The translations under genes were made by a program, and so were the position numbers. DNA of 64,000 nucleotides from an uncultured virus (IMG/VR IMGVR_UViG_3300037264_003342) (lineage: Duplodnaviria > Heunggongvirae > Uroviricota > Caudoviricetes). Where the stretch lies: the IMG/VR virus record IMGVR_UViG_3300037264_003342. One strand, written 5' to 3'. This document shows, piece by piece, positions 1-64,000 of this stretch (positions within the stretch are counted from its first letter, which is position 1; the number at the start of each line of letters is the position of its first letter). The notes beneath the pieces were generated by a model. It made no database searches. It was not told the DNA's origin and saw nothing but the letters and a program-made list of their open reading frames with translations.

Positions 1-236
1 TCTTTGAAGGCTTTCTCTTTCAGCTTATTCGCCTCGGAAGCTCCGAGACGCACGAGTTCCTTCTTGCTCGTGGGCAGGCCCGTCTCTTTGCGGATGGTTT
101 CGCGAAGCTGCGCCTTGCCTGCCTCTACTCCGGCCTTGACGCGCTCCTGCACCATCCCCTTGCCGTACTGGACTCCAGTACGGAGGAGGTCCGAGGGGGA
201 AGCCTCGAACCCGCACGGGCAGGCTTCGAGAGCCAT
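1..236 (-). CDS. Hypothetical protein, truncated at the window edge (MALEACPCGFEASPSDLLRTG...)
   Basis: ATG at 236 immediately follows the stop at 238-240; the frame is open to position 1. Translated by hand, not in the ORF track. Confidence 0.7.
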   Translation of the reverse strand, partial: MALEACPCGFEASPSDLLRTGVQYGKGMVQERVKAGVEAGKAQLRETIRKETGLPTSKKELVRLGASEANKLKEKAFK

Positions 237-237
237 T

Positions 238-1569
238 TCAGCCCTGGCGGATCGCAGTCGGAAGAGCGATGCCGGCTCGGCGAGCCGCGAGCTGCGCAGG
301 AGATCCACCGCGCAGGATGTTCTGCCGAAGTGAGCGCATCCCGACGAGCTTGCGGCCGATCACCTCGGCCTTGGCGCGGTTGCCCGAACGGAGCGCCAGG
401 ATGCCGGCCTTCTTCATCGCTTGGAGCTTCGCTTGCGCACAGAGCTTGCAGAACGTCGCTGCCTGGTTGCCGTAGAGCTTCGTCTTGAACGCCTTGTCGG
501 AGACGGCGTCCGAAGGGTCCGTCTGACCGAGCCCGGCCAAGCCGGCGTTCGAGGGCGTGAGCGGCAGAGCCGGATCCCACGACGATCCCCCCGAGTAGTC
601 CGCGCCCGCACTCGGGCTGATGACCCCGCGCTGCGAGTAGTAGCCGGGGATCTTGTCGTAGTAGCTCACGAGGTCTGCGTTGGCCAAACCGAGCCCAGCG
701 AGGCCGGCGTTCGAGGGCGTGAGCGGAATGGCAGAATCCCACGACGAGCCGCCCCCGTAGTTCGCGCCCGCGCTCGGGCTGATGACTTGGCCGGCGTCGT
801 AGTAGTTCCTGAGATCGGCGTCGGCCAGAGCGAGGCCCGCGTTCGAGGGCGTGAGCGGCAGCGCGGGATCCCACGAGGAGCCGCCCCCGTAGTTTGCACC
901 CGCGCTCGGGCTGATGACCTGCCCCGCGTTGTAGTAGCCGGGGATGCCGGCAAGAGCTTCACCACGATCGGCTTTCATCTTGATCTCCTCCAGAACCTCC
1001 AAGAGAACCTTGGGTTTCGTGATGAAAACCATCTTCCCACGCGCGAAGGGAACGAACGTGCGGTTCGTCTCCATCAACGCTTCGGGCATGGACGTCGGTT
1101 TGCCGTACCGCTTCATCGCCCAGGTCGCAACAGCTCTTGCACTGCCCGCTCCCCAAACTCCGTCGGGGGTGAGCTGCACGCCCGCAGCTCGCAAGAGACG
1201 TTGGAGTTGAAGCGTTTCGGCCGGCGCTCCGATCTTCCCCAGCACATCGAGATCTGCCTGAGCAAGGCCTGCGTTCGACGGCGTGAGTGGCAGAGCCGGA
1301 TCCCACGACGAGCCGCCCGAGTAGTCCGCGCCCGCGCTCGGGCTGATGACTTGGCCGGCGTCGTAGTAGCTCACGAGGTCTGCGCTGGCCAAGCCGAGCC
1401 CAGCGAGGCCGGCGTTCGAGGGCGTGAGCGGAATGGCAGAATCCCACGAGGAGCCGCCCCCGTAGTTCCCGCCTGCACTCGGGCTGATGACCTGACCGGC
1501 GTCGTAGTAGCCGGGGACGTCCGCAAGGCCGTCGAGCACCGCAATTTCTTCGCCGAGTCCTCTACTCAT
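238..1569 (-). CDS. Repeat-containing putative virion protein (5 x 35-aa repeat plus a PG-binding-like segment)
   Basis: Start reassigned to MSRGLGEE (ATG at 1569 overlapping the upstream TGA, with a GAGGAG RBS). Contains YYDAGQVISPSAG..SSWD..PLTPSNAGL repeats and LQRLL..PDGVWGAGSARAV. Confidence 0.8.
   Translation of the reverse strand: MSRGLGEEIAVLDGLADVPGYYDAGQVISPSAGGNYGGGSSWDSAIPLTPSNAGLAGLGLASADLVSYYDAGQVISPSAGADYSGGSSWDPALPLTPSNAGLAQADLDVLGKIGAPAETLQLQRLLRAAGVQLTPDGVWGAGSARAVATWAMKRYGKPTSMPEALMETNRTFVPFARGKMVFITKPKVLLEVLEEIKMKADRGEALAGIPGYYNAGQVISPSAGANYGGGSSWDPALPLTPSNAGLALADADLRNYYDAGQVISPSAGANYGGGSSWDSAIPLTPSNAGLAGLGLANADLVSYYDKIPGYYSQRGVISPSAGADYSGGSSWDPALPLTPSNAGLAGLGQTDPSDAVSDKAFKTKLYGNQAATFCKLCAQAKLQAMKKAGILALRSGNRAKAEVIGRKLVGMRSLRQNILRGGSPAQLAARRAGIALPTAIRQG
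538..1509 (-). repeat. Five copies of a 105-bp (35-aa) coding repeat: 1405-1509, 1264-1368, 832-936, 700-804, 538-642
   Basis: Near-identical units (ctcgggctgatgac ... gagggcgtgagcgg ... tcccacga) visible in both DNA and protein. Confidence 0.95.
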
Positions 1570-4500
1570 AGGTTCTCCTCCGAAAGCCTCGGCCTCGGGC
1601 TCGTACCCTTGCGGCTCAAGAATAGCGCCACAGCCCCTACAACCACAACCCCCACGACGAGGAGTCCCCATCCCCCAGGAGCTACCGGGGAGATCTGCCC
1701 CGCCTCCTCGACCGTGAGCTTCCCGTCGGCCACGAGATTGTCGATGTTCTTCTTGATGTCCCTGTACGCCACGGTGTCTGCGTTGAGGGCCTCGCCCACG
1801 CCTTTGACGCCGATGTACGTCACGACGGCTGCCTTCAAGGTCGGGTTCGACAGAAGCTCGATGAGCTTGGGCCACGCCGCCGCCCCGAGGCGAGCCGCAA
1901 CGCTCGCAGCCTGCGCCCACTGTTCGAGGCCCTGCATCGGGGCCGCCGTGAGCGGAGTCTTCAGCACTTCCAAGATCTCGGTTGATGTGCTCGCCAGCTC
2001 CGCGAGCCATGCTTCGAGCGACGACACCGCGCCCGAAGTCGGCTTTCCGAGAGCGTCGATGGCCGAGATGGCCTGCGGACTCTTTTCAAGCACTTCGGCC
2101 GTCCGCTGCTTCACGCGCTCTGCCGCCCCAACCCACGAGTCAAGGAGCTGCACCACCTCGGGCAGAAGATGCCAACCCTTGGCTTCGCGCTCCTCGACCG
2201 CTTTCACGTAGCGGTTGCCGTCCTGGTAGACCGAAGCGAGCGCAGCAATCATCTCGTCCCAGAGCTTCTCGGGAGAGAGCACGACCGGCGGCGGCGTCGG
2301 CTCTCCGTTCGTCGGCAACTCCCCGTTCGTGATCTTTCCGTTCGTCGGCGGAGGTCTTTCGCCGTTCGTGACAACCTTCCCGTTCGTAATGACCTTTCCA
2401 TTCGTCGGAGGCGGCTTCTCTCCGTTCGTCGGCGTCGGGCCTCCGCGCGCTTTCCACGCCGCCTCACCTTGCGCAACGAGCGCCGCATCGGTTGACGGCA
2501 GACGGAGAGAGCGCATGTCTGCGCTCACGAGCTTCTGGAGTGCGATGCGCCAGACTCTCTGCACGGCCGGCGTTGCGCTCGACTTGAAAGCGAACATGAA
2601 CGCTTCCTGGGTTGACGGATCCCAGGAGCCGCTGAGCATGACCGGCGGAATGCCCGCATTCCCGATGCGAGCCATCGTGAGCATCCGCTGAAGAGAAAGC
2701 ACCGCGACCGTCTCGGTTGAAGCCTGGACGACAGCCTCGACCGCCTGGCGCTCCTTGTCGTCCTTCGGCGTCGGGGCCGGAGTGAGCTTCGCGGCCTCGC
2801 GAAGAGCCCCGACGATGGCCTTCGGGAGCTGAACCATGCTCGTCCCTTTGGACTTCGAGACGACGACGATCTTGACCGTCTTGCCACCCGGCTGCTTGTT
2901 GAGCCACCCACGCAATGCCGTCTCGGTGTTCGATCCCCAGGTGCCGTCGGCCTTGAGGCGGCTCTTGGCGAGGATGTTCAGGCCCTGCTGGACGGTCAGA
3001 ACCAAGATCTGCTCGACCTCGGCCGTGGGCGTCACCGGACCCGGCTTCCCGGCCTCGGCCTTGAGCTTGTCGTAGGTCGCTCTCACGACGGTCGCTGACT
3101 TGTCGTTCACCTTGGCCGTGATGCCGGGATTGAGCCCGCGAGCGCTCGCGATGCGTTCCCAGGCCTTCTGCGTTGCCGATCCGAAACGCCCATCCGTCAG
3201 CGCTTTCGTCTTCGGTTCACCGAGGCGCAGAACGATGCCCTGCATCTCTGCGACAGGCACGACCACAGAACCCTCGGGCACTCCCGGCTTCGGCTTCTTG
3301 GCTGCCTCCGCCTCGGCGTCCTTCGTGAGACGCACGATCGTATCCGACACTGCCGAAATCAGCATCTCGTCGTACTTCGAGATCTTCGGATCCAAACCTC
3401 GAGTTTTGGATGACACTTGCCAAGCGTTGGCGAGCGCGGGCGTGAACTTGTCCGACTTCGGAAGCTTCTTCGTCGTCCAGCCGAGCTTGTAGAGAATGTC
3501 GTAGGCCGTGACGGTGGGAAGGGTGATGATGACCCTCGACTCGACCTTGGGCTCTTCCTTCTTCGGCTCTTCCTTCTGCGGTTCGACCTTCGGCTCTTTC
3601 GCCCTCATCGTCTCTTCGAGGAGCGCGACGTAGCTCCGAGCGTTCAAGCGAGCGGTCTTGCCATCGACGCGCTCGAACAACTGGTCGAGGCCACGCTTCT
3701 TCGTAGACGACTCCCACGCGCCTTTGGTCTTCGGGCCGTAGAGGCCGAAATCCTTCGCGCCTGGACGCGGGATGGTGGTCGACTTCCACCCGAGCTTGAT
3801 CAACACCTTCTGCACGTCCTCGACTGACTTGTTGATCACGTCGGATGCTGGAGCGGGCGTCGGAGTAGGCGTCGGTGTCGGAGCGGGCGTCGGAGCGGCT
3901 CCAGCGTCTGCTGCGATCTTGTTGTACGTCGCCTCGTTCACCCGTGCGTGAGTGCCATCCACGCGCTCGAAGAGCTGCGGAAGGTTTCGGAGCTTGGCCG
4001 AGACGCCCCATGCGCCCTTCGTCTGCGGGCCGTACTTCCCGTCGCGCGTGAGCTTCTTTGCAGTCCAGCCGACTCCGTAGAGAAGTCCCTGCAGCTCGTC
4101 CACGGTCTTCACGACCGTGCCGGCCACCACCTTCTCGGTCGGTGGAGTGCCTGGCGTGACCACTTTCGCTCGCGCTTCCTTCTCCATCACGGCGAGCGTG
4201 TTCGAGTCGACAAGCACGACGCTCGGCTGCGTCGAGGGTTGAAGCACCGTCGCAAGCTGACGCGACTTGGCCGAGATGGCCCACGACTGGGCGAGGTTCT
4301 TCGTGTAGGTCTTCGCCTTCGTGAGCTTCTTCGTCGTCCAGCCGAGGGCGTAGAGGATGTCGAAGGCGTTCGAGACTGACGTGCCGGCGAGAGTCGACGC
4401 TGGAGGCGGAAGCGGCGCGGGGCCCGCAGGAGCGGCCACAGGAGCGGCCGGCGCGAGCACCACGGCGACGCCTCCCGAGAGCACCGAGAGCGTCTGGGGA

Positions 4501-4775
4501 TCGACGTAGGCCTCGGTCGAGCTTGCCCGCTGGAAGGTTGGGTTGAGCTGTCGGGTCGTCGCCGACTGGCCCCAGGCTCCGGCCGTCTTCGGGCCGAAGA
4601 GGCCGAAATCCTTCGCCCCCGGTCGCGGAACGGTCGTCTCGCGCCAGCCAAGCTTGATCAGGATGCGCTGCAGCTCCCCGACCGAGCGCTTCACGAGGCC
4701 GCTCTGGATGGGCTGCTCGAAGGCCTCGAAGTCGGCCTGCGCAAACTCGGACAGGTATTCCGAGAGAGGATCCAT
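1566..4775 (-). CDS. 1069-aa membrane-anchored protein with about 8 peptidoglycan-binding-like repeats
   Basis: Recurrent V.(E/D)LQ..L..LGW....(D)G.(F/Y/W)G..T..AW units, Pro/Thr linkers, and a C-terminal hydrophobic helix followed by a basic tail. Confidence 0.75.
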   Translation of the reverse strand: MDPLSEYLSEFAQADFEAFEQPIQSGLVKRSVGELQRILIKLGWRETTVPRPGAKDFGLFGPKTAGAWGQSATTRQLNPTFQRASSTEAYVDPQTLSVLSGGVAVVLAPAAPVAAPAGPAPLPPPASTLAGTSVSNAFDILYALGWTTKKLTKAKTYTKNLAQSWAISAKSRQLATVLQPSTQPSVVLVDSNTLAVMEKEARAKVVTPGTPPTEKVVAGTVVKTVDELQGLLYGVGWTAKKLTRDGKYGPQTKGAWGVSAKLRNLPQLFERVDGTHARVNEATYNKIAADAGAAPTPAPTPTPTPTPAPASDVINKSVEDVQKVLIKLGWKSTTIPRPGAKDFGLYGPKTKGAWESSTKKRGLDQLFERVDGKTARLNARSYVALLEETMRAKEPKVEPQKEEPKKEEPKVESRVIITLPTVTAYDILYKLGWTTKKLPKSDKFTPALANAWQVSSKTRGLDPKISKYDEMLISAVSDTIVRLTKDAEAEAAKKPKPGVPEGSVVVPVAEMQGIVLRLGEPKTKALTDGRFGSATQKAWERIASARGLNPGITAKVNDKSATVVRATYDKLKAEAGKPGPVTPTAEVEQILVLTVQQGLNILAKSRLKADGTWGSNTETALRGWLNKQPGGKTVKIVVVSKSKGTSMVQLPKAIVGALREAAKLTPAPTPKDDKERQAVEAVVQASTETVAVLSLQRMLTMARIGNAGIPPVMLSGSWDPSTQEAFMFAFKSSATPAVQRVWRIALQKLVSADMRSLRLPSTDAALVAQGEAAWKARGGPTPTNGEKPPPTNGKVITNGKVVTNGERPPPTNGKITNGELPTNGEPTPPPVVLSPEKLWDEMIAALASVYQDGNRYVKAVEEREAKGWHLLPEVVQLLDSWVGAAERVKQRTAEVLEKSPQAISAIDALGKPTSGAVSSLEAWLAELASTSTEILEVLKTPLTAAPMQGLEQWAQAASVAARLGAAAWPKLIELLSNPTLKAAVVTYIGVKGVGEALNADTVAYRDIKKNIDNLVADGKLTVEEAGQISPVAPGGWGLLVVGVVVVGAVALFLSRKGTSPRPRLSEENL
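2301..2433 (-). repeat. Seven TNG-centred short repeats (ccgttcgt) in a Pro-rich linker
   Basis: TNGEKPPPTNGKVITNGKVVTNGERPPPTNGKITNGELPTNGE. Confidence 0.85.
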
Positions 4776-5185
4776 CAGAACACCACCGAGGAGATGACTA
4801 CCGGCACAGGAGCGGCAAGCGGCCCTCCAGCGGCGTCGCTCACGGCCTGGGCGTAGAGGTCGTCATCGGGTAGGAGTACGCCCTGGTAGCGCTGGGTCGA
4901 CGAGAGAAGGATCTGAAAGGCGCTCTCGCCCGCGTTCTCGCTCGACGAGAACGAGATGAACGCTCCTGCCCCTGGCAGAGCCAGGATGCTCGACGTCGGG
5001 AGCCACACCTCGAAGTAGTTCACCTCAACCCCCTTGGGTTGGGTGAGCATCTGAATCGTCTGCTGGAGCGGGATGCGCTTGACCGTGCGTCGGCCGTGCG
5101 CGATGCGACGAGGCCCTACGAGCGCTGCAAGGAGCGCGCGGAGGCTGAGATTGCCGGTGCCGGGATCTTCGTTGAACTCGAACAC
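4775..5185 (-). CDS. Small beta-rich putative structural protein
   Basis: Coupled to both neighbours, downstream of the putative capsid genes, with alternating hydrophobic pattern. Confidence 0.55.
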   Translation of the reverse strand: MFEFNEDPGTGNLSLRALLAALVGPRRIAHGRRTVKRIPLQQTIQMLTQPKGVEVNYFEVWLPTSSILALPGAGAFISFSSSENAGESAFQILLSSTQRYQGVLLPDDDLYAQAVSDAAGGPLAAPVPVVISSVVF

Positions 5186-5189
5186 ATTT

Positions 5190-5798
5190 TCATCGCAATG
5201 GCGTGCAGGCGACGTAGTCCCCGAGGAGCTGGACTCCGAACTCCTTCGACGTGCCGACGAGAGCAGGCCAACGCGTGGTGTCGACCGACCACACGACCGA
5301 GAGGTCGGTGCCAGGGACCGTGATGTAGACCCCGTCCCAGGTCGCGATGTCGGACTTGCCGGCCCCGTCGAGGATCGACTGCAGGTTCACCGGCCGCTTG
5401 AAGATCTCGAAGTTCCGGCCCTCTTCCCGCACCTGGACGCCGACGAGGTAGGCGGCGGCTCCGACGAGGTCGGGATCCATCGCGAAGCCGACGATGCGCC
5501 GGAGCGCGAAGTTGTAGCGCGAGATGAGCGATACCTTGTCCGACTCGAAGACGATCTGGCCCGCCGGATCGATCTGGACCCGGAACTGCAGATCTTCGAT
5601 CCGCATGTCCTCGGGAGCGATGGCTCCGCTCGCGAGGTCCGAGTAGTACTGGACGAGCGCCCCCGGAGGAACCGGCATGGCACCGGGAGGCTCCGGCATG
5701 TCTGCCTGCGGCACCCTTGGCGGATACCCCATCTGCGGCGCACCAGCCGGCGCGATGCCCGGCGTTCTCTGGTAGCGCGACAAATTCGGCGATGCCAT
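5190..5798 (-). CDS. Putative second single jelly-roll capsid protein
   Basis: 202 aa with a Pro-rich N-arm then beta-strand pattern (YNFALRRIVG..VGVQVRE..VYITVPGTDLSVVW..VQLLG); GGAGG RBS. Fold is inferred. Confidence 0.5.
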   Translation of the reverse strand: MASPNLSRYQRTPGIAPAGAPQMGYPPRVPQADMPEPPGAMPVPPGALVQYYSDLASGAIAPEDMRIEDLQFRVQIDPAGQIVFESDKVSLISRYNFALRRIVGFAMDPDLVGAAAYLVGVQVREEGRNFEIFKRPVNLQSILDGAGKSDIATWDGVYITVPGTDLSVVWSVDTTRWPALVGTSKEFGVQLLGDYVACTPLR

Positions 5799-5817
5799 GG
5801 ATCCTCCAGACTCGGAA

Positions 5818-5867
5818 CGCCGCCCCGACGAGGGCTAGGGGGGACTTAACCCAGCGTCGGGGAGGCG
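5818..5867 (-). terminator. Intergenic stem-loop between the two putative capsid genes
   Basis: ccccgacg (5823-5830) pairs with cgtcgggg (5855-5862). No U-tract, so more likely a stabiliser or attenuator than an intrinsic terminator. Confidence 0.45.
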
Positions 5868-5875
5868 GAAGCCGA

Positions 5876-6523
5876 CTACTTCGTGACGGCCGCCCGGATG
5901 AGGCCGTGCAGCAGGTTCATCACCGGCAACGGCTGTTCGAGCACCGGGTTGGTGTACGGAACCGGCGGCTGCAACTGCGAGAGCCAGTTCCTCGGATCGA
6001 AGCGCAGGAGGCCTTCGAGTTCGTGGTTCTGGTTCAGCATCTGTCGCTTGATGAGCTTCGCGGCCGATGCCGTCGCAGGCACGCCGATCGAGATGATGCC
6101 CGCGTCGGTTTCGGTCGTCTGGCCGTAGAAGCCGTACCCGCTCGGATAGGCGATGGCTGGCCCTTCCGTCTGCAAGAGGTCGTTGATCTTCATGCGGTAG
6201 TAGGCGTTGTCGAGCGCCTTCTTCACGTCGCGCGGCACCTCGACGACGTTGCCGAGGACCGATCGCGGGTAGAGGCCGATCCGATCGAGGATCATGCTCT
6301 CGCCCGACGACAGCTTGCGCGGCGTCTTGATGTTGGTGTCGACCTCGCGCTTCGCCTGGATGTCGGCGAAGAAGATGAACTGCGAGCCGGGGACGATCTC
6401 GCCTTCGGGGATGATGATCGTGTCCCACTTGTCGCCTTCGCGGAAGTCGCGCACGTTCAGAATTTGGCCCGTCTCGGGATCCTTGAAGAGTCCCGGTTGA
6501 CCGTCGATCGGATTCATCGCCAT
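5876..6523 (-). CDS. Putative major capsid protein (single jelly-roll-like)
   Basis: 215 aa, strong AGGAGG RBS, strongly GC3-biased codons, FIFF..K...DTN....L..G...ILDRIG motif and C-terminal LHG strand. Lies between a membrane protein and other beta-rich genes. Confidence 0.6.
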   Translation of the reverse strand: MAMNPIDGQPGLFKDPETGQILNVRDFREGDKWDTIIIPEGEIVPGSQFIFFADIQAKREVDTNIKTPRKLSSGESMILDRIGLYPRSVLGNVVEVPRDVKKALDNAYYRMKINDLLQTEGPAIAYPSGYGFYGQTTETDAGIISIGVPATASAAKLIKRQMLNQNHELEGLLRFDPRNWLSQLQPPVPYTNPVLEQPLPVMNLLHGLIRAAVTK

Positions 6524-6575
6524 GGCTGTCGTCCTCCTGCTTTCCTAGCAATCTTGAAGTTGAAGTCCTGCGCCC

Positions 6576-7196
6576 CTACGACATGTAGGGGTTGTACCCG
6601 CCGAGCGTCTCACCCGCGACGACTGCCGCGTCGAGACTCATCAGTTGCTCCGGGTTCACGACGGTGCCTTCGAGGCTACCGAACGCTCCGCGCGAGGCGT
6701 AGACGTTGGTCGTCTCCAACGCTGCGAGTGCCGAGCCGCCGTCCGAGCCGTAGGCTGCGAGCAGCGCCTGGTCGTGCGCGGAGAGGGTGTCCTCTTCGGG
6801 CGTCTCGGCGAACGACCCGAGCGGGTACATCTTCGCCGTGCCGTGGCCGAGCAGGTTCTGGTCCTTGAAGAAGGAGTCGGCGAGCTGCGCGAGGCCGAGC
6901 CCCGAGACGCCTCCCACGACGGCCATCGCGGCGTCGCGGTTGTAGTCCCAGAGGAGCCGGCCGCCGAGCATCCCACCGAGGACGCCGAGGAGAGCGCTCA
7001 CGCGGTGGCGCATGGGCTCGTCGAGCTTTTCGAGCATCTTGCTCTTCGAGAACATCGGGAGCACCCAGCTCGCGAGCAAGATCGCCGCGCCGCTCGAACC
7101 CGCCGCAATCAGTTGATCCTGAAACATCTTCGGCGAGTAGTACGCTTCCATGCCCTCGTCGTACATGTCGAGTCCCATCAGATCGTCGTACGCCAT
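6576..7196 (-). CDS. Putative virion membrane protein
   Basis: Three Gly/Ala-rich hydrophobic segments, GGAGG RBS, directly upstream of the putative capsid gene. Confidence 0.65.
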   Translation of the reverse strand: MAYDDLMGLDMYDEGMEAYYSPKMFQDQLIAAGSSGAAILLASWVLPMFSKSKMLEKLDEPMRHRVSALLGVLGGMLGGRLLWDYNRDAAMAVVGGVSGLGLAQLADSFFKDQNLLGHGTAKMYPLGSFAETPEEDTLSAHDQALLAAYGSDGGSALAALETTNVYASRGAFGSLEGTVVNPEQLMSLDAAVVAGETLGGYNPYMS

Positions 7197-7272
7197 CTTT
7201 GCCTCCCTGCGACCAGGCTCTGGTGCAGCTTGTTGAGGTGAAGCTAACGCACGAAGAACTAGCGCGTCAACA

Positions 7273-7959
7273 TCAAACGGAGAAAACGCGCGAGTCGGCG
7301 ATCATGCTAACTGGAGGTTCCCAACCGAACGGCATCGGAACACTCGCGTCGAACGAGATCCACTTTCGCGGGCTCCGACGTGGAAGACCAATCTGCGCGT
7401 AGATGTGGTTCCAGCTCGGAGCGCCCTTCGTTTTGATGACCTTGAAGCGACACGGAAGACCAAGCGAGCCGGCGAGAGCACACGCGAGCGTGCTGTAGTC
7501 GTCGCAGTCGGCCGTGTGCAGAGCTAGCGTATGTCCAGGCTTTTGGTAGCTGTCGATGCCGGCGATGTCGCTCGTGTAGCGGACGTTCTGCCGGACGGCC
7601 TGGAAGAGAGCCTTGGCCTCGGCCAAGTTGTCTTTTTCCGGCACGCACCACATGTCGCCGCACTTCGCGTTCACAGCTCGACGAGCAAACTCGTAGACGG
7701 CCGGGTCTTTTTTTCCGGCATGCGCGAGCTTTCGGAGGTGGGCAATCCGCTCGTCGAGGTTCCTGATGTTGTAGGTCCGAAGGCGAATTGGGCCCGACGG
7801 GGTCTGCACGAAAACGTCGTTGGAGCGTCGAGAAGCAGGGGCCCAGGGCCTCGGGGGGTTCTTCGAGGGGATTGTCTTGAGCTGCCGAATTCCCCCTGAG
7901 ATCTGCCTGACTCCGAGCGCAATGCCGGCGAGCCCGAGAGCAATCTTGAGCGCCGACAT
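7273..7959 (-). CDS. Transglutaminase-like cysteine enzyme with N-terminal hydrophobic anchor
   Basis: ADCDDYS, WNHIY and WISFDAS give a Cys-His-Asp triad; VRYTSD motif. Confidence 0.85.
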   Translation of the reverse strand: MSALKIALGLAGIALGVRQISGGIRQLKTIPSKNPPRPWAPASRRSNDVFVQTPSGPIRLRTYNIRNLDERIAHLRKLAHAGKKDPAVYEFARRAVNAKCGDMWCVPEKDNLAEAKALFQAVRQNVRYTSDIAGIDSYQKPGHTLALHTADCDDYSTLACALAGSLGLPCRFKVIKTKGAPSWNHIYAQIGLPRRSPRKWISFDASVPMPFGWEPPVSMIADSRVFSV

Positions 7960-8001
7960 CGTAGGAGAAGCCTACAGCTTCACGCTAAGCTCTGTCTAGC
8001 C

Positions 8002-8715
8002 GTGATCACCTTCTCCGACGGTTTCGAGGAGGCCCCGCGAGCACGCCAAGAGCTGGTGGCGCGCGTCGAACCCCTCGTCAGGAAGTACATGGGCATTCTC
8101 GATGCCCAGACGCAGCCCGTCATCGTCGTGAAGGACAACATCGGATCGAGGTGGCTCGGTCGAACAGTCTGGTCGTTCGCAACTCCGAAGATGACGAGGA
8201 TCGAACTACAACGCCGAGTTTTCGACGATGACAAGACGCTGGAGCGCGTGCTTGCGCACGAGATGATCCACCACAGCGACTTCACGTCGCTCACCGATCA
8301 ACAGATCGCTCTCATGCGAATGCGACTCTTCTCTTCGCCTGGGCACGGGCGTTCGTTCACAGCCAAAGCCGAACAGATCAACGAGATCATGGGCGAGGAC
8401 TACGTCACTGAAACGTCGGACCAGACGTACACCCTGGCGACGGAAACGTCGAAGATGTTCTATCTCGTAGTTGCTCCCACTCCTATGCGAGAAGGGTACT
8501 ACGGGTACGCCTGGGCTGTTCGGTTGACCCCCGACATAGGAGCCTGTGCTCAACATTTCGTGGCGAGACGAGATGGAGTGCTCGTGGCCTCGCGCGATCC
8601 GCGTTGGACCCGTGGTGCGAAGCTCGGAAAGACTTGCAGAGGACTCAGCATCCCCTTGGACGCAGAAGACCAAGCAGAACTCGCTCGCCTGTACCAGACG
8701 AGGAGCAGCGTATGA
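8002..8715 (+). CDS. SprT-like zinc metalloprotease
   Basis: LAHEMIH followed by GHGRSF. Confidence 0.8.
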   Translation: MITFSDGFEEAPRARQELVARVEPLVRKYMGILDAQTQPVIVVKDNIGSRWLGRTVWSFATPKMTRIELQRRVFDDDKTLERVLAHEMIHHSDFTSLTDQQIALMRMRLFSSPGHGRSFTAKAEQINEIMGEDYVTETSDQTYTLATETSKMFYLVVAPTPMREGYYGYAWAVRLTPDIGACAQHFVARRDGVLVASRDPRWTRGAKLGKTCRGLSIPLDAEDQAELARLYQTRSSV

Positions 8716-9140
8716 AACGTGTCGCCGTACTGCTCCTGTTCGCGTTCTTCTGCGTGCCTGCGCAAGCTCGCCCGAGCGGCTGGCCCGTCGAAGTCACGCG
8801 CGTCATCGACGGCGACTCGTGGGTGCTCGACATCGAGCTAGGCCTCGACGTGCATGTGCGACGCACCGGCCGAGCGCTTTGTATCGATACGCCCGAGGTG
8901 TACGGAGCAACCCGAGAGGCTGGCTTGAAGGCCCGCGCCTTCGCAGTTCAGTGGATCGGCGAGCATTGCCCGTGCATCGCCGAGCCTGGTCCCGATCCTC
9001 AAGACAAGTACGGCCGTGTGCTCATCGTGTTGCACGATGCAGACACAGACGCCCAGCTCAACCGCGCGCTCCTCGACGCGGGGCACGCGGTCCCGTACCT
9101 CTGCCCCAACAACGTCTACCTGTTCGGCGCGAGTCCGTGA
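8712..9140 (+). CDS. Thermonuclease (SNase-like) with signal peptide
   Basis: VTRVIDGDS, IDTPE, DKYGRVL, LNRALLDAGHA; start reassigned to MKRVAVLLL. Confidence 0.85.
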   Translation: MKRVAVLLLFAFFCVPAQARPSGWPVEVTRVIDGDSWVLDIELGLDVHVRRTGRALCIDTPEVYGATREAGLKARAFAVQWIGEHCPCIAEPGPDPQDKYGRVLIVLHDADTDAQLNRALLDAGHAVPYLCPNNVYLFGASP

Positions 9141-9589
9141 GCTTGTCGGGTCTTACGGGCCGCGCGATCGACGTTCGAGATGACTTTTACGAAGTGCGGG
9201 TTCCTCAGAGCCTGAACTCCGGCCGGATGTCGACGGCCTTGTCGAACGGCCTGAATAGCCTGCGCGGCCGGCATGCCGTCGAGCACGAGCGCCAGAGCAA
9301 CGACAAGGCCCGAGCGGTTGATGCCCTGGGCGCAGGTCACGAGCACCCGAAGTCCTTGCCGGCGTAGCTCGTTCACGCGGCGTGCTCCGCGCAGAGCGAG
9401 CTTCACCTCGGCCGGCGTAGGCTCGTGATCGTCGAGGGGGACGCGGACGAGGATGCGCGGAGGATCTGGATGCTCAAAATGTTCTTGTAGCTCCTTCGCA
9501 CAGAGGACAAGAGCATTGAACTCGTATCGTACCGGGCCCCTCGGGTAAGAGCCCATCCAGAGCTTCGTGGCGATGCGTTGCGCGTCCAT
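9116..9589 (-). CDS. Dual-specificity/tyrosine phosphatase family protein
   Basis: CX5R loop VLVTCAQGINRSG, upstream PLDD, and a C-terminal NPHF. Confidence 0.85.
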   Translation of the reverse strand: MDAQRIATKLWMGSYPRGPVRYEFNALVLCAKELQEHFEHPDPPRILVRVPLDDHEPTPAEVKLALRGARRVNELRRQGLRVLVTCAQGINRSGLVVALALVLDGMPAAQAIQAVRQGRRHPAGVQALRNPHFVKVISNVDRAARKTRQAHGLAPNR

Positions 9590-10305
9590 CAGTCAGATTG
9601 AGCAGGCACGGGGGACCAGACGTTCAAGCACACGACGTTGCCGGTCATCGACATCTCGCGCGCGATTATGCGTTCTCGTTCGCTGAGAATGTGACTCATG
9701 GAGACGAACGTCACATCCCCTGGGGGAATGCCGAAACTGCCAAGTAGAAGCTCCGTGCCGTCTTCCAACACGAAGTTTACGATAGCTGTAGCGGGGTCTG
9801 GGGACCGATTCACAAACACGCTGCCGCCTAAGACCCCGGAGATGTTCCTCTGAGCGGCCTTCGGCGAGGGTGTGATGTCCTGAAACTCTGAAGTTAACAC
9901 GACACGGGTTGCCCGAAGTGGACTGCCGCCTGGGCAATCCACTAGATCGAAATGCACCCGACCAGAAGACCACTGGGCTCCTGTAAACGGATGGACGCGA
10001 ACCGCGAGCCTTTCAGATGGATCTTGAATGATTGGAGGGCCAAACGGGGCAGACTCCCCCGGAGCAATCGGTCCTACTAGGGGAGAAAGTGGAACCTCCC
10101 CGATGGTGGGGTTAATGAGAACAAGCTGAACTGTGAGAGTGCGAACTCCCGGTCCTGGTGGAGTGGTGTTCCAAATCAACCCACTCGTCTGTCGAAAAAT
10201 CCCTCTCCCCGCCGCAGGACTAACTGCCTCCGGCTCTGACGTGCTGAGTTGCCCGTCCAATGAGACGAAGAGGGGTCGTACAAGGCTGTGAAAAAAGAAC
10301 GGCAT
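9589..10305 (-). CDS. Hypothetical beta-rich protein (lower GC)
   Basis: 238-aa ORF coupled to its neighbours. Confidence 0.6.
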   Translation of the reverse strand: MPFFFHSLVRPLFVSLDGQLSTSEPEAVSPAAGRGIFRQTSGLIWNTTPPGPGVRTLTVQLVLINPTIGEVPLSPLVGPIAPGESAPFGPPIIQDPSERLAVRVHPFTGAQWSSGRVHFDLVDCPGGSPLRATRVVLTSEFQDITPSPKAAQRNISGVLGGSVFVNRSPDPATAIVNFVLEDGTELLLGSFGIPPGDVTFVSMSHILSERERIIAREMSMTGNVVCLNVWSPVPAQSD

Positions 10306-10310
10306 CTCTC

Positions 10311-10565
10311 TCAGCTCCTCGCAATGGCGTAGCCGACCGCAAAGATCCCGATAGCAGCGGCAAGAGCCGTCCCCTGGTTCAGGATGACCTTCTTGGAAGC
10401 GTCGAACCCCGAGAGCGTTCGACTCTCGGCCGTGCGCTGCTTGTTCACCGTCGAAGCAGCGATCCTCTTGCAGGTGCGGAGCGCCCGACGGCCGTCAGTC
10501 TTCCGGCAGCCCTTCAAGATGTGCTTGTACTGGCGCTCGTCCTTCTTCGACCATGCTGCAGGCAT
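10311..10565 (-). CDS. Small basic protein with C-terminal TM helix
   Basis: MPAAWSKKDERQYKHI...IAASTVNKQR, then LSGFDA and a hydrophobic tail. Confidence 0.7.
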   Translation of the reverse strand: MPAAWSKKDERQYKHILKGCRKTDGRRALRTCKRIAASTVNKQRTAESRTLSGFDASKKVILNQGTALAAAIGIFAVGYAIARS

Positions 10566-10580
10566 CGGAGATTCTCCCTT

Positions 10581-10904
10581 TCAACCGTAGCGAACAGACT
10601 TGCCCGGTCGTAGTCGTAGTCTGCAGCGCAGAGCTTGTCGGATCCGGCCCACCGGAGCCAAGCGCCCGTTCGGCAGAACGAAGAAGAGCCGATGGAAGTA
10701 CTTCCGGCCTTTCCTTCCGCTTGCACCTAGGGGGCCCTTGCCGCTCTTGAACAGGACGACAGTGTGGCCGTCCACGTCGAACACGCCCTTGCGGTCCTTC
10801 GGGATCGTCCTGTGCTGCACGCCGATCGCCTCGTACACGCGGTACATGATGTCGTTTCCCGCGCCTCGGTAGTCGCACAAGTTCTTTGTAAGCGGCTCTC
10901 TCAC
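10581..10904 (-). CDS. Hypothetical basic protein
   Basis: GTG start with AGGAGG RBS, in operon. Confidence 0.6.
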   Translation of the reverse strand: MREPLTKNLCDYRGAGNDIMYRVYEAIGVQHRTIPKDRKGVFDVDGHTVVLFKSGKGPLGASGRKGRKYFHRLFFVLPNGRLAPVGRIRQALRCRLRLRPGKSVRYG

Positions 10905-10920
10905 GTCGGACCTCCTGCCT

Positions 10921-11325
10921 TCACTCTATCGGGTTCCTGATCACCCGCCGAAGTACACGAGAAGCAAGAGCAACACCCGGCTCCCATTCCTCTGGACTTC
11001 CGTCACTCGATACCTTGATCTCTGAACCGTAGATGTCCTTCGCCGCCGCCAAACAAGCGGTGACGACGATGTCGTACGGCCTCTGCCCCGTCTTGCAGAA
11101 ATTGTGGCCTGCATCGCCAGGGAATAGGAACGTCTCGTAATCGTCAGGACTTCGACCGTTGAAAACGATCTCTTTCCTCGACGCTTTGGGTTCGCCGGTT
11201 CCATCCCCTCCGGCCAGAGGTACCGGAGAATTCTTGGCGATCTTAACCATCGCCGAGATCACTGCCGATGGCCTCTTGCTGTGCTTCGAGATGTCTGCGA
11301 CTTCCCAGTAGTGCGTGTAGCCCAT
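10921..11325 (-). CDS. Conserved phage hypothetical protein (MGYTHYW-type)
   Basis: MGYTHYW...FNG...YETF...FCKT..RPYD..V.A.L...VSSDG; start reassigned. Confidence 0.75.
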   Translation of the reverse strand: MGYTHYWEVADISKHSKRPSAVISAMVKIAKNSPVPLAGGDGTGEPKASRKEIVFNGRSPDDYETFLFPGDAGHNFCKTGQRPYDIVVTACLAAAKDIYGSEIKVSSDGSPEEWEPGVALASRVLRRVIRNPIE

Positions 11326-11327
11326 TG

Positions 11328-11822
11328 CTACTTCCTTCCCAGTACTTCGACGTCCTGCGGCGCGACACCTTGTACGCCGGTCTTCTTCCACTTGATGTAG
11401 AGGATCCCTCCGCCTGGGCCGCGCATGAAGCTACTCTTGCCCGCTCCGAGCGACACTGTAGTCACTGCCCCTTCTTCGCCGCTCTCGGGCGGCTTCGAGT
11501 AGAGAAGCAGACTGGCGGGGTTCGGCGTGAAGCGAACGCGCGTGCCGACAGGAGTGCGGAGCGTTGCGCGCCGTTCGAGGTCGCTCAGGCCTTCTTTGCG
11601 AACTCCGTTGCTCTTCCCGCTTCCACTCTCCTCGTCGATCGATGTCACATAGCCCCGTTCGTCCACGAGCAAGCCCTGGCGGAGCGCAGCGCGGATGGCT
11701 TCCGTCTTGCGGTGATAGAACATCGGGCCGTCGCCCATGCGCAGAAGTTGATCTCCGCCGAAGGTGAACACGAAGGCCTGGTTCGCCTTCGAGTACATGA
11801 GACGTGTCGCCGGCTCTGTCAC
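11328..11822 (-). CDS. Hypothetical protein
   Basis: Overlapping start/stop with neighbours. Confidence 0.6.
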   Translation of the reverse strand: MTEPATRLMYSKANQAFVFTFGGDQLLRMGDGPMFYHRKTEAIRAALRQGLLVDERGYVTSIDEESGSGKSNGVRKEGLSDLERRATLRTPVGTRVRFTPNPASLLLYSKPPESGEEGAVTTVSLGAGKSSFMRGPGGGILYIKWKKTGVQGVAPQDVEVLGRK

Positions 11823-12376
11823 GCAGCTTTCCTCCGCTTCTTTGGCGCGAGTAGCTCGTGGACCTCGTCAGCTCGCGCGGCCCAGACGCGCAGACACAGA
11901 GCCTCGGCGATGTTGTCCGAGAGGCAGCGCGGCTCGCCGAGCTTCTGGTGAATGTACTCGATCGCGAACTTCTTGAGGCTCGCCCGGTCTTTCGGCCGGC
12001 GCTTCCCGAAGACGGCCGCCCTCCAGGTCTGATGGTGGACGCGCACGATGTGGGCCGTGCGGTGGGCCCCCTCGTACTCGATGGCGGCCCGCCACATGCC
12101 CCAGCTCTCGACGAGCGTTACGTAGGAGCTGTAGGACATCCCGGCAGTCCACTGCTCGCCTACGATGACGAGCGGGAGCTTGCACTCGATAGCCGCACGC
12201 ACGGCGTCTCGCACCCACTGGTGGCGCTCCTTCTGAGAGCTGACCTCGGCGTAGCTCGGGGAGCTGTACCCCCGAACGACGCCCCGGTCGTCAATCTCGG
12301 GCTCGCTCAGGGCGACCCCGCTCTTCGAGGCGCTGTCGATCGTCAGAAAGACGGCCTTCGCGAGCGAGCCCTGCAT
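11819..12376 (-). CDS. RuvC-like (RNase H fold) nuclease/resolvase
   Basis: LTIDSASKSGVA, VIVGEQ, V...TWR..V.G and DNIAEALCL follow the RuvC motif order. Confidence 0.65.
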   Translation of the reverse strand: MQGSLAKAVFLTIDSASKSGVALSEPEIDDRGVVRGYSSPSYAEVSSQKERHQWVRDAVRAAIECKLPLVIVGEQWTAGMSYSSYVTLVESWGMWRAAIEYEGAHRTAHIVRVHHQTWRAAVFGKRRPKDRASLKKFAIEYIHQKLGEPRCLSDNIAEALCLRVWAARADEVHELLAPKKRRKAA

Positions 12377-12797
12377 GAGGGCGGATTATCGCATCAAGGA
12401 GTGGACCGCGTCCACTACGAACCGAAACCGCAGAATCCCGTTGCGACCCACGTCCGGCGGAGCCCCAGGCACGGGCTCGGGCTCGATGCTCACGCCGAGC
12501 CGGCCGTCGTCGCAGACCGGGAAGTAGACCGTGGCGAGGGCCGCTTCCCGAGTGAGCGGAGCAGGAGGGGCCGGCTGGAGCAAGCCTTTCGGGATTCGCC
12601 TGCTCGTACGCCAGTCGACGAGCTGAATCTCGAACGTGACTGGGCCTCCCTCGTGAACCACCTCGAAGATCCACCTCTTCGAGTTCTGCTCCCCGACGAA
12701 GACGGAATCGACAACCCCCTCGACAGGGAGGATACGACCCAAGCGACAAAGAATTTGCATTCGCGGAGCCTCGCCTACTCTGTGCGTTTGCGCAAGC

Positions 12798-13017
12798 TCA
12801 CGTCGCGGCGTTCTTGGCCGCGACCGAGGAGCTGAACCGGCCGAGGAGCTTCAAGAAGTTCCCCGACTGGCGGAGGTAGAGCGCCCAGGGGAGCCACTGC
12901 TTCTCGGGGACGAGGTCCGGGCGATTGTCATCGTCCGTCACGACATGCGTGTCCGAGGTGAAGACCGTGTAGCGCCGATCGTAGCCTTTCAGAACTTCCT
13001 TCTTCCAGGTCCGCATG
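12798..13017 (-). CDS. Small hypothetical protein (start approximate)
   Basis: ORF lies directly downstream of a TGAATA-N16-CGTCTAA motif. Confidence 0.45.
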
Positions 13018-13043
13018 CCGGTTAGACGCACGAGACGCGCGGT

Positions 13044-13316
13044 CTATTCAACGTCAGGTTTCTTGAACCAGATGGGTGTGTGCTCGCCAACCCACGCTCC
13101 GACGACGTTGAACTCGACCCACTCGACGGCCTCTTCGTAGTTCATGCCGTCGCGTTGCATGAAGCAGTCCACGACCTTGTCGTAGTCGTAGACCGCGAGC
13201 GTTGGCGCTCCGCAACGACGAGCGACGCCGATGCAAGCTGCTTCGAGTCCGTCAGCGAAGAGGGCCTCGGGGTTCTCTTCGGCCAAGATCTCTTTCACTT
13301 CGTCGAAGATCGTCAT
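13044..13316 (-). CDS. Conserved phage hypothetical protein
   Basis: ADGLE.A.IG...AVYDY.K...M.YEEAVEW.EFNV.GAWVGE.TP pattern. Confidence 0.75.
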   Translation of the reverse strand: MTIFDEVKEILAEENPEALFADGLEAACIGVARRCGAPTLAVYDYDKVVDCFMQRDGMNYEEAVEWVEFNVVGAWVGEHTPIWFKKPDVE

Positions 13317-13879
13317 ACGAACATCGTTCTGCCGATGACCGTGCTACTCACATGCCGCGCAGGGATGCAACGTCGCCCTGCGATCGTGTCGGCCTCCACG
13401 CGATTGGACGCGCACGGAGGAGCGGAGAGACTCCTTGGGTGAACGAAGAACGTGTACCCCGCGTTCGCATGGTCGCCTCGAAGTACGCGTTCCACGAACG
13501 CTTTCGCAGCTCCCCATCGCGAAGATGTTGGAGCTTGCATGTAGCGCGTCCGGTAGCGGTCGTCCGCGTTCCACGATCGTCCATCGCTTCGAGCCCCAGG
13601 CGCAACAACAGAAGCCAAAGACATGCCCCATTGCTTCGACCTGTTCAGAGCGACGAAGACGATCTGCGTCATCTCTGCTTCGCCGAGCCCGAAATCTGTC
13701 TCTGCTATCAGCATCCGAGTCAGCGCATCAGTCGCGCTCGTCTGCGAGCGCGGTGCGAAGAGGAATCCCAACACCGCGAGCCCGCCGAAGACCCACGGAG
13801 CGTACTCAGACTCGACGAATTTTCTTGCAATGGCGGCCGGTGTATTTGCAGTCCAGCTCGTACCATTTTCGGAGGGCAT
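13313..13879 (-). CDS. Cell-wall hydrolase (SleB/Hydrolase_2-like) with N-terminal TM helix
   Basis: DALTRMLIAE, VFVALNR, SLASVV, TFFVHP, IGRTMF. Confidence 0.6.
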   Translation of the reverse strand: MPSENGTSWTANTPAAIARKFVESEYAPWVFGGLAVLGFLFAPRSQTSATDALTRMLIAETDFGLGEAEMTQIVFVALNRSKQWGMSLASVVAPGARSDGRSWNADDRYRTRYMQAPTSSRWGAAKAFVERVLRGDHANAGYTFFVHPRSLSAPPCASNRVEADTIAGRRCIPARHVSSTVIGRTMFV

Positions 13880-13985
13880 CTCGCTTCCTAACGTAACATC
13901 GGCGGCGGCCTTTGGCGACGATCACCCGGCCCGTGACCTCGTTGTGGACGCACCAGAGCCGGCCGTGCTTGGCGATCCAGCCCAT
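13806..13985 (-). CDS. 59-aa basic Cys-containing protein (MGWIAKHGRLWCVHNEV...)
   Basis: Hand-translated; ATG overlaps the upstream TGA. Below the ORF-track cut-off. Confidence 0.5.
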   Translation of the reverse strand: MGWIAKHGRLWCVHNEVTGRVIVAKGRRRCYVRKRDALRKWYELDCKYTGRHCKKIRRV

Positions 13986-14491
13986 CAGAGCCTCTGGGCC
14001 ACGAAGCTCAGGAGCCGCTCGCCGAGCTTGGGGTCGACCTTGCGCGTCAGGGCCTCCATGCAGGCTCGCACCTCGGAGCGCACTGGGCCCTTGACGACGC
14101 TCGGCCAGATCGCCGGCCAGACGAGCCGGACCTTGAAACCTCGGTCGGAGTCCGAGACGCGGACGACTGCAGGGTCAGAGCGCGAGAGCTTCGGGGCGAT
14201 CGGGCACGCTGTCGGAAGTTGGTTGGCGATCTTGATTGCACTCTTCCGAACATCACTCGTGATGTCGCCGGCAAAGAGCTTCTCGAAACCGCTCGCTCGC
14301 ACTTCGAGCAGCACTTCGAGCGGGCCCGCGTACTGCTGTTGCTGCGGCTCGACTGGAGGAGTCAGCCGTTTGATGTCGGTAGGAGTGAACGGCTCGTCCG
14401 GTACTTCCTCTTTGCGACGAAGCAAGAGAGCTACGAGGCCCGTCAGCACAGCTCCTCCGATGGCCCAAGGGAGCCAACGTGGCTCGGCCAT
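13985..14491 (-). CDS. Hypothetical protein with N-terminal TM helix
   Basis: WLPWAIGGAVLTGLVALLLRRK. Confidence 0.7.
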   Translation of the reverse strand: MAEPRWLPWAIGGAVLTGLVALLLRRKEEVPDEPFTPTDIKRLTPPVEPQQQQYAGPLEVLLEVRASGFEKLFAGDITSDVRKSAIKIANQLPTACPIAPKLSRSDPAVVRVSDSDRGFKVRLVWPAIWPSVVKGPVRSEVRACMEALTRKVDPKLGERLLSFVAQRL

Positions 14492-15021
14492 CAGCGCCCC
14501 CGCTTGGCCATTCGCTCCGCGTCTGCAACAGAGCGGATGTGCGGATTGTTTGCTCCGTACTTGGCCATGATCTCAGCTCCGCGACGCGTGCGGAACGGAC
14601 CAATGGCGGCCCCGTACTTCTTTCCGTGGCTGCTATCGGTCGGCGTCTTCTTGCTCCTGAACACTTCGCGGCCTTTGCCGCTGATGCCGACGTACAGGCC
14701 GGCGAGACTCGGGAGTGTCGACGTGTCGCCCTGGAGCTTGCAGCGGATCTCTCGACCCTGCTTGTGACACACCGCGCTCGCGGGTGAGAGCACGAAGCCC
14801 ATGCGCGCCGGACCCGACACCGTCATCCCGCGAAAGCTCACGCTGCTCGCCTTGACGGTCCTCGAAGGGTAGTTCCCCGTCACGCCACCTGGCTTCTCGT
14901 AAGTGTGCTGACCTCGCTCCATCTGGCCGTCGCGCACGCAGCGGTAGCGGATCTCAGCTCGACCTTTGCCGTCGAGTTCGATGGAGTGAACGATGCAGTG
15001 CTTGGGAACGAGACGAGCCAT
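14491..15021 (-). CDS. Hypothetical basic protein
   Basis: Coupled ORF rich in K/R. Confidence 0.65.
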   Translation of the reverse strand: MARLVPKHCIVHSIELDGKGRAEIRYRCVRDGQMERGQHTYEKPGGVTGNYPSRTVKASSVSFRGMTVSGPARMGFVLSPASAVCHKQGREIRCKLQGDTSTLPSLAGLYVGISGKGREVFRSKKTPTDSSHGKKYGAAIGPFRTRRGAEIMAKYGANNPHIRSVADAERMAKRGR

Positions 15022-15365
15022 CAGCTTCTCCCACGCCTACGCAACCGCCACTCATTGTAGCTCTTCGGGATCTCGTCGACCTCACCTTGGGCGTCGTCCT
15101 CTGCGTAGGCCGACTCGATCCTGTTACTCGTGTGGTCGTCGTAGAGTTCGGGGTCTTCCCAGTTGACGTCAGAGCCGACGACGCGCCAGCCGCTGTTGTC
15201 TTTGTCCACGATGGCCTGGACGATCTGGTCGCGCTCGTTCCAGGCCGTGGCGAAGGACAGAGCACCACCGTCCGAGGTGAGGAAGAAGATCGGATACCCG
15301 CCTGGCCAGGCGTACGGACCTTCCTTCAAGGCGTTGCCGAAATCCTTGGGAGTCTTGATCTGCAT
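15021..15365 (-). CDS. Conserved phage hypothetical protein
   Basis: YAWPGGYP.FF.T.DGG.L...W.VVG.DVNWED..LY.D....IESAY pattern. Confidence 0.7.
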   Translation of the reverse strand: MQIKTPKDFGNALKEGPYAWPGGYPIFFLTSDGGALSFATAWNERDQIVQAIVDKDNSGWRVVGSDVNWEDPELYDDHTSNRIESAYAEDDAQGEVDEIPKSYNEWRLRRRGRS

Positions 15366-15370
15366 GGTGT

Positions 15371-15940
15371 TCACCACCTCTTCGGCAAGAGGGAACAACT
15401 CCCGAGCTTACAGATGTCCTTCCGCGTTGCAATGACCGCTCGGCCGCCGTCGCGGAGTTTGTCGTGTAGCTCCTGCACCACTTGCTTCGCTTCGCTCTCG
15501 GGGATCACGTTCAAGGTGAAGATCGAGAAGACCTCCGAGAACTGTCCCGTCGGCGCTCGGCGGTCTTCGGACCTCGGGCTGTACTTGTCGTAGCCGACAG
15601 CTTCGCATCCGCCGCGACCCATCGCGACGAGGCCTTTCTGGTCTTTGCCGATGCCGTGGTAGAGCCGGCGACACGCGGCCGGCGCTCCTCGGATCTCAGA
15701 GCGGAGCGGCACGGCGGGCTTCTTGCGCGCGATGGCCGTCTTGAACGGACTCGCAGGCCCGACCGAGTACTGGCCCCAGGCTACTTGACGGTTCCAGTCC
15801 TTGAGGAGATCTCTCAACTCACTCTTCGTGAAGACCCAAGTCGCTGAGACGCCGTTCGAGCGGACAGGCTTCTTCTTGAAGGTGACGCAAGCTTGGTTGT
15901 TGCGGCTCTGGCGCGGAGCAGTCGCGCAACGAATTCTCAC
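15371..15940 (-). CDS. Class I SAM-dependent methyltransferase-like protein (atypical motif I)
   Basis: LYHGIGKD, VGYDKY, FSEVFSIFTLNVI, L+DGG.AVIATR. Confidence 0.55.
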   Translation of the reverse strand: MRIRCATAPRQSRNNQACVTFKKKPVRSNGVSATWVFTKSELRDLLKDWNRQVAWGQYSVGPASPFKTAIARKKPAVPLRSEIRGAPAACRRLYHGIGKDQKGLVAMGRGGCEAVGYDKYSPRSEDRRAPTGQFSEVFSIFTLNVIPESEAKQVVQELHDKLRDGGRAVIATRKDICKLGSCSLLPKRW

Positions 15941-16341
15941 GACGGAAGCTCCGAGGCCCAGCTATCTTCGCCGCCCCAGTAGGCGATCTCAGCGACACCG
16001 ATGCTCGCGGCCCAACGAGCGAGTTCCTTCGGCGTCTTCGGCCGCTTCTTTCCGTGCTTCTTCAAGAGAGCGATGATGTCCTCGGTGTCGAACGTGACCT
16101 TCTGTAGGCCGTACGGTTCCGACGGGTCGTCTGGCTCGGAGCCGGCGGCGTAGAAGTTCGTGTACTCCGTCACGATGATCTCGCCGGGCTCGATCTCGAC
16201 CATCGTTGCGTAGTCGCCTTCTTGGCCCCCAGGCCCGTACCAGATGGCTTCGGCGGCTCTCGCATTGGGGTAGCCGCGCCACACGTCGGGAACACGGAAC
16301 GGCTCTTCGCGCCACTGCTCGACGGTCTGCGACCGGATCAT
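15937..16341 (-). CDS. Hypothetical protein
   Basis: Coupled ORF. Confidence 0.6.
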   Translation of the reverse strand: MIRSQTVEQWREEPFRVPDVWRGYPNARAAEAIWYGPGGQEGDYATMVEIEPGEIIVTEYTNFYAAGSEPDDPSEPYGLQKVTFDTEDIIALLKKHGKKRPKTPKELARWAASIGVAEIAYWGGEDSWASELPS

Positions 16342-16746
16342 CGTCCCCGCCGCCGTCGCTTCGCTCTCTCGTAGTCACTGCAGAGGAGATGCCTGGCTCG
16401 CACCTTCCTCTGCGGAGTGAGCTTTGTGCCCTTCGGGTAGCGGATCGAGTTGATCACGCGCCCGCGCGAATTCCAAAGAAGCGCGAGAGGGTAAGTCTCC
16501 TCTATGAAAGTCACACGGCACTTGGCCATCAGCGCACCCTCTCTCAGCACTCGCTCAAGTGCTCGCCAAGCTCCGTGAGATTGAGGTATTCGTGACGGGG
16601 CTCTTCGCTACTGAAGAACACGAAACCCGCTCGTAGGAGGTAGCGAACTATTTCCTCTGGGTGGTTCCCGACCCAGTGGCCGCCATCCTGCTCGCCGATA
16701 CTCCGAAGACGCCGAACCAGCTCTTTCACCGGGGGATGGCGAGGCA

Positions 16747-16992
16747 TCAATCCCTCTTGAAAACGTGAACGTGGTCGCCGCTCGGCAACGTGCCGTGCGC
16801 GAGGCCGTCCTGCGCGCGGCGCTCCCAGCCGAACTTTCGGATCAACGCCAGGGCTGCGACTTTGTGGTTGTCGTCGATGTCGAGGGCGTGGTCGTAGGGT
16901 ACGAAGATCTTCCCCGCCGCTGCCTCCGCCGAGATGCGCGAGCCGCGAACATTCCCTGGGCCGTGGTACTTGGTGAGTATCGCTTGTGCCAT
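16747..16992 (-). CDS. Conserved phage hypothetical protein
   Basis: AILTKYHGP.N.RGSRI.A...YDH.L...NH..AA.AL..K.GW pattern. Confidence 0.65.
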   Translation of the reverse strand: MAQAILTKYHGPGNVRGSRISAEAAAGKIFVPYDHALDIDDNHKVAALALIRKFGWERRAQDGLAHGTLPSGDHVHVFKRD

Positions 16993-17003
16993 TTCACGCT
17001 CCC

Positions 17004-17180
17004 TCAACGACGCTTAGCACAGCCGACCTGCTTCCACGTTCGGCCAACTTTGCGATGGACACACGCCTTCATGTTTCCCATCGTCACGGCCCAACGAGCC
17101 TGTGCTGCTGCCTCCCGACGCGTCGCGAAGGTGTTGCTCTTCCGAGTGCTGGAATAGGTGACCTTCCACTTGCCGGCCAT
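17004..17180 (-). CDS. 58-aa basic protein (MAGKWKVTYSSTRK...)
   Basis: Hand-translated; ATG overlaps the upstream TGA and the ORF fills the gap. Confidence 0.55.
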   Translation of the reverse strand: MAGKWKVTYSSTRKSNTFATRREAAAQARWAVTMGNMKACVHRKVGRTWKQVGCAKRR

Positions 17181-17935
17181 CACGCCCCCTGGCCCAAGTA
17201 CGACCGGCCCTCGCTCTCAGCGACCAGCTCTTGGAAGTACTCCGGGCTCACCGGGTTGACGAGCACAGTGCCCGTCGTTCCCTTGTCGTAACGTCGAGTG
17301 AGACTCCCTGGGTCGACGTAGACGACCGGCACAGCCGTTGTCGAAGGGCAGTCGCGGTTGAAGCCGCCGTCACAGATGAACGTGCGCTTGCCTGTGCCCT
17401 CGGCGAGCCGCTGGGCCGTGTTGACGGCTTCGAGGTAGCGCTGCGGGTAGACCTCGGGCTTGTAGGTCCGAGGGAAGGGGTTGTGGCTCACGACGTAGTT
17501 CGGTCGGCCGACGAGCTGCGGCACGCCTCGGTTGTTGAACACGAGCCGCTGGCCGCCGGGTCGGAACTCGGCGATCGGATGGGCGTCGGGGTACCCAGGC
17601 AGGTAGCCGAAGCCGCGCCGGACGTGGGAGGGGAAGCGGGCTGGGTTTCGGGTCGTCGGGCCGCAGGCCTTGCACGGAATCCCGCCCCGAGCGCCAGAGC
17701 CCTCTCGACCCCAGCGGACGACCCGGAACGGCGTGCCCCGGAGCGTGCAGAGAGTTCCGCATTCGCGGAGCGCCTTCCCGAGCGACGAGTAGTGGTTGAG
17801 CCACTTCGGAGCCGGATAGGTCGGCATCACGATCTGATACGGCCCTTCGTCGGCCTTGCCGTAATCGTCGATCGAGAAGGCCGCCTTCTCGGACATCGCC
17901 TGCTCGCTGAAAGGGTCGTTCGAGGCGGAGAGCAT
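17180..17935 (-). CDS. Hypothetical protein
   Basis: 251-aa coupled ORF. Confidence 0.65.
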   Translation of the reverse strand: MLSASNDPFSEQAMSEKAAFSIDDYGKADEGPYQIVMPTYPAPKWLNHYSSLGKALRECGTLCTLRGTPFRVVRWGREGSGARGGIPCKACGPTTRNPARFPSHVRRGFGYLPGYPDAHPIAEFRPGGQRLVFNNRGVPQLVGRPNYVVSHNPFPRTYKPEVYPQRYLEAVNTAQRLAEGTGKRTFICDGGFNRDCPSTTAVPVVYVDPGSLTRRYDKGTTGTVLVNPVSPEYFQELVAESEGRSYLGQGA

Positions 17936-18234
17936 CAGGCCTCCGCCGCGAGAGCGTCGTCCATGAATTCCTTGGCGAACTTCAGGGCTCGCGCCGGCAG
18001 GGTGTCCAGTTTGACAGACTTACCCAGAGCACGGAACCGCTCTCTCTTGTGACTCAAAAACTGCGACATCGTGATGTTTCCGTGCTGACCGAACCCTTGA
18101 GGGCTGTACGGATTTTCGTCGAAGCCGACGTACGCCACGCTGCCATCGTAATCTACTGGCCGAGTATCGAAAAGGGTGTAGCGGTCAGCCGTCCTCCCCC
18201 CGTTGTCGAGGAGCACGAAGCGCCTGGTCCTCAC
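17935..18234 (-). CDS. Hypothetical protein
   Basis: GTG start overlapping the upstream stop; DNGGRTADRYT...PQGFGQHG. Confidence 0.6.
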   Translation of the reverse strand: MRTRRFVLLDNGGRTADRYTLFDTRPVDYDGSVAYVGFDENPYSPQGFGQHGNITMSQFLSHKRERFRALGKSVKLDTLPARALKFAKEFMDDALAAEA

Positions 18235-18611
18235 AGGATGGCCTTCCCGTTGCCCTCGGCCGCCTTCTCGATGCCGTAGCACTGCTTCACGACGTTGGCG
18301 ACCTTGCGCCTCGTCATCAAGCCCTTGAAGAACATGAAGATGCGCGTGGGCGGCACCTGGCACTTGGCGTGCAAGTAGACCGGCGGTGCCTCGGGGTAGA
18401 GCACGACCGGGACCATGTCGAGCTTCCTGTCGCCCATGGCGAAGAGCCCGCCGCACTGCTGACAGACGCGACGGCCCTTGTGGATGGCCACGATGCCGAG
18501 CCGGCCGTCCTTGCCGGTGATGAGGTCGACGCCGTCGAAGACGGCCGCGTCGGCCGCGACCTTCAGCTCGTCTTCGGTTTCGCGGCGAAAGAGGAGTTCT
18601 AGACCAGACAC
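18231..18611 (-). CDS. Hypothetical protein with CxxC...HxxC
   Basis: CQQCG and LHAKC. Confidence 0.6.
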   Translation of the reverse strand: MSGLELLFRRETEDELKVAADAAVFDGVDLITGKDGRLGIVAIHKGRRVCQQCGGLFAMGDRKLDMVPVVLYPEAPPVYLHAKCQVPPTRIFMFFKGLMTRRKVANVVKQCYGIEKAAEGNGKAIL

Positions 18612-18645
18612 GGGGGCCTCTGTTTCACATGAAACGGTTTGTCGG

Positions 18646-19500
18646 TCAGTTCCTCACGAAGTAGCCGTGGACGCTCATGGGAGCGCCGGGAGCCGCAACG
18701 TCATTGCGCACGCGCAGGTGGTGGAGAGTTGGGCTGCCTCCGCCGCCGAAGGGGCACTGGTGGATGAAGTAGGGGCTCGGGGGAAAGAGGCCGCCGAAGG
18801 GTGGCAGGATCACACGGTTACCCACCGTCGTTGCGTCGGTGTAATCGCGTGCAGTACGAGGGCGAAAAAAAGCTGGTGGTGCGAGCGCCACGTCGTTCAC
18901 ATCCTCGAAGATGAGCGACAAAGTGACGTCCCCGTCCACGTCGCCACCCAGGTACATCCCTGCGAGTGAGATCTCGTCGATCCTGTTCTTCTCGAATACG
19001 TGAACGATCTCGCTCGCCCCCGCCGCGATGGTGAAGGGCACGCCGGCATTGAAACCGGTCAACGTCTTGCCGATCGGACGACGCTCGGCTTGCTTTTTCG
19101 TGCCCTGCCCAACTCGGAGATAGTACCCCCAGAGAAACGTCAAATCTGTAGCGACGATTGCTGGTGTTCCTAAAGCAGAGAAATGTAGAGCGACTGCACC
19201 TCGAACTGGGTGCCCGTCGAGCGCTTTCGCTACCGGCTCTCTGTTGACGTCGGGTGAGAGCCTGCCGACCCACACAAGACCCCCTGCTCCTACTGGATCG
19301 GAAGCGGACACGCCGTAGGCCGTCACTGGAAGTGCTGGATTCAATCTTCGTGGAGACACGAAGAGGTGAACCTCGTAGATCGCTGGAGCTTTGGATGTGC
19401 TATCGGGGGGAGTGAAGACCGGCAAAAGGACAGGGTTTGGTGTCGCGGCATCGACACCCGCAATCAGTCCTCCGAACAGTGGGATCTTCTGGCTGCCCAT
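18646..19500 (-). CDS. Beta-rich hypothetical protein, possibly a vertex or spike component
   Basis: 284 aa with two halves each ending in (W/H)GY(Y/F)(L/V)R; GGAGG RBS. Confidence 0.55.
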   Translation of the reverse strand: MGSQKIPLFGGLIAGVDAATPNPVLLPVFTPPDSTSKAPAIYEVHLFVSPRRLNPALPVTAYGVSASDPVGAGGLVWVGRLSPDVNREPVAKALDGHPVRGAVALHFSALGTPAIVATDLTFLWGYYLRVGQGTKKQAERRPIGKTLTGFNAGVPFTIAAGASEIVHVFEKNRIDEISLAGMYLGGDVDGDVTLSLIFEDVNDVALAPPAFFRPRTARDYTDATTVGNRVILPPFGGLFPPSPYFIHQCPFGGGGSPTLHHLRVRNDVAAPGAPMSVHGYFVRN

Positions 19501-19541
19501 AGCGAGTCTTCCTCCGAAGCTACCTTAGCCCGTCCAAGAAC

Positions 19542-19955
19542 TCAAGGAATGCGGCCGACGCTCCGAGCGCGCACCTCGAACCGCTCGAAGACGCTAGCCT
19601 CGGGATCTTCGTCGTACAGCTCGGTCCCGTAGTCGCCCGCCCACGCCCGAGCTGCCGCTCGGGAGTGCGTCACGACGTCGATCACAGCCAGCTCCCCGCC
19701 CCTCGTGGCCGAGGACCGAACGGCCGCCTCGCAGGCCGTCTCCCAGTCGTTCGTCGTGAACGTCGCCTCGCCGGCCGACACCTCGAAATCGAGGTGCTCG
19801 TGCTTCGCGGGCTTGGGCCTCTTCGCCACGGATCGCGAGCCTACCACCGGCCCTCCCCGCAGAGCTACTGCTTCCGATCGAGCGTCGGCAATTTTTCCGG
19901 CCTTAGAGCCTTGTCCACGCATGTCCCAAAGCTGAATTTTTTCCGGCGCAGCCAC
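19542..19955 (-). CDS. Hypothetical protein
   Basis: First gene of the leftward block. Confidence 0.55.
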   Translation of the reverse strand: MAAPEKIQLWDMRGQGSKAGKIADARSEAVALRGGPVVGSRSVAKRPKPAKHEHLDFEVSAGEATFTTNDWETACEAAVRSSATRGGELAVIDVVTHSRAAARAWAGDYGTELYDEDPEASVFERFEVRARSVGRIP

Positions 19956-20146
19956 CTCTGAACGACGCCGAATGGACCAGGCCGAGCACCATCGCCTATG
20001 GCTGGACAGGCCAAATATCTGCGAGTGCCCGCGTCAAGCTAGCGATTCGCGATTACCACAGAGGCCGGAAAAAGACAAGCGCCGCCGCTCTGAGTGCCGG
20101 AAAAACCATTGAAGAGCGCCGATCGAAGCCTTACTCATGCCCTTGG

Positions 20147-21058
20147 ATGGCTCTCCCGCAGAACACGATCTCCGAGTTCAAGAGGTACATCACGGTCACT
20201 CGGAGCGGTGCGACGGCTCGACGCTACGTCATCGCAGTGCGGATGTTTCTCCAGTGGTACACGACCTTCAACCTACCGCTGGAGAAGGCCTCGGCCGACA
20301 CCGTGTCGCGCTACGCCGTGGCCCTCCTTCAGGACAACTACCGGACGAGCACCATCCGAGCGCACCTCGCCGGCATCGCGAAATTCGTGCGCTGGCTCAG
20401 GGAGAAGCGCGACTTCCCCGTCCCCAAGTTCTACGAGCCCGATCTGCCGCGCACGAAGCGGAAGGTGAAGGACACGCTGCCCCAGGATGCGCTCGCGCAG
20501 TTCTTCCAATCCGCCAACGCCCTCGACGAGCCCATGCGAGCTGCAGCTCTCTTGCTCCCGTGCTCGGGGTTGCGCTGCGGGGAGATGGTCGCTCTGCCCC
20601 TCGCCTGTCTCAAGCGCCAGCGGCTCACGCTCGACGGCAAAGCGAAGGAAGTCCTCATGCTCCAGGTCACCGGCAAGGGCGGCCACGAGCGCATGGTTCC
20701 GCTCCTCGACGAGGGTGCGATCGTGCTCGTGCAGTACCTGAAGGGGTGGCGACGGGGGCATCGAGACACGAAGTGGCTCTTCCCCGGTCGCTCGGGCCAC
20801 ATGGCCACTCGGACGCTGCGCAAGGCTGTGCAGCAGATCCGCAGACCCTTGGGCCTCTCCTACACACCGCACAGCATGCGCCGGACGTACCTCACGACGC
20901 TCTATCGGCAAGGGGTCGAGCCGATCGTGCTCGCCAAAATTGCAGGCCACGGAAACGTGCAAGTGCTCGTCGACCACTACCTTGGCCTCGACTCGAACGA
21001 TCTAGCGAAAGCCGTCCACTCGAAGGGCGGTAGCCTCTTGAAAGGAGCTGACGCATGA
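20147..21058 (+). CDS. Tyrosine recombinase/integrase (XerC/D-like)
   Basis: GLRCGE (R), TGKGG (K), HSMRR (HxxR), IAGH (H) and DHY (Y), plus an N-terminal SAM-like domain. Confidence 0.92.
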   Translation: MALPQNTISEFKRYITVTRSGATARRYVIAVRMFLQWYTTFNLPLEKASADTVSRYAVALLQDNYRTSTIRAHLAGIAKFVRWLREKRDFPVPKFYEPDLPRTKRKVKDTLPQDALAQFFQSANALDEPMRAAALLLPCSGLRCGEMVALPLACLKRQRLTLDGKAKEVLMLQVTGKGGHERMVPLLDEGAIVLVQYLKGWRRGHRDTKWLFPGRSGHMATRTLRKAVQQIRRPLGLSYTPHSMRRTYLTTLYRQGVEPIVLAKIAGHGNVQVLVDHYLGLDSNDLAKAVHSKGGSLLKGADA

Positions 21059-23067
21059 CACTCGAAGCCGATCAACCAGAAGGATCTCCACGGCGAACAT
21101 CAGCACGCCGAGCGCGCGGTGAGGCAACGGCCGCGACAGAGCCGACGCCGGCCGATCCGCCGAAGCCGAACCCGGAGGTGGACGCCCAGCTCGAAAACCT
21201 CGGGATCCAAACACCCACAGTTGAACAGCCTCCGCCTGCTCCCGTCGAGCAGCAGCAGCCGGAAGCCCCAACCGCTGACGAAGAGCAGCAGCAACAGCCG
21301 CAGCAGAACGGCAACGGAGGAGGCCTCGGACTCTTCGATGATCAGACGCTGAGCGACGCAGCTCTGAACCCGTTCCGGCGCTCCCCTATGGAGCCGCCGA
21401 AGCCGACCAAGGTGCAGGAGCGAGCTGCCCGGCAAGACGACAGGCAATCGCATCAGCAAACGGCGAGCACGAAACGCTTTGGGGTGCTCGGGAAGAAAAT
21501 CCCAGGATCTGAGCACCTCAAGGTCCACAAGCGCCTCGACGGCGGACAACTCGCCTACATCGGCGAGTTCAACTCGAACGACCTCTCACAGAGCCAGGAC
21601 TTCGAGAGCTTTCTGAACCGCTACATCAAGCCGTCCTACGGCCCTGGCGAATACCTCGTCACCGGAGTCGATGCGCAAGGCCGAGCGTTCGACGGTGGGA
21701 TCATCCAACTTCTCTCGCCAGTGCTTCCCTCCCCCGATCTCCCATCGTCTCTGCCCGGCGCAGGTCGAACAGCTCTCGACCTCGTTCAGCAGATGCTCGA
21801 ACGCGATGCACAGCGTCGAGATACGGAGGTGCGAGCCATGATGCAGAACCAGAAAGACCCCATCCAGATGCTTAAAGAGATGCACGAGCTGCAGCGGCAG
21901 TTCACCCCAGAGCCCCCGCCGCTCCCGATGTTGAAGCCCTCGGACGGCGCGACGGACAAGGCGACCGTGATGCTCACGGGGATGATGCAGATGCTGACCA
22001 CCGTCCTCGCGACGGCGCTGCAGCCGAAAGCCCCCGACCCCATCATGCTCGCGCTCCTCTCGAAGATCATGGAGAAGGACGTGCCGAGATCTGCTCCAGA
22101 CCCGACGCTGCAGCTCGTCCAGCTCTCGGAAGTCATGAAGAACCTCAACCCGGCCGGCAACAGCAACGGCCAGCTCGTCGAGTTCTTGATGCGGGACCGC
22201 ATGTCGCCGACTGACGTGTTGGGCCTCGTCGACAAGTTCCGTGGAGAGAGCGGCACGGACGACTTCAAGAAGGCCATGGAGAACATGGGCTTCCTCCTCG
22301 GCACCGTGAAGCAGCTCCGAGATCAGACCGAGCCCAACGTGTCGACCGGCTTCTGGGATGCGGTCAACTCGATCTTGGCGAACCCCTCGCTCGCTCAAGT
22401 GATCGGCGTCGGGGCTCGCGGCGAGGTCCGAGCGCGTCAGCTCCCGCCAGGGCCACAGACGAGAGCACTGCCGGCTCCGCCGCCGCAGACACAGCAGCGA
22501 GATCCCTTGGCCCTCAAGGCCCGAGAGCTGGCCGCTCGCAAGATGCGCCTCGAAGAGATCGAGATCGCAGAGCGCGAGCGCCGAGTCGGCCTCGGCCAGC
22601 CGGCAGTCGTGACTCCGCCAGCTCCTGCGCCCGAGGAGCCGGAAGCGCCGGAGCTGGAGGCGGTAGAGCCGCCTCAGGCGACCCTGCCGCCGAACATCGC
22701 GACGCACATCAACAACTACCTCGCGGCCGAGGATGACGGGGATGTGCTCAAGACCACGATCGAGATGATCTTCGACCTCGCCAAGGACGAGAAGTGGAGG
22801 CCCTACTCGGAGGTGATCGTCGCGTTCCTCGTGCAGTCCGACCGCTCGCGGTTCCTGCAGTACATGTCGTCGCTCTTCGTCTCGCTCCGCACGATCGGCC
22901 TCGTCGAGGATGCGCTCGCGAAGAAGATCCTCGACTGCTTGCACCAGAACTTCGACATCCTCGTCGCTGAAGTCCAGCGACACCTCACTGGCCCCGGCGA
23001 GGGCGAGGGCGAGGGTGAAGGTGAGGGTGAAGGTGAAGGTGACGGATCAGAGGGAGAGCCCGGATGA
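21055..23067 (+). CDS. 670-aa Pro/Gln/Met-rich hypothetical protein ending in a (GE)n tract
   Basis: Long coupled ORF; gagggc/gaaggt hexamer run at about 22995-23040. Confidence 0.8.
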   Translation: MTLEADQPEGSPRRTSARRARGEATAATEPTPADPPKPNPEVDAQLENLGIQTPTVEQPPPAPVEQQQPEAPTADEEQQQQPQQNGNGGGLGLFDDQTLSDAALNPFRRSPMEPPKPTKVQERAARQDDRQSHQQTASTKRFGVLGKKIPGSEHLKVHKRLDGGQLAYIGEFNSNDLSQSQDFESFLNRYIKPSYGPGEYLVTGVDAQGRAFDGGIIQLLSPVLPSPDLPSSLPGAGRTALDLVQQMLERDAQRRDTEVRAMMQNQKDPIQMLKEMHELQRQFTPEPPPLPMLKPSDGATDKATVMLTGMMQMLTTVLATALQPKAPDPIMLALLSKIMEKDVPRSAPDPTLQLVQLSEVMKNLNPAGNSNGQLVEFLMRDRMSPTDVLGLVDKFRGESGTDDFKKAMENMGFLLGTVKQLRDQTEPNVSTGFWDAVNSILANPSLAQVIGVGARGEVRARQLPPGPQTRALPAPPPQTQQRDPLALKARELAARKMRLEEIEIAERERRVGLGQPAVVTPPAPAPEEPEAPELEAVEPPQATLPPNIATHINNYLAAEDDGDVLKTTIEMIFDLAKDEKWRPYSEVIVAFLVQSDRSRFLQYMSSLFVSLRTIGLVEDALAKKILDCLHQNFDILVAEVQRHLTGPGEGEGEGEGEGEGEGDGSEGEPG

Positions 23068-23753
23068 ACATCCTCTGCTTCCGTCCGCTCCACAACACCC
23101 CCGGCAAACGGGACGTCACAGGTGCTTTCGCGCCCGAGGCCGAGAAGTTTCTGAAGGTCCACGGAGGTGGCGTCGTACACGCTTTCAACAACCAGAAGCC
23201 GATGGCGCATCGCCGCCAGCAAGTCTTGGAGATAATCAAAGCCGAAGGGAAGGATGAGAACTTCGACGCGGTCGCGTTCTTCTGTCACGGCTGGTCGACT
23301 GGCATCCAGGCCGGCTTCATGCGGCCTCACATCCAAGCTCTGGCTACAGCAATCGACACAGCAACCGGAGCCACACGCGATCTCGGAGTAGTCCTCTACT
23401 GCTGCTCAACCGGCGACGACCCACAAGACCAACCAGACGAAGCGGCCGGCACAGGAGACAACAGCTTCGCTGACCGACTGCGCGACGCTCTGTGTGCGAC
23501 CGGCGACGGCAACGAGTTCTGTCGCGTCACCGCTCATAGTACGGTTGCCCACGCAACTCAAAATCCGTACGTGCTCTTCTTCGACGGCATGGGCTCCAAG
23601 GTCGGAGGAGTCGGCGGCTACTTCCCTGTCGGCCCTGGATCTCCTCTGTGGCCGAAGTGGCGGAAGAAGCTACGCGAGACGGACTTGCGGTTCCGCTTTC
23701 CGTTTCTGAGCGTCGAAGAGCTTCACAAGGAGCTACTCTCACCCTCGAAATAG
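23064..23753 (+). CDS. Hypothetical protein, possible caspase-fold His-Cys peptidase
   Basis: VAFFCHGW and VVLYCCSTG resemble the HG...xC dyad of clan CD peptidases. Confidence 0.45.
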   Translation: MNILCFRPLHNTPGKRDVTGAFAPEAEKFLKVHGGGVVHAFNNQKPMAHRRQQVLEIIKAEGKDENFDAVAFFCHGWSTGIQAGFMRPHIQALATAIDTATGATRDLGVVLYCCSTGDDPQDQPDEAAGTGDNSFADRLRDALCATGDGNEFCRVTAHSTVAHATQNPYVLFFDGMGSKVGGVGGYFPVGPGSPLWPKWRKKLRETDLRFRFPFLSVEELHKELLSPSK

Positions 23754-23760
23754 CCGCGCC

Positions 23761-24636
23761 TCACGGGCACGGGTACTTCTCGATGAAGACCTCGTCGAGG
23801 CTCGCCCCATTGCCGAGGAAGACGCTCACGGCGTCGTAGGTGAACGATCCGATGTCTCGGGGCGTATGCGCCACAACCTCCACACCACCCTCTGAAGCAT
23901 AGGCTCCGGTGCTCAAGCTGCCTGAGATGGTGGATCCTTGTATGACGATCTCGACGTAGTACTTCCCTGTCGGGTCAACCGTTAAGTAGTACGTGTCATT
24001 CACGTAGAACTCGCCCATGCCTGACGCAGAAGCGATCGTCGTAATCCCTGTTTCGAGAACTAACGAACCGTTACCCTTTAGGTGTACCTCAACAAGTTGC
24101 GAACCTGGGCGCACCGCCCAGCGAACTCTGATGTCGTTTCCGCTGCTCTCGGGCAGAGCTACTTCAAGAGACGCCTTCGCCTCTGGAGCCACCAACTTGC
24201 CGTTTGCAATGACATAACCCGACGGTACCAAAGAGATGGTTGGCCATAATACCATCACCTGCTCCGGCCACGTCGCCCCCGCCGGATACTCCGCATCGCC
24301 AACTGGCCCGTCGGGCCGATCGAACGTGTCGGCGAACAGGTAACACGTCGCCTGACTGGCAGCGTCGGAGCTGTCGACGGTGGCGTCGGGGGCGTCAGTC
24401 GTGGAGCCGGCATCGACGCTGCCGCCGTCCGTAGGCTCGACTGAACCGTCTCTGCCGACGATCGGAGCGTCGCTCCCCGATCGACCGCCGAAGAGGTTGA
24501 TGCTGCCGTTGTCGGCGTCGGCGTCGGCGTCGGCGGTTGGAGCGGTGGAGGGTGAGGCGTCGGAGTCGGCCTCGGGCGAGGTGCTCAGACAGGCGGACAA
24601 GAAGAGCAAGGTCAAGATTGAGGTTCGCATGGTCAT
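23761..24636 (-). CDS. Lipoprotein with Asp/Ala/Gly low-complexity linker
   Basis: Lipobox LFLSAC, ADADADAD and DGG..DAG linkers, then a beta-rich C-terminal domain. Confidence 0.7.
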   Translation of the reverse strand: MTMRTSILTLLFLSACLSTSPEADSDASPSTAPTADADADADNGSINLFGGRSGSDAPIVGRDGSVEPTDGGSVDAGSTTDAPDATVDSSDAASQATCYLFADTFDRPDGPVGDAEYPAGATWPEQVMVLWPTISLVPSGYVIANGKLVAPEAKASLEVALPESSGNDIRVRWAVRPGSQLVEVHLKGNGSLVLETGITTIASASGMGEFYVNDTYYLTVDPTGKYYVEIVIQGSTISGSLSTGAYASEGGVEVVAHTPRDIGSFTYDAVSVFLGNGASLDEVFIEKYPCP

Positions 24637-25292
24637 CCTCCCATTCGTTTGTTCGACAACTCCACTGCCTTCTCCGACAGATCACACCCGAGGAACATCC
24701 GGCCGTGGCGCAGAGCTGCGACGCCGGCCGAGCCGGAGCCGCAGAACGGATCGATCACCACTTCGTTCGGCTGGCTGCTCTGCGTCACCAACACTTCGCA
24801 GAGTTCTACAGGCTTCTGGGTTGGGTAGCCGCCGTCCACACGAGAGACTGAGAGCACGTCGGGCGTCCCAAGGTTGTTGAGCTTCCGCTTGCCCTTCTCG
24901 AAGAAGAGGATGCACTCGTACTGGCACCTGTAGTGGTACCCCATTCCGATCCTTTGCTTCTCCCAAATGAGCGGCTTCCAGAACTTGAAGCCGACCTTTT
25001 CGCCGACGGGCTTCGCGATGAACATCGTCTCCTGGTCGCAGAAGAGGTAGAAGTGCGCGTTCTTCGCGAGCACGCGGTAGACCTCGGTGAACAGCTCCTC
25101 GAAGCGCGCGTTCGGGAAGATCTGAAACCAGTCGTTCGAGGAGGCCTTCGAGTGTTTGAGCCTCGTCGTCGTGCCGTGCGCTCGGTGCTTCTCCAACGAC
25201 TCGTACGGCGGGTCGGTGATGCAGAGTGAGGCCGAGCCGTCGGGGAAAGCCCGGAGCCACTCGACGGCGTCGGCTTGGTCGACGTAGGTCAT
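24633..25292 (-). CDS. DNA N6-adenine/N4-cytosine methyltransferase (beta class)
   Basis: ITDPPY precedes YPTQKP and VIDPFCGSGS. Confidence 0.93.
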   Translation of the reverse strand: MTYVDQADAVEWLRAFPDGSASLCITDPPYESLEKHRAHGTTTRLKHSKASSNDWFQIFPNARFEELFTEVYRVLAKNAHFYLFCDQETMFIAKPVGEKVGFKFWKPLIWEKQRIGMGYHYRCQYECILFFEKGKRKLNNLGTPDVLSVSRVDGGYPTQKPVELCEVLVTQSSQPNEVVIDPFCGSGSAGVAALRHGRMFLGCDLSEKAVELSNKRMGG

Positions 25293-25509
25293 CGCTTCGC
25301 CCGGAGGGTGGCAATTATCCTTCCAGCTTCTATTGCTCCTTCCACAAGCTCCGTTTCCAATATCTCGGCGCGCTTATACGCGCTCGCCAGCTCTCCACGC
25401 AGGCGCAGTACAATGCCGCACACTTCACCCACCGCTAACAGCAGAGTAGGTGGTAGCTCGGGGGACTCTTTGAGCAACGAGCGCAAACGCTCGATCGTTT
25501 CCAGGTCCG

Positions 25510-25932
25510 TCACGAGAACTCCCCCACGATGTAGTCCCACGTCCCCTCGCCGTGGGCGACACAACGACCGAAACTGCGACCGATGCGATGGCGCACGAGG
25601 CCGTTCGGGCCCGGCTCAGAACCGTTCCTTTGATGGAAGTCGGCCTCATCCCTGTACCCAGCGAATTGCCTTGGAGTCCCCCAGAGCCGGTCCTCAATCT
25701 CGGTGAGCATTTCCTCGACCGAGACGTCTTTGTCGTACTCGTCGCGGATGCGGATGCGGCCGGTCGCGAACTCGCGCTTCCAGTCCTCCAGGGTGTTGAT
25801 GTTCTGCTCAGGGATGACGTGGAGTGAGAAGCACCAGCCGGCGCTCGACTTGCCGATGTGGAGCTTCTCGCCGGCATCCCCTCGGCCACACTTGTCGCAG
25901 ACGCCTCGGTCGAGATAGTAGTTCGTGCCCAT
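25510..25932 (-). CDS. Conserved phage hypothetical protein (MGTNYY-type)
   Basis: MGTNYY..CxxC..LHIGKSSAGW.F...IRDEY. Confidence 0.75.
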   Translation of the reverse strand: MGTNYYLDRGVCDKCGRGDAGEKLHIGKSSAGWCFSLHVIPEQNINTLEDWKREFATGRIRIRDEYDKDVSVEEMLTEIEDRLWGTPRQFAGYRDEADFHQRNGSEPGPNGLVRHRIGRSFGRCVAHGEGTWDYIVGEFS

Positions 25933-26119
25933 CAGAGCCTCCCTGGGTGCGGCTTCTCCGTTGCAATTGCGCGCAAACTCTCAATGGCTTGGTCGGCCGT
26001 GTGTGCCGCGCCTGCTGCAACGGACGAAGAGCGAGAGCCGATCAAATTGACCAAACGGACGAACTCCGCTGCGAACACCATGTCCCAGATGCGCTGCTCG
26101 CGGTCGCTCATCGGCATCA

Positions 26120-26479
26120 TCAGAGCCTCCCTGCCGCTTTCGCTTCCTTCGCCGCCTTCTTGCTCGCTCTGAGCTGCTCGATCCGCCTGCGCACGCTCTG
26201 GGCCTTCCGCAGGACGCTGCCCACGAGCTGCGCTTGCGTCTTGCCCACCTCGTAGCGACGGCCCTGGAGCGCGGCCTGACACATGAACTCGATCACCCGA
26301 GCCTCGTAGTCCGAGTAGCTCGTCGAGCCCCGTGACGGCCTCGTTGGCGGCCGGTAGCTCCGGCCCGAGCCGTTCGGGCAGAAGCCGTTCAAGTGCTCGG
26401 AGCGACGAGCGCGGCAGTCGTCGAGGTGACAGCGGGCGTTGTTCGAGCGGTTCATACCACTGGCTCGAATCTGACCCAA
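26120..26479 (-). CDS. Hypothetical protein
   Basis: Coupled ORF with a C..C..H...C cluster. Confidence 0.5.
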   Translation of the reverse strand: MGQIRASGMNRSNNARCHLDDCRARRSEHLNGFCPNGSGRSYRPPTRPSRGSTSYSDYEARVIEFMCQAALQGRRYEVGKTQAQLVGSVLRKAQSVRRRIEQLRASKKAAKEAKAAGRL

Positions 26480-27141
26480 ATGTCGTCTTCTTCATCCCTC
26501 GGAAACATTCCGTAACAAACCCACAGTTTTAGCACCTCGGAGTGCTTTACCTTCCAGTATCTGAAATCCCCCGGCTTGCTTGTTCTCAAATAGAGGTGCT
26601 CATCGTCAGCGGCTCGCGCAACACCCTTCTCCTCATGCCACTGCAGCCCCTTGATCGAATGTGGTTGCCACGGTGATATGCCCAGAAGCTCTGCAGCAAA
26701 AAGAACATCGCGAGGAAGGTCTGATTCGTCTCCTCTGTCTTCCTTCACATGTTCCCTTAGACAAGAAACCACCTTAGCTCCCAAACCCAACAACGCCGCC
26801 TTCTGCACGTCGCTCAAGTGGGAACTTAGAAAATCGTCAAATTCTTCGTCAGTTGCGTCGTAGTCTTCACTGCTCCAATCAAAGTCGGCAGGAATGGCTC
26901 TGACGTAACGCTCCACCCTTTCGCAAAAATCTTCCAGGGTTAGGGCTTCAGGTGCTGCAGCTTCGGCAGCTTCAACAATCAGATAACCCCCGTCGCTGAA
27001 TTGAATCATGTCCTTCAACTTCGGCTGGGTTTTGGGGGCGTCCAAGAGCGCCTCAAAAACTGTCCAGCGAACGAGGTGGTGCGCGACTTTCTCTATGCGT
27101 TCGTCGAGCGGCATGGTGGCGAATGTAGTTTGGTTGTTCAT
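26452..27141 (-). CDS. Hypothetical acidic protein (lower GC)
   Basis: Start reassigned to MNNQTTF (ATGA overlap, GAGGA RBS). Confidence 0.65.
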   Translation of the reverse strand: MNNQTTFATMPLDERIEKVAHHLVRWTVFEALLDAPKTQPKLKDMIQFSDGGYLIVEAAEAAAPEALTLEDFCERVERYVRAIPADFDWSSEDYDATDEEFDDFLSSHLSDVQKAALLGLGAKVVSCLREHVKEDRGDESDLPRDVLFAAELLGISPWQPHSIKGLQWHEEKGVARAADDEHLYLRTSKPGDFRYWKVKHSEVLKLWVCYGMFPRDEEDDIWVRFEPVV

Positions 27142-27443
27142 CGTATCCTCTGTCGGTTGCGCGCTCGCTGCTCCAGCACCAGAAGCACCCCACCCCACAT
27201 TTCTGGCGCACGCATGTTGGCGGCCTTGCCCGTTGTACGTTCCAGGCTCCGCAGACTCGCCTTCAACCCTTTGGTATCGGCCGCCCCGAGCTGGGCAAAG
27301 TAGACGCCTCGGTGACGTGAGAGCGAGATCGTTGCGACGAACTTTGAGTTCGGCAGCTCGTACGTGGCCCTGTCCGAGGTCAGGTAACTGAGGGTCCATT
27401 GAGCCCCGAAAGCCTCGACAGTTGATGGCCAGCCTCGCTTCAC
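27138..27443 (-). CDS. Hypothetical protein
   Basis: Coupled ORF. Confidence 0.5.
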   Translation of the reverse strand: MKRGWPSTVEAFGAQWTLSYLTSDRATYELPNSKFVATISLSRHRGVYFAQLGAADTKGLKASLRSLERTTGKAANMRAPEMWGGVLLVLEQRARNRQRIR

Positions 27444-27661
27444 CTTTGATGCTCCTTCGACTCCATCACTTCGTGCCAGGCGTCGAGAGCCTCCTGGGTC
27501 ATGCGGATGACCTCACCGGAGTCGAACCCTTGGAACTTCGCTAAGGCGACGAAGTTGGCAAGATGTGTCGCCACATCTTTGTCGATTTTTGTGCCCAACC
27601 TGTCGCACATGGCGTTGACAAAGTTGATCGCATCCTGCTCCGCAAGTTCACGCTTAATCAC
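27440..27661 (-). CDS. Hypothetical protein
   Basis: Coupled ORF. Confidence 0.55.
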   Translation of the reverse strand: MIKRELAEQDAINFVNAMCDRLGTKIDKDVATHLANFVALAKFQGFDSGEVIRMTQEALDAWHEVMESKEHQR

Positions 27662-28230
27662 GACGCACCGTCCTTCAGCCCCGTGCGGGCCGCCATCTTG
27701 CGCTCGTAGTACCGCTTCTGCGTGCGGATCTTCGTCAACGCCTTCTGCGCTCGCTTGAGCTTCGAGGCCCAGGCGATCTCGCGCTCGACAAGCCCCTCGT
27801 AGCGCTCGCCGACGACGTCGCGCTCGACCTTCGTCCGCTCTGTCACGCTGACTTCGGCCCCGATGGCCCCGAGGCCTATGGACTCCATGACCTCGCAGTC
27901 AGCATCGCTCAGGATGCAGTCGAGAATGCCCGGCGGGTAGTCGCGGTGTTTGACGCCGTAGTTGTGCCACAGCTCGTGGCGCACGAGCGGCACGAGCCGT
28001 CGAACCTCGAACTTCGGCGTCGGGAGCCGGAGCCGCATGCGCAGGCCGTTGAAGCTCGCGTTGCCGCCGTAAGGGATGTTTCGGCGCTCCCCGTTGGCTG
28101 TGACGACCGTGACCGTCAGCCGGCCCCAGGTGTCGAGAGGGCCGCGAGTTCGAGCGACGTCGCGGTAGACCGCGACGAGGATCCGTCGAAGGGTCTGCGT
28201 GTCGTAGCGCGTCTGGTTGTTGAGCTTCAT
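27658..28230 (-). CDS. Hypothetical protein with HExxH motif
   Basis: RHELWH..G.KH; AGGAGG RBS before MKLNNQT. Confidence 0.65.
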   Translation of the reverse strand: MKLNNQTRYDTQTLRRILVAVYRDVARTRGPLDTWGRLTVTVVTANGERRNIPYGGNASFNGLRMRLRLPTPKFEVRRLVPLVRHELWHNYGVKHRDYPPGILDCILSDADCEVMESIGLGAIGAEVSVTERTKVERDVVGERYEGLVEREIAWASKLKRAQKALTKIRTQKRYYERKMAARTGLKDGAS

Positions 28231-28309
28231 GCTCGCCGTTTCCTCCTGCCCCATCCAGGGGCGCGTTCCAAGGTTGGACGTAGCAGAGGCTCTCCTCATT
28301 CACGAGCCC

Positions 28310-28860
28310 TCCCACTCGGTCGAGCGAAACCCACCTCACTGAACAACTTCCACTCCCACAACACCAGTTCCGTGAAGATGTAAAAAGTCGTGTAACCGCA
28401 CTCGATCGATTCTTGTTTCTACAACTAACTATCCGTTCTACAACAACTTCTATCACATATCGTACGACTGGCCTAACACACTCACGGTTACTTTACAGTA
28501 TCAGGAACACTGCCGCTTGTTGTAGATCTCTATCAACATCTGCTCGGGCGGTAAAAGTTCAACAAAAGTGGGGGCAGGTTGGGGGCAGGTAGGGGGCAGG
28601 TAGCTGAGCCCCCACTTTCACCATATAACATCAGTACTTTACCCCTCAGGGGGCAGAAAGGGCAGTCTCAAGACTTTCTAATTTTTTATTTTGATATGAC
28701 TATATGTGGCAACACAATAAAGAGAATTGGAATAGAAACACTTTTATGCTGCCCTTCCTGCCCCCTACACAATAAACCCTCGACACTGTTGGCGTTTTTG
28801 GGGGCTCAGGCACCTGCCCCCAACCTGCCCCCACTTGCCCCCTTACACGCCTGTTCAGCA
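28310..28860. other. Non-coding origin-like region with iterons and an AT-rich core
   Basis: GGGGGCAGGT x3 (28570-28601) mirrored by (A)CCTGCCCCC repeats (28812-28842); inner inverted repeat 28648-28665/28749-28766 flanks an AT-rich core. Confidence 0.7.
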
Positions 28861-29020
28861 CTGAACGCTGCGGAGGTTGACGCCGAGGCGCTCGGCACGG
28901 TAACCAAACGGCTCGAATGCGGCGGTTTCTCGCGCTCGCGGTGGGCCTCTGCTGCTCCGCTGCTCGCTGCTGGGAGCCGGCTTACGCGGCCCCAGGAGCC
29001 ACGCAGAGCGCGGTCGAGGT

Positions 29021-29572
29021 TCAGCCGCCCTCGACGTGCTCGGGCACGCCGGCAGCGACGCCAGCCGAGATCACGGTGGAGCCCGGCGTGCAGCCGGCGA
29101 TCCTCCGCCAGTACGCTTGCCGCGTCTCGCCGCAGTCGACCCGAGCCATGCACGCGGCCGGCGGGTCGCAGGCCCCCTTCGCGTCGTCGCAGCGCCCACC
29201 GTAGTGCTCGGCCTCGGGGCACGGGTTGAGCGTCTCACCCGCGAGGAACGCCTCGGCTGCCTCGTAGACCGCGAGCCAGGCGGGGGCGACCTCGGCCCAG
29301 TTCGCGTTGGCCGGCCAATGCTCGGGCTCGGCCGCCGTCGCGGTGAGCGCTCGGATCCACGCGCGCCGTGGGCCGCTCTTGAGGTAGCTACCGTTGCGCT
29401 TGCGCTTGAAGATCGGCGTGTAGGCCCGGACCTGCGCCTCCAAGCCGCGCTCCGCCTGCTCGGCGAGGTCGGCCTGCGCGTGCCACTGGATGACGCACTC
29501 ACCAGTCGGAGCTGGGAGCGAGATCTCGGCCACGCACATCTGCGCGAGGAGAAGCGCGAGGTCAGGAGACAA
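29021..29572 (-). CDS. Putative cell-wall-hydrolase-like protein
   Basis: LLAQMCVAE...A.AFLAG...NPC..A.HYGG loosely resembles Hydrolase_2 and the 13313-13879 ORF. Confidence 0.4.
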   Translation of the reverse strand: MSPDLALLLAQMCVAEISLPAPTGECVIQWHAQADLAEQAERGLEAQVRAYTPIFKRKRNGSYLKSGPRRAWIRALTATAAEPEHWPANANWAEVAPAWLAVYEAAEAFLAGETLNPCPEAEHYGGRCDDAKGACDPPAACMARVDCGETRQAYWRRIAGCTPGSTVISAGVAAGVPEHVEGG

Positions 29573-29895
29573 CGGGAGGGAGAGTACAGCGGTTGGTCGA
29601 GAGCTGTCACGGGGAGGCCCGACAGACGACCTTGCGGATGTCGAACGGATTCTCGCGACGTACCGTCACGCACGGCATCGGGTTCACCGTCAGCATGCTC
29701 GCCCACCACGGGTCGGGGGGACACAAGTAGACGCGCGTCTCGACCATGGTGCCCGAGCAGGCCTTGATTGCCGCGCGCTCGGCGGCCTTGAGGTTCTCCT
29801 CGACACACACCGTCATCCAAAGCTCTCGGTGCGCGTCGACTCGTCCGATTACTGCGTAGTTCTTCATCTCACCCTTCAGACGTGGCTCGCTCGGG

Positions 29896-29940
29896 CGGTC
29901 TGACAGCTAGCTTTGCGCTTTCGCACAGGTTGGGGTAGAA
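29896..29940 (+). promoter_or_regulatory. Sigma70-like promoter/operator, copy 1
   Basis: TTGCGC-N17-TAGAAA; near-duplicate at 32446-32492. Confidence 0.55.
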
Positions 29941-29952
29941 AGGGCAGCAAGG

Positions 29953-30345
29953 ATGACGACCACAAACTGTTGCGTCTGCGGCGTCGTGTTCGGGGTACCC
30001 GATTTCTTCTTGGAGGCGCGCCGAAAAGACAAGAAGACTTTCTACTGTCCGAACGGGCACAATTTGTCCTACACGGAAAGCTCCCAGGACGTGAAGATCC
30101 GCGAGCTGGAGCGCAAGAACACTCAACTTGTCGAAGAGAAGGACCGTCTCTCAGGAGAACTCGCACGCCCGTGGCGCTGCCCGCACTGCACACGGCGCTA
30201 CGTCGAGCGCTACGGATTGATCCGCCACGTCGAGTCGACGCACGGCCGCAAGGCGGCTCTCGCACTCCCCGAGAACGCAGGAGACGACGCGCACGGTGAC
30301 ATGGGAGTAGGGCCGGGCCGAAAGGTCGTCCCTATAAGGGGATGA
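29953..30345 (+). CDS. Zinc-binding protein (CxxC/CPNGH, coiled coil, C2H2 finger)
   Basis: CCVCG, FYCPNGH, CPHC....Y.....LIRHVESTH. Confidence 0.75.
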   Translation: MTTTNCCVCGVVFGVPDFFLEARRKDKKTFYCPNGHNLSYTESSQDVKIRELERKNTQLVEEKDRLSGELARPWRCPHCTRRYVERYGLIRHVESTHGRKAALALPENAGDDAHGDMGVGPGRKVVPIRG

Positions 30346-30348
30346 GGG

Positions 30349-30648
30349 ATGGAGCATGACTTGAAATGCTGGCCGCACGAGTTTGACGCTGTGAAGCGCG
30401 GCGACAAAACGTTCGAGGTGCGGCGCAACGACGACCGCGATTTCGCCGAGGGCGATGTGCTTCTGCTACGGAAGTGGGACCCGGCGCGCGAGGACTACGT
30501 CATAGGGGACAGTGACGGCTACACGCAAGTCGCGAGGTACGCGAACACACTTCGCGCCGTCGTGACGTATATCCTACACGGTGGACGTTTCGGACTACCG
30601 TTGGGTCTGTGCGTGATGGCGATTCGTGTCGAGCCGAATGGAGGCTAA
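30349..30648 (+). CDS. DUF3850/ASCH-family protein
   Basis: HDLKCWP..F.AV..G.KTFEVR.NDDRDF..GD.L.L. Confidence 0.85.
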   Translation: MEHDLKCWPHEFDAVKRGDKTFEVRRNDDRDFAEGDVLLLRKWDPAREDYVIGDSDGYTQVARYANTLRAVVTYILHGGRFGLPLGLCVMAIRVEPNGG

Positions 30649-31061
30649 AGTGGAGCGTGACCACCTCCCCGATCCTCCCGAGCCGAGCGAGGAGTTTTTC
30701 CGTGTGGAGCAAGTCGTACACGACGCGTTCGAGGACGGGATGCGCGCAGGACGCAAGCAGCTCGTGTTCGAGATCTGCTTCTGCTGTTTCGCGGCGGGGA
30801 TCTGCTTCGTCGTCGTGGTTTTCATGTGGGGGGCATGATGGATACCCAGACCCCCAGTGAACGCCACCGTCCGAGACTCGTGCGTTTGTGGATGAACGCC
30901 CAGAACTGTTGGACGTGGTACGCGGTCTACGGGGATCTCATCGGTTCTGGAACCACACCAGAAGAGGCGTTTCACAATTTCGACGCGGCGTTTTCCAAGA
31001 ACTCAGGTGGTGCTATCCCCGATCTGTTGACTCTCAAACAGATTCGCAACCTCGTGGCGTC

Positions 31062-31643
31062 TCAAGAGGCCAAGTCCTTGTGAGTGAACCTCCGCCATAG
31101 CGCCACGAGCAGCGCTCCAGCAACGCCGACGGCCACCAACACGCCCACCCCCGAGCCGATGGCCGAGGCTACCGACCCTCGTAGAGCTTTCGAGAGCGTG
31201 TCGTAGCCGCTCGTCGTGAAGTGGACTCCATCAGCCCCGAGCTGTGTCGACCAGAGCCGCGTGTCGAGCCAGTCGACGCCGAGCGCCGGCAACTGTTCCC
31301 TCTGCGCTGCGGCTTGGAGGCCGTGACGCTTCGCGACGTCGGGAGCTGTGGCCGCGAACGGCCCGAGCCAGAGGAGTCGAGCTTGGGGATTTCTCGCACG
31401 CACGGCCTGCACGAGCGCGGCGCGGGAGGCAGACTGATCTCCGAAATCGTTGCCCCCGAGCGAGATGGCGACGACGTCGACCCCCACAGGCTGCGTCATC
31501 TTCGATGTGGCTCCCCGTGTGCCGGCTCCAGGGAACGCCTCGTAGATGACCCTGTGCTGCGGCAAGAGCGCGGCGAGCCGGGGCCCGAGCGCCTGCGTGT
31601 GGCTGTCGCCCAGCATGTAGATGCTCGCCACGCACCCGAGCAT
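31062..31643 (-). CDS. SGNH/GDSL hydrolase with C-terminal TM anchor
   Basis: LGDSH, PGAG, LGGND and DGVH, followed by a hydrophobic tail and RR. Confidence 0.85.
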   Translation of the reverse strand: MLGCVASIYMLGDSHTQALGPRLAALLPQHRVIYEAFPGAGTRGATSKMTQPVGVDVVAISLGGNDFGDQSASRAALVQAVRARNPQARLLWLGPFAATAPDVAKRHGLQAAAQREQLPALGVDWLDTRLWSTQLGADGVHFTTSGYDTLSKALRGSVASAIGSGVGVLVAVGVAGALLVALWRRFTHKDLAS

Positions 31644-31715
31644 ACAGAGGTCGCAGTGCTCCGTCGAAGATACTAAGAGAAGGGCAACTTTTCGCCGAAG
31701 TGGGGCGTTTTTCTT

Positions 31716-31922
31716 TTAGGGCGCGCTTACTGTGTGCCTTTTGCTTTGGATCAGATCGTGCAGTGCGGCAACATCCACGAGGCGACGCCCTCCAATTCGC
31801 ACAGTCACGATCACGCTGCGTGCCACCCATCCACGTACGGTGCGTTCCGGTACGCCGAGGGCCTGCGCGACATCGTGGATCGATGTCAATCGCGGAAGAG
31901 TCCAGTGGGTTGTATCCGTCAT
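31716..31922 (-). CDS. Excisionase-like helix-turn-helix protein
   Basis: LTSIHDVAQALGVPERTVRGW.....I..VRIGGRRLV. Confidence 0.75.
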   Translation of the reverse strand: MTDTTHWTLPRLTSIHDVAQALGVPERTVRGWVARSVIVTVRIGGRRLVDVAALHDLIQSKRHTVSAP

Positions 31923-31985
31923 GCCGTCGGGTATAGGGCGGCAATAATCAGCCGGGGATGGACAAAACCCAAAACCCCCGGCCAG

Positions 31986-32426
31986 CTACGGGGTCAGCGC
32001 ATGCTGGCTCCAGAAAGCCTCCGACACCGTCAGCTCCTCTGCCGACAAGCTAGGATCTCCGGGCTCTCGGGGCGCGAGCGGCCCCCCGAAGGCCGTGTAG
32101 AGCACGCAGGCTCCTGCATCCCCCGGCCCGCCGATGACGGTCAGGAGCGGGCTCAGGAGCGGCTCATCCTCAAGGTGAGCGAGGAGCCGAGACGTCCAGC
32201 TCCGGCCCGGCCGAAGCTCGTAGACGACCGCCTCCTCGGGGATGGGAGCCATGCCGACTGCGGGCCCCCGCAGAGAGCAGGGGAGCCAGCCGAGGCCGGC
32301 GGGGATGTTCACGGTTTCGGCGAAGAATTCACTTCGGTCGCCGAAGAGTTCGAGCAGCAAACGAACGTGCCCGAGTTCGAGGCCGTGGTCGAGGTGCGAT
32401 TGCGGTGTGATGATTAGCATACCCAT
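31986..32426 (-). CDS. Hypothetical protein
   Basis: SHLDHG...LRGP..G..PI.E..V....RPGR...SRL...LYTAFGGP.APREPGD...FW..HAL; start reassigned. Confidence 0.65.
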   Translation of the reverse strand: MGMLIITPQSHLDHGLELGHVRLLLELFGDRSEFFAETVNIPAGLGWLPCSLRGPAVGMAPIPEEAVVYELRPGRSWTSRLLAHLEDEPLLSPLLTVIGGPGDAGACVLYTAFGGPLAPREPGDPSLSAEELTVSEAFWSQHALTP

Positions 32427-32445
32427 CCGACGTTGCTCGCGGGTC

Positions 32446-32492
32446 CGGTCTGACAGCAAAGCTTTGCGTTTTCGTAGAGGGTGGGGTAGGAC
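32446..32492 (+). promoter_or_regulatory. Sigma70-like promoter/operator, copy 2
   Basis: CGGTCTGACAGCAAAGCTTTGCGTTTTCGTAGAGGGTGGGGTAG matches 29896-29938. Confidence 0.55.
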
Positions 32493-32504
32493 AAGGGCTC
32501 GGAG

Positions 32505-32669
32505 ATGGACGATCCGTTCGAGAAGATTGCTCAAGACGTTGTTCAGAAGTGCGAGCGCGTGGAGTGCGGCTTCGACGAGTTCGTGTCTGGGCTCGCAACC
32601 GTGCTCGATGCGATCTGCGAGCGGTTAGACATGGCGCGCGACGAACAGCGGAGCCGCCGCGATGCCTGA
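32505..32669 (+). CDS. 54-aa hypothetical protein (MDDPFEKIAQD...)
   Basis: Hand-translated; follows promoter copy 2. Confidence 0.5.
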   Translation: MDDPFEKIAQDVVQKCERVECGFDEFVSGLATVLDAICERLDMARDEQRSRRDA

Positions 32670-32852
32670 TCTTTGCGAGGGGGAGCCGTGCTCAGACTGT
32701 GGTGGGACAACCTTGGAGTTCCGTGGCGTCGGCAAGGACACCGAGTACCGTCTGTGCCCGCGATGGCAGGAGCCCGGCCACATGTCCAAGGACGAGATGC
32801 GCGCGAAGATTCGATCGCTGGTGGCGGACCTGAATCCGTCGGGGAGATTCGC

Positions 32853-33278
32853 ATGACGGAGGCTCCGATGGCGAGTGAAGGCGACGAGGCCGAGGCGCTG
32901 AACTGGCTGGAGCGGATGCTCGCGGACGGCACCGATCCGCGCGAAGCTCTCGCGAGAGCGCACGAAAAAATCACCACCCTGCGCGCCGAGCTGAAGGCTG
33001 AGCACGCCCGCTACGTCGAGTACTCGACGGCATGGGGCGATGTGGCGCGCGGACAGGCGGCGCTGAAGTTGGCAGAGGACGCCTTCGCCGCACGCTTCGC
33101 ATCGGTTGTCACCCTCGAAGCCGACCTCGCGCGCGAGAGGGAGAGGGCGCAGGCGGCCGAGGCGAAGCTCGCTGTGATACAGGAGCAAGGTGTTCGCTGC
33201 TCGACGTGTAGGCGTCTGTTGCCGGACGGGCACCCTGGTGGCTACTGCCCGGCGCGCGACGACCCAGGTTACTTCTGA
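32853..33278 (+). CDS. Coiled-coil hypothetical protein
   Basis: Coupled ORF with C-terminal CxxC. Confidence 0.55.
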   Translation: MTEAPMASEGDEAEALNWLERMLADGTDPREALARAHEKITTLRAELKAEHARYVEYSTAWGDVARGQAALKLAEDAFAARFASVVTLEADLARERERAQAAEAKLAVIQEQGVRCSTCRRLLPDGHPGGYCPARDDPGYF

Positions 33279-33522
33279 GACGCCCCATGGGGACCAAAGG
33301 CATGAGCCTCCGCAAGACGGAGCACCAGTTGGAGGTCTACGAGCGCGAAGCTCGGAAGATGAGCAAGGCCGCCCTGGAATCGCACTACTCTTGCGCGCTC
33401 GCGAACTGGAACATCGCCCTCGACGAGATGGACCGTCTGCACGCGAAGTTGGAACGCCTCCAAAAGAAGTTGAAGAAACGACGTCGCGGAAGATCGTTGC
33501 GACGCAGTGGAAGAAGAGAGTA

Positions 33523-33960
33523 GTGAAAAAAGTAGAGAGCGTCTGCCGTACGAAGGTCAAGGAGTACGGCGTCCGGTTCGAGACTGGGAGGCCGGTGGAG
33601 TTCAGGTACGTGCGCAACACGGAGAGGGCTGGGTACTTCGGAGCGCGCTTCCAGCAAGACATCGAGCCGGCCGGCATGTACCTCTTGCACAATCCAGATC
33701 CTGGCGACCTCCAGAGGAATTGGAAGGCCGGCACCGCTCGTCTGAAGCATCCGCTCGTTCTCTGCTTCAACTCGACTCCAGGGAACACCTACGACGGCGG
33801 GAGCTGGAAGGCGCAGCTCTATCGCGCCTATGGCAAGAAGCGCGCGAGGCTCACGACGGCGCTGCTCGCGGACGGCTACGATGGCATCGTCACCGTCTGG
33901 CTCGATGAGGACGGCTCACCGATGGACACGAGGGAGATCGTGCTGCTGGCACCACAATGA
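33523..33960 (+). CDS. Hypothetical protein
   Basis: FQQDIEPAG.Y...PLV....L.A.GYDGIV; GTG start overlapping the upstream stop. Confidence 0.55.
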   Translation: MKKVESVCRTKVKEYGVRFETGRPVEFRYVRNTERAGYFGARFQQDIEPAGMYLLHNPDPGDLQRNWKAGTARLKHPLVLCFNSTPGNTYDGGSWKAQLYRAYGKKRARLTTALLADGYDGIVTVWLDEDGSPMDTREIVLLAPQ

Positions 33961-34409
33961 GGATGCCTAACAACCCCGAGTGGAGGCACGAGAAGCTATG
34001 ATAGACATGACTGGACAACCGCCAAGTAATCAGGACGTGGAGGACGCCATCAAAGCTGTTACGAGCGTGATGGTGAACCCCAAAACGATGCTGAGCTTGC
34101 CACCGGAGTTGATTGTGAATCTGCCAAATATACGTCGGTGCCTGATGGAACTTCGGAAGCTTCGATGACGCCACCCGTCGCGACGAAATCCCGCACCTTT
34201 GTCTGTTCCAATATCTGCTCCTTCTGCGAGAAGTCTCTCGCCAGCGTTCAAGCCAACACCGCGAGCGTCACGGCAGCCATCAACAAGCTCAAGCGGCGCA
34301 AGACCCGCTGCAAGGACCACCCGAGCGTTCCGATCATCCGGCACGTACGTCCTGCAGAGCTTCCGCCGATCGGCGAGAAGGCGACGGGCTTCAAGGGGCC
34401 GCCGCACTA

Positions 34410-34892
34410 CTAGCGGAGCACGAGGTCGTGCTCTTTGCTGATCTGTTCCTCTGCAGCTTGGCAAGTATCTTCCATGTGCAAGAGCGCCAAGCTCACGTCA
34501 CAGCCGGGCCGTGTGCAGTTGCGCTCGTGGAAGCTCCGGTAGTCCTCGACGCCTTCTCGCACGCCTTTGTGAAACGTGGCTAGGGCCACTGGCTCTCCGA
34601 CGGCTGAGATGGCGATGCCGATCTCATAGCCGACGACCAGTGAGACAGCGGTTAGGATGTCGCTTTCTATCTCCTTCTTCAGAACTTCAGGCGCGGCGGC
34701 CGAGTAGTTGTGAACCAACTCCGAGACTTGGCTGGAGAGCATTTCGATGAAGAGCACCCTCGCTTCTTGTTCGTTGGATGTTGCGCGAACGCGAACCGCC
34801 TCGAAGATCGTACGCAGGACGTAGACGACAGCCATCACGCACGCCAACAGAATTCGGAACGGAAGCACGAATGCCGTAATCCAGCTCTTCAT
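34410..34892 (-). CDS. Hypothetical protein with N-terminal hydrophobic segment
   Basis: Start MKSWITAF overlaps the primase stop. Confidence 0.6.
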   Translation of the reverse strand: MKSWITAFVLPFRILLACVMAVVYVLRTIFEAVRVRATSNEQEARVLFIEMLSSQVSELVHNYSAAAPEVLKKEIESDILTAVSLVVGYEIGIAISAVGEPVALATFHKGVREGVEDYRSFHERNCTRPGCDVSLALLHMEDTCQAAEEQISKEHDLVLR

Positions 34893-37357
34893 CAGTTGGG
34901 TTTTCCTCTCTTCTCGATGGCCCTCTGCAGGATAGCCTTCGGCAGCGACTCGATTCTCTCCTTCGGAGTCTTCACTTTCAACCCGACGAAGAACCGCTCG
35001 CCGTGGACCTTCTTCGTACCGTACTGCTTCTCCAAGGCTGCGTAGAACCTCTTGCGCTCGTGGAACGTCCGCACCTTGTACTCGGTGCAGTACTCCTCGT
35101 AGGCCGCCCAGAGCGTCGAGCGCGTTTCTACCGCATCGGCCGAGACGACACACCAGCGCTCGATGAAATCGCGGAGCGGGTCTTGCTCGTGGCGGTAGAG
35201 CGTGTTCGCGACGATTACCTCTCGCGGGGTGACGAGCTGCTCCTTGATCCACTCCCGCGCTTCGCGCGCGAGCCGTGCCCAGATGCCCACGGCCTCCTGC
35301 AAGAGCCTCCGAGGCATGTCCCGGTCTGGCTTCTCCTTGAATGATGCGTTGCACGGGATCACGCAAAGCCGTCGCCAGATGCCTTCGTCGGTCCCTCGGA
35401 CGTGCGGCAGGTGGTTGAGGGCGAGCCAGAGCGTGAACTCGGGCTTGTAGCTCCACTCGTTCTGATAGAGTTTGCGACCCGTGATGATGTCCGAGCCCGT
35501 CAACTCCTTGAGCAGCGACTCTGCGAGCGCGCGGCCTTCGTCGACCTCCTGGCACGCCGCGAAGCGTATCGCCGCAAGCGACATGCGCCACGTCTCGTGT
35601 CTGTTCGTGCCTCGGTTCGAGAGCAGGTTCTCGCTGTTCGCGGCCATCGCGTAGCCAGTCGGGCCTTGCCCGAGTAGCTCCAGCATGAGGTTGAGGAAGG
35701 TGCTCTTCCCGTTCGCGCCGTCGCCGTAGAGGATGAACATCTTCTGCTCGTCGGTGACACCGCAGACCGAGTAGCCCATCGCGCGCCAGAGGAACTTGAT
35801 GAGCCGCTCGTTGTCACACATGAAGTTGCGCATGAACGCGTCGAAGCGCGGACATTTCGCGTCGGGGTCGAAGTCGAACGGGACGATGCGGGTGATGTAA
35901 TCTTCACGATTGTGTGGGGACAGCACTCCTGTGCGTAGGTCCAACGTGCCGTTCTTGAAGTTCAGGAGCCACGGGTTCCGGTTGAAGCCGAGGTGGCTAG
36001 TGATCACCTCGGGGAAGTGACTCGCGATGTTGATAGCGCTCAGCTCCTTGGCGTTCGTCTCACTCTTGAGAGCGAACTTGTGAACCTCTTCGAGCTGCTT
36101 CTTGAGCTGCTCGTACTTCGCTTCTGTCTGGGTGAGGAGTTCGGCGCTGATGTTAGGATCTCGTTGCATCGCCTCGTAGTTTTTCTTCGCGACGACGTAC
36201 TCCTCGGCGAAAGCGTCGGCCTCCGTGATGATGGACCGGACAGTCTCGAACATCCTCTGGCGCACGACCTCGCTACCGGCGTCGACATTCCAGTGCTTGC
36301 CGTTCCAGCCGAGCCACGAGCGCCAGCTCGGCTCCCAGCGGATGTCGAGCCTGTGTTGATCGACGAGCCGCTCGGCCAAGCCGAACTCGGTGAACGGTCG
36401 AACCTGTACGGCGTTCGATTTCGGCGGCCACCACGGCTGCATCGCGCCGTCGGCGATGGCCTTCTCGACCTGCACGATCGATTTCTCCAGGTAGGCTGGC
36501 ACCCAGTCGGCCGCTTCGCCTTGAGCATTTCGGTATCGGCGGCCGAGAGCGATGACGATGGAGTTGCGCAGTCGCTCGGCCGGCATGATGTGCGGCACGC
36601 CGCGCGCAAGCCCGAAGACCTTGTGGACTTTCAAGTCGTAGATGGGACCGGGGTAGGGCCGAGCTTCGATCTCGTCTACGAGGTGCGCGAGCTTCGCGTT
36701 CCAGTAGTCCCGCAGGCCCTCTTGAATTTCGCCGCGTTCCTCTTCGGCGATGACCTCCTCGTAGTTCTCGATCTTCTTCTCGACGACGCCCTCGGGGAGC
36801 GGGAGCGCGAGCACCTCGTCTACGTCGAGCCCAGGGCCGTCCGCGCCGAAGGCCTTGTACTTGGCGAAATCACCGCCCGGCGTGAAAAACATGTGCGCCG
36901 CGTCGCTACACTTCCAGTCAGCCGTGGTCGTCGCTTGGAAGCGCACGAGCATGCGCGGGAAGAAGGCCTTCCACTCGGTGATGTTCACCGGCCGAGAGAA
37001 CTTCACGAACGCGCGGTGCTTGTGCTGACCCGCCGGGTCGTGGCTGAAGCTCGTGTGAACGAAGTGGCCGAACTTCTTGACGATGGAGAGCGTCAGGTCT
37101 TGCTCTGTTGCTGACCCATGATCTAGGTCGAGCACCCCCATCGTCACGTTGAGCACGTTGTGCGCGGTGCGGCGCACGATGTCGCTGTGGTTGAACTCGG
37201 CCGGGATGATGAGCGGGAGGTCGTCCTTCTTCTCAGCTTTGATGAACGTCTCGGGGTCGAGGCTAGTCGCAACAAAGGCGGCAAAATCTGGGTCTGAGCG
37301 CTGCTCGTCTATAAACGCAGAGTTTGAGACATACCTGCACAGAGCCCACAACAGCAT
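34892..37357 (-). CDS. Primase-helicase, P4/D5 family (N-terminal AEP-like primase plus SF3 helicase)
   Basis: VLDLD and HTSFSH in the N-terminus; LLNFKNGTLDLRTG; Walker A YGDGANGKSTF; LKELTGSD..TGRKLY; GIWRR. Confidence 0.92.
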   Translation of the reverse strand: MLLWALCRYVSNSAFIDEQRSDPDFAAFVATSLDPETFIKAEKKDDLPLIIPAEFNHSDIVRRTAHNVLNVTMGVLDLDHGSATEQDLTLSIVKKFGHFVHTSFSHDPAGQHKHRAFVKFSRPVNITEWKAFFPRMLVRFQATTTADWKCSDAAHMFFTPGGDFAKYKAFGADGPGLDVDEVLALPLPEGVVEKKIENYEEVIAEEERGEIQEGLRDYWNAKLAHLVDEIEARPYPGPIYDLKVHKVFGLARGVPHIMPAERLRNSIVIALGRRYRNAQGEAADWVPAYLEKSIVQVEKAIADGAMQPWWPPKSNAVQVRPFTEFGLAERLVDQHRLDIRWEPSWRSWLGWNGKHWNVDAGSEVVRQRMFETVRSIITEADAFAEEYVVAKKNYEAMQRDPNISAELLTQTEAKYEQLKKQLEEVHKFALKSETNAKELSAINIASHFPEVITSHLGFNRNPWLLNFKNGTLDLRTGVLSPHNREDYITRIVPFDFDPDAKCPRFDAFMRNFMCDNERLIKFLWRAMGYSVCGVTDEQKMFILYGDGANGKSTFLNLMLELLGQGPTGYAMAANSENLLSNRGTNRHETWRMSLAAIRFAACQEVDEGRALAESLLKELTGSDIITGRKLYQNEWSYKPEFTLWLALNHLPHVRGTDEGIWRRLCVIPCNASFKEKPDRDMPRRLLQEAVGIWARLAREAREWIKEQLVTPREVIVANTLYRHEQDPLRDFIERWCVVSADAVETRSTLWAAYEEYCTEYKVRTFHERKRFYAALEKQYGTKKVHGERFFVGLKVKTPKERIESLPKAILQRAIEKRGKPN

Positions 37358-37542
37358 GCACGTCTCCCCTTAAAGCAGAAGGACAGGACTACGCTTCTGA
37401 GCGAGAGCCGTCAACATTTATTCAGTGAGAAAACGCTTGTGTTGTGACGGAGCCCCCACCCCAACAGGTAGTGCCGCATGAAAAGCGCGAGAGTGAGCTT
37501 GACTCTTACACTTGCGCATGTGCATAGTTCCCGTCCAAGGAG

Positions 37543-38745
37543 ATGACGGCAGCGCTGCCGATAGTCGTGGACCCTGAGGTCGCCTTTCGCGACGCCCACC
37601 GCATCAGTCCTTCGCAGATTGAAACCTATCGACTCTGCCCGAGGAAGTGGGCCTTTGGCAAGCTCGAAAACCTACCAGCTCCGCCGAACAAGTACGCCGA
37701 GCGGGGCCTCAACGTCCACCACGTTCTTGAAGAGTGGCAACGCGACGGCAAGCCCGTCGACCTGTCGAGCGAGGCCGGGAAGATCGCTTCGGCCGGCCTG
37801 AAGTTTCTCCCGCAACCCGGCACACACGCAACAGAATACAAGTTCGTCTTCGACACGGGCCGAGCTGTCTACCACGGGTTGATGGACTTGAGGGGAGAGC
37901 CCACCTTTCCGATCCAGAGCATCTGGGACCACAAGACGACGTCGAGCTTCGACTGGATGAAAACCGCCGAGGTTCTGCGGAAAGACCCGCAGGCCAACAT
38001 CTACGCGATGGCCGTGATCTACGAGGCCGAGCGCCTCGGGCTCAAGCTAGGAGCCGGCTTCGAGCGCATCGAGCAGAACTGGGTGTACTACCTTGCGAAT
38101 CCGTCGAGCCCGAAGAGTCGCAAGGTTCAACTCCACATCGTCCGCGACGAAAATTCTCGTATGCCTGTGCGTACAACAGAAGTGCAAAAGGCGCACTTCG
38201 GCGTGATGACCCTTGCGGAGTTGTACGAGCGCTTCGAGGAGATCGAGGCGACCTCCCAGGAAATTCTGGCGCTCTACCGCGAGAAGCCGAAAGCCCTTGA
38301 CGTTACCTACAACGTCACGGCTTGTTCCGCTTTCGGCGGATGCCCGTACAAGGGCACCGCCTGTGTTCTGTCTCTGAAAGAAAGGATCGAGAGCATGGAA
38401 GCCCAAACAGAAGCGAAGACCCTGACCTTGGCGGAGAAGATCCGCGCAAAGCTCGCGGCGGGAGTAGCCCCGGCCGAGCCCGCAGCACCACAGACGCCGG
38501 CAGCGCCGGCCGCGAGCGCTCCGGCAGCCTCGGCCATCGCGCCGCCCCGCGTGAACCCCCCGGAGCAGCCTCGGTCGGCCCCCACGGGCGCGGTGGCGAG
38601 CATGCGCGCCGAGATCTCGGCCCGTGCCATGCAGGGCCTCGTCAGCTCGCGCATCTTCTCGGTCGACGACAACCGCTACGCCATGAAGGTCACGGCCGAG
38701 GCCGTCAAGCTCGCCGACGCCCTCCTCGCTGCTCTCGGGAAGTGA
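37543..38745 (+). CDS. PD-(D/E)XK nuclease (RecB/Cas4-like)
   Basis: ISPSQI..Y..CPRKW, RG..VH..LE, GLMDL, IWDHKT, Q..IY and terminal C....C.Y....C. Confidence 0.85.
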   Translation: MTAALPIVVDPEVAFRDAHRISPSQIETYRLCPRKWAFGKLENLPAPPNKYAERGLNVHHVLEEWQRDGKPVDLSSEAGKIASAGLKFLPQPGTHATEYKFVFDTGRAVYHGLMDLRGEPTFPIQSIWDHKTTSSFDWMKTAEVLRKDPQANIYAMAVIYEAERLGLKLGAGFERIEQNWVYYLANPSSPKSRKVQLHIVRDENSRMPVRTTEVQKAHFGVMTLAELYERFEEIEATSQEILALYREKPKALDVTYNVTACSAFGGCPYKGTACVLSLKERIESMEAQTEAKTLTLAEKIRAKLAAGVAPAEPAAPQTPAAPAASAPAASAIAPPRVNPPEQPRSAPTGAVASMRAEISARAMQGLVSSRIFSVDDNRYAMKVTAEAVKLADALLAALGK

Positions 38746-39188
38746 TGAAGGTCACGAAGGAGGGGGAGTTCTCGCTCGAACTCCCAGACGGAACGCCGGT
38801 CGAGGTGTTCGCGCGGATGGTCGAGGGCTTGATGGTGCCGAGGCTCGGCGTCGTACAGCTCGGCACGTCACCGCTTCCGATAGAGAGGCAGGAGCCTGCC
38901 GAGCATGCCTGGATGTTCACGCTCTTGAACTCGTTGATGGACGAGCTACACATCGACGCGAGCAAACCAAGGACGAACGCCGATGTGGCAGTCGAAGCCA
39001 GCAGACGACTTCGCGAGGTGATGGGGTGGGTCGGCAGGCTTCGCGAGGCTATTCGAGTGCAACGTGGCACCCTCTACACCCCCGGCATCGGCGGGGACAT
39101 CGCAGCCTTGAGCTTCGTCGAAGGCCTCATTCGACCGCTCGCGCCGCCCGCAACACCGAAACCGAGAAGCAGAAAGAGGCGACCGTGA
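38745..39188 (+). CDS. Hypothetical protein
   Basis: TGATG coupling. Confidence 0.55.
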   Translation: MKVTKEGEFSLELPDGTPVEVFARMVEGLMVPRLGVVQLGTSPLPIERQEPAEHAWMFTLLNSLMDELHIDASKPRTNADVAVEASRRLREVMGWVGRLREAIRVQRGTLYTPGIGGDIAALSFVEGLIRPLAPPATPKPRSRKRRP

Positions 39189-39388
39189 AGGACTCCGAGG
39201 CACTAGCGAAGATCGAGCGCACTCTCAGGAATTGGATCGGGTCCGGCCCGATGCCGCTCGACGTCATCTGCAAAACAGCCGGCACGAACTACAACACGAC
39301 GCGCGGAGTGCTCGGTCGGCTCGTGAAGCGCAAAGTCGTTCAGCACGTCGGCAAAGGGCTCTACCAGATCACGCGCACGGCGGCCTGA
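39185..39388 (+). CDS. Small winged-helix DNA-binding protein
   Basis: I....GTNYNTTRGVL.RLVK...V..VGKGLY. Confidence 0.6.
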   Translation: MKDSEALAKIERTLRNWIGSGPMPLDVICKTAGTNYNTTRGVLGRLVKRKVVQHVGKGLYQITRTAA

Positions 39389-39677
39389 ATGCACCTCTGG
39401 ACATCCATAGTTTTTTTCTTGTCGAGCTTGGCTCGGGGAACGCTCAGTTTCTGCAACCGCTGCGGCAAACTCACCGAGTGTTACGCGTACAGCCACAACA
39501 TCAGGTTACATCGCAACGCCGGAACGAGGTACGGGTATCCGTCGACACCACCTCCTCCTATACCAGAGAAGTACGCTTCAATGCGTGTGTGCATCATGTG
39601 CGACTTGGAGCTAGACGAAGAGTTGGACATGCACAACGGATGTTGGTGTCGAAGCGCGGCGGCGAGGGCGAACCACG

Positions 39678-40016
39678 ATGCGAGCTAAGGACAAGGCCGA
39701 GTTCAACTGGTCGAAGATCCGGTGGCTACCCCACCGGAAGTACAAGAAGGGCCTGGTCACGGCGAGCAGCCTGATCGAACTGGAAGTGGTCCCAGAGAAG
39801 GCCGGGTGGAGGTACAAGATCAGCTACATCGGTGGGTCGCTCACAGGTCCGAGCAAAAAGACGCTGGACGCAGCCAAAGTCGCGGCTGTGACTGCAGCCC
39901 GCACGCACTGTTACGACGCTCTCGCGGCGCTCGGCACGTACTGCGAGCACGGCTACGACTGGAAGTACCGCGCCGAGTGTCCAGGTTGCGCTGTCGGGAT
40001 GAGATGGAAGGCATGA
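39678..40016 (+). CDS. Hypothetical protein
   Basis: Coupled ORF. Confidence 0.5.
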   Translation: MRAKDKAEFNWSKIRWLPHRKYKKGLVTASSLIELEVVPEKAGWRYKISYIGGSLTGPSKKTLDAAKVAAVTAARTHCYDALAALGTYCEHGYDWKYRAECPGCAVGMRWKA

Positions 40017-41788
40017 TGGCTCTCACCCCCGAAGCTACGATCCGCATGCAGCGAGCTTTCAAGAGCCTCGGGAAGCGAGAAGTTCCAGCGACTCACGAGC
40101 TACAGCGGATTCTCGAACTCCCTCGACGCGTCTGGGAAGGCGACTCGGAGCTTGTCGAGTTCGCTGCGATGATGACGCGCTACTTCCGAGTCCCTGGGGG
40201 CTCGCAGGAGCTTTGGCCGGTGCAGGCGAAGGCTCTGCAAGATCTGCACGACATGGGCGGGCTCTACGGCCCGATCCCCGTCGGCGAGGGCAAGACGCTC
40301 ATCTCGTTCCTCGCTCCGACAGTCCTCGACGCAGAGCGACCTCTGCTCATCGTCCCGGCACGGCTCCGCGACAAGACCATCAGAGAGTTTGCCGCTCTCG
40401 CGCAGCACTGGAAGGAACATCCAGGGTTGCAGATCGTGAGCTACGAGAAGATCTCGCGCGAGAACGGCACGCAGTTCTTGCAGGACTACCAGCCCGACCT
40501 CTTGATCTTCGACGAGAGTCACCGCCTCAAGAACTTGAGAGCCGCCGTGACTCGCAAGGTGCGCTGGTGGATGGAAGCGCACCCGACTACCAAGGTGCTC
40601 GCGATGACCGGCACCTCGACCAAGCGAAGCCTCTTGGACTTCGCACACGTCCTCTACTGGTCGCTGCCGAACTGCTTCCCTCTCCCTCGGAGCCGCGACG
40701 AGCTAGAGGTCTGGGCGGCAGTCGTGGACGAGATCAAGACGTTCGAGAACCGCGTGCCGGCGTCCCCCGGAGCGTTGTTCGCGCTCTGCAACCCCTCAGA
40801 GCAGAGCCGAGGTCGACCTGGGATACGCAATGCTTTGCGTCGTCGGATCCAAGAGACGCCCGGCGTCGTGTCGCTCGAAGGCCAGTCGGTCGACGCGAGC
40901 TTGAACATCGAACTCGTGCTCGAAACCCACTACGGGCAACGCATTCGAGATCTGGCCGCTCGGCTCCAAGAAGGCTACCTCCCGAACGGCGACGTCTACT
41001 TCGTCGAGGGCCGTGAGGCCCAGGCGCTCACGGCCAAGTGGCGCATCATGCGAACGCTCACGAGCGGCTTCTGGTACGACTGGCAACCTCGGCCGCCCGA
41101 GGACTGGCTCGCGCTCCGCTCGGAGTGGCGCAAGGTCGTGCGGGGAGTCTTGGAGCGCAACATCCAGGGCCTGGAGTCGGAAGCTCTGATCGCTCGGGCC
41201 GCTGCGGCCGGCAAGCTCAACGACGTGATCGAAGCCCTCTACACTCACTGGCGCTCGATACGCGACGCACACAAATGGAACGTCGTGCCCGTCTGGGAAG
41301 ACGACACCATCATCGAGCGCGTCGCGCGGTGGGTCAAGGATCATACAGGCCTCATCTGGGTGAGCGAGGTGGCGCTCGGGCAGAGGCTGGAGCGAGATCT
41401 TGGGCTCTCCTACTACCACCAGCTCGGCCAGAACCGCCTCGGCCAACCAGTCGAGAGCGCGGAACCGAAGAAGGGCTCGATCGTTCTGAGCGTTCAGGCG
41501 AACTCCGAGGGCAGGAACCTTCAGGCCTGGAACGACAACCTCGTCATCAGCCCGCCGCCGACGGGCACGGTCTGGGAACAGATCATCGGCCGCACGCACC
41601 GCCAGGGCCAGGAGGCTGACGAGGTGTGGTTCGAGGTCGTCATCGGCTGCCAGGTCGAGTGGGACTGCTGGCTACAAGCCATGCGCGATGCGGCCTACGC
41701 GAGCGAGGTCGAGAGCAAGAAGCGGTTGCAGATGGCGACGATTGACCAGAAGTTCCGCCTGCCGGCGGAGGATGGAGGGTTGTGGTGA
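40013..41788 (+). CDS. SNF2/SF2-like helicase
   Basis: VGEGKT, LIFDESH, AMTGT, SEGRNLQ, EQIIGRTHRQGQ. Confidence 0.9.
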   Translation: MMALTPEATIRMQRAFKSLGKREVPATHELQRILELPRRVWEGDSELVEFAAMMTRYFRVPGGSQELWPVQAKALQDLHDMGGLYGPIPVGEGKTLISFLAPTVLDAERPLLIVPARLRDKTIREFAALAQHWKEHPGLQIVSYEKISRENGTQFLQDYQPDLLIFDESHRLKNLRAAVTRKVRWWMEAHPTTKVLAMTGTSTKRSLLDFAHVLYWSLPNCFPLPRSRDELEVWAAVVDEIKTFENRVPASPGALFALCNPSEQSRGRPGIRNALRRRIQETPGVVSLEGQSVDASLNIELVLETHYGQRIRDLAARLQEGYLPNGDVYFVEGREAQALTAKWRIMRTLTSGFWYDWQPRPPEDWLALRSEWRKVVRGVLERNIQGLESEALIARAAAAGKLNDVIEALYTHWRSIRDAHKWNVVPVWEDDTIIERVARWVKDHTGLIWVSEVALGQRLERDLGLSYYHQLGQNRLGQPVESAEPKKGSIVLSVQANSEGRNLQAWNDNLVISPPPTGTVWEQIIGRTHRQGQEADEVWFEVVIGCQVEWDCWLQAMRDAAYASEVESKKRLQMATIDQKFRLPAEDGGLW

Positions 41789-42744
41789 GTCACGCCGCAA
41801 AAATCCTCGCCGACTCCCTCTCGCCCGACGGCGTCCCGCTCACGACGTTCGAGGTGACGATGCCGCGCATCGTGCTCGCGGAGTTCAACACGCACCGTAT
41901 GTTCTCACGCAACAGTGCGAGTAGCAGAGCTATCCCAGTCAAGAAGATGATCGAGATGGTGATGGAGAATCCGTACATCCCGTCGAGTTGGGGCAAGAAT
42001 CAGAAGGGCATGCAGGCTGATGAAGTGCTGGATGCCAAAGAACAAGAAAAAGCAGAGCAGGTATGGCTCTGGGCTCGCGATGCGGCTGTTGAGAGAGCGC
42101 AGCAACTACGCAACATCGGCACCCACAAGCAGCTCACGAATCGCTTGCTCGAACCGTTCATGTGGCACACGGTCATCGTGACGGCGACCGAGTGGGACAA
42201 CTTCTTCCACCTCCGCAACAACGCGCAGGCGCACCCCGACATTCAGATCATCGCGAAGATGATGCAGGAGTTGTACGAGCAGCGAGAGCCGAGGAAGCTC
42301 GACTATGGGCAGTGGCATTTGCCGCTGATCGACCCAGACACGGACGTGGCAGTATGCAGAACGATGCGCGCCGGACGGACATTGGAAGAATGCCGCGAGG
42401 CGTTGTGCAAAATATCCATCGCCCGCTGTGCTCGTGTCTCGTACCTCACGCACGACGGCAAGCGAGACTTGCAAGCTGACCTCGACTTGCACGACCGGCT
42501 ACTCGAATCGGGACACTTGAGCCCATTCGAGCACGTTGCACGACCTATGACGGAAGCGGATGTGCGCGACTTGGACGGCATCGCAGTGTCTCGAACGACA
42601 ACGCACCAAGAGATCGATACGCCGCAAGTGCAGTACACCGGGCCAGTGCGAACGTGGCATCGTTGGTCGGGAAACTTTCGTGGCTGGGTTCAGTACCGCA
42701 AGCTCATCCCCAACGAGGCCGACATCCTCGGAGCGCGGAAGTGA
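41782..42744 (+). CDS. thyX: Flavin-dependent thymidylate synthase
   Basis: AEFNTHRMFSRNSASSRAIP, HKQ..NRLLEP, WDNFF.LR, HLSPFEH. Confidence 0.88.
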   Translation: MVSHAAKILADSLSPDGVPLTTFEVTMPRIVLAEFNTHRMFSRNSASSRAIPVKKMIEMVMENPYIPSSWGKNQKGMQADEVLDAKEQEKAEQVWLWARDAAVERAQQLRNIGTHKQLTNRLLEPFMWHTVIVTATEWDNFFHLRNNAQAHPDIQIIAKMMQELYEQREPRKLDYGQWHLPLIDPDTDVAVCRTMRAGRTLEECREALCKISIARCARVSYLTHDGKRDLQADLDLHDRLLESGHLSPFEHVARPMTEADVRDLDGIAVSRTTTHQEIDTPQVQYTGPVRTWHRWSGNFRGWVQYRKLIPNEADILGARK

Positions 42745-42937
42745 AGGCCACGGATCAACAACTCACTCTGGCTCGTGAATTCTTCACCGAGCACGAGATC
42801 GCCTATCTGCTTCTCGGCGCGGAGCTACGACGGGAGTTGTTTCTGAAGTTGCTCGACGTGCTCTCGGCCGAGCGCCAGATGCGGGAGTCTGCTGAGACGC
42901 GAGAGCTTGACCTACGAAACGGAGGACCAGGCATCGA

Positions 42938-43492
42938 ATGACGTCGCTAGAAAAAGTCGAAGGGGTAATAGGCAAGTTCCGCAACCCGGCAACAGGACAG
43001 ATCTACACCATCAACGACTGGTGGGAGGCTGATCTGCTCACGCAGCGTTTCATGATCCCAGTCGATCAAATTTCGCCGGTAGTTCTGCAAGGACGTGCTC
43101 CGTCGGAATTCGTACTGCGCCAGTTGGTCTACGTGCTCGACGCCGACACGCGCCCGGATGACAAGGAAGAGTTCAAGCACTCGGGCCGGATCGACATCTT
43201 CATCAACGGCACGAGAGCGACCTCGCTTCCTATGTTGCTCATGGAGTACTCGGCCGAGGCACTGCTGGAGATCATTCAAGCTGTGAAATCGGGGGAAGCG
43301 TGGGCGTTCGTCGATGAGTCACGGGCGCAGGTTGGAGCAGACGTCTGGCGCGTTCTGCAGGGATGGCGTCTCAGCCAGCCGCTCCTGTTCCCGAAGGACT
43401 CGAAGTGGGAGATCTCGATCGGGACGAACGGCAGGTGCTACGTCGAGGGGACGATCACCGGCATCGGCTTTGCTAAGCGAGGGTTCGCATGA
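42938..43492 (+). CDS. Diverged paralog of the putative capsid protein
   Basis: GKFRNPATGQIYTINDWWEAD aligns with GLFKDPETGQILNVRDFREGD of 5876-6523. Confidence 0.55.
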   Translation: MTSLEKVEGVIGKFRNPATGQIYTINDWWEADLLTQRFMIPVDQISPVVLQGRAPSEFVLRQLVYVLDADTRPDDKEEFKHSGRIDIFINGTRATSLPMLLMEYSAEALLEIIQAVKSGEAWAFVDESRAQVGADVWRVLQGWRLSQPLLFPKDSKWEISIGTNGRCYVEGTITGIGFAKRGFA

Positions 43493-43860
43493 TCATCCCC
43501 TGGAGCCGCGTCGAGGATAACGGGGTCGAGCTGCAGGGCGGCTTCATCTCGGTGGAGCAGGGTGTCGTTCGGATCATCGTGGACGACGACCACTACAACG
43601 GGACGGTCAAGCCCGAAGACGTTGCGAAACTGCGCGAGGCTCTCGACGTAACGAGAGCCGTCAAGAGCGCCGAAGTGGCCGAAGACGAAGCAACCTACAG
43701 CGTGTGGTGGTGCCCCAAATGTCTTTCCACAAGGCCAACGGCCCGTCTCTACTTCGGCAGGGCGATTATCAAATGCTCTGTGTGTACATCGCGATGCTTA
43801 CCTTTCACAGGTGAAGCGAACTCCCAAAGTGCGCTGGGCATAGTTCAAGGAGGTACTTGA
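43489..43860 (+). CDS. Hypothetical zinc-ribbon protein
   Basis: CPKC and CSVC. Confidence 0.55.
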   Translation: MIIPWSRVEDNGVELQGGFISVEQGVVRIIVDDDHYNGTVKPEDVAKLREALDVTRAVKSAEVAEDEATYSVWWCPKCLSTRPTARLYFGRAIIKCSVCTSRCLPFTGEANSQSALGIVQGGT

Positions 43861-43941
43861 CCACGAACTAGGATACGGCTATACGTTTGCGCAAACGCAG
43901 GAGGCAGCTCCTGTTTCTACAACTACAACTCGGAGGACAGC

Positions 43942-44424
43942 ATGGGCAAGTACGACCACATCGCAAGTGCCAAGGTCACGAAGAGCGGCCAGTTCTTCAT
44001 ACCGGGGCGTTACAAGGTCCGCATCTCGGCCGTGAAGGAAGTCGCTTCACAGATGGGCAAGGACTTCACCATCATCGAGACGACGGTGTTGCAGAGCAAC
44101 AACCCCGACGTTCCGGTCGGGGCATCGCGCTCCCACGTCATCGACATGAACAACGTGATGGGCATCATCAACATCAAGGCCTTCGTCGCGGCCGCGAGCG
44201 GGGTCGACCCGACGCTCGAAACGGTCAACGACCAAGTCGAGGCGTACTGGAAGGCGCAAGATCCGCACGGGGTCTACCGCAGCTTCGCGCAGATCGTCGA
44301 AGACCTGATCGTGAAGGCGAACATCCTCGAAGGGGCCGAGATGGACCTGGAGTGCGTTGCAATCCGCAAGCGGGACGGCGACCCGTTCACGAAATACAAC
44401 TGGGCGATTCGACACGACCAGTAA
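43942..44424 (+). CDS. Putative single-stranded DNA-binding protein
   Basis: GGAGG RBS, position just upstream of PolA, FIPGRY.V.I...K.G.PFTKYNW. Function inferred from context. Confidence 0.5.
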   Translation: MGKYDHIASAKVTKSGQFFIPGRYKVRISAVKEVASQMGKDFTIIETTVLQSNNPDVPVGASRSHVIDMNNVMGIINIKAFVAAASGVDPTLETVNDQVEAYWKAQDPHGVYRSFAQIVEDLIVKANILEGAEMDLECVAIRKRDGDPFTKYNWAIRHDQ

Positions 44425-44507
44425 ATTTTCGCCTGGGGTTACTCCTTTTCCCAGGTGAACCGTGTGGTCCCGAGCGGCCTAGGGGTAGGAATTCGGGGCA
44501 CTCACCA

Positions 44508-46712
44508 ATGCCAACTGTCGGTTTTGATTGCGAGACATGGCTCATCGAACCGGGGCAGCTCGCTCCGCCGATGGTCTGCTTGTCGCTCGCGTGCTGGGAC
44601 AGCGTCTGGGTCTACCACGTCGACCCCGAGCTATCCCCGGAGCCGATCTCACTCTACCCGAGCAAGGTCGAGCCGCCGGCCAAGACGGCCAAGGACGCCT
44701 TCCGCTGGCTCCTGAAGCAGGAGGCGGCGTACGGTCTGAACGTCGCCTACGACGTCGCGGTGTGCCTCGCCGAGTGGCCGGAGCTGTTCCCCGAGGTCTT
44801 CGAGGCCTACAACGACGGCCGGGTGATCGACGTCGGGCTCTGTCAGCAGCTCATCGACAACGCCCACGGCAAGCTCAAGACCATGCAGGCGCTCTACGGC
44901 TACTCGCTCGCCGGGCTAGAGCGCAGATGGTTGCGCAGGGACAGACGAGATCAGAAGGAAGGCGCGAGCGCCTGGCGACTCCGCTACCGCGAGCTTCACC
45001 CCGTGCCGCTCGTGAGCTGGCCGCGCGAGGCCGTGGAGTACGCGGCCGAGGACGCCATCGGAGCGCGAGAGATCGGCGTCTTGCAGTTCAACTCGGAAGA
45101 CAACAAATACCTGCGCGATACTCCAGCCCAGTCGCGCTCGGCGTTGGCGCTCCAGTTGATGATGTGCTGGGGGACGATGACCGCTGCCGCGAAGATCGAA
45201 ACGCTCCGCAAGTTCGCAGAGGAGAAGTACTGGGAGCTGTCTGACGAATTGGTGAAGCCGGAGCACGGCTCGCTCGTGCGCGGTTTCAGCGTCAAGCGAA
45301 ACATGCAGTGGACGAAGGACACAACGGCCGCCCGAACGCGGATGCTTGAAGTCTGCCGCGCGCATGGCCTACCGATTCAACTCACGGACACAGGGTACAA
45401 GAAGTACCTCAAGTACTTGCGCGAGAACGGCGGGGAGGAGAAGGACATCACGCCCGAGGAGGTCTTCACCGAGGACGAGCTACTGCAGTACGCCGCCATC
45501 GACGAGGATGCCTGCCAGCGCACGGGCGACGAGATCTTGATAGCGTTCTCCCTTCGGTCGCAGCTTCATACGCTCCTCTTCACACACGTCGAAGACCTCC
45601 TGCGAGGCGTAGAGACACCGATTCAGCCACGGTACACGACGATGGTCGACTCGGGTCGAACGGCGTGCAGCAAAGGTGAGCGGGGCAAGAGTCCGACGAA
45701 CGGCTTCCAGTTCCAGAACCCGAAGAGGATCTACATGTGGATCCCACCGGGCGAGACGAAGCCCGTGCCGCTCTTCCCGCCCGGCATCGGCGTGCGCGAG
45801 TGCTTCATCGCTCGGCCCAGCATGTGGTACGCCGACAACGATTTCTCGGGCCTCGAACTCTGCACAGGGGCCCAAGCTTGCATTGACCTCGTCGGCCACT
45901 CGAAGCTCGGCGATGCGCTGAACGCCGGCATCGACCCGCACCTCGATTTCGGAGCGGTGCTGATGGGCCTCTCGTACGAGGATGCCCTGTCTCGAAAGCA
46001 CGAGAAGGAAGTGAAGTACCACCGGCAGTTGGCCAAGATCGCCAACTTCGGCTTGCCTGGCGGCTTGGGCGTTCGCGGTGTGATGGGGTTCGCTCGTGGC
46101 TACGGGGTTGTTCTGAGCGAGGATGATGCGAAGAAGCTCAAGGCTGACTGGTTCGCGAAGTACCCCGAGTGGCGAGACTACTTCGCCTGGATCCGGCAGA
46201 ACCTGGAGCTAGAGATCGAAGTCGACAGCGACAACGAGCACGAGGCCCGCGTCAACATGCGCGGAGCCTTCGAGCAGCTCCGGGTCGGGCGAGTGCGAGG
46301 TCGCTGCAGGTTCACCGAGGCCTGCAACACCTTCTTCCAGGGCCTCGGGGCCGACGTCGCGAAGAGAGCGCTCTGGGCCGTCGCGGAGCGGTGCTACATG
46401 CAGGTGCCAGGCTCTGTGCTCTACGGTGTGCGGCCTGTGGGCTTCATCCACGACGAGATCTTGGCCGAGGTCAACGAGGACCGAGCCCACGAGCAAGCCT
46501 TCGAGATGGCCCAGGTGATGGTCGACGCCGGCAACACGCTCCTGCCCGACGTGCCGGTGAAGTGCATGCCCGCGCTCTCGAAGTACTGGTGCAAGGACGC
46601 CGAGGCCGTCTTCGACAAGAGCGGACGACTCCAGCCGTACGATCTCGCGCGTGAGGGTCGGTGGCGGGTGTACTACGACGCAAACGCGGAGGTGAGGGTG
46701 CAATGGGCATGA
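44508..46712 (+). CDS. DNA polymerase family A with 3'-5' exonuclease domain
   Basis: Exo motifs FDCET, NVAYD, YAAED; SGRTACS; motif A DFSGLEL; motif B RQLAKIANFG; NTFFQG; motif C IHDEI. Start reassigned to MPTVGFD. Confidence 0.93.
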   Translation: MPTVGFDCETWLIEPGQLAPPMVCLSLACWDSVWVYHVDPELSPEPISLYPSKVEPPAKTAKDAFRWLLKQEAAYGLNVAYDVAVCLAEWPELFPEVFEAYNDGRVIDVGLCQQLIDNAHGKLKTMQALYGYSLAGLERRWLRRDRRDQKEGASAWRLRYRELHPVPLVSWPREAVEYAAEDAIGAREIGVLQFNSEDNKYLRDTPAQSRSALALQLMMCWGTMTAAAKIETLRKFAEEKYWELSDELVKPEHGSLVRGFSVKRNMQWTKDTTAARTRMLEVCRAHGLPIQLTDTGYKKYLKYLRENGGEEKDITPEEVFTEDELLQYAAIDEDACQRTGDEILIAFSLRSQLHTLLFTHVEDLLRGVETPIQPRYTTMVDSGRTACSKGERGKSPTNGFQFQNPKRIYMWIPPGETKPVPLFPPGIGVRECFIARPSMWYADNDFSGLELCTGAQACIDLVGHSKLGDALNAGIDPHLDFGAVLMGLSYEDALSRKHEKEVKYHRQLAKIANFGLPGGLGVRGVMGFARGYGVVLSEDDAKKLKADWFAKYPEWRDYFAWIRQNLELEIEVDSDNEHEARVNMRGAFEQLRVGRVRGRCRFTEACNTFFQGLGADVAKRALWAVAERCYMQVPGSVLYGVRPVGFIHDEILAEVNEDRAHEQAFEMAQVMVDAGNTLLPDVPVKCMPALSKYWCKDAEAVFDKSGRLQPYDLAREGRWRVYYDANAEVRVQWA

Positions 46713-46774
46713 CCATCGTGGAGCGCGTGAAGCGGGCGCGCGAGCTGTGCGGCTGCACGGCCTGTGTTGTGCGG

Positions 46775-46804
46775 CATCATGTGGACGGACATCATGTGGA
46801 CGGA
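46775..46804 (+). repeat. Exact 15-bp tandem duplication (catcatgtggacgga x2)
   Basis: In-frame HHVDG x2 within the small ORF 46709-46993. Confidence 0.9.
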
Positions 46805-46989
46805 ATCCAGCCGCAGCCGTGCCAGATGTCGGCGGCCATCTACGCGTCGCTGGCGTCGCTGGCAGACGTCGCAGAGGAGCGAAGAGCCGCGCTCGGGGTG
46901 TGCGAGAACCATCAGGACCACGGGCGAATCGGGCCGCACTCGATAAACGATCGCTGCCAGAACTGGCAGTTTACTCACACGGTGCTGAT

Positions 46990-47436
46990 ATGAGCGAAGG
47001 CGCTCGACCAGGCATCGACTGTCAGTTCTGCCTCGGGCCGATCAGCGGCCCTCCAAGTAACCGTCTCTGCGAAGCATGCGGCAAAGCCGACCTCGAATCG
47101 GTCGCGGAGTTGTACCATCCTGTTCTGAGCGGGACACATGCTAGGCGCGAGGGTCAAGCGGGGCGCAAGCTCGACGGCGGGAAACCCCCCTGGGATCTCT
47201 TGCCCTGGACCGCGACGTCGGCCGTCGTGGACGTCCTAGAGCACGGCCGGCGCAAGTACGGAGCAGACAACTGGCGCAGCGTCCCCGAGGCTCGACGGCG
47301 CTACTTCGCTGCTGCGATGCGACACATGGTCGCCTGGTTCCGGGGCGAGAAGAACGACCAGGAGAGCGGGCTACCGCACCTGGCGCACGCGTGCTGCTGC
47401 ATGCTCTTTCTATTGGAGCAGGACGAAGCGGTATGA
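46990..47436 (+). CDS. dATP/dGTP diphosphohydrolase-domain protein (DUF5664-like)
   Basis: GRKLDGGKP.WDLLP...VL.HG..KYG.DNW...RYFAA..RH...D.ESGLPHLAHA. Confidence 0.85.
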   Translation: MSEGARPGIDCQFCLGPISGPPSNRLCEACGKADLESVAELYHPVLSGTHARREGQAGRKLDGGKPPWDLLPWTATSAVVDVLEHGRRKYGADNWRSVPEARRRYFAAAMRHMVAWFRGEKNDQESGLPHLAHACCCMLFLLEQDEAV

Positions 47437-47981
47437 AGAGATTCTCTATTTTGGCGCAACAAAACCCACCGGGAGATCCCGAAAATTCTTTCAACCCACC
47501 CCCCACGAAGCGGGGGGAATTGGCAGGGGCGCTGTACTGGCCTTCGGGGGAGGGCGTGTACATCGTCGAAACAGATCCTGGGTTTGTTAAGATCGGGTAC
47601 TCCAAAAACGTGAAGAAACGGTTGACCACGCTTCAGATCCCTTTTGGCAAGGAGATACGTCTTTTGATGGTTGTAGATGGGGATCGCGCATTAGAAAAAG
47701 AATTCCACCAAAAGTTTGATCGTTTTCGGGTTCGACCAGAGGTGTTTTTGCTAGAAGCGGATTTACTGAAGTGGGTAAACACATTGCGCAAACGCTGCGG
47801 TATAGGGGCGTACTCTGTTGATGCGGATATGGTGGTTGGAGCTAGGTGCGTGGCGGGAACATGTTGTTTGGTTAGTCGTCGTCAAGTTTGCAAAAGATGC
47901 GACAGAGTTCGAGCGCGGCGCGGTGATTGGGAGCGTTTGTATGCAGAGATGCCTGAACTTAGAATCGACGGGGGAGAGTGA
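47433..47981 (+). CDS. GIY-YIG/T5orf172-family protein
   Basis: VYIV....VKIGYS.NV.KRL..LQ...LEKEFH..F..FR...EVF; visibly lower GC. Confidence 0.8.
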   Translation: MKRFSILAQQNPPGDPENSFNPPPTKRGELAGALYWPSGEGVYIVETDPGFVKIGYSKNVKKRLTTLQIPFGKEIRLLMVVDGDRALEKEFHQKFDRFRVRPEVFLLEADLLKWVNTLRKRCGIGAYSVDADMVVGARCVAGTCCLVSRRQVCKRCDRVRARRGDWERLYAEMPELRIDGGE

Positions 47982-47984
47982 ATC

Positions 47985-48839
47985 ATGCTGAACCTCTTCA
48001 ACATCAAGAAGGTGAACTCGCGAGGCGGCTGCGAAGCCATGCGCTGTCCCGAGCGACCGCACGCGGATGTCGATGGTCACCTCTGGGGCCGAGTCCAGGT
48101 CACGCTCTGCGCGAAGCACATCGCGATGGCGGCCGACTACGCCGAGAAGAACGAGGCTCCGCCCTCGACAGCCCTCGTGCCGGCCGTCGCCTCTGCGATC
48201 GAGGGGCCCGAGCTGGCGTCGAGCTGGGCCGAGCGCGCTCGCGAGATCGTCAAGGAGGTGCAGGCCTCGAAATCGCACGCGGCTGAGACGCTTGAGCTAG
48301 TGCGCAAGCTCACGATCGCGAGCCACTCCGACATGGAGGACGTGGCCGAGTACTTGCGCGAGGTGAAGACCTTCCGCGACACGGTCGAGTCGAAGGAGAA
48401 AGAGATTACTACCCCCCTCAACGGGCTCTTGCGCCAGTTCCGGGCGTTGATCGCTCCGGCCAAGCAGGCCTGGACCGAGGTCGAGGGTCTGCTCAGGGGG
48501 ATGCTCTCGCAGGCCGCGCTCGACGAGGCCCAGAGGAACCGTCAGATCATGGACGAGGCGGCCCAAGCCCACGCCGACGGAGCAGACGGCTCCGCAGTCG
48601 TGCAGCAGATGACGACCTCGTCGGACCTTCACGGCGTGAACGTGCGCTTCGTCTGGAACGTCGTCGTCGAAGACGTCTCGAAGCTACCAGACGCGTACGT
48701 GACGCGCTCGGCCAACATCCTGAAGCTCAAGGAGTACGCGGCCGGCTTCGAGGGGGCGGAGCCGGAGGCTCTGCCGGGGGTGAAGTTCGTGAAGGAGGCC
48801 CCGCTCCGGGTGCAGAGCTTGAGGGGAGGCGTGGCATGA
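47985..48839 (+). CDS. Coiled-coil phage protein
   Basis: K.ITTPLN....I...F-like segment and V.D.SKLP..Y...ALPGVKF tail. Confidence 0.55.
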   Translation: MLNLFNIKKVNSRGGCEAMRCPERPHADVDGHLWGRVQVTLCAKHIAMAADYAEKNEAPPSTALVPAVASAIEGPELASSWAERAREIVKEVQASKSHAAETLELVRKLTIASHSDMEDVAEYLREVKTFRDTVESKEKEITTPLNGLLRQFRALIAPAKQAWTEVEGLLRGMLSQAALDEAQRNRQIMDEAAQAHADGADGSAVVQQMTTSSDLHGVNVRFVWNVVVEDVSKLPDAYVTRSANILKLKEYAAGFEGAEPEALPGVKFVKEAPLRVQSLRGGVA

Positions 48840-49056
48840 TCGATGACCATGACGTTGCGCTCATAACCTGGTTGTGGCCTATCGGTCGCGATGATCGGGT
48901 TAACTGGTTTGCTCTCGTTCTTTGGCTGCTTGTCGTTGGTTTTGTGGTGTGGTGCTACGTCGATAATTTGGGGGAGTGTGAAGCACAGGTGTGCGAGCAC
49001 GGAGTCGCGCGCCTTCTCGATGGCGAATGCGTTTGCGTAGAGAGTCTGGAGAGCCT

Positions 49057-49341
49057 ATGACCGAGAAAGAAGCTCTTGCGTTGTACGCAACCGGATGGTG
49101 GGAGCATGCAACACCGGCCGACATCGCGGCCTTTCAGTTGCAAGAAAAGATGCTCACCTGCCCGTTCGATGTCTTTCATCGATCAGTAGAGAAGACGCTC
49201 GGCCGCCCGGTGTGGACGCACGAGTTCGCCTTCCCCGACCACTTGATTGCGGAGCTTCACGACGAGCGAGAGCCGCCCACGATGAAGGAGATCTTGGAGC
49301 TGATCCCGGTCGAGAAACGCCTCGTAGTCGAGGTGGGCTAG
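49057..49341 (+). CDS. Conserved phage hypothetical protein
   Basis: FQL....L.CPF.VFH..VE..LGRPVWTHEF. Confidence 0.7.
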   Translation: MTEKEALALYATGWWEHATPADIAAFQLQEKMLTCPFDVFHRSVEKTLGRPVWTHEFAFPDHLIAELHDEREPPTMKEILELIPVEKRLVVEVG

Positions 49342-49544
49342 TGCATCAACCGCAGGAGCCTCTCGGGGGCGATCGGCCCCCACTTGCAGATCCTCGGCAG
49401 GTGCTCGGCCCGAGGCAACATGCCCGACTCCCAGCGACTGATGGTCGGGGACGACAGCGCCAGTTGCTTGGCCGCCTTCGTCTGCGAGAGCTTCTTGCGC
49501 TCGCGCATCGTCTTGAACCAAGTCGGAAAGCTTGCTGTCGCCAT
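49338..49544 (-). CDS. XRE-family HTH repressor
   Basis: MRERKKLSQTKAAKQL.LS.PTISRWESG..P. Confidence 0.85.
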   Translation of the reverse strand: MATASFPTWFKTMRERKKLSQTKAAKQLALSSPTISRWESGMLPRAEHLPRICKWGPIAPERLLRLMH

Positions 49545-49565
49545 GGGGGGAAGGCTAGCAACGAC

Positions 49566-49596
49566 ATTGCGAAAGCGCAATATCCGGGGCTAGAAT
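49566..49596 (+). promoter_or_regulatory. Palindromic operator overlapping a sigma70-like promoter
   Basis: ATTGCG-AAAG-CGCAAT; TTGCGA-N18-TAGAAT, between the XRE gene and a divergent operon. Confidence 0.65.
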
Positions 49597-50053
49597 GGGC
49601 TCCACAATGGTAATGACGCCCGAGAGAGCGAAGCTGATGTTGGCTGTCCACGATCTCACGGACAAGCTCCTCGAAGTGGTGAAGGAGCACGACATGCCGA
49701 CGGCCATCCTCGCGATCGAGACAGCTCTAGCTCACCGAGCCGTTGCCGGCGACATGCCGTTGCAGGAGCTGATGGACAACCTCTTAGCCAACATTCCGCA
49801 GATGTACACGATATTTACCGAACCAGAGAAGGAGGTCGGGGTCGCATGAGCAGCGTCATCCTAGAGATGTGCCGGAAGGTGCAGGAGCTGAGCGAGAAGG
49901 AGTCCCTCATCGTGAGCGAAGACGACCGAGAGTTCATCCTCGGGCTTCAGATGCTCGTGGACATGGAGGAGCCGATCGACATCCAGTACGTGGACCGCGT
50001 CACGGAGATCTACAACACGACGCTGCAGAACGCGGAGCCGTGGAGGGCGTAGG

Positions 50054-50581
50054 GTGGCGCTCCGCGACGTCCTCATCCGCCTGGCGAGGCGGCTACCAGA
50101 GCCTCGGGTCATCTACGACCGGCAAGGGGGATCTCCGTACCTCTCGCGCTACTACTTGACGAGCCAGCAAGGCGACGTCGACCCGGAGCTATTCGATGCA
50201 CGCGTCGAGGTTCCGAAGCAGATCCCGAGGCTCTTCTTGCACCGCTTCCATCGAAGTGACGACGACGGAGCGCTCCACAGTCACCCGTGGGCCTGGGCCG
50301 TCTCGCTCGTTCTCGTCGGTGGCTACAGCGAGGAGCGCCGCATCGGCGAGGATGTCGTGAGGCGCACCATCAAGCCCTGGAGCTTCAACTTCTTGTCAGG
50401 TGACAGCTACCACCGGGTCGATCTGATCGAAGAGGACGCCTGGTCGTTGTTCCTCGTCGGGCCGAGCCGTGGCCAGTGGTACTTCTGGAGCCGAGAGAGC
50501 AAGCTCCGCTGCCGCTGGCGTGAGTACATCTTGGCTCTGCGCAACGGAGCATTGGAGTCTGCCCCCTGGGAGCCGTCGTGA
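50054..50581 (+). CDS. Cupin-fold phage protein
   Basis: PYLSRYYL, LFLHRF.RSD.D..LHSHPW...SLVL.GGY.E, YHRV.L. Confidence 0.7.
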   Translation: MALRDVLIRLARRLPEPRVIYDRQGGSPYLSRYYLTSQQGDVDPELFDARVEVPKQIPRLFLHRFHRSDDDGALHSHPWAWAVSLVLVGGYSEERRIGEDVVRRTIKPWSFNFLSGDSYHRVDLIEEDAWSLFLVGPSRGQWYFWSRESKLRCRWREYILALRNGALESAPWEPS

Positions 50582-51150
50582 GCAGCTTCGACACCTGCCA
50601 CACCTGCGGTGAACCTGCCTGGGGCAAAACCCCGGATGGTAAGGGCGGGACGATCTACGCCTACAACTGCACGGCCGAGATCGTCGTGAACGGCTCTCGG
50701 GGCTTTCGTACCGTGAAGGAATGCCCCAACTGGGAGAAGCGTCAGGTCGGTCCCGTTGGGGAGGACATGTGAAGTGCGCAGCTCCTAAGGACCGAACCTT
50801 TCGAGGGATCGGCGGTCAGCGCTGCGGAGCAGACGCCGTGCGCCAGACACAGTTCGGGGCCTTTTGTCAGAGCTGCCTCGAATGGAAGCGCGATGCGTTC
50901 ATGGAGTCCCCGTTCGCGTTGATGGTCGAGCGAGCGACAGGGAAGCCACCTACTCGGAACCCTTTCGAGTGAGGTGGTACGACGACAAGCGTTTCGTTGC
51001 TTGGCTCGTCGAGATGGAGTACGTCTACCGCGAAGGCACGAAGCTGAAGCACCACTTCAGCGGGGACGGCATCGTGCTCTACATGTACGAGGCGTGGACG
51101 GCCGGCCGAGCCGCTCGACAGAAGTCGGCCAAGTGAAGTAGGCTCGCCTC

Positions 51151-52425
51151 GTGGCGGCCATCAAGCCTCATCTCGCCCAGGATGGCGAGACGTCCGAGCT
51201 ACAGAGCCGCTACTGGGAGTGTGCCGGCTCGGCACTTGGCGACCTCGCTGGCGAGGTGTGCCCGGCTCCCGAGGAGATCGCTCAAGAGGCCCACGCCGAG
51301 CTTCTGAACGTCGCCTGGATTCGCCAGGCTCTGGTCGAGAAGATGCAGGGCCGGAAGATCTGGATCCAGTACGACCGGGACGGGGAGCCCTCCATCGCGG
51401 TCGACAAGCCAGTCGGGGGCCCCGCCTGGAACCCCTCCTCAGGCTCGCGAGCGACCACGATCCTCGGTTGGACTACGAAGATGGGAGCCCCGAGCTTCAG
51501 CCTCCCGGCCGGCGCAGCGGCCATGGGGGGAGCGTGTCCTGGGGCTGCAGCCGGGCAGTCGGTCGTTTCGGCCAAGAGCCGAAAAGAGCTAGCACCGGGA
51601 GTGCTCAAGGTTCTGAACGAGTACCGAGGGAACAACCCGGTCGTCGACCAGATCAAGATCTCGCGCACGGTCTGTGAGTTCTGCTACGCCGAGGGCGGTC
51701 AGTACGCGACGAGCGGAGTGCAGAACGCTCAGTTGATGCGCTATGCCTGGGCTAAGCGCGCGGTTGGCCGACCAGGGCATGCTCCAGGTGTTCACGAATT
51801 CTACTCCGTGATGCTCGATGCGATCGACCACGCCGACTTCAAGCTTGGAGACGAGCCCGATCACTTCAAGTCGGAAGGCATGCGCTTCTTCAGGCTACAT
51901 GACAGCGGAGATTTTTTTTCCATCAGCTATTTCATGGAATGGAAGAAGATCACGCTCTACTACCACCACAAAGTTGGCGGTGAAGGCCTGAAGTTCAACC
52001 CAGATGGCACGGTGGCAGAGTACGGAAAAGGTCATCCACAGCCGATCTGGTTCTGGGCTCCTTCGCGCGGTTGGATGACGAAGCTCCTAGAGGTCATCGC
52101 GAGCGAGAACTCGACAGCGAAGCATGGTGACAACTTCGCGATCCGACCGTCGGCCTACCACATCAACGAGCACGGCCCACTCTTCACGACCGACGACCGC
52201 GAGAACGACGGTTGGGCTGCGGCGAGCACGGTCTACGACTACAAGCACAAGAAGGAAGGCCATGGTCGAGCGTTCAACTGGGACTGCCAGGCCTACGCCG
52301 CCGAGAAAGGCCCGAGCTGTCGAGGAGCAGAGAGCAACCCCAAAGGCCCCGGCAAAGGCGCAGTAGGCTGTCGCGAGTGCTGGCTCAACAAGAAGAGCGC
52401 CGTTAACTACACTCTTCATCTCTGA
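51151..52425 (+). CDS. Gp88-like Cys-containing protein
   Basis: KM..PSFSLPA...CPGA...CEFCYA...FFRLHDSGDF...FWAPSR...C..C..CRECW. Confidence 0.7.
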   Translation: MAAIKPHLAQDGETSELQSRYWECAGSALGDLAGEVCPAPEEIAQEAHAELLNVAWIRQALVEKMQGRKIWIQYDRDGEPSIAVDKPVGGPAWNPSSGSRATTILGWTTKMGAPSFSLPAGAAAMGGACPGAAAGQSVVSAKSRKELAPGVLKVLNEYRGNNPVVDQIKISRTVCEFCYAEGGQYATSGVQNAQLMRYAWAKRAVGRPGHAPGVHEFYSVMLDAIDHADFKLGDEPDHFKSEGMRFFRLHDSGDFFSISYFMEWKKITLYYHHKVGGEGLKFNPDGTVAEYGKGHPQPIWFWAPSRGWMTKLLEVIASENSTAKHGDNFAIRPSAYHINEHGPLFTTDDRENDGWAAASTVYDYKHKKEGHGRAFNWDCQAYAAEKGPSCRGAESNPKGPGKGAVGCRECWLNKKSAVNYTLHL

Positions 52426-52432
52426 GGTCGAG

Positions 52433-53245
52433 ATGCCGAAACGCGCAACAGGAGAGTTTCAGAAGAGTGTCTCTGAGCCGACACCGATCACTCTGGGGTT
52501 GAAAAAGATTGAACCGAACCCGGCATTTCGGTACACGACTCCGAGTCACCTTGGCAAGCGCCGAGAGGGAGAGCGACGCTCCCACGGCTGCATCGAAGAG
52601 ATCCGTGACCGTTGGTGCTACGTGCCTCCAGGCAAGACCGAGAAGGGAAAAAAGAAGGGCGCGAAGTGCTTTCACACCGAAGAGGAGGCGGCGAAGAACG
52701 CTGACGGGGCCAAGGTCGTCTACAAGCCAGAGAAGAAGTTCAACGGCAAGCGCTGTCGCTCTGGGCCTCGTGAAGCGTGCAAGGACACCGTCTACGACGC
52801 CTTCTGTGCGGGGTCGTCCGACCCCTGCGGCTCTCCACGCTCCACATGTCCTGTGCAGCTCGTCTGGGTGGACGGAAAGCCCAACCTTCGGTTCTGTCGC
52901 GAGCTGGGGAAACCGGGGCACCTCGTGCCGGTGTCGAACATCAGCGAGGCGATGAAGATCAGCGACGCTGCCTGTGCGAAATGGCCCTACAAGCTCGGGG
53001 TCGTCGACCGTGCCGACGGCACGGAGGGTGAGGGGGGCTGGGATCCCGAGTTCTTCGATAAGCACGCCCCCGAGGTGCTAGAGCGGGCCAAGAGGGCCTA
53101 CCCCGAGAGCGCCGGCTTCGGGGCTCTGCCTCGCCGCCGAGGCCGGAGCCGGCGTCAACAGGCCAGTGGCCCGTGGCTCGCCATCGGGCTCGCGATGGGG
53201 GTCGGAGCGGCCGTGCTCTTGAAGCGCCAGGGCGAGTCAGGGTAG
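52433..53245 (+). CDS. Cys-rich basic protein with C-terminal TM anchor
   Basis: About ten Cys residues; AGFGAL followed by an Arg run and PWLAIGLAMGVGAAVLLKR. Confidence 0.7.
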   Translation: MPKRATGEFQKSVSEPTPITLGLKKIEPNPAFRYTTPSHLGKRREGERRSHGCIEEIRDRWCYVPPGKTEKGKKKGAKCFHTEEEAAKNADGAKVVYKPEKKFNGKRCRSGPREACKDTVYDAFCAGSSDPCGSPRSTCPVQLVWVDGKPNLRFCRELGKPGHLVPVSNISEAMKISDAACAKWPYKLGVVDRADGTEGEGGWDPEFFDKHAPEVLERAKRAYPESAGFGALPRRRGRSRRQQASGPWLAIGLAMGVGAAVLLKRQGESG

Positions 53246-54018
53246 GCTTGCGTTTGTGAAACCCTTCCAAGAGCAGCTCGCCTGGAGCGCGTTTGCGGTC
53301 GTGTGCTACGTGCTCCCGTACCTCATCCCTGCGCTCAAGGACGCGGTCTACCTCCAACAGTTCGCGACGTTCATCGTCGGCAAGGTCTGGTTCTTCACGC
53401 CGCACGAGAAGGAACGCAAGAAGCGCGAGAGCCAGCCGGCAGAAGCGAGCAAGCCATGAGCAATCCCGGCGAAGTGGCACAGGAGTGGATCTCGAAAGCG
53501 CGAAAGGCGCTCGACAACGCCGACGAGGTCCACACTCTCGTCACCTCCTGCGTCAAGGAAGGCTACACGAGAGATCGCATCGAGCGGCTCTTCACGATCG
53601 TCGGGGTGCCCGGGGGGCACGCTGCGCGGATACTGGATCTGGCGTTTCCGCCGAAGTGACGGGACGACTTTCGGCCAAGTCGAGCAGTCGACGAAAAGGG
53701 TTGTGGTTGGGGTCCAGCTCTGCGGCCGGGTCCAGCTCTGCGGCGGGGTCAAACAGTGGATCGAGTTGGGGTTCGGCGAGAGGGCTTGGCTCTGAGCGAA
53801 CGGGGCGAACAGGGCGGAGGGAGCGGGAGCGGAAGGACAGCGGAAGGTCGTCCAAGCTCTGAGTGTACTCTTCGAGCGCCTTCAGCAGTTTGCCGACCTT
53901 GCAGTCGGACTGGTGAGGATGGCAATCACACTTCGGCGAGACACGCAGAGCAGCCTGTAGCTGCAGAACGTCGTGAAGCAATTCTCTCTTGCGGACTCTC
54001 TGGGCGATGCTGTCGATG

Positions 54019-54387
54019 TCAGTCATTTTCCACCTGTACGTCGATGACTTTCGACTGGTCGATCGGTCGAACGTCGATGAGCGGATGTCGCGGCTCGTCG
54101 GTTGCTCGACTCAAGGTTGCCAGAGCGACGGCAGTTGAGTCAAGTAGACCCTTCCACGGGATGGGCTTCTTCGGGCGCTTCGCTCGTCGCAGAGAGAGGG
54201 GGAGCTTCATCAACACCGTCACGGCCTTGTCGAGGCGCTTCACCGCTTGGAGGTGGGCTCGACGGGCGGCCTCGACCTCGTCGGGAGAAGCGGCCTTGCT
54301 GTCGCCGAGCGCGAGGTAGACGTCCTTCGTCTTCTTCCAGACGACGCTCGCCTCGGCCAGCTCCTGACCTATCTGTTTCGGATCCAT
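54019..54387 (-). CDS. Hypothetical protein
   Basis: Coupled ORF downstream of RecD2. Confidence 0.55.
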   Translation of the reverse strand: MDPKQIGQELAEASVVWKKTKDVYLALGDSKAASPDEVEAARRAHLQAVKRLDKAVTVLMKLPLSLRRAKRPKKPIPWKGLLDSTAVALATLSRATDEPRHPLIDVRPIDQSKVIDVQVEND

Positions 54388-54686
54388 CAGCTACCGCACT
54401 TTTCACAGATGTGGTTGGTCGACTCTGCGTCTAACTCCCAGAGCCAGTCGAACTCGTTGGTGTGGGGGAAGATCGTGGCTGCGATGCGCTCGACGCGGTC
54501 GAGCAGCTCCGAGGTGGCTCGGGGAGCGTGGTACATGCTGCAGAGGATCCGATTCGTCGTCACTGGAGTGATCGGCCGTAGTGTCTTCTCCAAGGAGTCG
54601 ACGAAGATGTGGCCGAAGGGCGAGATGAGGACGTCGGCCACTTGGGCTTTGACGACCACCTGGCAGTTCTCCATCTCCAACATCAT
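54387..54686 (-). CDS. Hypothetical protein
   Basis: Coupled ORF. Confidence 0.5.
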   Translation of the reverse strand: MMLEMENCQVVVKAQVADVLISPFGHIFVDSLEKTLRPITPVTTNRILCSMYHAPRATSELLDRVERIAATIFPHTNEFDWLWELDAESTNHICEKCGS

Positions 54687-57061
54687 ACAGGAAGTCCGAG
54701 GATGCGCTCAGTGAGCTTCGTCCAGCGCTCGTTCTGCATGGCGCTAGTCGAGGCGGTTTCGACAGCCTGGCGAGCCCCTACGAGGACGAGGTTCCGGCTC
54801 GTGCGCGTGACGGCCGTGTAGAGCACCTGCCGGCGCAGGAGCCGTCCGTGCGAGGGGTCCATGACGACGAAGACGAACGGCCACTCCGAGCCCTGGCTCT
54901 TGTGGATGGACATGCCGTAGGCGAGCCAGAGCGCCCTGAAGTGCTCGCCCTTCAGCATGTAGAGGCCGTCCGCTCGCTCCGGGTTCTCCTGACCGTCGAT
55001 GCGAACGAGAGCGAAGGTGCTCTGAATGCTGCTGTCCTCTCGGTCGATGTCTTCGACCCAACCCATGCTCCCGTTGACGAGGCCGAGCTTCGGAGAGTTC
55101 TTCGTGTACATGACCTTGTCGCCGATGTGGATCTTGTAGCCGTCCCCGCCGCTGATGCCGTCCTTTTCGTTCAGGCTGCGAGGGTTCAACTTCTTCTGCA
55201 CGGCCAGGTTGATCTCGTAGGCGCTCGCCCCGACGCCCTTCTTGCGGACTGGAGCGAGCACCTGCATCTGCTTGATGTAGCCGTTGCTGCGAGCGATCTC
55301 GTAGGCCCGGATGATCTTCTCGATGATCTCGCGAGAGCTACTCGCCTCCTCGAAGCGGAAGTCACCGTTGGGGCTCGTCACCGGAGCGAGGCTTGGGAGC
55401 TGGCCGTTGATGATGCGCCGAGCGTTCTCGATGACCCAGTTCTCGCCGGCTTGCCTGTGCGTCTTCGTGAGCTGGTAGACCGGGAGCGCAGACTCTCCGT
55501 CGATCTTGGCCTTCAGGATGTCGGTGAGCACTTGGCCGGGGCCGACAGGCGGCAGTTGGTCCTTGTCTCCGACCAGAATTACCCGTGCTCCGCCAACGGC
55601 CGAGAAGAAAGCCGAGGCGAGATTGATGTCGAGCATGCTCGTCTCGTCTAGGACGATGACGTCGGCCTCGATCGGGTTCGACTCGTCTCGGCGAAAGCCA
55701 TCCGGTGTCCATTCGAGGAGACGGTGGATGGTCGTGGCTGGGCGACCCGTAGCCTCTGTCATCCGCCGCGCTGCCTTTCCGGTCGGAGCTGCGAGGACGA
55801 TCTTCTCTTCACCCATGGCGTTGAGGGCGGCGCGCAGGGTCGTCGTCTTTCCAGTGCCAGGGCCGCCTGTCATCACCACGAGCTTGGAGAAGACGAGCGC
55901 TTCGGCAGCGGCCTTCTGGCTCTCGTCGAGTGGAGGTCGATCTGGTTGATCGAAGCTCACTGGCCGGACCTCGACCTCGTGAAGCGCCTTCTCTCGTAGG
56001 ACTCTGGCGACGTTTACTTCGGCAGCGTCGATGTCGGCGAGGAGGAGAGCGTTCGTGCGGATCTTGAGGTACTTGCTCTTGGAGAGAATCTCGCCGAGTT
56101 CCTTCATCGAGTAGCCGAACTTCGTGAACGGTTTGAGAGCTGAGACTGCGTAGTCTCGGTCGAGGAAGCAGTCCCCACCGTCTCGCCCCCAGACGGGCCG
56201 GTACTTCTCGTCGCGGGTCATCTTGCGGTTCTCCATGACGCCCGTGATCAGCTCTCGCAGATCTGAGTCACCTTCTTGGAGTCGTTCAAGGAACTCGCGC
56301 ACGTACGCCTGGATGAAGCGCAGGTCTTTCTGCTCCATGCCGTTGGGGTTGTCCTTGCGCTCGATGAAGAGCTTCACCATCTTGAAGCTCCAGCCGGGTA
56401 GATCGACAAGCTCGAAAGGATTTTCCCTCAACGTGCGCTTCAGGCCCTCGATGCCGAGCTGTTCGACCGCATCGGACGCGAGGCGAAAGTCGATGCCGAG
56501 GTTCACCAACTCGGAGACTGGGATGCGCTCGTGCTTGTACTTCTCGTAGGTTTTCTTGATCTCCTGTGCGCGTTCGCTCGTGATGCCAGAAACGGCTGTC
56601 AGTTGCTCCGGGTCGTCTTGGATGACCGAGAAGAGCAGCTCTCCGGGGAACTTCTCGGCGAGCGCGCTCGCGCGAGCTTCCCCGATGTTCGGGAGCCGCC
56701 GCATGAGCCACATCCGCATCCCGTCGATCGAATAGGGTGTGTTCGAGCGCAAGAGCGTGACGATGAACGTCGGATCGAAGCGGTCGGACGGCTGCCACCA
56801 GCCTTCGACTTCGAGGACGGAGCCGACGCCGACGTCGATGCCGACGTCACCCTTCCACGATTCGAGCTTGGTCGAGGCCCTGCGGCCTTTGCCGAAGGGC
56901 CCGCCCTCCTCGGTGACTTCAACCTTCAGAATCTTGAAGGAGTTGCCTGGTGACTCCCAGGCAACACGCTTCACCGTTCCTTTGTTGGTCTGGATCGGAC
57001 CTTGGGGCTCCTCGTCGTCGCCCGGCCGTTCGCCCAGCTCGTCGTTGTCGTCGAGAGCCAT
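54683..57061 (-). CDS. recD2: RecD2-like SF1B helicase
   Basis: N-terminal OB and HhH (LPNIGE.RA, VSGI), TGGPGTGKTT, APTGKAARR, TIHRLL, DETSM, GDKDQLPPVGPG, SIHKSQGSE, LYTAVTR. Confidence 0.92.
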   Translation of the reverse strand: MALDDNDELGERPGDDEEPQGPIQTNKGTVKRVAWESPGNSFKILKVEVTEEGGPFGKGRRASTKLESWKGDVGIDVGVGSVLEVEGWWQPSDRFDPTFIVTLLRSNTPYSIDGMRMWLMRRLPNIGEARASALAEKFPGELLFSVIQDDPEQLTAVSGITSERAQEIKKTYEKYKHERIPVSELVNLGIDFRLASDAVEQLGIEGLKRTLRENPFELVDLPGWSFKMVKLFIERKDNPNGMEQKDLRFIQAYVREFLERLQEGDSDLRELITGVMENRKMTRDEKYRPVWGRDGGDCFLDRDYAVSALKPFTKFGYSMKELGEILSKSKYLKIRTNALLLADIDAAEVNVARVLREKALHEVEVRPVSFDQPDRPPLDESQKAAAEALVFSKLVVMTGGPGTGKTTTLRAALNAMGEEKIVLAAPTGKAARRMTEATGRPATTIHRLLEWTPDGFRRDESNPIEADVIVLDETSMLDINLASAFFSAVGGARVILVGDKDQLPPVGPGQVLTDILKAKIDGESALPVYQLTKTHRQAGENWVIENARRIINGQLPSLAPVTSPNGDFRFEEASSSREIIEKIIRAYEIARSNGYIKQMQVLAPVRKKGVGASAYEINLAVQKKLNPRSLNEKDGISGGDGYKIHIGDKVMYTKNSPKLGLVNGSMGWVEDIDREDSSIQSTFALVRIDGQENPERADGLYMLKGEHFRALWLAYGMSIHKSQGSEWPFVFVVMDPSHGRLLRRQVLYTAVTRTSRNLVLVGARQAVETASTSAMQNERWTKLTERILGLPV

Positions 57062-57489
57062 CAGGCCATCCCCCTCTCGGCGCAGACGGGACCGAGGCCG
57101 CGCTCGATGCTCGCGGGGTCGGTGAGGAGCCTGTTGCACCTGGAGCACTTCCCCTCGTGCCACACCTCGACGTCGTCGGTCCCGAGGTTGCGCCAGGTCC
57201 AGTCCCACGCCTTCGCGCTCGGGGCATCGGGGCCGATCTGACTCTTCGTGCCTCGGTAGTAGTTGCCGCCGGGGAAGATCGTGCCGATAAATTCGTAGTC
57301 CTTACGGTTGTCCGGGCCTGTGAGCACGCTGACGAAGTGGACCGGCTGCTGGCCTTCTTTGGGCTTGCTCTCGCGAATGCGGTAGGTGAAGCGGTCGCCT
57401 GACCGCTTCGAGACGAGCGTCACGACGGCGTCGCCGCCGAGGATGTAGTCCCGCCGGTATTCTGGAGCCAGTTGTGCGCCGTCTGCCAT
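57061..57489 (-). CDS. DUF6011-like protein
   Basis: A..TL.S..SG.RFTY...FVSVLTGPDN..DY; HEGKCSRCNRLLTDP.SIERGLGPVCA. Confidence 0.8.
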   Translation of the reverse strand: MADGAQLAPEYRRDYILGGDAVVTLVSKRSGDRFTYRIRESKPKEGQQPVHFVSVLTGPDNRKDYEFIGTIFPGGNYYRGTKSQIGPDAPSAKAWDWTWRNLGTDDVEVWHEGKCSRCNRLLTDPASIERGLGPVCAERGMA

Positions 57490-57579
57490 CGTTGCCTCCT
57501 GGCCCTACCAGGGCCGCTCGATCCCTCGGACGAGAGCCCTGGGGTCGGGATTCTATCGTGATGGGGGGAATTCGTCCAT

Positions 57580-58101
57580 TTAGGCTATCACGTTGCGCCC
57601 CCAACCCTCCAGCCGCAGCGAGAACACCTTGGTCATCTCTCGGAGCCGCACGAAATCATCTAATGGTCCGCACACACGCACTTCGATCTCGTGCTGGTTG
57701 GAGAACAGCACCCCTGGTGCTTGAAATTCTGTTGCTCGTCGTGGCGGCACGATCTTCATCGCCTCTTCCAGGGCCCCGAGACGCTTTTCGATGTCCGCGT
57801 TTTCAGAGTTGGCCAGCGGACGAGCTGTCTCGAAGAGTGGGATGTCGAATAGAATTAAATCGTTGACTATGAACTGCACTGTGAGCCCAGCCGAGATCAC
57901 CTCAGGCCACGGGTGCATGAGGATCGACCACCGTTCCAAAATCCACGACCACCCGACGCGGGGGCGAACAAGGTCTTTCAACCCTCGGTGGTCGAAAGCG
58001 AAAAGCTGATCGAACGATCTAAAGTCTCGCATGTTGACCATCTCCCCTGTCTCTGTGTCGCGAAAAAGACCGGGATGGCCAGTAGTTGCTCTCAAGGTCA
58101 T
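57580..58101 (-). CDS. Diverged paralog of the putative capsid protein
   Basis: GHPGLFRDTETGEMVNMRDFR vs GQPGLFKDPETGQILNVRDFR; ILER/ILDR, VNDL/INDL, NQHEIE/QNHELE. Confidence 0.75.
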   Translation of the reverse strand: MTLRATTGHPGLFRDTETGEMVNMRDFRSFDQLFAFDHRGLKDLVRPRVGWSWILERWSILMHPWPEVISAGLTVQFIVNDLILFDIPLFETARPLANSENADIEKRLGALEEAMKIVPPRRATEFQAPGVLFSNQHEIEVRVCGPLDDFVRLREMTKVFSLRLEGWGRNVIA

Positions 58102-58105
58102 GCGT

Positions 58106-58549
58106 TCAGGCCGCTTTCTTTTTCGACTTCACCTCGGTCACGGCCACGTCCTTGGCCACCACCGCTCCTTTGCGGTTCTGTTTCGGTAGCTCTGAGAGAC
58201 TAGCCTGGACCTCGCTCTCGGCCTCGTCAAGGTCAGCGAGGGCCTCGATCAGCTCCTCGGCGCTCTCGTCGCTCTCGGCCGCCAGGGCGGCCTGCATGGC
58301 CTGCACGAGGCCTCGGAGCGCGTGCTCTCGGGTGATGCCGGCGTAGCGGACGAAGAGCGCGAGCGTGGTCTTCCACGGGATCGACGTCGTCGGCGTGTAC
58401 TCGTGATCGTCGCCGACGTGAAGCGTGCCCTCGACGTGCAAGAGGATGTCCTGGTCGAGCGCGTAGTCACCGGCTCGCACCTTCGGCCGCTTGGTCTTGG
58501 CCTCGTGTTCGAGGAGCTTGGCGAGAGCGAGTAGGGTCGGGTTGTTCAT
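58106..58549 (-). CDS. Hypothetical protein
   Basis: 147-aa ORF preceded by the TGAATA...CGTCAAA motif. Confidence 0.7.
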   Translation of the reverse strand: MNNPTLLALAKLLEHEAKTKRPKVRAGDYALDQDILLHVEGTLHVGDDHEYTPTTSIPWKTTLALFVRYAGITREHALRGLVQAMQAALAAESDESAEELIEALADLDEAESEVQASLSELPKQNRKGAVVAKDVAVTEVKSKKKAA

Positions 58550-58582
58550 CTTGCTTGTGAGTTTGACGTCTTCGGAGGTGCT

Positions 58583-58948
58583 CTATTCACTGTCGTGAAT
58601 CATCACCAAGGGCAACGCGCCTGGCGGCATGCCCAACACCAGGACGCGGCACAACTTGTTACCCGCATCGACTTCGACAGCCGCTTCCATTCCGAAAGCG
58701 CCTCGCACCATTTCGATGACGTAGTCGGGCGGCTTTCGGTTGTACCGGCTGACCGAGACAATCCATGACTGGATGTTATGTACCTCCTGGCACGAGGAGA
58801 CAACTCGGAGGGGACCATGGTCAAAGCTCCGGGCCACACACGACAGCCCATCTCCTTCGGTCGCACGAACTACGCGCTCGGCAGCGATGCTGTTCTCAAT
58901 CCAACCAGAGTCGGTAGGTTCTTTGGGGCGGGTCATCACATGTTCCAT
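58583..58948 (-). CDS. Hypothetical protein
   Basis: Overlaps the stop of the PAPS-reductase-like gene. Confidence 0.5.
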   Translation of the reverse strand: MEHVMTRPKEPTDSGWIENSIAAERVVRATEGDGLSCVARSFDHGPLRVVSSCQEVHNIQSWIVSVSRYNRKPPDYVIEMVRGAFGMEAAVEVDAGNKLCRVLVLGMPPGALPLVMIHDSE

Positions 58949-59862
58949 TCGTCGGCAGTGGCATCTACTTCTGCACCGGCATCGACTGCATCGCGTACTT
59001 CAGCGAGGCTCACGTCCATGCGGAACGTGTGTCCCGTGCGCTCTTCTACGCCCACGTAGCGGTCCAAGAGCGCGCGGTTGTGTTTGCCAGCCAAGACGAG
59101 CGACGCCTTCGGAGCGAAGATGCAGAACGCACACGACAACCGGCCCATGCCGAGGTCGTACGCCCTGTGGTGCTCCACACCGCTCGCCTGGATGCGCGTC
59201 CACACTTGCTCGGTCGACCAGAGTTGAATCGGGAGCCAGGTGTCGATGCGCTTGCGGCTGTTCTCCTCGCGCAGGCAGAACTGCTCGCGCTTCGCTCGCG
59301 CAGGGCTCTCCTCGGAGCGCAGGCCCATGCAGTCGAGGATGCGGCACTGGCGCGCAGCGTTGGCGTCGACCCCTCGGCGGGCGGCGGCCTCTCCCACCAG
59401 GACCGTGAAGAGCTTCTCGATCGGCCCACGCTTGAAGTCGCTCGTACACCAGCGTTGCTGATTGCTCGGCCACGCGCCGCGCCGCTCGGCGTAGTCGAGG
59501 ATCGACCCGAACACTTCGCCCTTCTTGTAGACCTTGCCGTCCTTCATCGCCTTGTTGCCCAGGCGAGAGACGACCTCGAATCGGTGGCCGTAGTGTGCTG
59601 CCTGGCGCGCTGCAAGCTCGCCCGTGCCTTCCCACTCGACCTCGCCGAGGTCAGCGTGTACGACCACGATCCGGCTCTCGACGCCGGCCGCACGAGCCAG
59701 CTCGGTCACGTAGTCGAGCATCGCCTGGCTGTCCTTGCCTGCACTGGAGCTGACGACGATCCAGTCGTAGCTCGTGAGGTCCGGCACGAAGCCGGCCTCG
59801 GGAACGCCCGCTTTGCGGCGCAGGAGCTTCTCCACTGGCACCGTCTGCACGGAACAGCTCAC
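58936..59862 (-). CDS. PAPS reductase family protein 1
   Basis: PP-loop SSAGKDS, RWCTSDFK, GLRSEES..RA, RLSCAFC; GTG start overlapping the upstream TGA. Confidence 0.88.
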   Translation of the reverse strand: MSCSVQTVPVEKLLRRKAGVPEAGFVPDLTSYDWIVVSSSAGKDSQAMLDYVTELARAAGVESRIVVVHADLGEVEWEGTGELAARQAAHYGHRFEVVSRLGNKAMKDGKVYKKGEVFGSILDYAERRGAWPSNQQRWCTSDFKRGPIEKLFTVLVGEAAARRGVDANAARQCRILDCMGLRSEESPARAKREQFCLREENSRKRIDTWLPIQLWSTEQVWTRIQASGVEHHRAYDLGMGRLSCAFCIFAPKASLVLAGKHNRALLDRYVGVEERTGHTFRMDVSLAEVRDAVDAGAEVDATADEWNM

Positions 59863-60182
59863 GACACCACCTCCCCACACTCGGCGCAGTACGCGCCGTG
59901 CCCATCTGCCGTCAACACACTTCGGCACTCGTGCTGCGTGCTCGGCACGAGCCAGTCGCCGTGGTCTTCGTTGCGAGCGTCGAGCACCGCCTGCATCTCC
60001 GGGCTCACGTACTCAACTGCCGGCGCGGGCTCGGTCGCCCAGCCGTTCTCCTTGCCGCCTGCCGCCGCGCACTCCCAGTGCATCGAGCCCTTGCGGCCGC
60101 GCACCCAGTCGATCGCCTCGCCTGCAGCATACCGGCCTTTGCACTCGGTGCAGGTGCCGCCGTAGTTCGCTGTGATCCGCAT
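59859..60182 (-). CDS. Small zinc-binding protein
   Basis: ANYGGTCTEC.....GEAI....HWEC and C-terminal CAECG; AAGGAG RBS. Confidence 0.7.
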   Translation of the reverse strand: MRITANYGGTCTECKGRYAAGEAIDWVRGRKGSMHWECAAAGGKENGWATEPAPAVEYVSPEMQAVLDARNEDHGDWLVPSTQHECRSVLTADGHGAYCAECGEVVS

Positions 60183-60460
60183 CGCCCGTGCTCCTTCTGG
60201 CCTCTCCGAGGCCGCCTTGTCTCAGCTCTTTGACGGGCCTGGAGGGCCCAGTATTCACTTTTCGCGAATTTTAGGTGCGATCTACACTTACATGCCGGAA
60301 AACAGGAGGGGCATCCGGGGAAAAACCCAATGATTTCGCATACTTACGGCTCAGGCTTTAGGGCGGGAAAGTACCAGTTTCCGGCATTGAATAACGGGCC
60401 CCCAGGGCCCGTCTAAGAGGGTACAACGGGCTCGGAGAGCCCAGAAGGTAGGGTAGACGG

Positions 60461-61363
60461 ATGGATTGCTCGAATGACCTCGTAGATGCCGGAAGCCTGG
60501 TGCGCCGCGCGCCGTCGCCCGAGGCCGTGCTGAACCTGCACGACTTCCACGCGGTCTTCGTCCGCTCCAGCGGCGGCAAGGACTCGCAGGCCATGCTGCA
60601 CCACGTTGTCGGCGTTGCAGACGCGCAGGGCTACCCCCGCGAGCGCATCACCGTCACGCACTCCGACCTCGGCCGCGTCGAGTGGAAGGGCACGACCGAC
60701 CTCGCCCGCGAGCAGGCCGCGCACTACGGCCTGGCGTTCGTCGTGGTCAAGCGCCCCCAGGGCGACCTCCTCGACCACGCGCGCAAGCTCGGGAAGTTCC
60801 CCTCGGCGACGCAGCGGTTCTGCACGAGCGACCACAAGCGGGCGCAGCTCGCGAAGACGATCACCTCGGCACACCGCGCCTGGACCGAGGCGGGCAACAC
60901 CGGCACCTACCGCGCCCTGGAGTGCCTCGGCATGCGCGCCCAGGAGAGCAGCGGCCGAGCGAAGCTCGCTCCCGTCAGCCGCTCGGAGCGGCTCTCGACG
61001 AAGAGCCGCGAGGTGACCACCTGGTTGCCGATCCACGCCTGGAAGGTCGAGAAGGTCTGGGAGACGATCCGCTCCTCGGGCGTGCGTCACCACAAGGCGT
61101 ACGACCTCGGGATGCCGAGGCTCTCGTGCGCGTTCTGCATCTTCTCCCCCCGCTCGGCGCTGCTCCTGGCCGCCAAGCACAACCCGGAGTTGTTGGACGC
61201 GTACGTCGAGGTCGAGCAGGAGATCGGCCGCGCGCGGGCCGCCGCAGGCAAGCCCGCTCACTTCTTCAAGAAGGGTACGAGCTTGGAGGGTGTGCGCGCC
61301 GAGGCCCAGGCGATGGCCGCCGAGGGCCGCGAGGTGGGCGAAATAAACGACTGGACGATGTGA
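60461..61363 (+). CDS. PAPS reductase family protein 2
   Basis: SSGGKDS, RFCTSDHK, GMRAQES..RA, RLSCAFC. Confidence 0.88.
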   Translation: MDCSNDLVDAGSLVRRAPSPEAVLNLHDFHAVFVRSSGGKDSQAMLHHVVGVADAQGYPRERITVTHSDLGRVEWKGTTDLAREQAAHYGLAFVVVKRPQGDLLDHARKLGKFPSATQRFCTSDHKRAQLAKTITSAHRAWTEAGNTGTYRALECLGMRAQESSGRAKLAPVSRSERLSTKSREVTTWLPIHAWKVEKVWETIRSSGVRHHKAYDLGMPRLSCAFCIFSPRSALLLAAKHNPELLDAYVEVEQEIGRARAAAGKPAHFFKKGTSLEGVRAEAQAMAAEGREVGEINDWTM

Positions 61364-61431
61364 ATACCGAGGCCCCGAGGTACGTCAAAGAAACAAGCGG
61401 GCTCGGAGAGCCCAGAAGGAAGCGGGACACA

Positions 61432-61662
61432 ATGAAATACGCAAACCTGGAGATGATGACGGCGATCGGGGACTTGCTCCGAGGCGCTGCGCGAGCGGTC
61501 GAAAAGGGGATCGACGCGGAACGCGCGATGGCGTGGGCCGAGCTGCTGCAAGAGGTCGCCCGGCACCTGGAGCACGCCGATCACCAGCGCATGGCGGCCG
61601 CGCGCTTCGAGCGCATCGTCGCGAGCCTGCGCATCGCCATGGGGCAGGGAGGCCGGTCGTGA
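61432..61662 (+). CDS. Small helical hypothetical protein
   Basis: ATG follows the promoter motif, hairpin and RBS. Confidence 0.6.
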   Translation: MKYANLEMMTAIGDLLRGAARAVEKGIDAERAMAWAELLQEVARHLEHADHQRMAAARFERIVASLRIAMGQGGRS

Positions 61663-62540
61663 TCGGCCTCCAGCGCACGGCCTTCGGCGACACCTACCGC
61701 GTGCTCAGCTACGGCGGCGGCGTCGACAGCATGGGCATGCTCGTGCTCGCGATCGAGAAGGGCGAGCTGCCCGACCTCGTCATCTTTGCCGACGTCGGCG
61801 ACGTGGACGGCCTCGACCCGGCCGAGTGGCCCTCGACCTACCGGCACATCCGCGAGGTCGTGATGCCGCTCTGCGCGAAGCACGGCATCGAGTTCAAGTG
61901 GCTCGATACGGTCGAGTCGCCGATCCGAGGCGAGCGGTCGCTCTTCCAGTACTTCGCAGTCAAGCACACGATGCCGGGCCGGCTCTCACGGCTCTGCACG
62001 AGCGCAGCCAAGGTCGAGCGCATCGCCAACTTCCTCGCGGAGCACGTTGCGTCGAGCGTGACGCACCTCGAAGTGCAGATCGGCTTCGAGGCCGGCGAAG
62101 AGCTGCGCGCAGCTCGCGACCCTCACAGCGCCGGCAAGGCAACGACGCGCCGCGTCAACCGCTTCCCGCTCATGGAGGCCGGCCTCTGCCGCTGCCGCAC
62201 AATCGACCTCATCAAGCAGAGCGGCTTCGAGGTGCCCAATGGCTCGGCTTGCACGTTCTGTCCGTTCTCGAAGTGGGACGACTTCAAGCGGCTCTCGGAG
62301 CAGCTCCCCGAGACGTTCGCCCAGACGCAGAAGCTCGAAGACGACTGCAAGCGCACCAAGAAGGGCTTGGTCATGCGCTACGACTACATGAAGGGCGACG
62401 GCTCCGACCGTCGGCTCACCGACCGCGTGCGGCTCCCGTACGCGCGCCAGGTCAAGGCCTGCGCGGTCTGTGGTAGAACGGAGAAGGCCCAGAAGAAGAC
62501 GAGCTGCGAGCCGATCTCGCAGTTCCCGGTGGTGTCGTGA
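61659..62540 (+). CDS. PAPS-reductase/PP-loop family protein 3 (divergent)
   Basis: LSYGGGVDS, IFADVG...E.P.TY, RLCT..AK..I, IGF.A.E..R, FPL, SACTFCPF. Confidence 0.8.
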   Translation: MIGLQRTAFGDTYRVLSYGGGVDSMGMLVLAIEKGELPDLVIFADVGDVDGLDPAEWPSTYRHIREVVMPLCAKHGIEFKWLDTVESPIRGERSLFQYFAVKHTMPGRLSRLCTSAAKVERIANFLAEHVASSVTHLEVQIGFEAGEELRAARDPHSAGKATTRRVNRFPLMEAGLCRCRTIDLIKQSGFEVPNGSACTFCPFSKWDDFKRLSEQLPETFAQTQKLEDDCKRTKKGLVMRYDYMKGDGSDRRLTDRVRLPYARQVKACAVCGRTEKAQKKTSCEPISQFPVVS

Positions 62541-63568
62541 CTCCCCGCTACACGTACATGCGCGATCCGATGCCTGGGGGCATGCGCGCGACCTGTTCAT
62601 TCTGCGTGAGGCCCATCGAAGTCCACGCGAACGGCCGTCTCGTGCGCCACGGCTGGACAGAGGAAGGCCGCAAGGCCGGTCAGTACGGCCTCGGTCGCCA
62701 GTGGGGGGAGTGCCCCGCGACTGGCGACATGCCGCTGGAGCAGAGCGACCTCGACGGTCTGCGGCACGTCGGAACACTCACTGATGCACGGGACCGCTGG
62801 TTGGAGCAGGCCGAGGGGCACCGGAGGGGATTGCAGCACTACTCCCGCAAAGTGACCGGCAAGCCCGAGGAGTGGATCGCGGCTCGGACGTCTGGGAGCT
62901 ACCCCAACGCACAGCGCCATGCGTACTTGACGTCGGGTTTGGAGATGGATAGCACGAGGACCGAAACCGTAAAGCCTAGCTTCGGGCGCGAGTACGTTGT
63001 CGAGGTTCGCATGTTTCGGATCCCGAGGGGCTTCGAGGCCGTGACGGGCTACGACTTCAAAATTCCAAGCTACGAGGCCCTGCGCGCAGCCCACGAACAC
63101 GAAGCCCGCGAGCAGGCCAAGGCCCTCGACGAAGCCCGCCTGGCTCTCCAGGCCGCCATCGCGTACCACGCCGTACACGAGCCCGAGCGCAAGGTCGAGG
63201 CCAAGGCCGACACGTTGCACCTGGCGGCGCGACGCTTCCACTCGATGGGCAATCCCGCCCGCGCTGCGTGCGGCTCATCGAGCATCTACGCGAAGACGAC
63301 CGAGGACCGCTCTCTCGTGACTTGCTCGCGCTGCTTGCGGAGCATGGAGGCTGACCAGAAGGCCGCCGACGAGCAGGCCGCTGTCGTGGCTCTGGCGGCC
63401 CGCGTCGAGGCATACCTGCGCGAGCACGGCCCGAGCAAGGTAAGCACTCTGCGCGCGGCTCTGGGCGTCGCAGACGCCAAGACGATGAACCGCGCTCTGG
63501 AGAAGAGCGCAGCGCGCAGTGATTTCGATTCGCCTGCGAAGTGGCACATTGCATATCCGCATAGCTAG
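62537..63568 (+). CDS. Hypothetical protein with several Cys/His clusters
   Basis: CSFC..HG..C and H..C..VTCSRC; GTGA coupling. Confidence 0.65.
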   Translation: MTPRYTYMRDPMPGGMRATCSFCVRPIEVHANGRLVRHGWTEEGRKAGQYGLGRQWGECPATGDMPLEQSDLDGLRHVGTLTDARDRWLEQAEGHRRGLQHYSRKVTGKPEEWIAARTSGSYPNAQRHAYLTSGLEMDSTRTETVKPSFGREYVVEVRMFRIPRGFEAVTGYDFKIPSYEALRAAHEHEAREQAKALDEARLALQAAIAYHAVHEPERKVEAKADTLHLAARRFHSMGNPARAACGSSSIYAKTTEDRSLVTCSRCLRSMEADQKAADEQAAVVALAARVEAYLREHGPSKVSTLRAALGVADAKTMNRALEKSAARSDFDSPAKWHIAYPHS

Positions 63569-64000
63569 GAGTAGAAGACTGCGAGGGCCCGGTGGGCCCA
63601 GAGGAGACGGGAATGATCAAGGGGAAGCACTACGAGGCAGGAGAGCTGCACGGAGCGGAGCTACTGCCGAGGACCGAAGAGACTGCTCCTGGCGACCCAG
63701 AGCCACGCTACCGGACAGGGCGACCGAAACGAGGTCGGTATCGTCGACCGACGGCGGCCCCCGAGGTTACACTGGAGCCGAAGTGAGCCGGCTACTCCAG
63801 CTCTGTCTCTCGCTCTGGAAGCGCTTGCGCTGGTGGTTCTCCGGCGGCGTACTCTCGGCCCAACTCCGAGATGAAGGCTCGGAGACTCGCTCCGAGGCGG
63901 AGCTGGCCGTCGAGAGAGTCGTGATGCAGACACACATCGCTCCCGACTGCGTCGTGGCGACTGTCATGCGCGGAGGGCCTTGCATCATCCTGACGCACGA

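What the first reader, a model, noticed from the sequence alone, without database searches (positions are those of the whole stretch)
1..19955. Large tailless, membrane-containing virus architecture: tandem single-jelly-roll-like genes joined to a tailed-phage-style replisome
Seen: the gene order is transglutaminase, membrane protein, then 215-aa, 202-aa and 136-aa beta-rich proteins, with many TM-anchored proteins and no terminase, portal or tail gene in 64 kb. Known: Halopanivirales use two adjacent single jelly-roll capsid proteins and an internal membrane, and the characterised members have genomes well below 64 kb. Inference: this could be an undescribed large-genome lineage carrying its own PolA, D5 primase-helicase, RecD2 and ThyX.
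Basis: partly seen in the sequence, partly recalled or inferred. Interest (0 to 1): 0.8.

Follow-up and report, generated by a model that had tools for sequence, protein, structure and literature searches.

The report
Large tailless jelly-roll bacterial virus
This stretch is probably the particle-building gene block of an uncultured bacterial virus of about 85 kb whose shell seems to be made of two small jelly-roll proteins rather than the usual phage head, portal, packaging motor and tail, which would make it several times larger than any cultured virus of that build.

Summary
On the minus strand lie, in order, a membrane-anchored transglutaminase-like protein, a 206-aa membrane protein, the 215-, 202- and 136-aa genes, a 1069-aa peptidoglycan-binding protein with a C-terminal anchor, and a 443-aa repeat protein. 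No terminase, portal, HK97 capsid or tail family was found in 99 window ORFs. None was found either in three relatives with terminal overlaps (102, 89 and 86 kb), or in a collinear 74-kb relative that reaches about 19.5 kb beyond the window start.

The two genes are adjacent in 26 of 26 testable relatives. The 215-aa protein is the best conserved core gene (50-66% identity, against 29-39% for PolA). No conserved packaging ATPase was found.

My best reading, at about 0.6, is an undescribed lineage of large tailless bacterial viruses with a jelly-roll capsid and probably an internal membrane. It is not a member of Halopanivirales or Portogloboviridae. No virion has been seen, and the membrane and the packaging mode are inferred.

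The parts
7273..7959 (-). 228-aa transglutaminase-like (papain-fold) protein with a hydrophobic N-terminus. Candidate membrane-anchored virion peptidase.
   Evidence: Pfam Transglut_core E 2.1e-12. Homologues at 34-80% identity in G001, G002, G003 and G005. Found upstream of the 215-aa gene in 14 of 18 metagenome loci with room.
6576..7196 (-). 206-aa acidic membrane protein with glycine-rich hydrophobic segments.
   Evidence: Hydrophobic window 29-47. GC3 0.89. Found upstream of the 215-aa gene in 16 of 24 loci with room.
5876..6523 (-). 215-aa jelly-roll protein, capsid protein candidate 1 and the hallmark gene of the lineage.
5190..5798 (-). 202-aa jelly-roll protein with a disordered proline-rich N-terminus of about 45 residues. 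Capsid protein candidate 2.
4775..5185 (-). 136-aa conserved protein with a hydrophobic C-terminus. Fold untested. Candidate minor or vertex protein.
   Evidence: Homologues in G001, G002 and G003 and in 14 of 22 loci with room. No link to the other two families or to PDB sequences.
1566..4775 (-). 1069-aa protein with repeated peptidoglycan-binding domains, proline-rich linkers and a C-terminal membrane anchor.
   Evidence: Pfam PG_binding_1 E 2.8e-12. PHROG endolysin families match the PG-binding parts only. Hydrophobic helix 1035-1053, score 2.55. Homologues of 664-1203 aa in relatives.
238..1569 (-). 443-aa protein X, with five repeats of about 45 aa and a basic C-terminus. Its start overlaps the stop of the 1069-aa gene.
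   Evidence: Reading of the frame, start codon and repeats. The C-terminal part is conserved in G001, G002, G003 and G005. No family match.
1..308 (-). First 102 codons of the next gene of the block, cut off by the window start.
   Evidence: Open frame starting at 308. In relatives this position holds variable large proteins (G003 861 aa, G002 720 aa, 33-35% identical to each other).
17180..19500 (-). Conserved trio of unknown proteins (284, 126 and 251 aa) that lies back to back with the integrase in relatives.
   Evidence: tblastn hits in L022, L047, L024, L034, G003 and others. No family or PDB match.
20147..23067 (+). Tyrosine recombinase (303 aa) followed by a 670-aa acidic, low-complexity protein. 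In most relatives the pair sits directly upstream of the transglutaminase gene and on the same strand.
   Evidence: Phage_integrase E 9.7e-20. The pair is conserved in all five genomes. The 670-aa family lies upstream of the 215-aa gene in 8 of 13 loci with room, and the integrase in 6 of 10. The 670-aa family has no fold or family match.
34892..57208 (.). Replication module: D5 primase-helicase (34892-37357, minus), PD-(D/E)XK exonuclease (37543-38745), SF2 helicase (39722-41788), ThyX (41782-42744), PolA (43887-46712), RecD2 (54683-57208, minus).
   Evidence: Pfam and PHROG matches. The best PolA match among 50,697 phage records is 28% identical.

Best explanation
The window is about three quarters of the genome of an uncultured bacterial dsDNA virus. 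It belongs to a widespread, unnamed lineage with genomes of roughly 74-102 kb that probably circularise.

The lineage does not use the tailed-phage particle. It lacks the HK97 capsid protein, portal, terminase and tail. The minus-strand block 1-7959 is its virion module.

Shown:
- Two adjacent, strongly conserved small proteins (215 aa and 202 aa) are predicted to be single jelly rolls.
- Their nearest solved look-alikes are the two capsid proteins of Sulfolobus polyhedral virus 1.
- They are flanked by a membrane-anchored transglutaminase-like protein, a small membrane protein, a tail-anchored giant with peptidoglycan-binding repeats, and variable large proteins or fibres.

Inferred:
- The two jelly-roll proteins form the icosahedral shell as hexameric and pentameric, or mixed, capsomers over a lipid vesicle that carries the anchored proteins.
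- The peptidoglycan-binding giant and the transglutaminase-fold peptidase act on the cell wall at entry or exit.
- The variable downstream proteins are vertex spikes.
- The genome is replicated by the virus's own PolA, D5 primase-helicase and helicases.
- The conserved tyrosine recombinase keeps the genome as monomeric circles or integrates it.
- The DNA is enclosed without a dedicated packaging ATPase, perhaps by co-assembly or condensation as in SPV1.
For: Absence of tailed-phage hallmarks:
- No terminase, portal, HK97 capsid or tail family in 99 window ORFs.
- None in 125 (PHROGs) and 112 (Pfam) ORFs of G001, 101,942 bp with a 123-bp terminal overlap.
- None in 95 ORFs of G002, 88,820 bp with a 78-bp overlap. 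Pfam covered only about 15 selected G002 ORFs.
- None in 29 ORFs of the last 22 kb of G003 plus 101 ORFs of G005, 86,128 bp with a 55-bp overlap. Pfam covered 63 of these.
- None in 11 ORFs that span fetch boundaries.
- Six-frame searches of G001 and G002 found Terminase_6N, TerL_ATPase, Phage_capsid, Phage_portal and FtsK_SpoIIIE in 0 of 2 each, while the named control genomes rang.

Core genes:
- The core shared by the five genomes has no unannotated protein of 400 aa or more except the low-complexity 670-aa family. That leaves no room for a conserved terminase plus portal.
- Among called genes, Walker A motifs occur in the window only in RecD2 and the D5 helicase. No ATPase candidate is shared between genomes.

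Folds:
- HHIV-2, HCIV-1, SH1, P23-77 VP16/VP17, PRD1 P3, STIV and PBCV-1 capsid proteins appear lower in the lists.
- Two unrelated sequence families (hhalign probability 0.3%) each pick a different chain of the same virus entry as best match.

Conservation and synteny:
- The 202-aa gene follows the 215-aa gene in 26 of 26 loci with room.
- The 215-aa family is the best conserved core gene: 50-66% identity, against 29-39% for PolA.
- GC3 is 0.86-0.89 in these genes, against a typical 0.75-0.80.

Virus-like context:
- Phage-type replication genes.
- M15 peptidases and an amidase-type endolysin in relatives.
- Acb2/Tad1 anti-defence gene and fibre proteins with phage fibre and decoration domains in G001.

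A known precedent: SPV1 has two jelly-roll capsid proteins, an internal membrane, a circular genome and a nucleoprotein core. No packaging ATPase is among its nine ORFs with an assigned function (ICTV profile PMC8459092, whole text read).
Against: - No particle, proteome or expression data exist. Only one DNA run, a sediment metagenome that is probably the source, holds the stretch.
- Foldseek TM-scores are low, at 0.30-0.43.
- There is no sequence-level link to any capsid family.
- The hallmark-gene absence rests on sequence profiles and on my own ORF calls. Only two proteins were folded. G002 keeps several large unknown ORFs (1005, 720, 680 and 515 aa).
- The remaining 20.7 kb of the window's own contig was not seen.
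- Enclosing 85-100 kb without a motor has no precedent in bacteria.
- A subset of distant proteins carries the N-terminal motif of the 215-aa family behind an RRxFL-plus-hydrophobic N-terminus that looks like an export signal or anchor. This could point to a non-capsid use of that motif.
Confidence: 0.6

Rival explanations
1. It is a tailed phage after all. Its HK97 capsid protein, portal, terminase and tail proteins have diverged beyond profile detection or lie in unread DNA. The jelly-roll proteins would then be decoration or cement proteins, or receptor-binding proteins.
For: Jelly-roll cement, turret and tail-fibre domains of tailed phages appear in the fold lists: KHP30/40 cement, HFTV1 turret, phage 7-7-1 fibres, KP1 baseplate. 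G001 has fibre proteins that match PHROG 'tail fiber' and 'head decoration' families. The Atlas's own taxon labels for look-alike clusters say Uroviricota. 20.7 kb of the window's contig is unseen, and only two proteins were folded.
Against: Three genomes with terminal overlaps and one collinear relative show none of these genes by PHROGs or Pfam. Six-frame searches of five families covered G001 and G002. The five-genome core has no unannotated protein of 400 aa or more other than the low-complexity 670-aa family, whereas terminase and portal are normally among the best conserved phage genes. The 215-aa gene has no match in 50,697 phage records.
Confidence: 0.12
2. It is not a virus but a large plasmid-like or integrative element. 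It would have a phage-type replisome, and its jelly-roll, membrane and peptidoglycan-binding proteins would form a cell-surface or secreted structure.
For: Tyrosine recombinases are conserved, with two in G001. G001 has a RelE-like toxin and G005 a ParB-like protein. Terminal overlaps of 55, 78 and 123 bp fit circular molecules. No packaging ATPase was found. Some distant proteins place the N-terminal motif of the 215-aa family behind an export-signal-like N-terminus.
Against: No conjugation, relaxase or type IV secretion family was returned by any Pfam or PHROG scan. Endolysin-type enzymes, an Acb2/Tad1 anti-defence gene and phage fibre domains occur in relatives. The best conserved genes are two jelly rolls whose top solved match is a virus capsid. 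IMG/VR lists G001 and G002 as viral records.
Confidence: 0.12
3. It is a tailless virus, but the shell or envelope is built by another, still unrecognised protein. That could be a double jelly-roll or a wholly new coat, or a pleomorphic envelope. The 215-aa and 202-aa proteins would be vertex, spike or sub-capsomer parts.
For: Several conserved proteins remain unfolded: the 136-aa, 284-aa, 251-aa, 126-aa, 443-aa and 670-aa families. Jelly rolls also form pentons and spikes in PRD1-type viruses (recalled). The Atlas feature search put PRD1 P3 and P2-domain clusters nearest among named ones, at a weak 0.76-0.77.
Against: The 215-aa and 202-aa pair is the most conserved and most constantly linked part of the module. 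It also has the strongest codon bias, as expected of the major shell proteins. No longer, fused form of the 215-aa family was found, though this is weak evidence.
Confidence: 0.14

Closest known systems
Portogloboviridae (Sulfolobus polyhedral virus 1: capsid proteins VP4 and VP10, PDB 6OJ0)
   Same: Two different small single jelly-roll proteins. Each is the best solved structural match of one of the two proteins here. Membrane proteins sit in the structural block. The genome is probably circular. No recognisable packaging ATPase is reported (ICTV profile PMC8459092, whole text read).
   Different: SPV1 infects hyperthermophilic archaea, has a 20-kb genome and encodes no polymerase. This lineage has peptidoglycan-binding and peptidoglycan-cleaving proteins, which points to a bacterial host. 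Its genomes are 74-102 kb and it carries its own PolA, primase-helicase, helicases and ThyX. There is no sequence similarity. The structural scores are modest. Which protein forms pentons and which forms hexons is unknown.
Halopanivirales / Helvetiavirae (Thermus phage P23-77 VP16/VP17; SH1, HHIV-2, HCIV-1 VP4/VP7)
   Different: The packaging ATPase next to the capsid genes (recalled as a hallmark) was not found here (and all family scans). The structural matches are weaker than to SPV1.
Salisaeta icosahedral phage 1 (SSIP-1)
   Same: A tailless, membrane-containing phage that, by recall, has the largest genome of the cultured phages of this build, about 44 kb. Seen here only in a search listing and in an earlier AI note.
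   Different: No homologue of the 215-aa protein exists in the 50,697 phage records searched. Whether those records hold SSIP-1 was not checked. The genomes here are about twice as large.
Tectiviridae and other double jelly-roll phages (PRD1 P3/P31)
   Different: No double jelly-roll protein and no FtsK/HerA-type ATPase was found. The polymerase is family A, not protein-primed family B (the family B point is recalled). The genome is several times larger.

Membership tests
Caudoviricetes (tailed phages) | HK97-fold major capsid protein | tested here: not met
   No capsid family by Pfam or PHROGs in the window, G001, G002, G005 or the G003 end. Six-frame Phage_capsid search: 0 of 2. These are sequence profiles only. 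Unannotated ORFs were not folded, so a very divergent HK97 fold is not strictly excluded.
Caudoviricetes (tailed phages) | Large terminase subunit and portal protein | tested here: not met
   Six-frame Terminase_6N, TerL_ATPase and Phage_portal searches: 0 of 2 each. No such PHROG family except short hits (residues 78-205) inside an 836-aa helicase of G002. The five-genome core has no unannotated protein of 400 aa or more besides the 670-aa low-complexity family.
Halopanivirales (Sphaerolipoviridae, Simuloviridae, Matsushitaviridae) | Two adjacent single jelly-roll major capsid proteins | tested here: inconclusive
Halopanivirales (Sphaerolipoviridae, Simuloviridae, Matsushitaviridae) | A32/FtsK-HerA-type packaging ATPase encoded beside the capsid genes (feature recalled) | tested here: not met
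   No P-loop protein in or near the module. Among called genes, Walker A motifs occur in the window only in RecD2 and the D5 helicase. FtsK_SpoIIIE six-frame search: 0 of 2. No ATPase family in any scan of the module genes.
Halopanivirales (Sphaerolipoviridae, Simuloviridae, Matsushitaviridae) | Internal lipid membrane | not testable with these tools
   Only indirect evidence: three or four membrane-anchored proteins in the module.
Portogloboviridae | VP4- and VP10-type single jelly-roll capsid proteins | tested here: inconclusive
Portogloboviridae | Circular genome of about 20 kb without its own replication genes, in an archaeal (Saccharolobus) host | tested here: not met
   Genomes are 74-102 kb and carry PolA, primase-helicase, helicases and ThyX. 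Peptidoglycan-binding domains and M15 or amidase enzymes point to bacteria.
Bamfordvirae double jelly-roll phages (Tectiviridae, Corticoviridae, Autolykiviridae and kin) | [quoted passage not shown] | tested here: inconclusive
   No P3 or P2 family by Pfam. No longer, fused form of the 215-aa family, though this is weak. Other conserved proteins of 250-440 aa were not folded.

The most novel reading that the evidence does not exclude
These elements are a deep, so far unnamed lineage of bacterial viruses with an SPV1-like architecture. In this reading the shell has a high triangulation number and is built of two single jelly-roll proteins over a membrane. It encloses a circular genome of 85-100 kb together with a full phage-type replisome, and it does so without any packaging motor, by condensation or co-assembly. 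That would link the archaeal Portogloboviridae to bacteria. It would also show that capsids built of single jelly rolls, without a motor, can scale to genomes four to five times larger than known.
Probability: 0.25. Interest if true: 0.9.

Novelty: new variant of a known kind. Interest (0 to 1): 0.8.

Why it matters
All cultured tailless, membrane-containing viruses of bacteria and archaea have small genomes. By recall the range is roughly 10-45 kb. Most rely on a dedicated packaging ATPase, and large prokaryotic dsDNA viruses are assumed to be tailed.

This lineage is widespread in sediments and soils. The 215-aa family spans 240 clusters at 50% identity, and contigs are binned with Gemmatimonadota, Anaerolineae, Acidimicrobiia and Actinomycetota genomes. 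If genomes of 74-102 kb really use a jelly-roll capsid and no motor, three things follow:
- The size limit of that architecture would have to be redrawn.
- It would point to an unrecognised way of enclosing large genomes.
- It would expose a blind spot of virus-detection tools, which file such contigs under tailed phages.

The lineage also offers a testable link between archaeal SPV1-type and bacterial viruses.

Tried and rejected
- The whole genome of the window is not held. The missing 20.7 kb of the 84,714-bp contig was therefore judged only through relatives.
- Complex prediction, meant to test a 215-aa/202-aa heterodimer, was not available. Nothing was folded.
- Near-identical DNA search of window 1-20000 against phage records: no match.
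- tblastn of the 215-aa protein against 50,697 phage records at E<=0.1: no match.
- Profile searches of the PDB sequences: the 215-aa family (A4) gave 0 hits at E<=10, the 202-aa family (A2) gave 0 hits, and the 136-aa family (A6) gave only chance-level hits.
- Pfam on 97 members of the 215-aa family: 11 different families, each hit by one member only.
- hhalign between the three small families: probabilities 0.2-0.3%. They are not detectable paralogues.
- The 670-aa family has no PDB match, and its Atlas model has pTM 0.23. It gave no usable lead.
- The BFVD search with the 215-aa model returned only weak, mostly unnamed hits plus CRESS-virus capsids.
- The Atlas feature search gave PRD1 P3 and P2-domain clusters at 0.76-0.77, below the level the tool treats as more than a lead.
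- The search for longer, fused forms of the 215-aa protein found none. The tool calls this weak evidence.
It was repeated with A1.
- L018's 79-kb metagenome record is not held for whole-record searches.
- No tRNA genes in the window.
- No RNA holder is listed for the stretch. One DNA run, a sediment metagenome, holds it.
- Five full-text literature searches found no description of this lineage. The Sulfurimonas phage paper (passages read) concerns 7-11 kb double jelly-roll phages only. The SPV1 structure paper PMC6842630 is not held.
- Host assignment failed. Five MAG contigs are binned to four different phyla, and those fetched whole look like free virus contigs rather than integrated copies.


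Full report
**What is in the window.** The window has 62% G+C and is 64 kb of an 84,714-bp contig. I called ORFs with a crude script based on codon-position G+C, added ambiguous ORFs by hand, and scanned 99 of them with Pfam and PHROGs.

- 228-aa Transglut_core protein with a hydrophobic N-terminus (7273-7959).
- 206-aa membrane protein (6576-7196).
- 215-aa protein (5876-6523).
- 202-aa protein (5190-5798).
- 136-aa protein (4775-5185).
- 1069-aa protein with PG_binding_1 repeats and a strong C-terminal hydrophobic helix (1566-4775).
- A gene my caller missed, a 443-aa protein with five repeats of about 45 aa (238-1569). Its ATG overlaps the previous stop codon.

The rest of the window carries a phage-type replication set: D5 primase-helicase, PD-(D/E)XK exonuclease, SF2 helicase, ThyX, PolA and RecD2. 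It also carries a tyrosine recombinase, a DNA methylase and three PAPS-reductase-like genes. No terminase, portal, capsid or tail family was returned.

**Is the absence of tailed-phage genes only a window effect?** No whole genome is held, so I used relatives.
- The 215-aa protein has two relatives in IMG/VR at 61% identity, on records of 101,942 bp (G001) and 88,820 bp (G002). IMG/VR classes both as having direct terminal repeats and as 100% complete. I measured exact end overlaps of 123 and 78 bp.
- A scan of species-representative genomes gave five MAG contigs. G003 (73,773 bp) is collinear with the window, with 68% identity in PolA. It extends about 19.5 kb beyond the window start, which is roughly the size of the unseen part of the window's contig. 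G005 (86,128 bp) has a 55-bp end overlap.
- By recall, overlaps of 55 and about 77 bp equal common assembler k-mer sizes. I therefore read these as circular or terminally redundant genomes, not as true terminal repeats.

PHROGs and Pfam scans of G001, G002 and G005, of the G003 end, and of the ORFs that spanned my fetch boundaries returned no terminase, portal, HK97 capsid, tail or FtsK/HerA family. Pfam covered only selected ORFs of G002 and G005. The only 'terminase' rows were short hits to residues 78-205 of an 836-aa helicase. Six-frame searches of G001 and G002, which do not depend on ORF calling, found Terminase_6N, TerL_ATPase, Phage_capsid, Phage_portal and FtsK_SpoIIIE in 0 of 2 each, while the control genomes rang.

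**Core genes.** A tblastn comparison of the five genomes gives this shared core:
- the 215-aa family (50-66% identity)
- the 202-aa family
- the transglutaminase-like protein
- the recombinase
- the 670-aa family
- the exonuclease
- the SF2 helicase
- PolA (29-39%)
- protein X
- the 251-aa family
- a family of 109-125 aa that lies beyond the window start

The only conserved unannotated protein of 400 aa or more is the 670-aa family. It is acidic, low in complexity and without a recognisable fold. A conserved terminase-portal pair therefore has no place in the core. Canonical Walker A motifs occur, among called genes of the window, only in RecD2 and the D5 helicase, and no P-loop candidate is shared between genomes.

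**The two small proteins.** Both families are large and unnamed. The near-length search found 246 and 210 homologues, all 'hypothetical'. A profile search of 1.84 billion representatives found 240 clusters for the 215-aa family. Neither family matches Pfam, PHROGs or any PDB sequence, and the two are not detectably related to each other.

AlphaFold2 with 52-sequence alignments gave all-beta models:
- 215 aa: pLDDT 76.9, pTM 0.72.
- 202 aa: pLDDT 72.4, with a disordered proline-rich N-terminus.

| Model | Search | Best match | Score |
|---|---|---|---|
| 215 aa | Foldseek, PDB | SPV1 6oj0_Z | E 7.5e-4; circovirus, satellite-virus and cucumovirus coats and P23-77 VP17 follow |
| 202 aa | Foldseek, PDB | SPV1 6oj0_A | prob 1.00, E 1.5e-3; HHIV-2 and HCIV-1 chains at prob 0.99 |

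That inference rests on three points of context:
- The 202-aa gene follows the 215-aa gene in 26 of 26 metagenome loci with room.
- The pair is the best conserved part of fast-evolving genomes.
- It has the strongest codon bias in the region.

**The rest of the module.** In most relatives the order is recombinase, 670-aa family, transglutaminase-like protein, membrane protein, 215, 202, 136, peptidoglycan-binding giant, X, and then variable large proteins. In the window and in G003, the recombinase and the 670-aa gene lie about 12 kb away on the other strand. This is a clade-specific rearrangement.

Downstream of X the content varies. G001 has YadA-stalk and phage-fibre-like proteins of 1536 and 372 aa. 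G002 and G003 have related proteins of 720 and 861 aa. That is what one expects of host-recognition parts. It has no profile link to the other families.

**Comparison with known groups.** According to the ICTV profile of Portogloboviridae (whole text read):
- SPV1 has VP4 hexamers and VP10 pentamers, both single jelly rolls, on a T=43 lattice.
- It has sub-capsomer proteins, an internal membrane and a nucleoprotein core.
- It has a circular 20-kb genome and no polymerase.
- No packaging ATPase is among its nine ORFs with an assigned function.

This is the closest working analogue, but not a family for this element. The host here is bacterial, judging from peptidoglycan-binding domains and from M15 and amidase enzymes in relatives. 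The genome is four to five times larger and it has its own replisome.

**Novelty.** Five full-text searches found no description of such a lineage. The 215-aa protein has no match in 50,697 deposited phage records.

Earlier AI notes of this scan describe what look like the same or similar lineages in other genomes, and they also name SPV1 as the closest known. I looked these up after my own models and relatives were in hand. I count them as agreement, not as independent evidence.

**Verdict.** With confidence of about 0.6, this is the virion module of a large tailless bacterial virus with a jelly-roll capsid. The internal membrane, the roles of the flanking proteins and motor-less enclosure of the DNA are inferences. 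The rivals each keep roughly 0.12-0.14: a very divergent tailed phage, a non-viral element, or another protein as the real coat.

Noticed in passing
window 57580-58101 (-): A 173-aa ORF shares only its first 32 or so residues, at about 50% identity, with the N-terminal arm of the 215-aa protein. In the representative library the same motif of about 35 aa occurs in short proteins behind an RRxFL-plus-hydrophobic N-terminus, which looks like a Tat signal or a membrane anchor. It may be a shared docking arm.
   Followed up: partly
window 58936-62540: Three PAPS-reductase-like genes lie side by side (330 aa on the minus strand, 300 and 335 aa on the plus strand), next to a 343-aa unknown. This may be a DNA or nucleotide modification cluster.
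   Followed up: no
window 238-1569 (-): Protein X has five copies of a repeat of about 45 aa (YYDAGQVISPSAG...GGSSWD...LPLTPSNAGLA) and a peptidoglycan-binding-like piece. My GC3-based caller missed it, and long antisense ORFs (421-2211 on the plus strand) overlie it.
   Followed up: partly
window 17180-23067 versus relatives L019, L022, L024, L034, L039, L047, G001, G002: In most relatives the recombinase and the 670-aa gene sit directly upstream of the transglutaminase gene on the same strand. In the window and in G003 they are separated from it by about 12 kb and inverted.
   Followed up: partly
window 21055-23067 (+): The 670-aa conserved protein is acidic, rich in Pro, Gln and Glu, and ends in a (Gly-Glu)n run. 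It has no fold or family match. It may be a scaffold or core protein.
   Followed up: partly
G001 (L005:4495-4734, L006:5848-7611, L004:11853-12104): The 102-kb relative encodes an Acb2/Tad1-hairpin protein (anti-CBASS/Thoeris type), a Ro60/TROVE-vWA protein and a RelE-like toxin.
   Followed up: no
window 50054-50581, 51151-52425, 30349-30648, 31062-31643: Other genes noted: a cysteine-dioxygenase-like protein (PHROG 4786), a GP88-family protein, a DUF3850/ASCH protein, and a GDSL lipase with a C-terminal hydrophobic helix.
   Followed up: no
L050-L054 (MAG contigs): Contigs carrying a 215-aa homologue are binned into MAGs of Gemmatimonadota (two), Anaerolineae, Acidimicrobiia and Actinomycetota. 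The long ones (74-86 kb) look like whole virus genomes rather than integrated copies, so the bin labels do not give the host.
   Followed up: partly

Follow-up and report, generated by a model that had tools for sequence, protein, structure and literature searches.

Three open reading frames that lie far apart within the 64,000 nucleotides analysed here (the window; the virus genome comprises about 85 kb) encode proteins with the same unusual N-terminus, which raises the question of why a putative capsid protein shares this sequence with two proteins encoded among replication genes. The preliminary description regarded the latter as diverged paralogs of the capsid protein, possibly acting as early-expressed capsid mimics. 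The three ORFs and the shared N-terminus, referred to as the arm, are located as follows:

5876..6523, minus strand: 215-aa protein modelled as a jelly roll, arm-bearing, putative major capsid protein (conservation, AF2 model)
6428..6523, minus strand: arm of the 215-aa protein, residues 1-32, MAMNPIDGQPGLFKDPETGQILNVRDFREGDK (BLASTP and arm profile)
57580..58101, minus strand: 173-aa arm protein, likely a diverged jelly-roll paralogue (homologues, AF2, hhalign)
58006-58101, minus strand: arm of the 173-aa protein, residues 1-32
42938..43492, plus strand: 184-aa arm-bearing protein (BLASTP, hhalign)
within 42938..43492, plus strand: arm of the 184-aa protein, about residues 2-33

The ORFs carry the N-termini previously reported for them, and the common sequence of 30-32 residues is significant in all BLASTP comparisons: 16 of 32 residues are identical between the 215- and 173-aa proteins (E 7e-10), 11 of 30 between the 215- and 184-aa proteins (E 8e-6) and 10 of 32 between the 173- and 184-aa proteins (E 0.008). 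The consensus over about 32 residues reads M-x-L-x-P-I-E-G-Q-P-G-L-F-R-D-x-x-T-G-Q-x-V-N-I-R-D-F-R-E-x-D, and four regex motifs searched in the six frames of the window matched exclusively at the starts of the three arm ORFs. Conservation of the arm acts on the protein and not on the DNA. The arms of the 215- and 173-aa proteins have 16 identical residues, just 4 of which are encoded by matching codons, and in the 60 nt preceding the arm genes 16-21 positions are identical. Since the upstream regions do not align and the codons mostly differ, a DNA-level cause such as a shared promoter, leader or RNA element was rejected. The arm is also kept among homologues, i.e., 30 of the 215-aa family, three plus one of the 173-aa family, and P0172 for the 184-aa protein. 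It is highly improbable that the similarity arose by chance or that decaying, functionless fragments of a duplicated gene are responsible, as the E-values and the arm profile argue against this, full-length homologues with 44-57% identity retain the arm, and the ORFs are intact, with clear Shine-Dalgarno-like sequences ahead of the 215- and 184-aa genes. The start codon of the 173-aa gene is located 4 nt past an upstream stop and is preceded only by a weak purine-rich stretch. Pieces of a 215-type gene do get copied, as indicated by a 114-aa ORF in the related genome G003, which at its C-terminal end is similar to residues 24-66 of the capsid-like protein. Searches of Pfam, PHROGs, NCBIfam and PADLOC with the three proteins returned nothing usable; the sole family match was to phrog_473 'virion structural protein' in PHROGs (residues 1-24, E 0.05).

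The 215-aa protein has 246 relatives at E<=1e-3. Among the 120 of these that were listed, identity to the 215-aa protein is 59-100%, and for the 119 other clusters among the matches listed, together with all genomes, it is 59-87%; none of the listed relatives is assigned to a Pfam family or informatively named. In INPHARED phages, no match was obtained by tblastn. The AF2 model of the protein is beta-rich (pLDDT 69.8) and resembles a jelly roll, and its matches to jelly-roll and capsid structures are weak. Within the monomer fold the arm has a high pLDDT and is predicted to form a small beta-hairpin ahead of the jelly roll; it may thus be a mere structural element retained for folding. The GC3 of the gene is 0.89, with four of the 86 called genes higher and one equal. 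The gene belongs to a block with the following further members:

1566..4775, minus strand: 1069-aa block protein containing hydrophobic segments as well as peptidoglycan-binding and endolysin-like stretches
4775..5185, minus strand: 136-aa block protein, present in six of nine related loci (G001-G003, L087, L088, L058)
5190..5798, minus strand: 202-aa protein adjoining the 215-aa gene (adjacency in nine of nine related loci, 48-79% identity)
6576..7196, minus strand: 206-aa Gly/Ala-rich block protein with a hydrophobic segment (locus comparison)
7273..7959, minus strand: 228-aa conserved block protein with a transglutaminase core, papain-like (PF01841, E 2e-12)

This is the only multi-gene block kept in all relatives, and the 215-aa gene is its best conserved member. 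Because of the jelly-roll model, the top conservation, the universal block and the fact that HK97-type genes were not recognised, a capsid role of the 215-aa protein is plausible; in this respect the previous assignment stands as a putative one. The 202-aa protein is a candidate partner or second capsid protein. It is without a family in Pfam, PHROGs or NCBIfam and without a PDB relative, and shows no profile similarity to the 215-aa family; PDB sequence profiles compared with the 215-, 202- and 251-aa families gave nothing below E 0.4. The arrangement may be compared with that in Sphaerolipoviridae, Simuloviridae, Matsushitaviridae and SPV1, which are described as internal-membrane viruses with two capsid proteins of the single jelly-roll type, and in which a jelly-roll protein of about 200 aa likewise occurs beside a second conserved small protein (PMC12643093, PMC12642351). 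The structural matches obtained with the 215-aa model, and likewise those of the 173-aa model, include capsid chains of HCIV-1, HHIV-2, SH1, P23-77 and SPV1. The block also comprises fibre-like repeat and membrane-like proteins, and hydrophobic segments occur in the neighbours of the 215-aa gene.

The two other arm genes are located next to replication genes, as previously claimed and now corroborated by PHROGs and Pfam:

41782..42744, plus strand: thyX, preceding the 184-aa gene in its operon (PHROG 85, E 3e-82; Pfam Thy1)
43887..46712, plus strand: ORF for a family A DNA polymerase, following the 184-aa gene
54683..57208, minus strand: RecD-like helicase, encoded on the strand of the 173-aa gene and downstream of it (phrog_4412, E 6e-104), with AAA_19, AAA_30 and UvrD_C_2 domains

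For the 173-aa protein, three homologues were identified (54-57% identity), all with the arm; the orthologue in G003 has 197 aa. Its AF2 model (pLDDT 81.9) yields jelly-roll structural matches, although just two of five models in this family are confident. The 215- and 173-aa models are jelly rolls with colinear strands and have 29 of the VIA top-50 structural entries in common; the HCIV-1 and HHIV-2 capsid chains are among those for which the alignment starts before residue 10 in both models. Profile-profile comparison of the enlarged families by hhalign aligned 168 columns and paired ILDRI with ILERW, INDL with VNDL, NQNHELE with SNQHEIE and LHGLIR with LEGWGR. Without the arm, the comparison gave E 0.017 with small profiles and E 1.2e-3 at a probability of 20% with enlarged ones. 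The 173-aa protein looks like a diverged paralogue of the 215-aa protein, which is reasonably supported because the modelled fold class is the same, the secondary structure is colinear and the bodies align weakly. In agreement with the preliminary description, the FF..K..DTN segment of the 215-aa family corresponds to an alignment gap in the 173-aa protein, and helix 101-114 of its AF2 model occupies the place of the GYGFYG region.

The same does not apply to the 184-aa protein, for which downstream colinearity and paralogy had also been proposed. Here, hhalign found nothing significant against the 215- and 173-aa proteins past about 46 columns, and the body gave E 0.27-0.46 against the 215-type (M) and 173-type (S) classes; as judged from the sequence, the significant relation appears to be limited to the N-terminal arm, for which paralogy of the three proteins is supported. 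The nearest structures to its ESM Atlas model are mostly unnamed, and the few named aligned parts, C-JID and DUF3344 (TM up to 0.62), score below the bar for naming a family. Its one homologue, P0172, is 44% identical across the full length. Body-only comparison of the 173-type class S with class S2 gave E 3.4e-5, and class pairs other than M-S and S-S2 showed no significant body-only homology.

A survey of related genomes for dispersed paralogs, as had been suggested, identified extra arm genes in three of seven genomes: two in the window, one plus a fragment in G003 and one in G002. None was found at E<=1e-3 in G001, G005, G006 and G007. All extra arm genes lie outside the conserved block, and their bodies vary by genome, comprising the 173/197-aa type, the 184-aa type and an ORF of about 131-140 aa in G002, the start of which is uncertain.

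This distribution bears on two explanations. The paralogues may be regular structural proteins, i.e., penton, vertex or special capsomer subunits. The 173-aa protein, modelled with the fold of the presumed shell protein, is compatible with this, as fold class, arm and base strands are common to both. A shell protein accompanied by a diverged paralogue of the same fold in the same genome is also the situation of PRD1 P3/P31, T4 gp23/gp24 and giant viruses with their multiple capsid paralogues. In these cases the paralogues are conserved and essential, and their genes usually accompany the structural ones, whereas those studied here occur sporadically, lie amid replication genes and are well conserved in the arm alone. 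As four of seven genomes are without any paralogue at E<=1e-3, none is encoded in the structural block and the bodies differ from genome to genome, we consider such a role quite unlikely. Alternatively, the arm proteins may be non-structural capsid mimics that are made along with the replication genes and bind capsid subunits, the capsid partner or a host sensor, thereby serving as decoys, poisoning the assembly of co-infecting relatives or modulating timing or size. The positions of the genes in the thyX-polA interval and beside the RecD-like helicase favour this, and the 173-aa protein might resemble a dominant-negative subunit in keeping the arm and core strands without two loops that are invariant in the 215-aa family. 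The sporadic occurrence is as expected for conflict genes, but fits an accessory role too. On the other hand, no match to defence or anti-defence models was obtained with PADLOC, a poison binding by means of the arm would strike the virus's own assembly as well, and the arm is also present on signal-anchor-like, basic and helical bodies, which is beyond mimicry of a capsid subunit. This explanation is regarded as unlikely. If it applied, capsid mimics in virus-virus or virus-host conflict would represent a new kind of counter-measure; a literature search on the lineage and on capsid-paralogue decoys found nothing relevant, which does not prove the idea unpublished.

The range of bodies became apparent when an arm profile (8 sequences, 45 positions; cutoff E<=1e-3) was run against 1.84 billion proteins. 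It retrieved 94 representative clusters, 88 of which are apparently related. Six of the 94 are full capsid-like proteins, 37 have an N-terminal arm on another body or a fragment, 21 have the arm behind an RR motif plus a hydrophobic segment and 24 behind another upstream region. The remaining six are unrelated repeat proteins; five were sorted as repeats, and the sixth, P0202, is a plectin-repeat protein in which a re-scan found no arm domain. The arm has thus spread in a modular fashion, its carriers having capsid-like, 173-like, 184-like, helical or basic bodies or twin-arginine signal-like anchors. Of 33 loci in a metagenome scan, 30 contain a capsid-like gene and two are short contigs of the RR class; in the last, L086, no arm-bearing ORF was detected at E<=1e-3. 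In 401 genomes of one phylum, the sole match was the capsid-like gene of G006. By their sequence, the RR-plus-hydrophobic forms look like Tat or signal-anchor proteins, with the Pfam TAT_signal model scoring 17.5-17.7 bits, below its cutoff of 22.7. One search for this class returned no relative, a pattern search gave 29 matches, none with the arm, and its N-terminal half has no homologue in the window or G001-3.

At least 21 of the 88 arm clusters carrying the arm behind such a Tat-like segment would suit a 215-aa protein that is not a shell protein at all but an adhesin- or lectin-like, decoration, fibre or extracytoplasmic jelly-roll protein, the arm hairpin of which binds some other common ligand or partner. 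The structural matches are generic, as nucleoplasmin, PHM, TNF/C1q, phage cement and tail fibre domains score like capsids. Peptidoglycan-binding, fibre-like repeat and membrane-like proteins in the block point in the same direction, and in G001 proteins similar to phrog_2647 'head decoration' and to tail fibre families are found beside the block. However, the identity range of the 119 other clusters among the matches listed would be uncommon among adhesins or fibres, whereas shell proteins typically show it, and three complete genomes lack any other recognised capsid candidate. A role outside the shell is rated as improbable, to about the same degree as capsid mimicry.

The explanation that we prefer, although we hold it tentatively and at somewhat less than even chances, is that the arm serves as a portable module for docking and brings accessory proteins to the same assembly as the 215-aa protein. 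The arm would lock the hallmark 215-aa protein into this assembly via neighbouring subunits or a shared partner, e.g., the 202-aa protein, and would have been copied many times onto other bodies. One such copy may be the 173-aa protein, in which the arm and the core strands persist, two invariant loops are missing and a helix has been added, while the beta-rich 184-aa protein may be another body to which the arm was copied. Proteins of this kind could be recruited to the assembly as minor or cargo components. Non-structural roles would suit arm genes in replication operons equally well, and in the Tat-like forms the arm would be located outside the cytoplasm, a position difficult to reconcile with docking to a capsid inside it.

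The closest analogy to the arm may be the capsid-targeting sequence of T4, a short peptide of about 10 residues that is aimed at the scaffolding core and cleaved off. In contrast, the arm extends over about 32 residues, has a predicted beta structure and is part of the presumed shell protein, as its own N-terminus; moreover, HK97-type genes were not recognised in the virus. What the two have in common is a short N-terminal sequence on otherwise unrelated proteins of one virus. As stated in passages of PMC3012670, a conserved N-terminal capsid targeting sequence loads IPI, IPII, IPIII and Alt into the T4 prohead, and, as observed here, these accessory proteins are diverse, variable and encoded far from the head genes (PMC3012670). 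The variable and sporadic arm genes outside the structural block would behave much like those of the T4 internal proteins. Another parallel is provided by tail fibre and spike proteins of phages, in which the N-terminal anchor is conserved and the distal domains vary. A conserved attachment module with exchangeable bodies is seen in both cases, but the arm is far shorter and its 215-aa carrier is conserved over the full length. Should the arm prove to be a docking tag, it would provide a sequence-readable list of minor virion or cargo proteins in an uncultured lineage and a natural handle to load proteins into jelly-roll particles.

The related elements of 70-100 kb represent a so far undescribed lineage without annotation, with large genomes, phage-like replication genes, a jelly-roll hallmark protein of about 215 aa and no recognisable tailed-phage morphogenesis genes. 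At the thresholds used, terminase, portal and HK97 capsid were not recognised in the window (PHROGs and Pfam), in G003 (98 ORFs with PHROGs, 57 with Pfam) or in G001 and G002 together (96 of their 107 ORFs of at least 180 aa), the sole exception being weak P-loop matches of a helicase N-terminus in G002 to terminase families; very divergent versions may have escaped recognition. A 670-aa block protein was dismissed as terminase; it is Q/P/E-rich and without a Walker A motif. An FtsK/HerA-type packaging ATPase was not found by Pfam or PHROGs in the window, G003, G001 or G002, and the absence of a recognised packaging ATPase also weighs on the docking explanation. In a broader form of the latter, the contigs would belong to a lineage of bacterial viruses of 70-100 kb whose shell is built of small single jelly-roll proteins and not HK97, and the arm of the shell protein would serve as a general address label that, having been copied to proteins of the jelly-roll, membrane-anchored, DNA-binding-like and helical types, places them in or under the capsid. 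This is conceivable but doubtful, being less probable than docking as such and slightly more so than mimicry or a role outside the shell. A jelly-roll capsid here would extend the range of genome sizes known for bacterial viruses with such capsids. Among the G003 ORFs with relatives elsewhere, the Walker A motif is confined to replication helicases and a GP88-like protein.

All three open reading frames of the preliminary description were present, encoding proteins of 215, 173 and 184 residues:

5876-6523, minus strand: 215-aa putative capsid ('capsid-like') protein
57580-58101, minus strand: 173-aa protein
42938-43492, plus strand: 184-aa protein

Pairwise BLASTP of these proteins aligned solely the N-terminal arm of about 30-32 residues (215 against 173, 16/32 identical, E 7e-10; 215 against 184, 11/30, E 8e-6; 173 against 184, 10/32, E 0.008), and the N-terminus said to be common to all three is therefore significant. 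A six-frame scan of the window for the arm motifs gave matches solely at these three ORF starts. The arm is conserved at the protein level, as the 215 and 173 arms agree at 16 residues, just 4 of which have the same codon in both, and the 60 nt upstream of the arm ORFs are identical at 16-21 positions. The 215 and 184 ORFs start behind a Shine-Dalgarno-like AGGAGGA or GGAGGA, and the 173 start lies 4 nt past the upstream stop codon. The public gene call starts the 173-aa ORF at Met21 and so leaves out the arm; however, the arm is kept in three homologues (54-57% identity), indicating that the long form is right.

Beyond the arm, the two smaller proteins behaved differently. Compared profile to profile, the 215 and 173 families matched with a probability of 98.3% and an E-value of 1.8e-14 over 63 columns, and with enlarged families the alignment extended to 168 columns (E 6.9e-16), recovering the colinear motifs noticed previously. 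Without the arm the signal was weak, with E 0.017 for the smaller profiles and E 1.2e-3 (123 columns, probability 20%) for the enlarged families. For the 184-aa protein, the alignment to the 215 family spanned 46 columns (E 1e-5), and the body of the protein gave E 0.27-0.46 against the 215 and 173 families and E 0.024 against the S2 class; the downstream motifs also claimed for this protein did not reach significance.

The best model of the 173 family (5 input sequences, 2/5 models confident) reached pLDDT 81.9 and pTM 0.77. Its structural matches were of the same kind as those of the 215 model, 29 entries being common to both among the top 50 of the VIA structure library. Compared by element order, the two models are colinear: three short N-terminal strands, a long strand and the ILDRI/ILERW strand are followed by the INDL/VNDL strand pair, the HELE/HEIE strand, a helix and the last strand. 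Helix 101-114 of the predicted 173 model occupies the place of the GYGFYG...GVPATASA region of the 215-aa protein, in agreement with the helical insert proposed for this protein. The ESM Atlas model of the 184-aa protein (pTM 0.64) had mostly unnamed clusters as nearest structures, the first one viral, and a few named aligned parts (C-JID, DUF3344) below the naming bar (TM <= 0.62); these matches may serve as a lead only. Of the two diverged paralogues originally suggested, the 173-aa protein is thus probably one, based on predicted fold, colinearity and the weak body signal, whereas the 184-aa protein, judged by sequence, has just the arm in common with the others.

The arm itself is far more widespread. 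A profile built from eight arms was searched against 1.84 billion representative proteins and matched 94 at E<=1e-3, which were sorted by script and, except for five long repeat proteins, all read:

6 of 94: full-length capsid-like proteins of a more distant clade, pattern MLKPIKG.PGRF...LHGLIK.AVSK
37 of 94: a different body, or a fragment, that begins with the arm
21 of 94: arm at about residue 40-130, after TRRxFL... with a hydrophobic segment and an EPVRRYWQVG motif
24 of 94: arm after a different upstream region, lysine/arginine-rich in some
6 of 94: repeat proteins that are unrelated (plectin, SprB and the like); 5 were sorted as repeats, cluster P0202 being the sixth

The group of 37 includes 173-like proteins and a related set ending ...PVEGAGLRVHLRGL, one 184-like protein (P0172, 44% identical to the 184-aa protein over its full length) and helical or zinc-finger-like bodies. 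By eye, several of the 24 resemble the TRRxFL/hydrophobic, signal-anchor-like class. No Pfam family was found in the sampled members of this class, TAT_signal scoring 17.5-17.7 bits, under the 22.7 cutoff. P0202 had no arm domain on re-scan; in P0202, P0208 and P0189 the arm profile also matches plectin repeats and a Cys-flanked PGKIRNPKTGRCI repeat, hairpin motifs that follow a similar pattern and are probably convergent.

The data are consistent with a short, structured module at the N-terminus of the hallmark 215-aa protein that has been reused on many bodies. We favour docking as its role: the shell protein would contact its neighbours, or a partner common to all, through the arm, and other proteins that carry the arm would be drawn into that assembly. 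Similarly, the T4 internal proteins are diverse and share just a capsid targeting sequence (PMC3012670). Some signal-anchor-like forms run on into more capsid-like segments or end ...YL[HN]GLIR.A, which in the capsid-like protein is the final strand. As such forms suggest that the partner of the arm need not be cytoplasmic, they keep alive a reading in which the shell is made of something other than the 215-aa protein.

Extra arm genes (E<=1e-3) were sporadic. The window has two, and the related genome G003 has one, a 197-aa orthologue of the 173-aa protein, plus a 114-aa fragment. In G002 one ORF of about 131-140 aa (start uncertain) has the arm alone in common, and none was found in G001 or in three virus-sized MAG contigs, one of which (G006) gave two marginal matches (E ~0.04). 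The thyX-184 region also had no counterpart in G001-G003; the extra arm genes are therefore accessory. More may sit outside the window, which takes in 64 of the 84.7 kb of its contig. The decoy, assembly-poison or size-modulator roles suggested before would also fit this sporadic distribution and the operon context, and may apply instead of docking. The 114-aa ORF of G003 (52392-52736; L011:12392-12736:+) has a cysteine-rich N-terminus, and its C-terminus resembles residues 24-66 of the G003 capsid-like protein (E 3e-6); by sequence it looks like a copied gene fragment.

The 215-aa protein had 246 relatives at E<=1e-3, 120 of them listed at 59-100% identity; among the matches listed, contigs reach about 100 kb, the proteins are named solely 'hypothetical protein' and no Pfam family was assigned. 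No match was obtained by tblastn against 50,697 deposited phage records. The gene is carried by three IMG/VR genomes with direct terminal repeats:

G001, 101.9 kb
G002, 88.8 kb
G003, 82.7 kb

It also occurs on four MAG contigs, 3/4 of them virus-sized (74-86 kb), labelled Gemmatimonadota (two), Anaerolineae and Actinomycetota; these labels say little about the host, since they vary and the contigs have the size of whole elements. Together, the 70-100 kb elements are an unannotated lineage with one conserved block and phage-like replication genes, seen in the window (1566-7959 and 20147-23067), in G001-G003 and in the loci L087-L090, L058 and L063, with terminal repeats in its IMG/VR records. 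Literature searches for the lineage or the arm motif found no description, which is not proof that none exists.

The block, common to all relatives, encodes a roughly 1000-aa protein containing peptidoglycan-binding stretches, followed by proteins of 136, 202, 215 and 206 aa, the last of which has a hydrophobic segment. It further comprises the genes for a 228-aa transglutaminase-core protein, for a Q/P/E-rich protein of 670 aa and for a tyrosine recombinase. Its best-conserved gene is that of the 215-aa protein, which the 202-aa gene adjoins in every related locus compared. The 670-aa protein (21055-23067, plus strand) carries a (GE)n tail at its end and lacks a Walker A motif; its gene and the recombinase are conserved neighbours in most relatives, L088 being without a match. 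In the window the pair is inverted relative to G001-G003 and separated from the transglutaminase-like gene by about 12 kb of other genes (8000-20000), including SprT-like, phosphatase-like and RuvC-like ones. The 238-2010 protein (minus strand) and its orthologues carry VIDPSxGANYSGGSS...PL.PS..GLAGL repeats and look fibre-like. Adjoining the block in G001, 372- and 1536-aa proteins (3093-4211 and 4608-9218; L019) scored E 2e-80 and 6e-100 against phrog_2647 'head decoration', also matched tail fibre families, and have no counterpart in the window.

Terminase, portal and HK97 capsid were found neither in the window (Pfam, PHROGs) nor in G003 (98 ORFs against PHROGs, 57 against Pfam), nor among 96/107 ORFs of at least 180 aa in G001 and G002, a scan that left aside 6 ORFs straddling locus cuts and 5 block genes. 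The sole terminase-family matches were weak P-loop ones to the N-terminus of a G002 helicase, and no packaging ATPase was recognised in the three complete genomes. Among described viruses that have two small jelly-roll capsid proteins, the closest have genomes of 16-31 kb (PMC12643093, PMC12642351); no packaging ATPase like theirs was recognised in these genomes of the present 70-100 kb lineage.

Other genes of the window encode a D5-like primase-helicase, an exonuclease, a helicase, ThyX, a family A polymerase, a RecD-like helicase and a methyltransferase. A DUF6011/phrog_20259 protein (57061-57489, minus strand) is encoded between the RecD-like helicase and the 173-aa gene, and in G003 it is likewise paired with this helicase. 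Three consecutive PAPS-reductase-like paralogues follow:

58936-59928, minus strand
60461-61363, plus strand
61533-62540, plus strand

They match the PADLOC models BrxP, SspD and DndC, and may represent a DNA-modification or anti-defence set.
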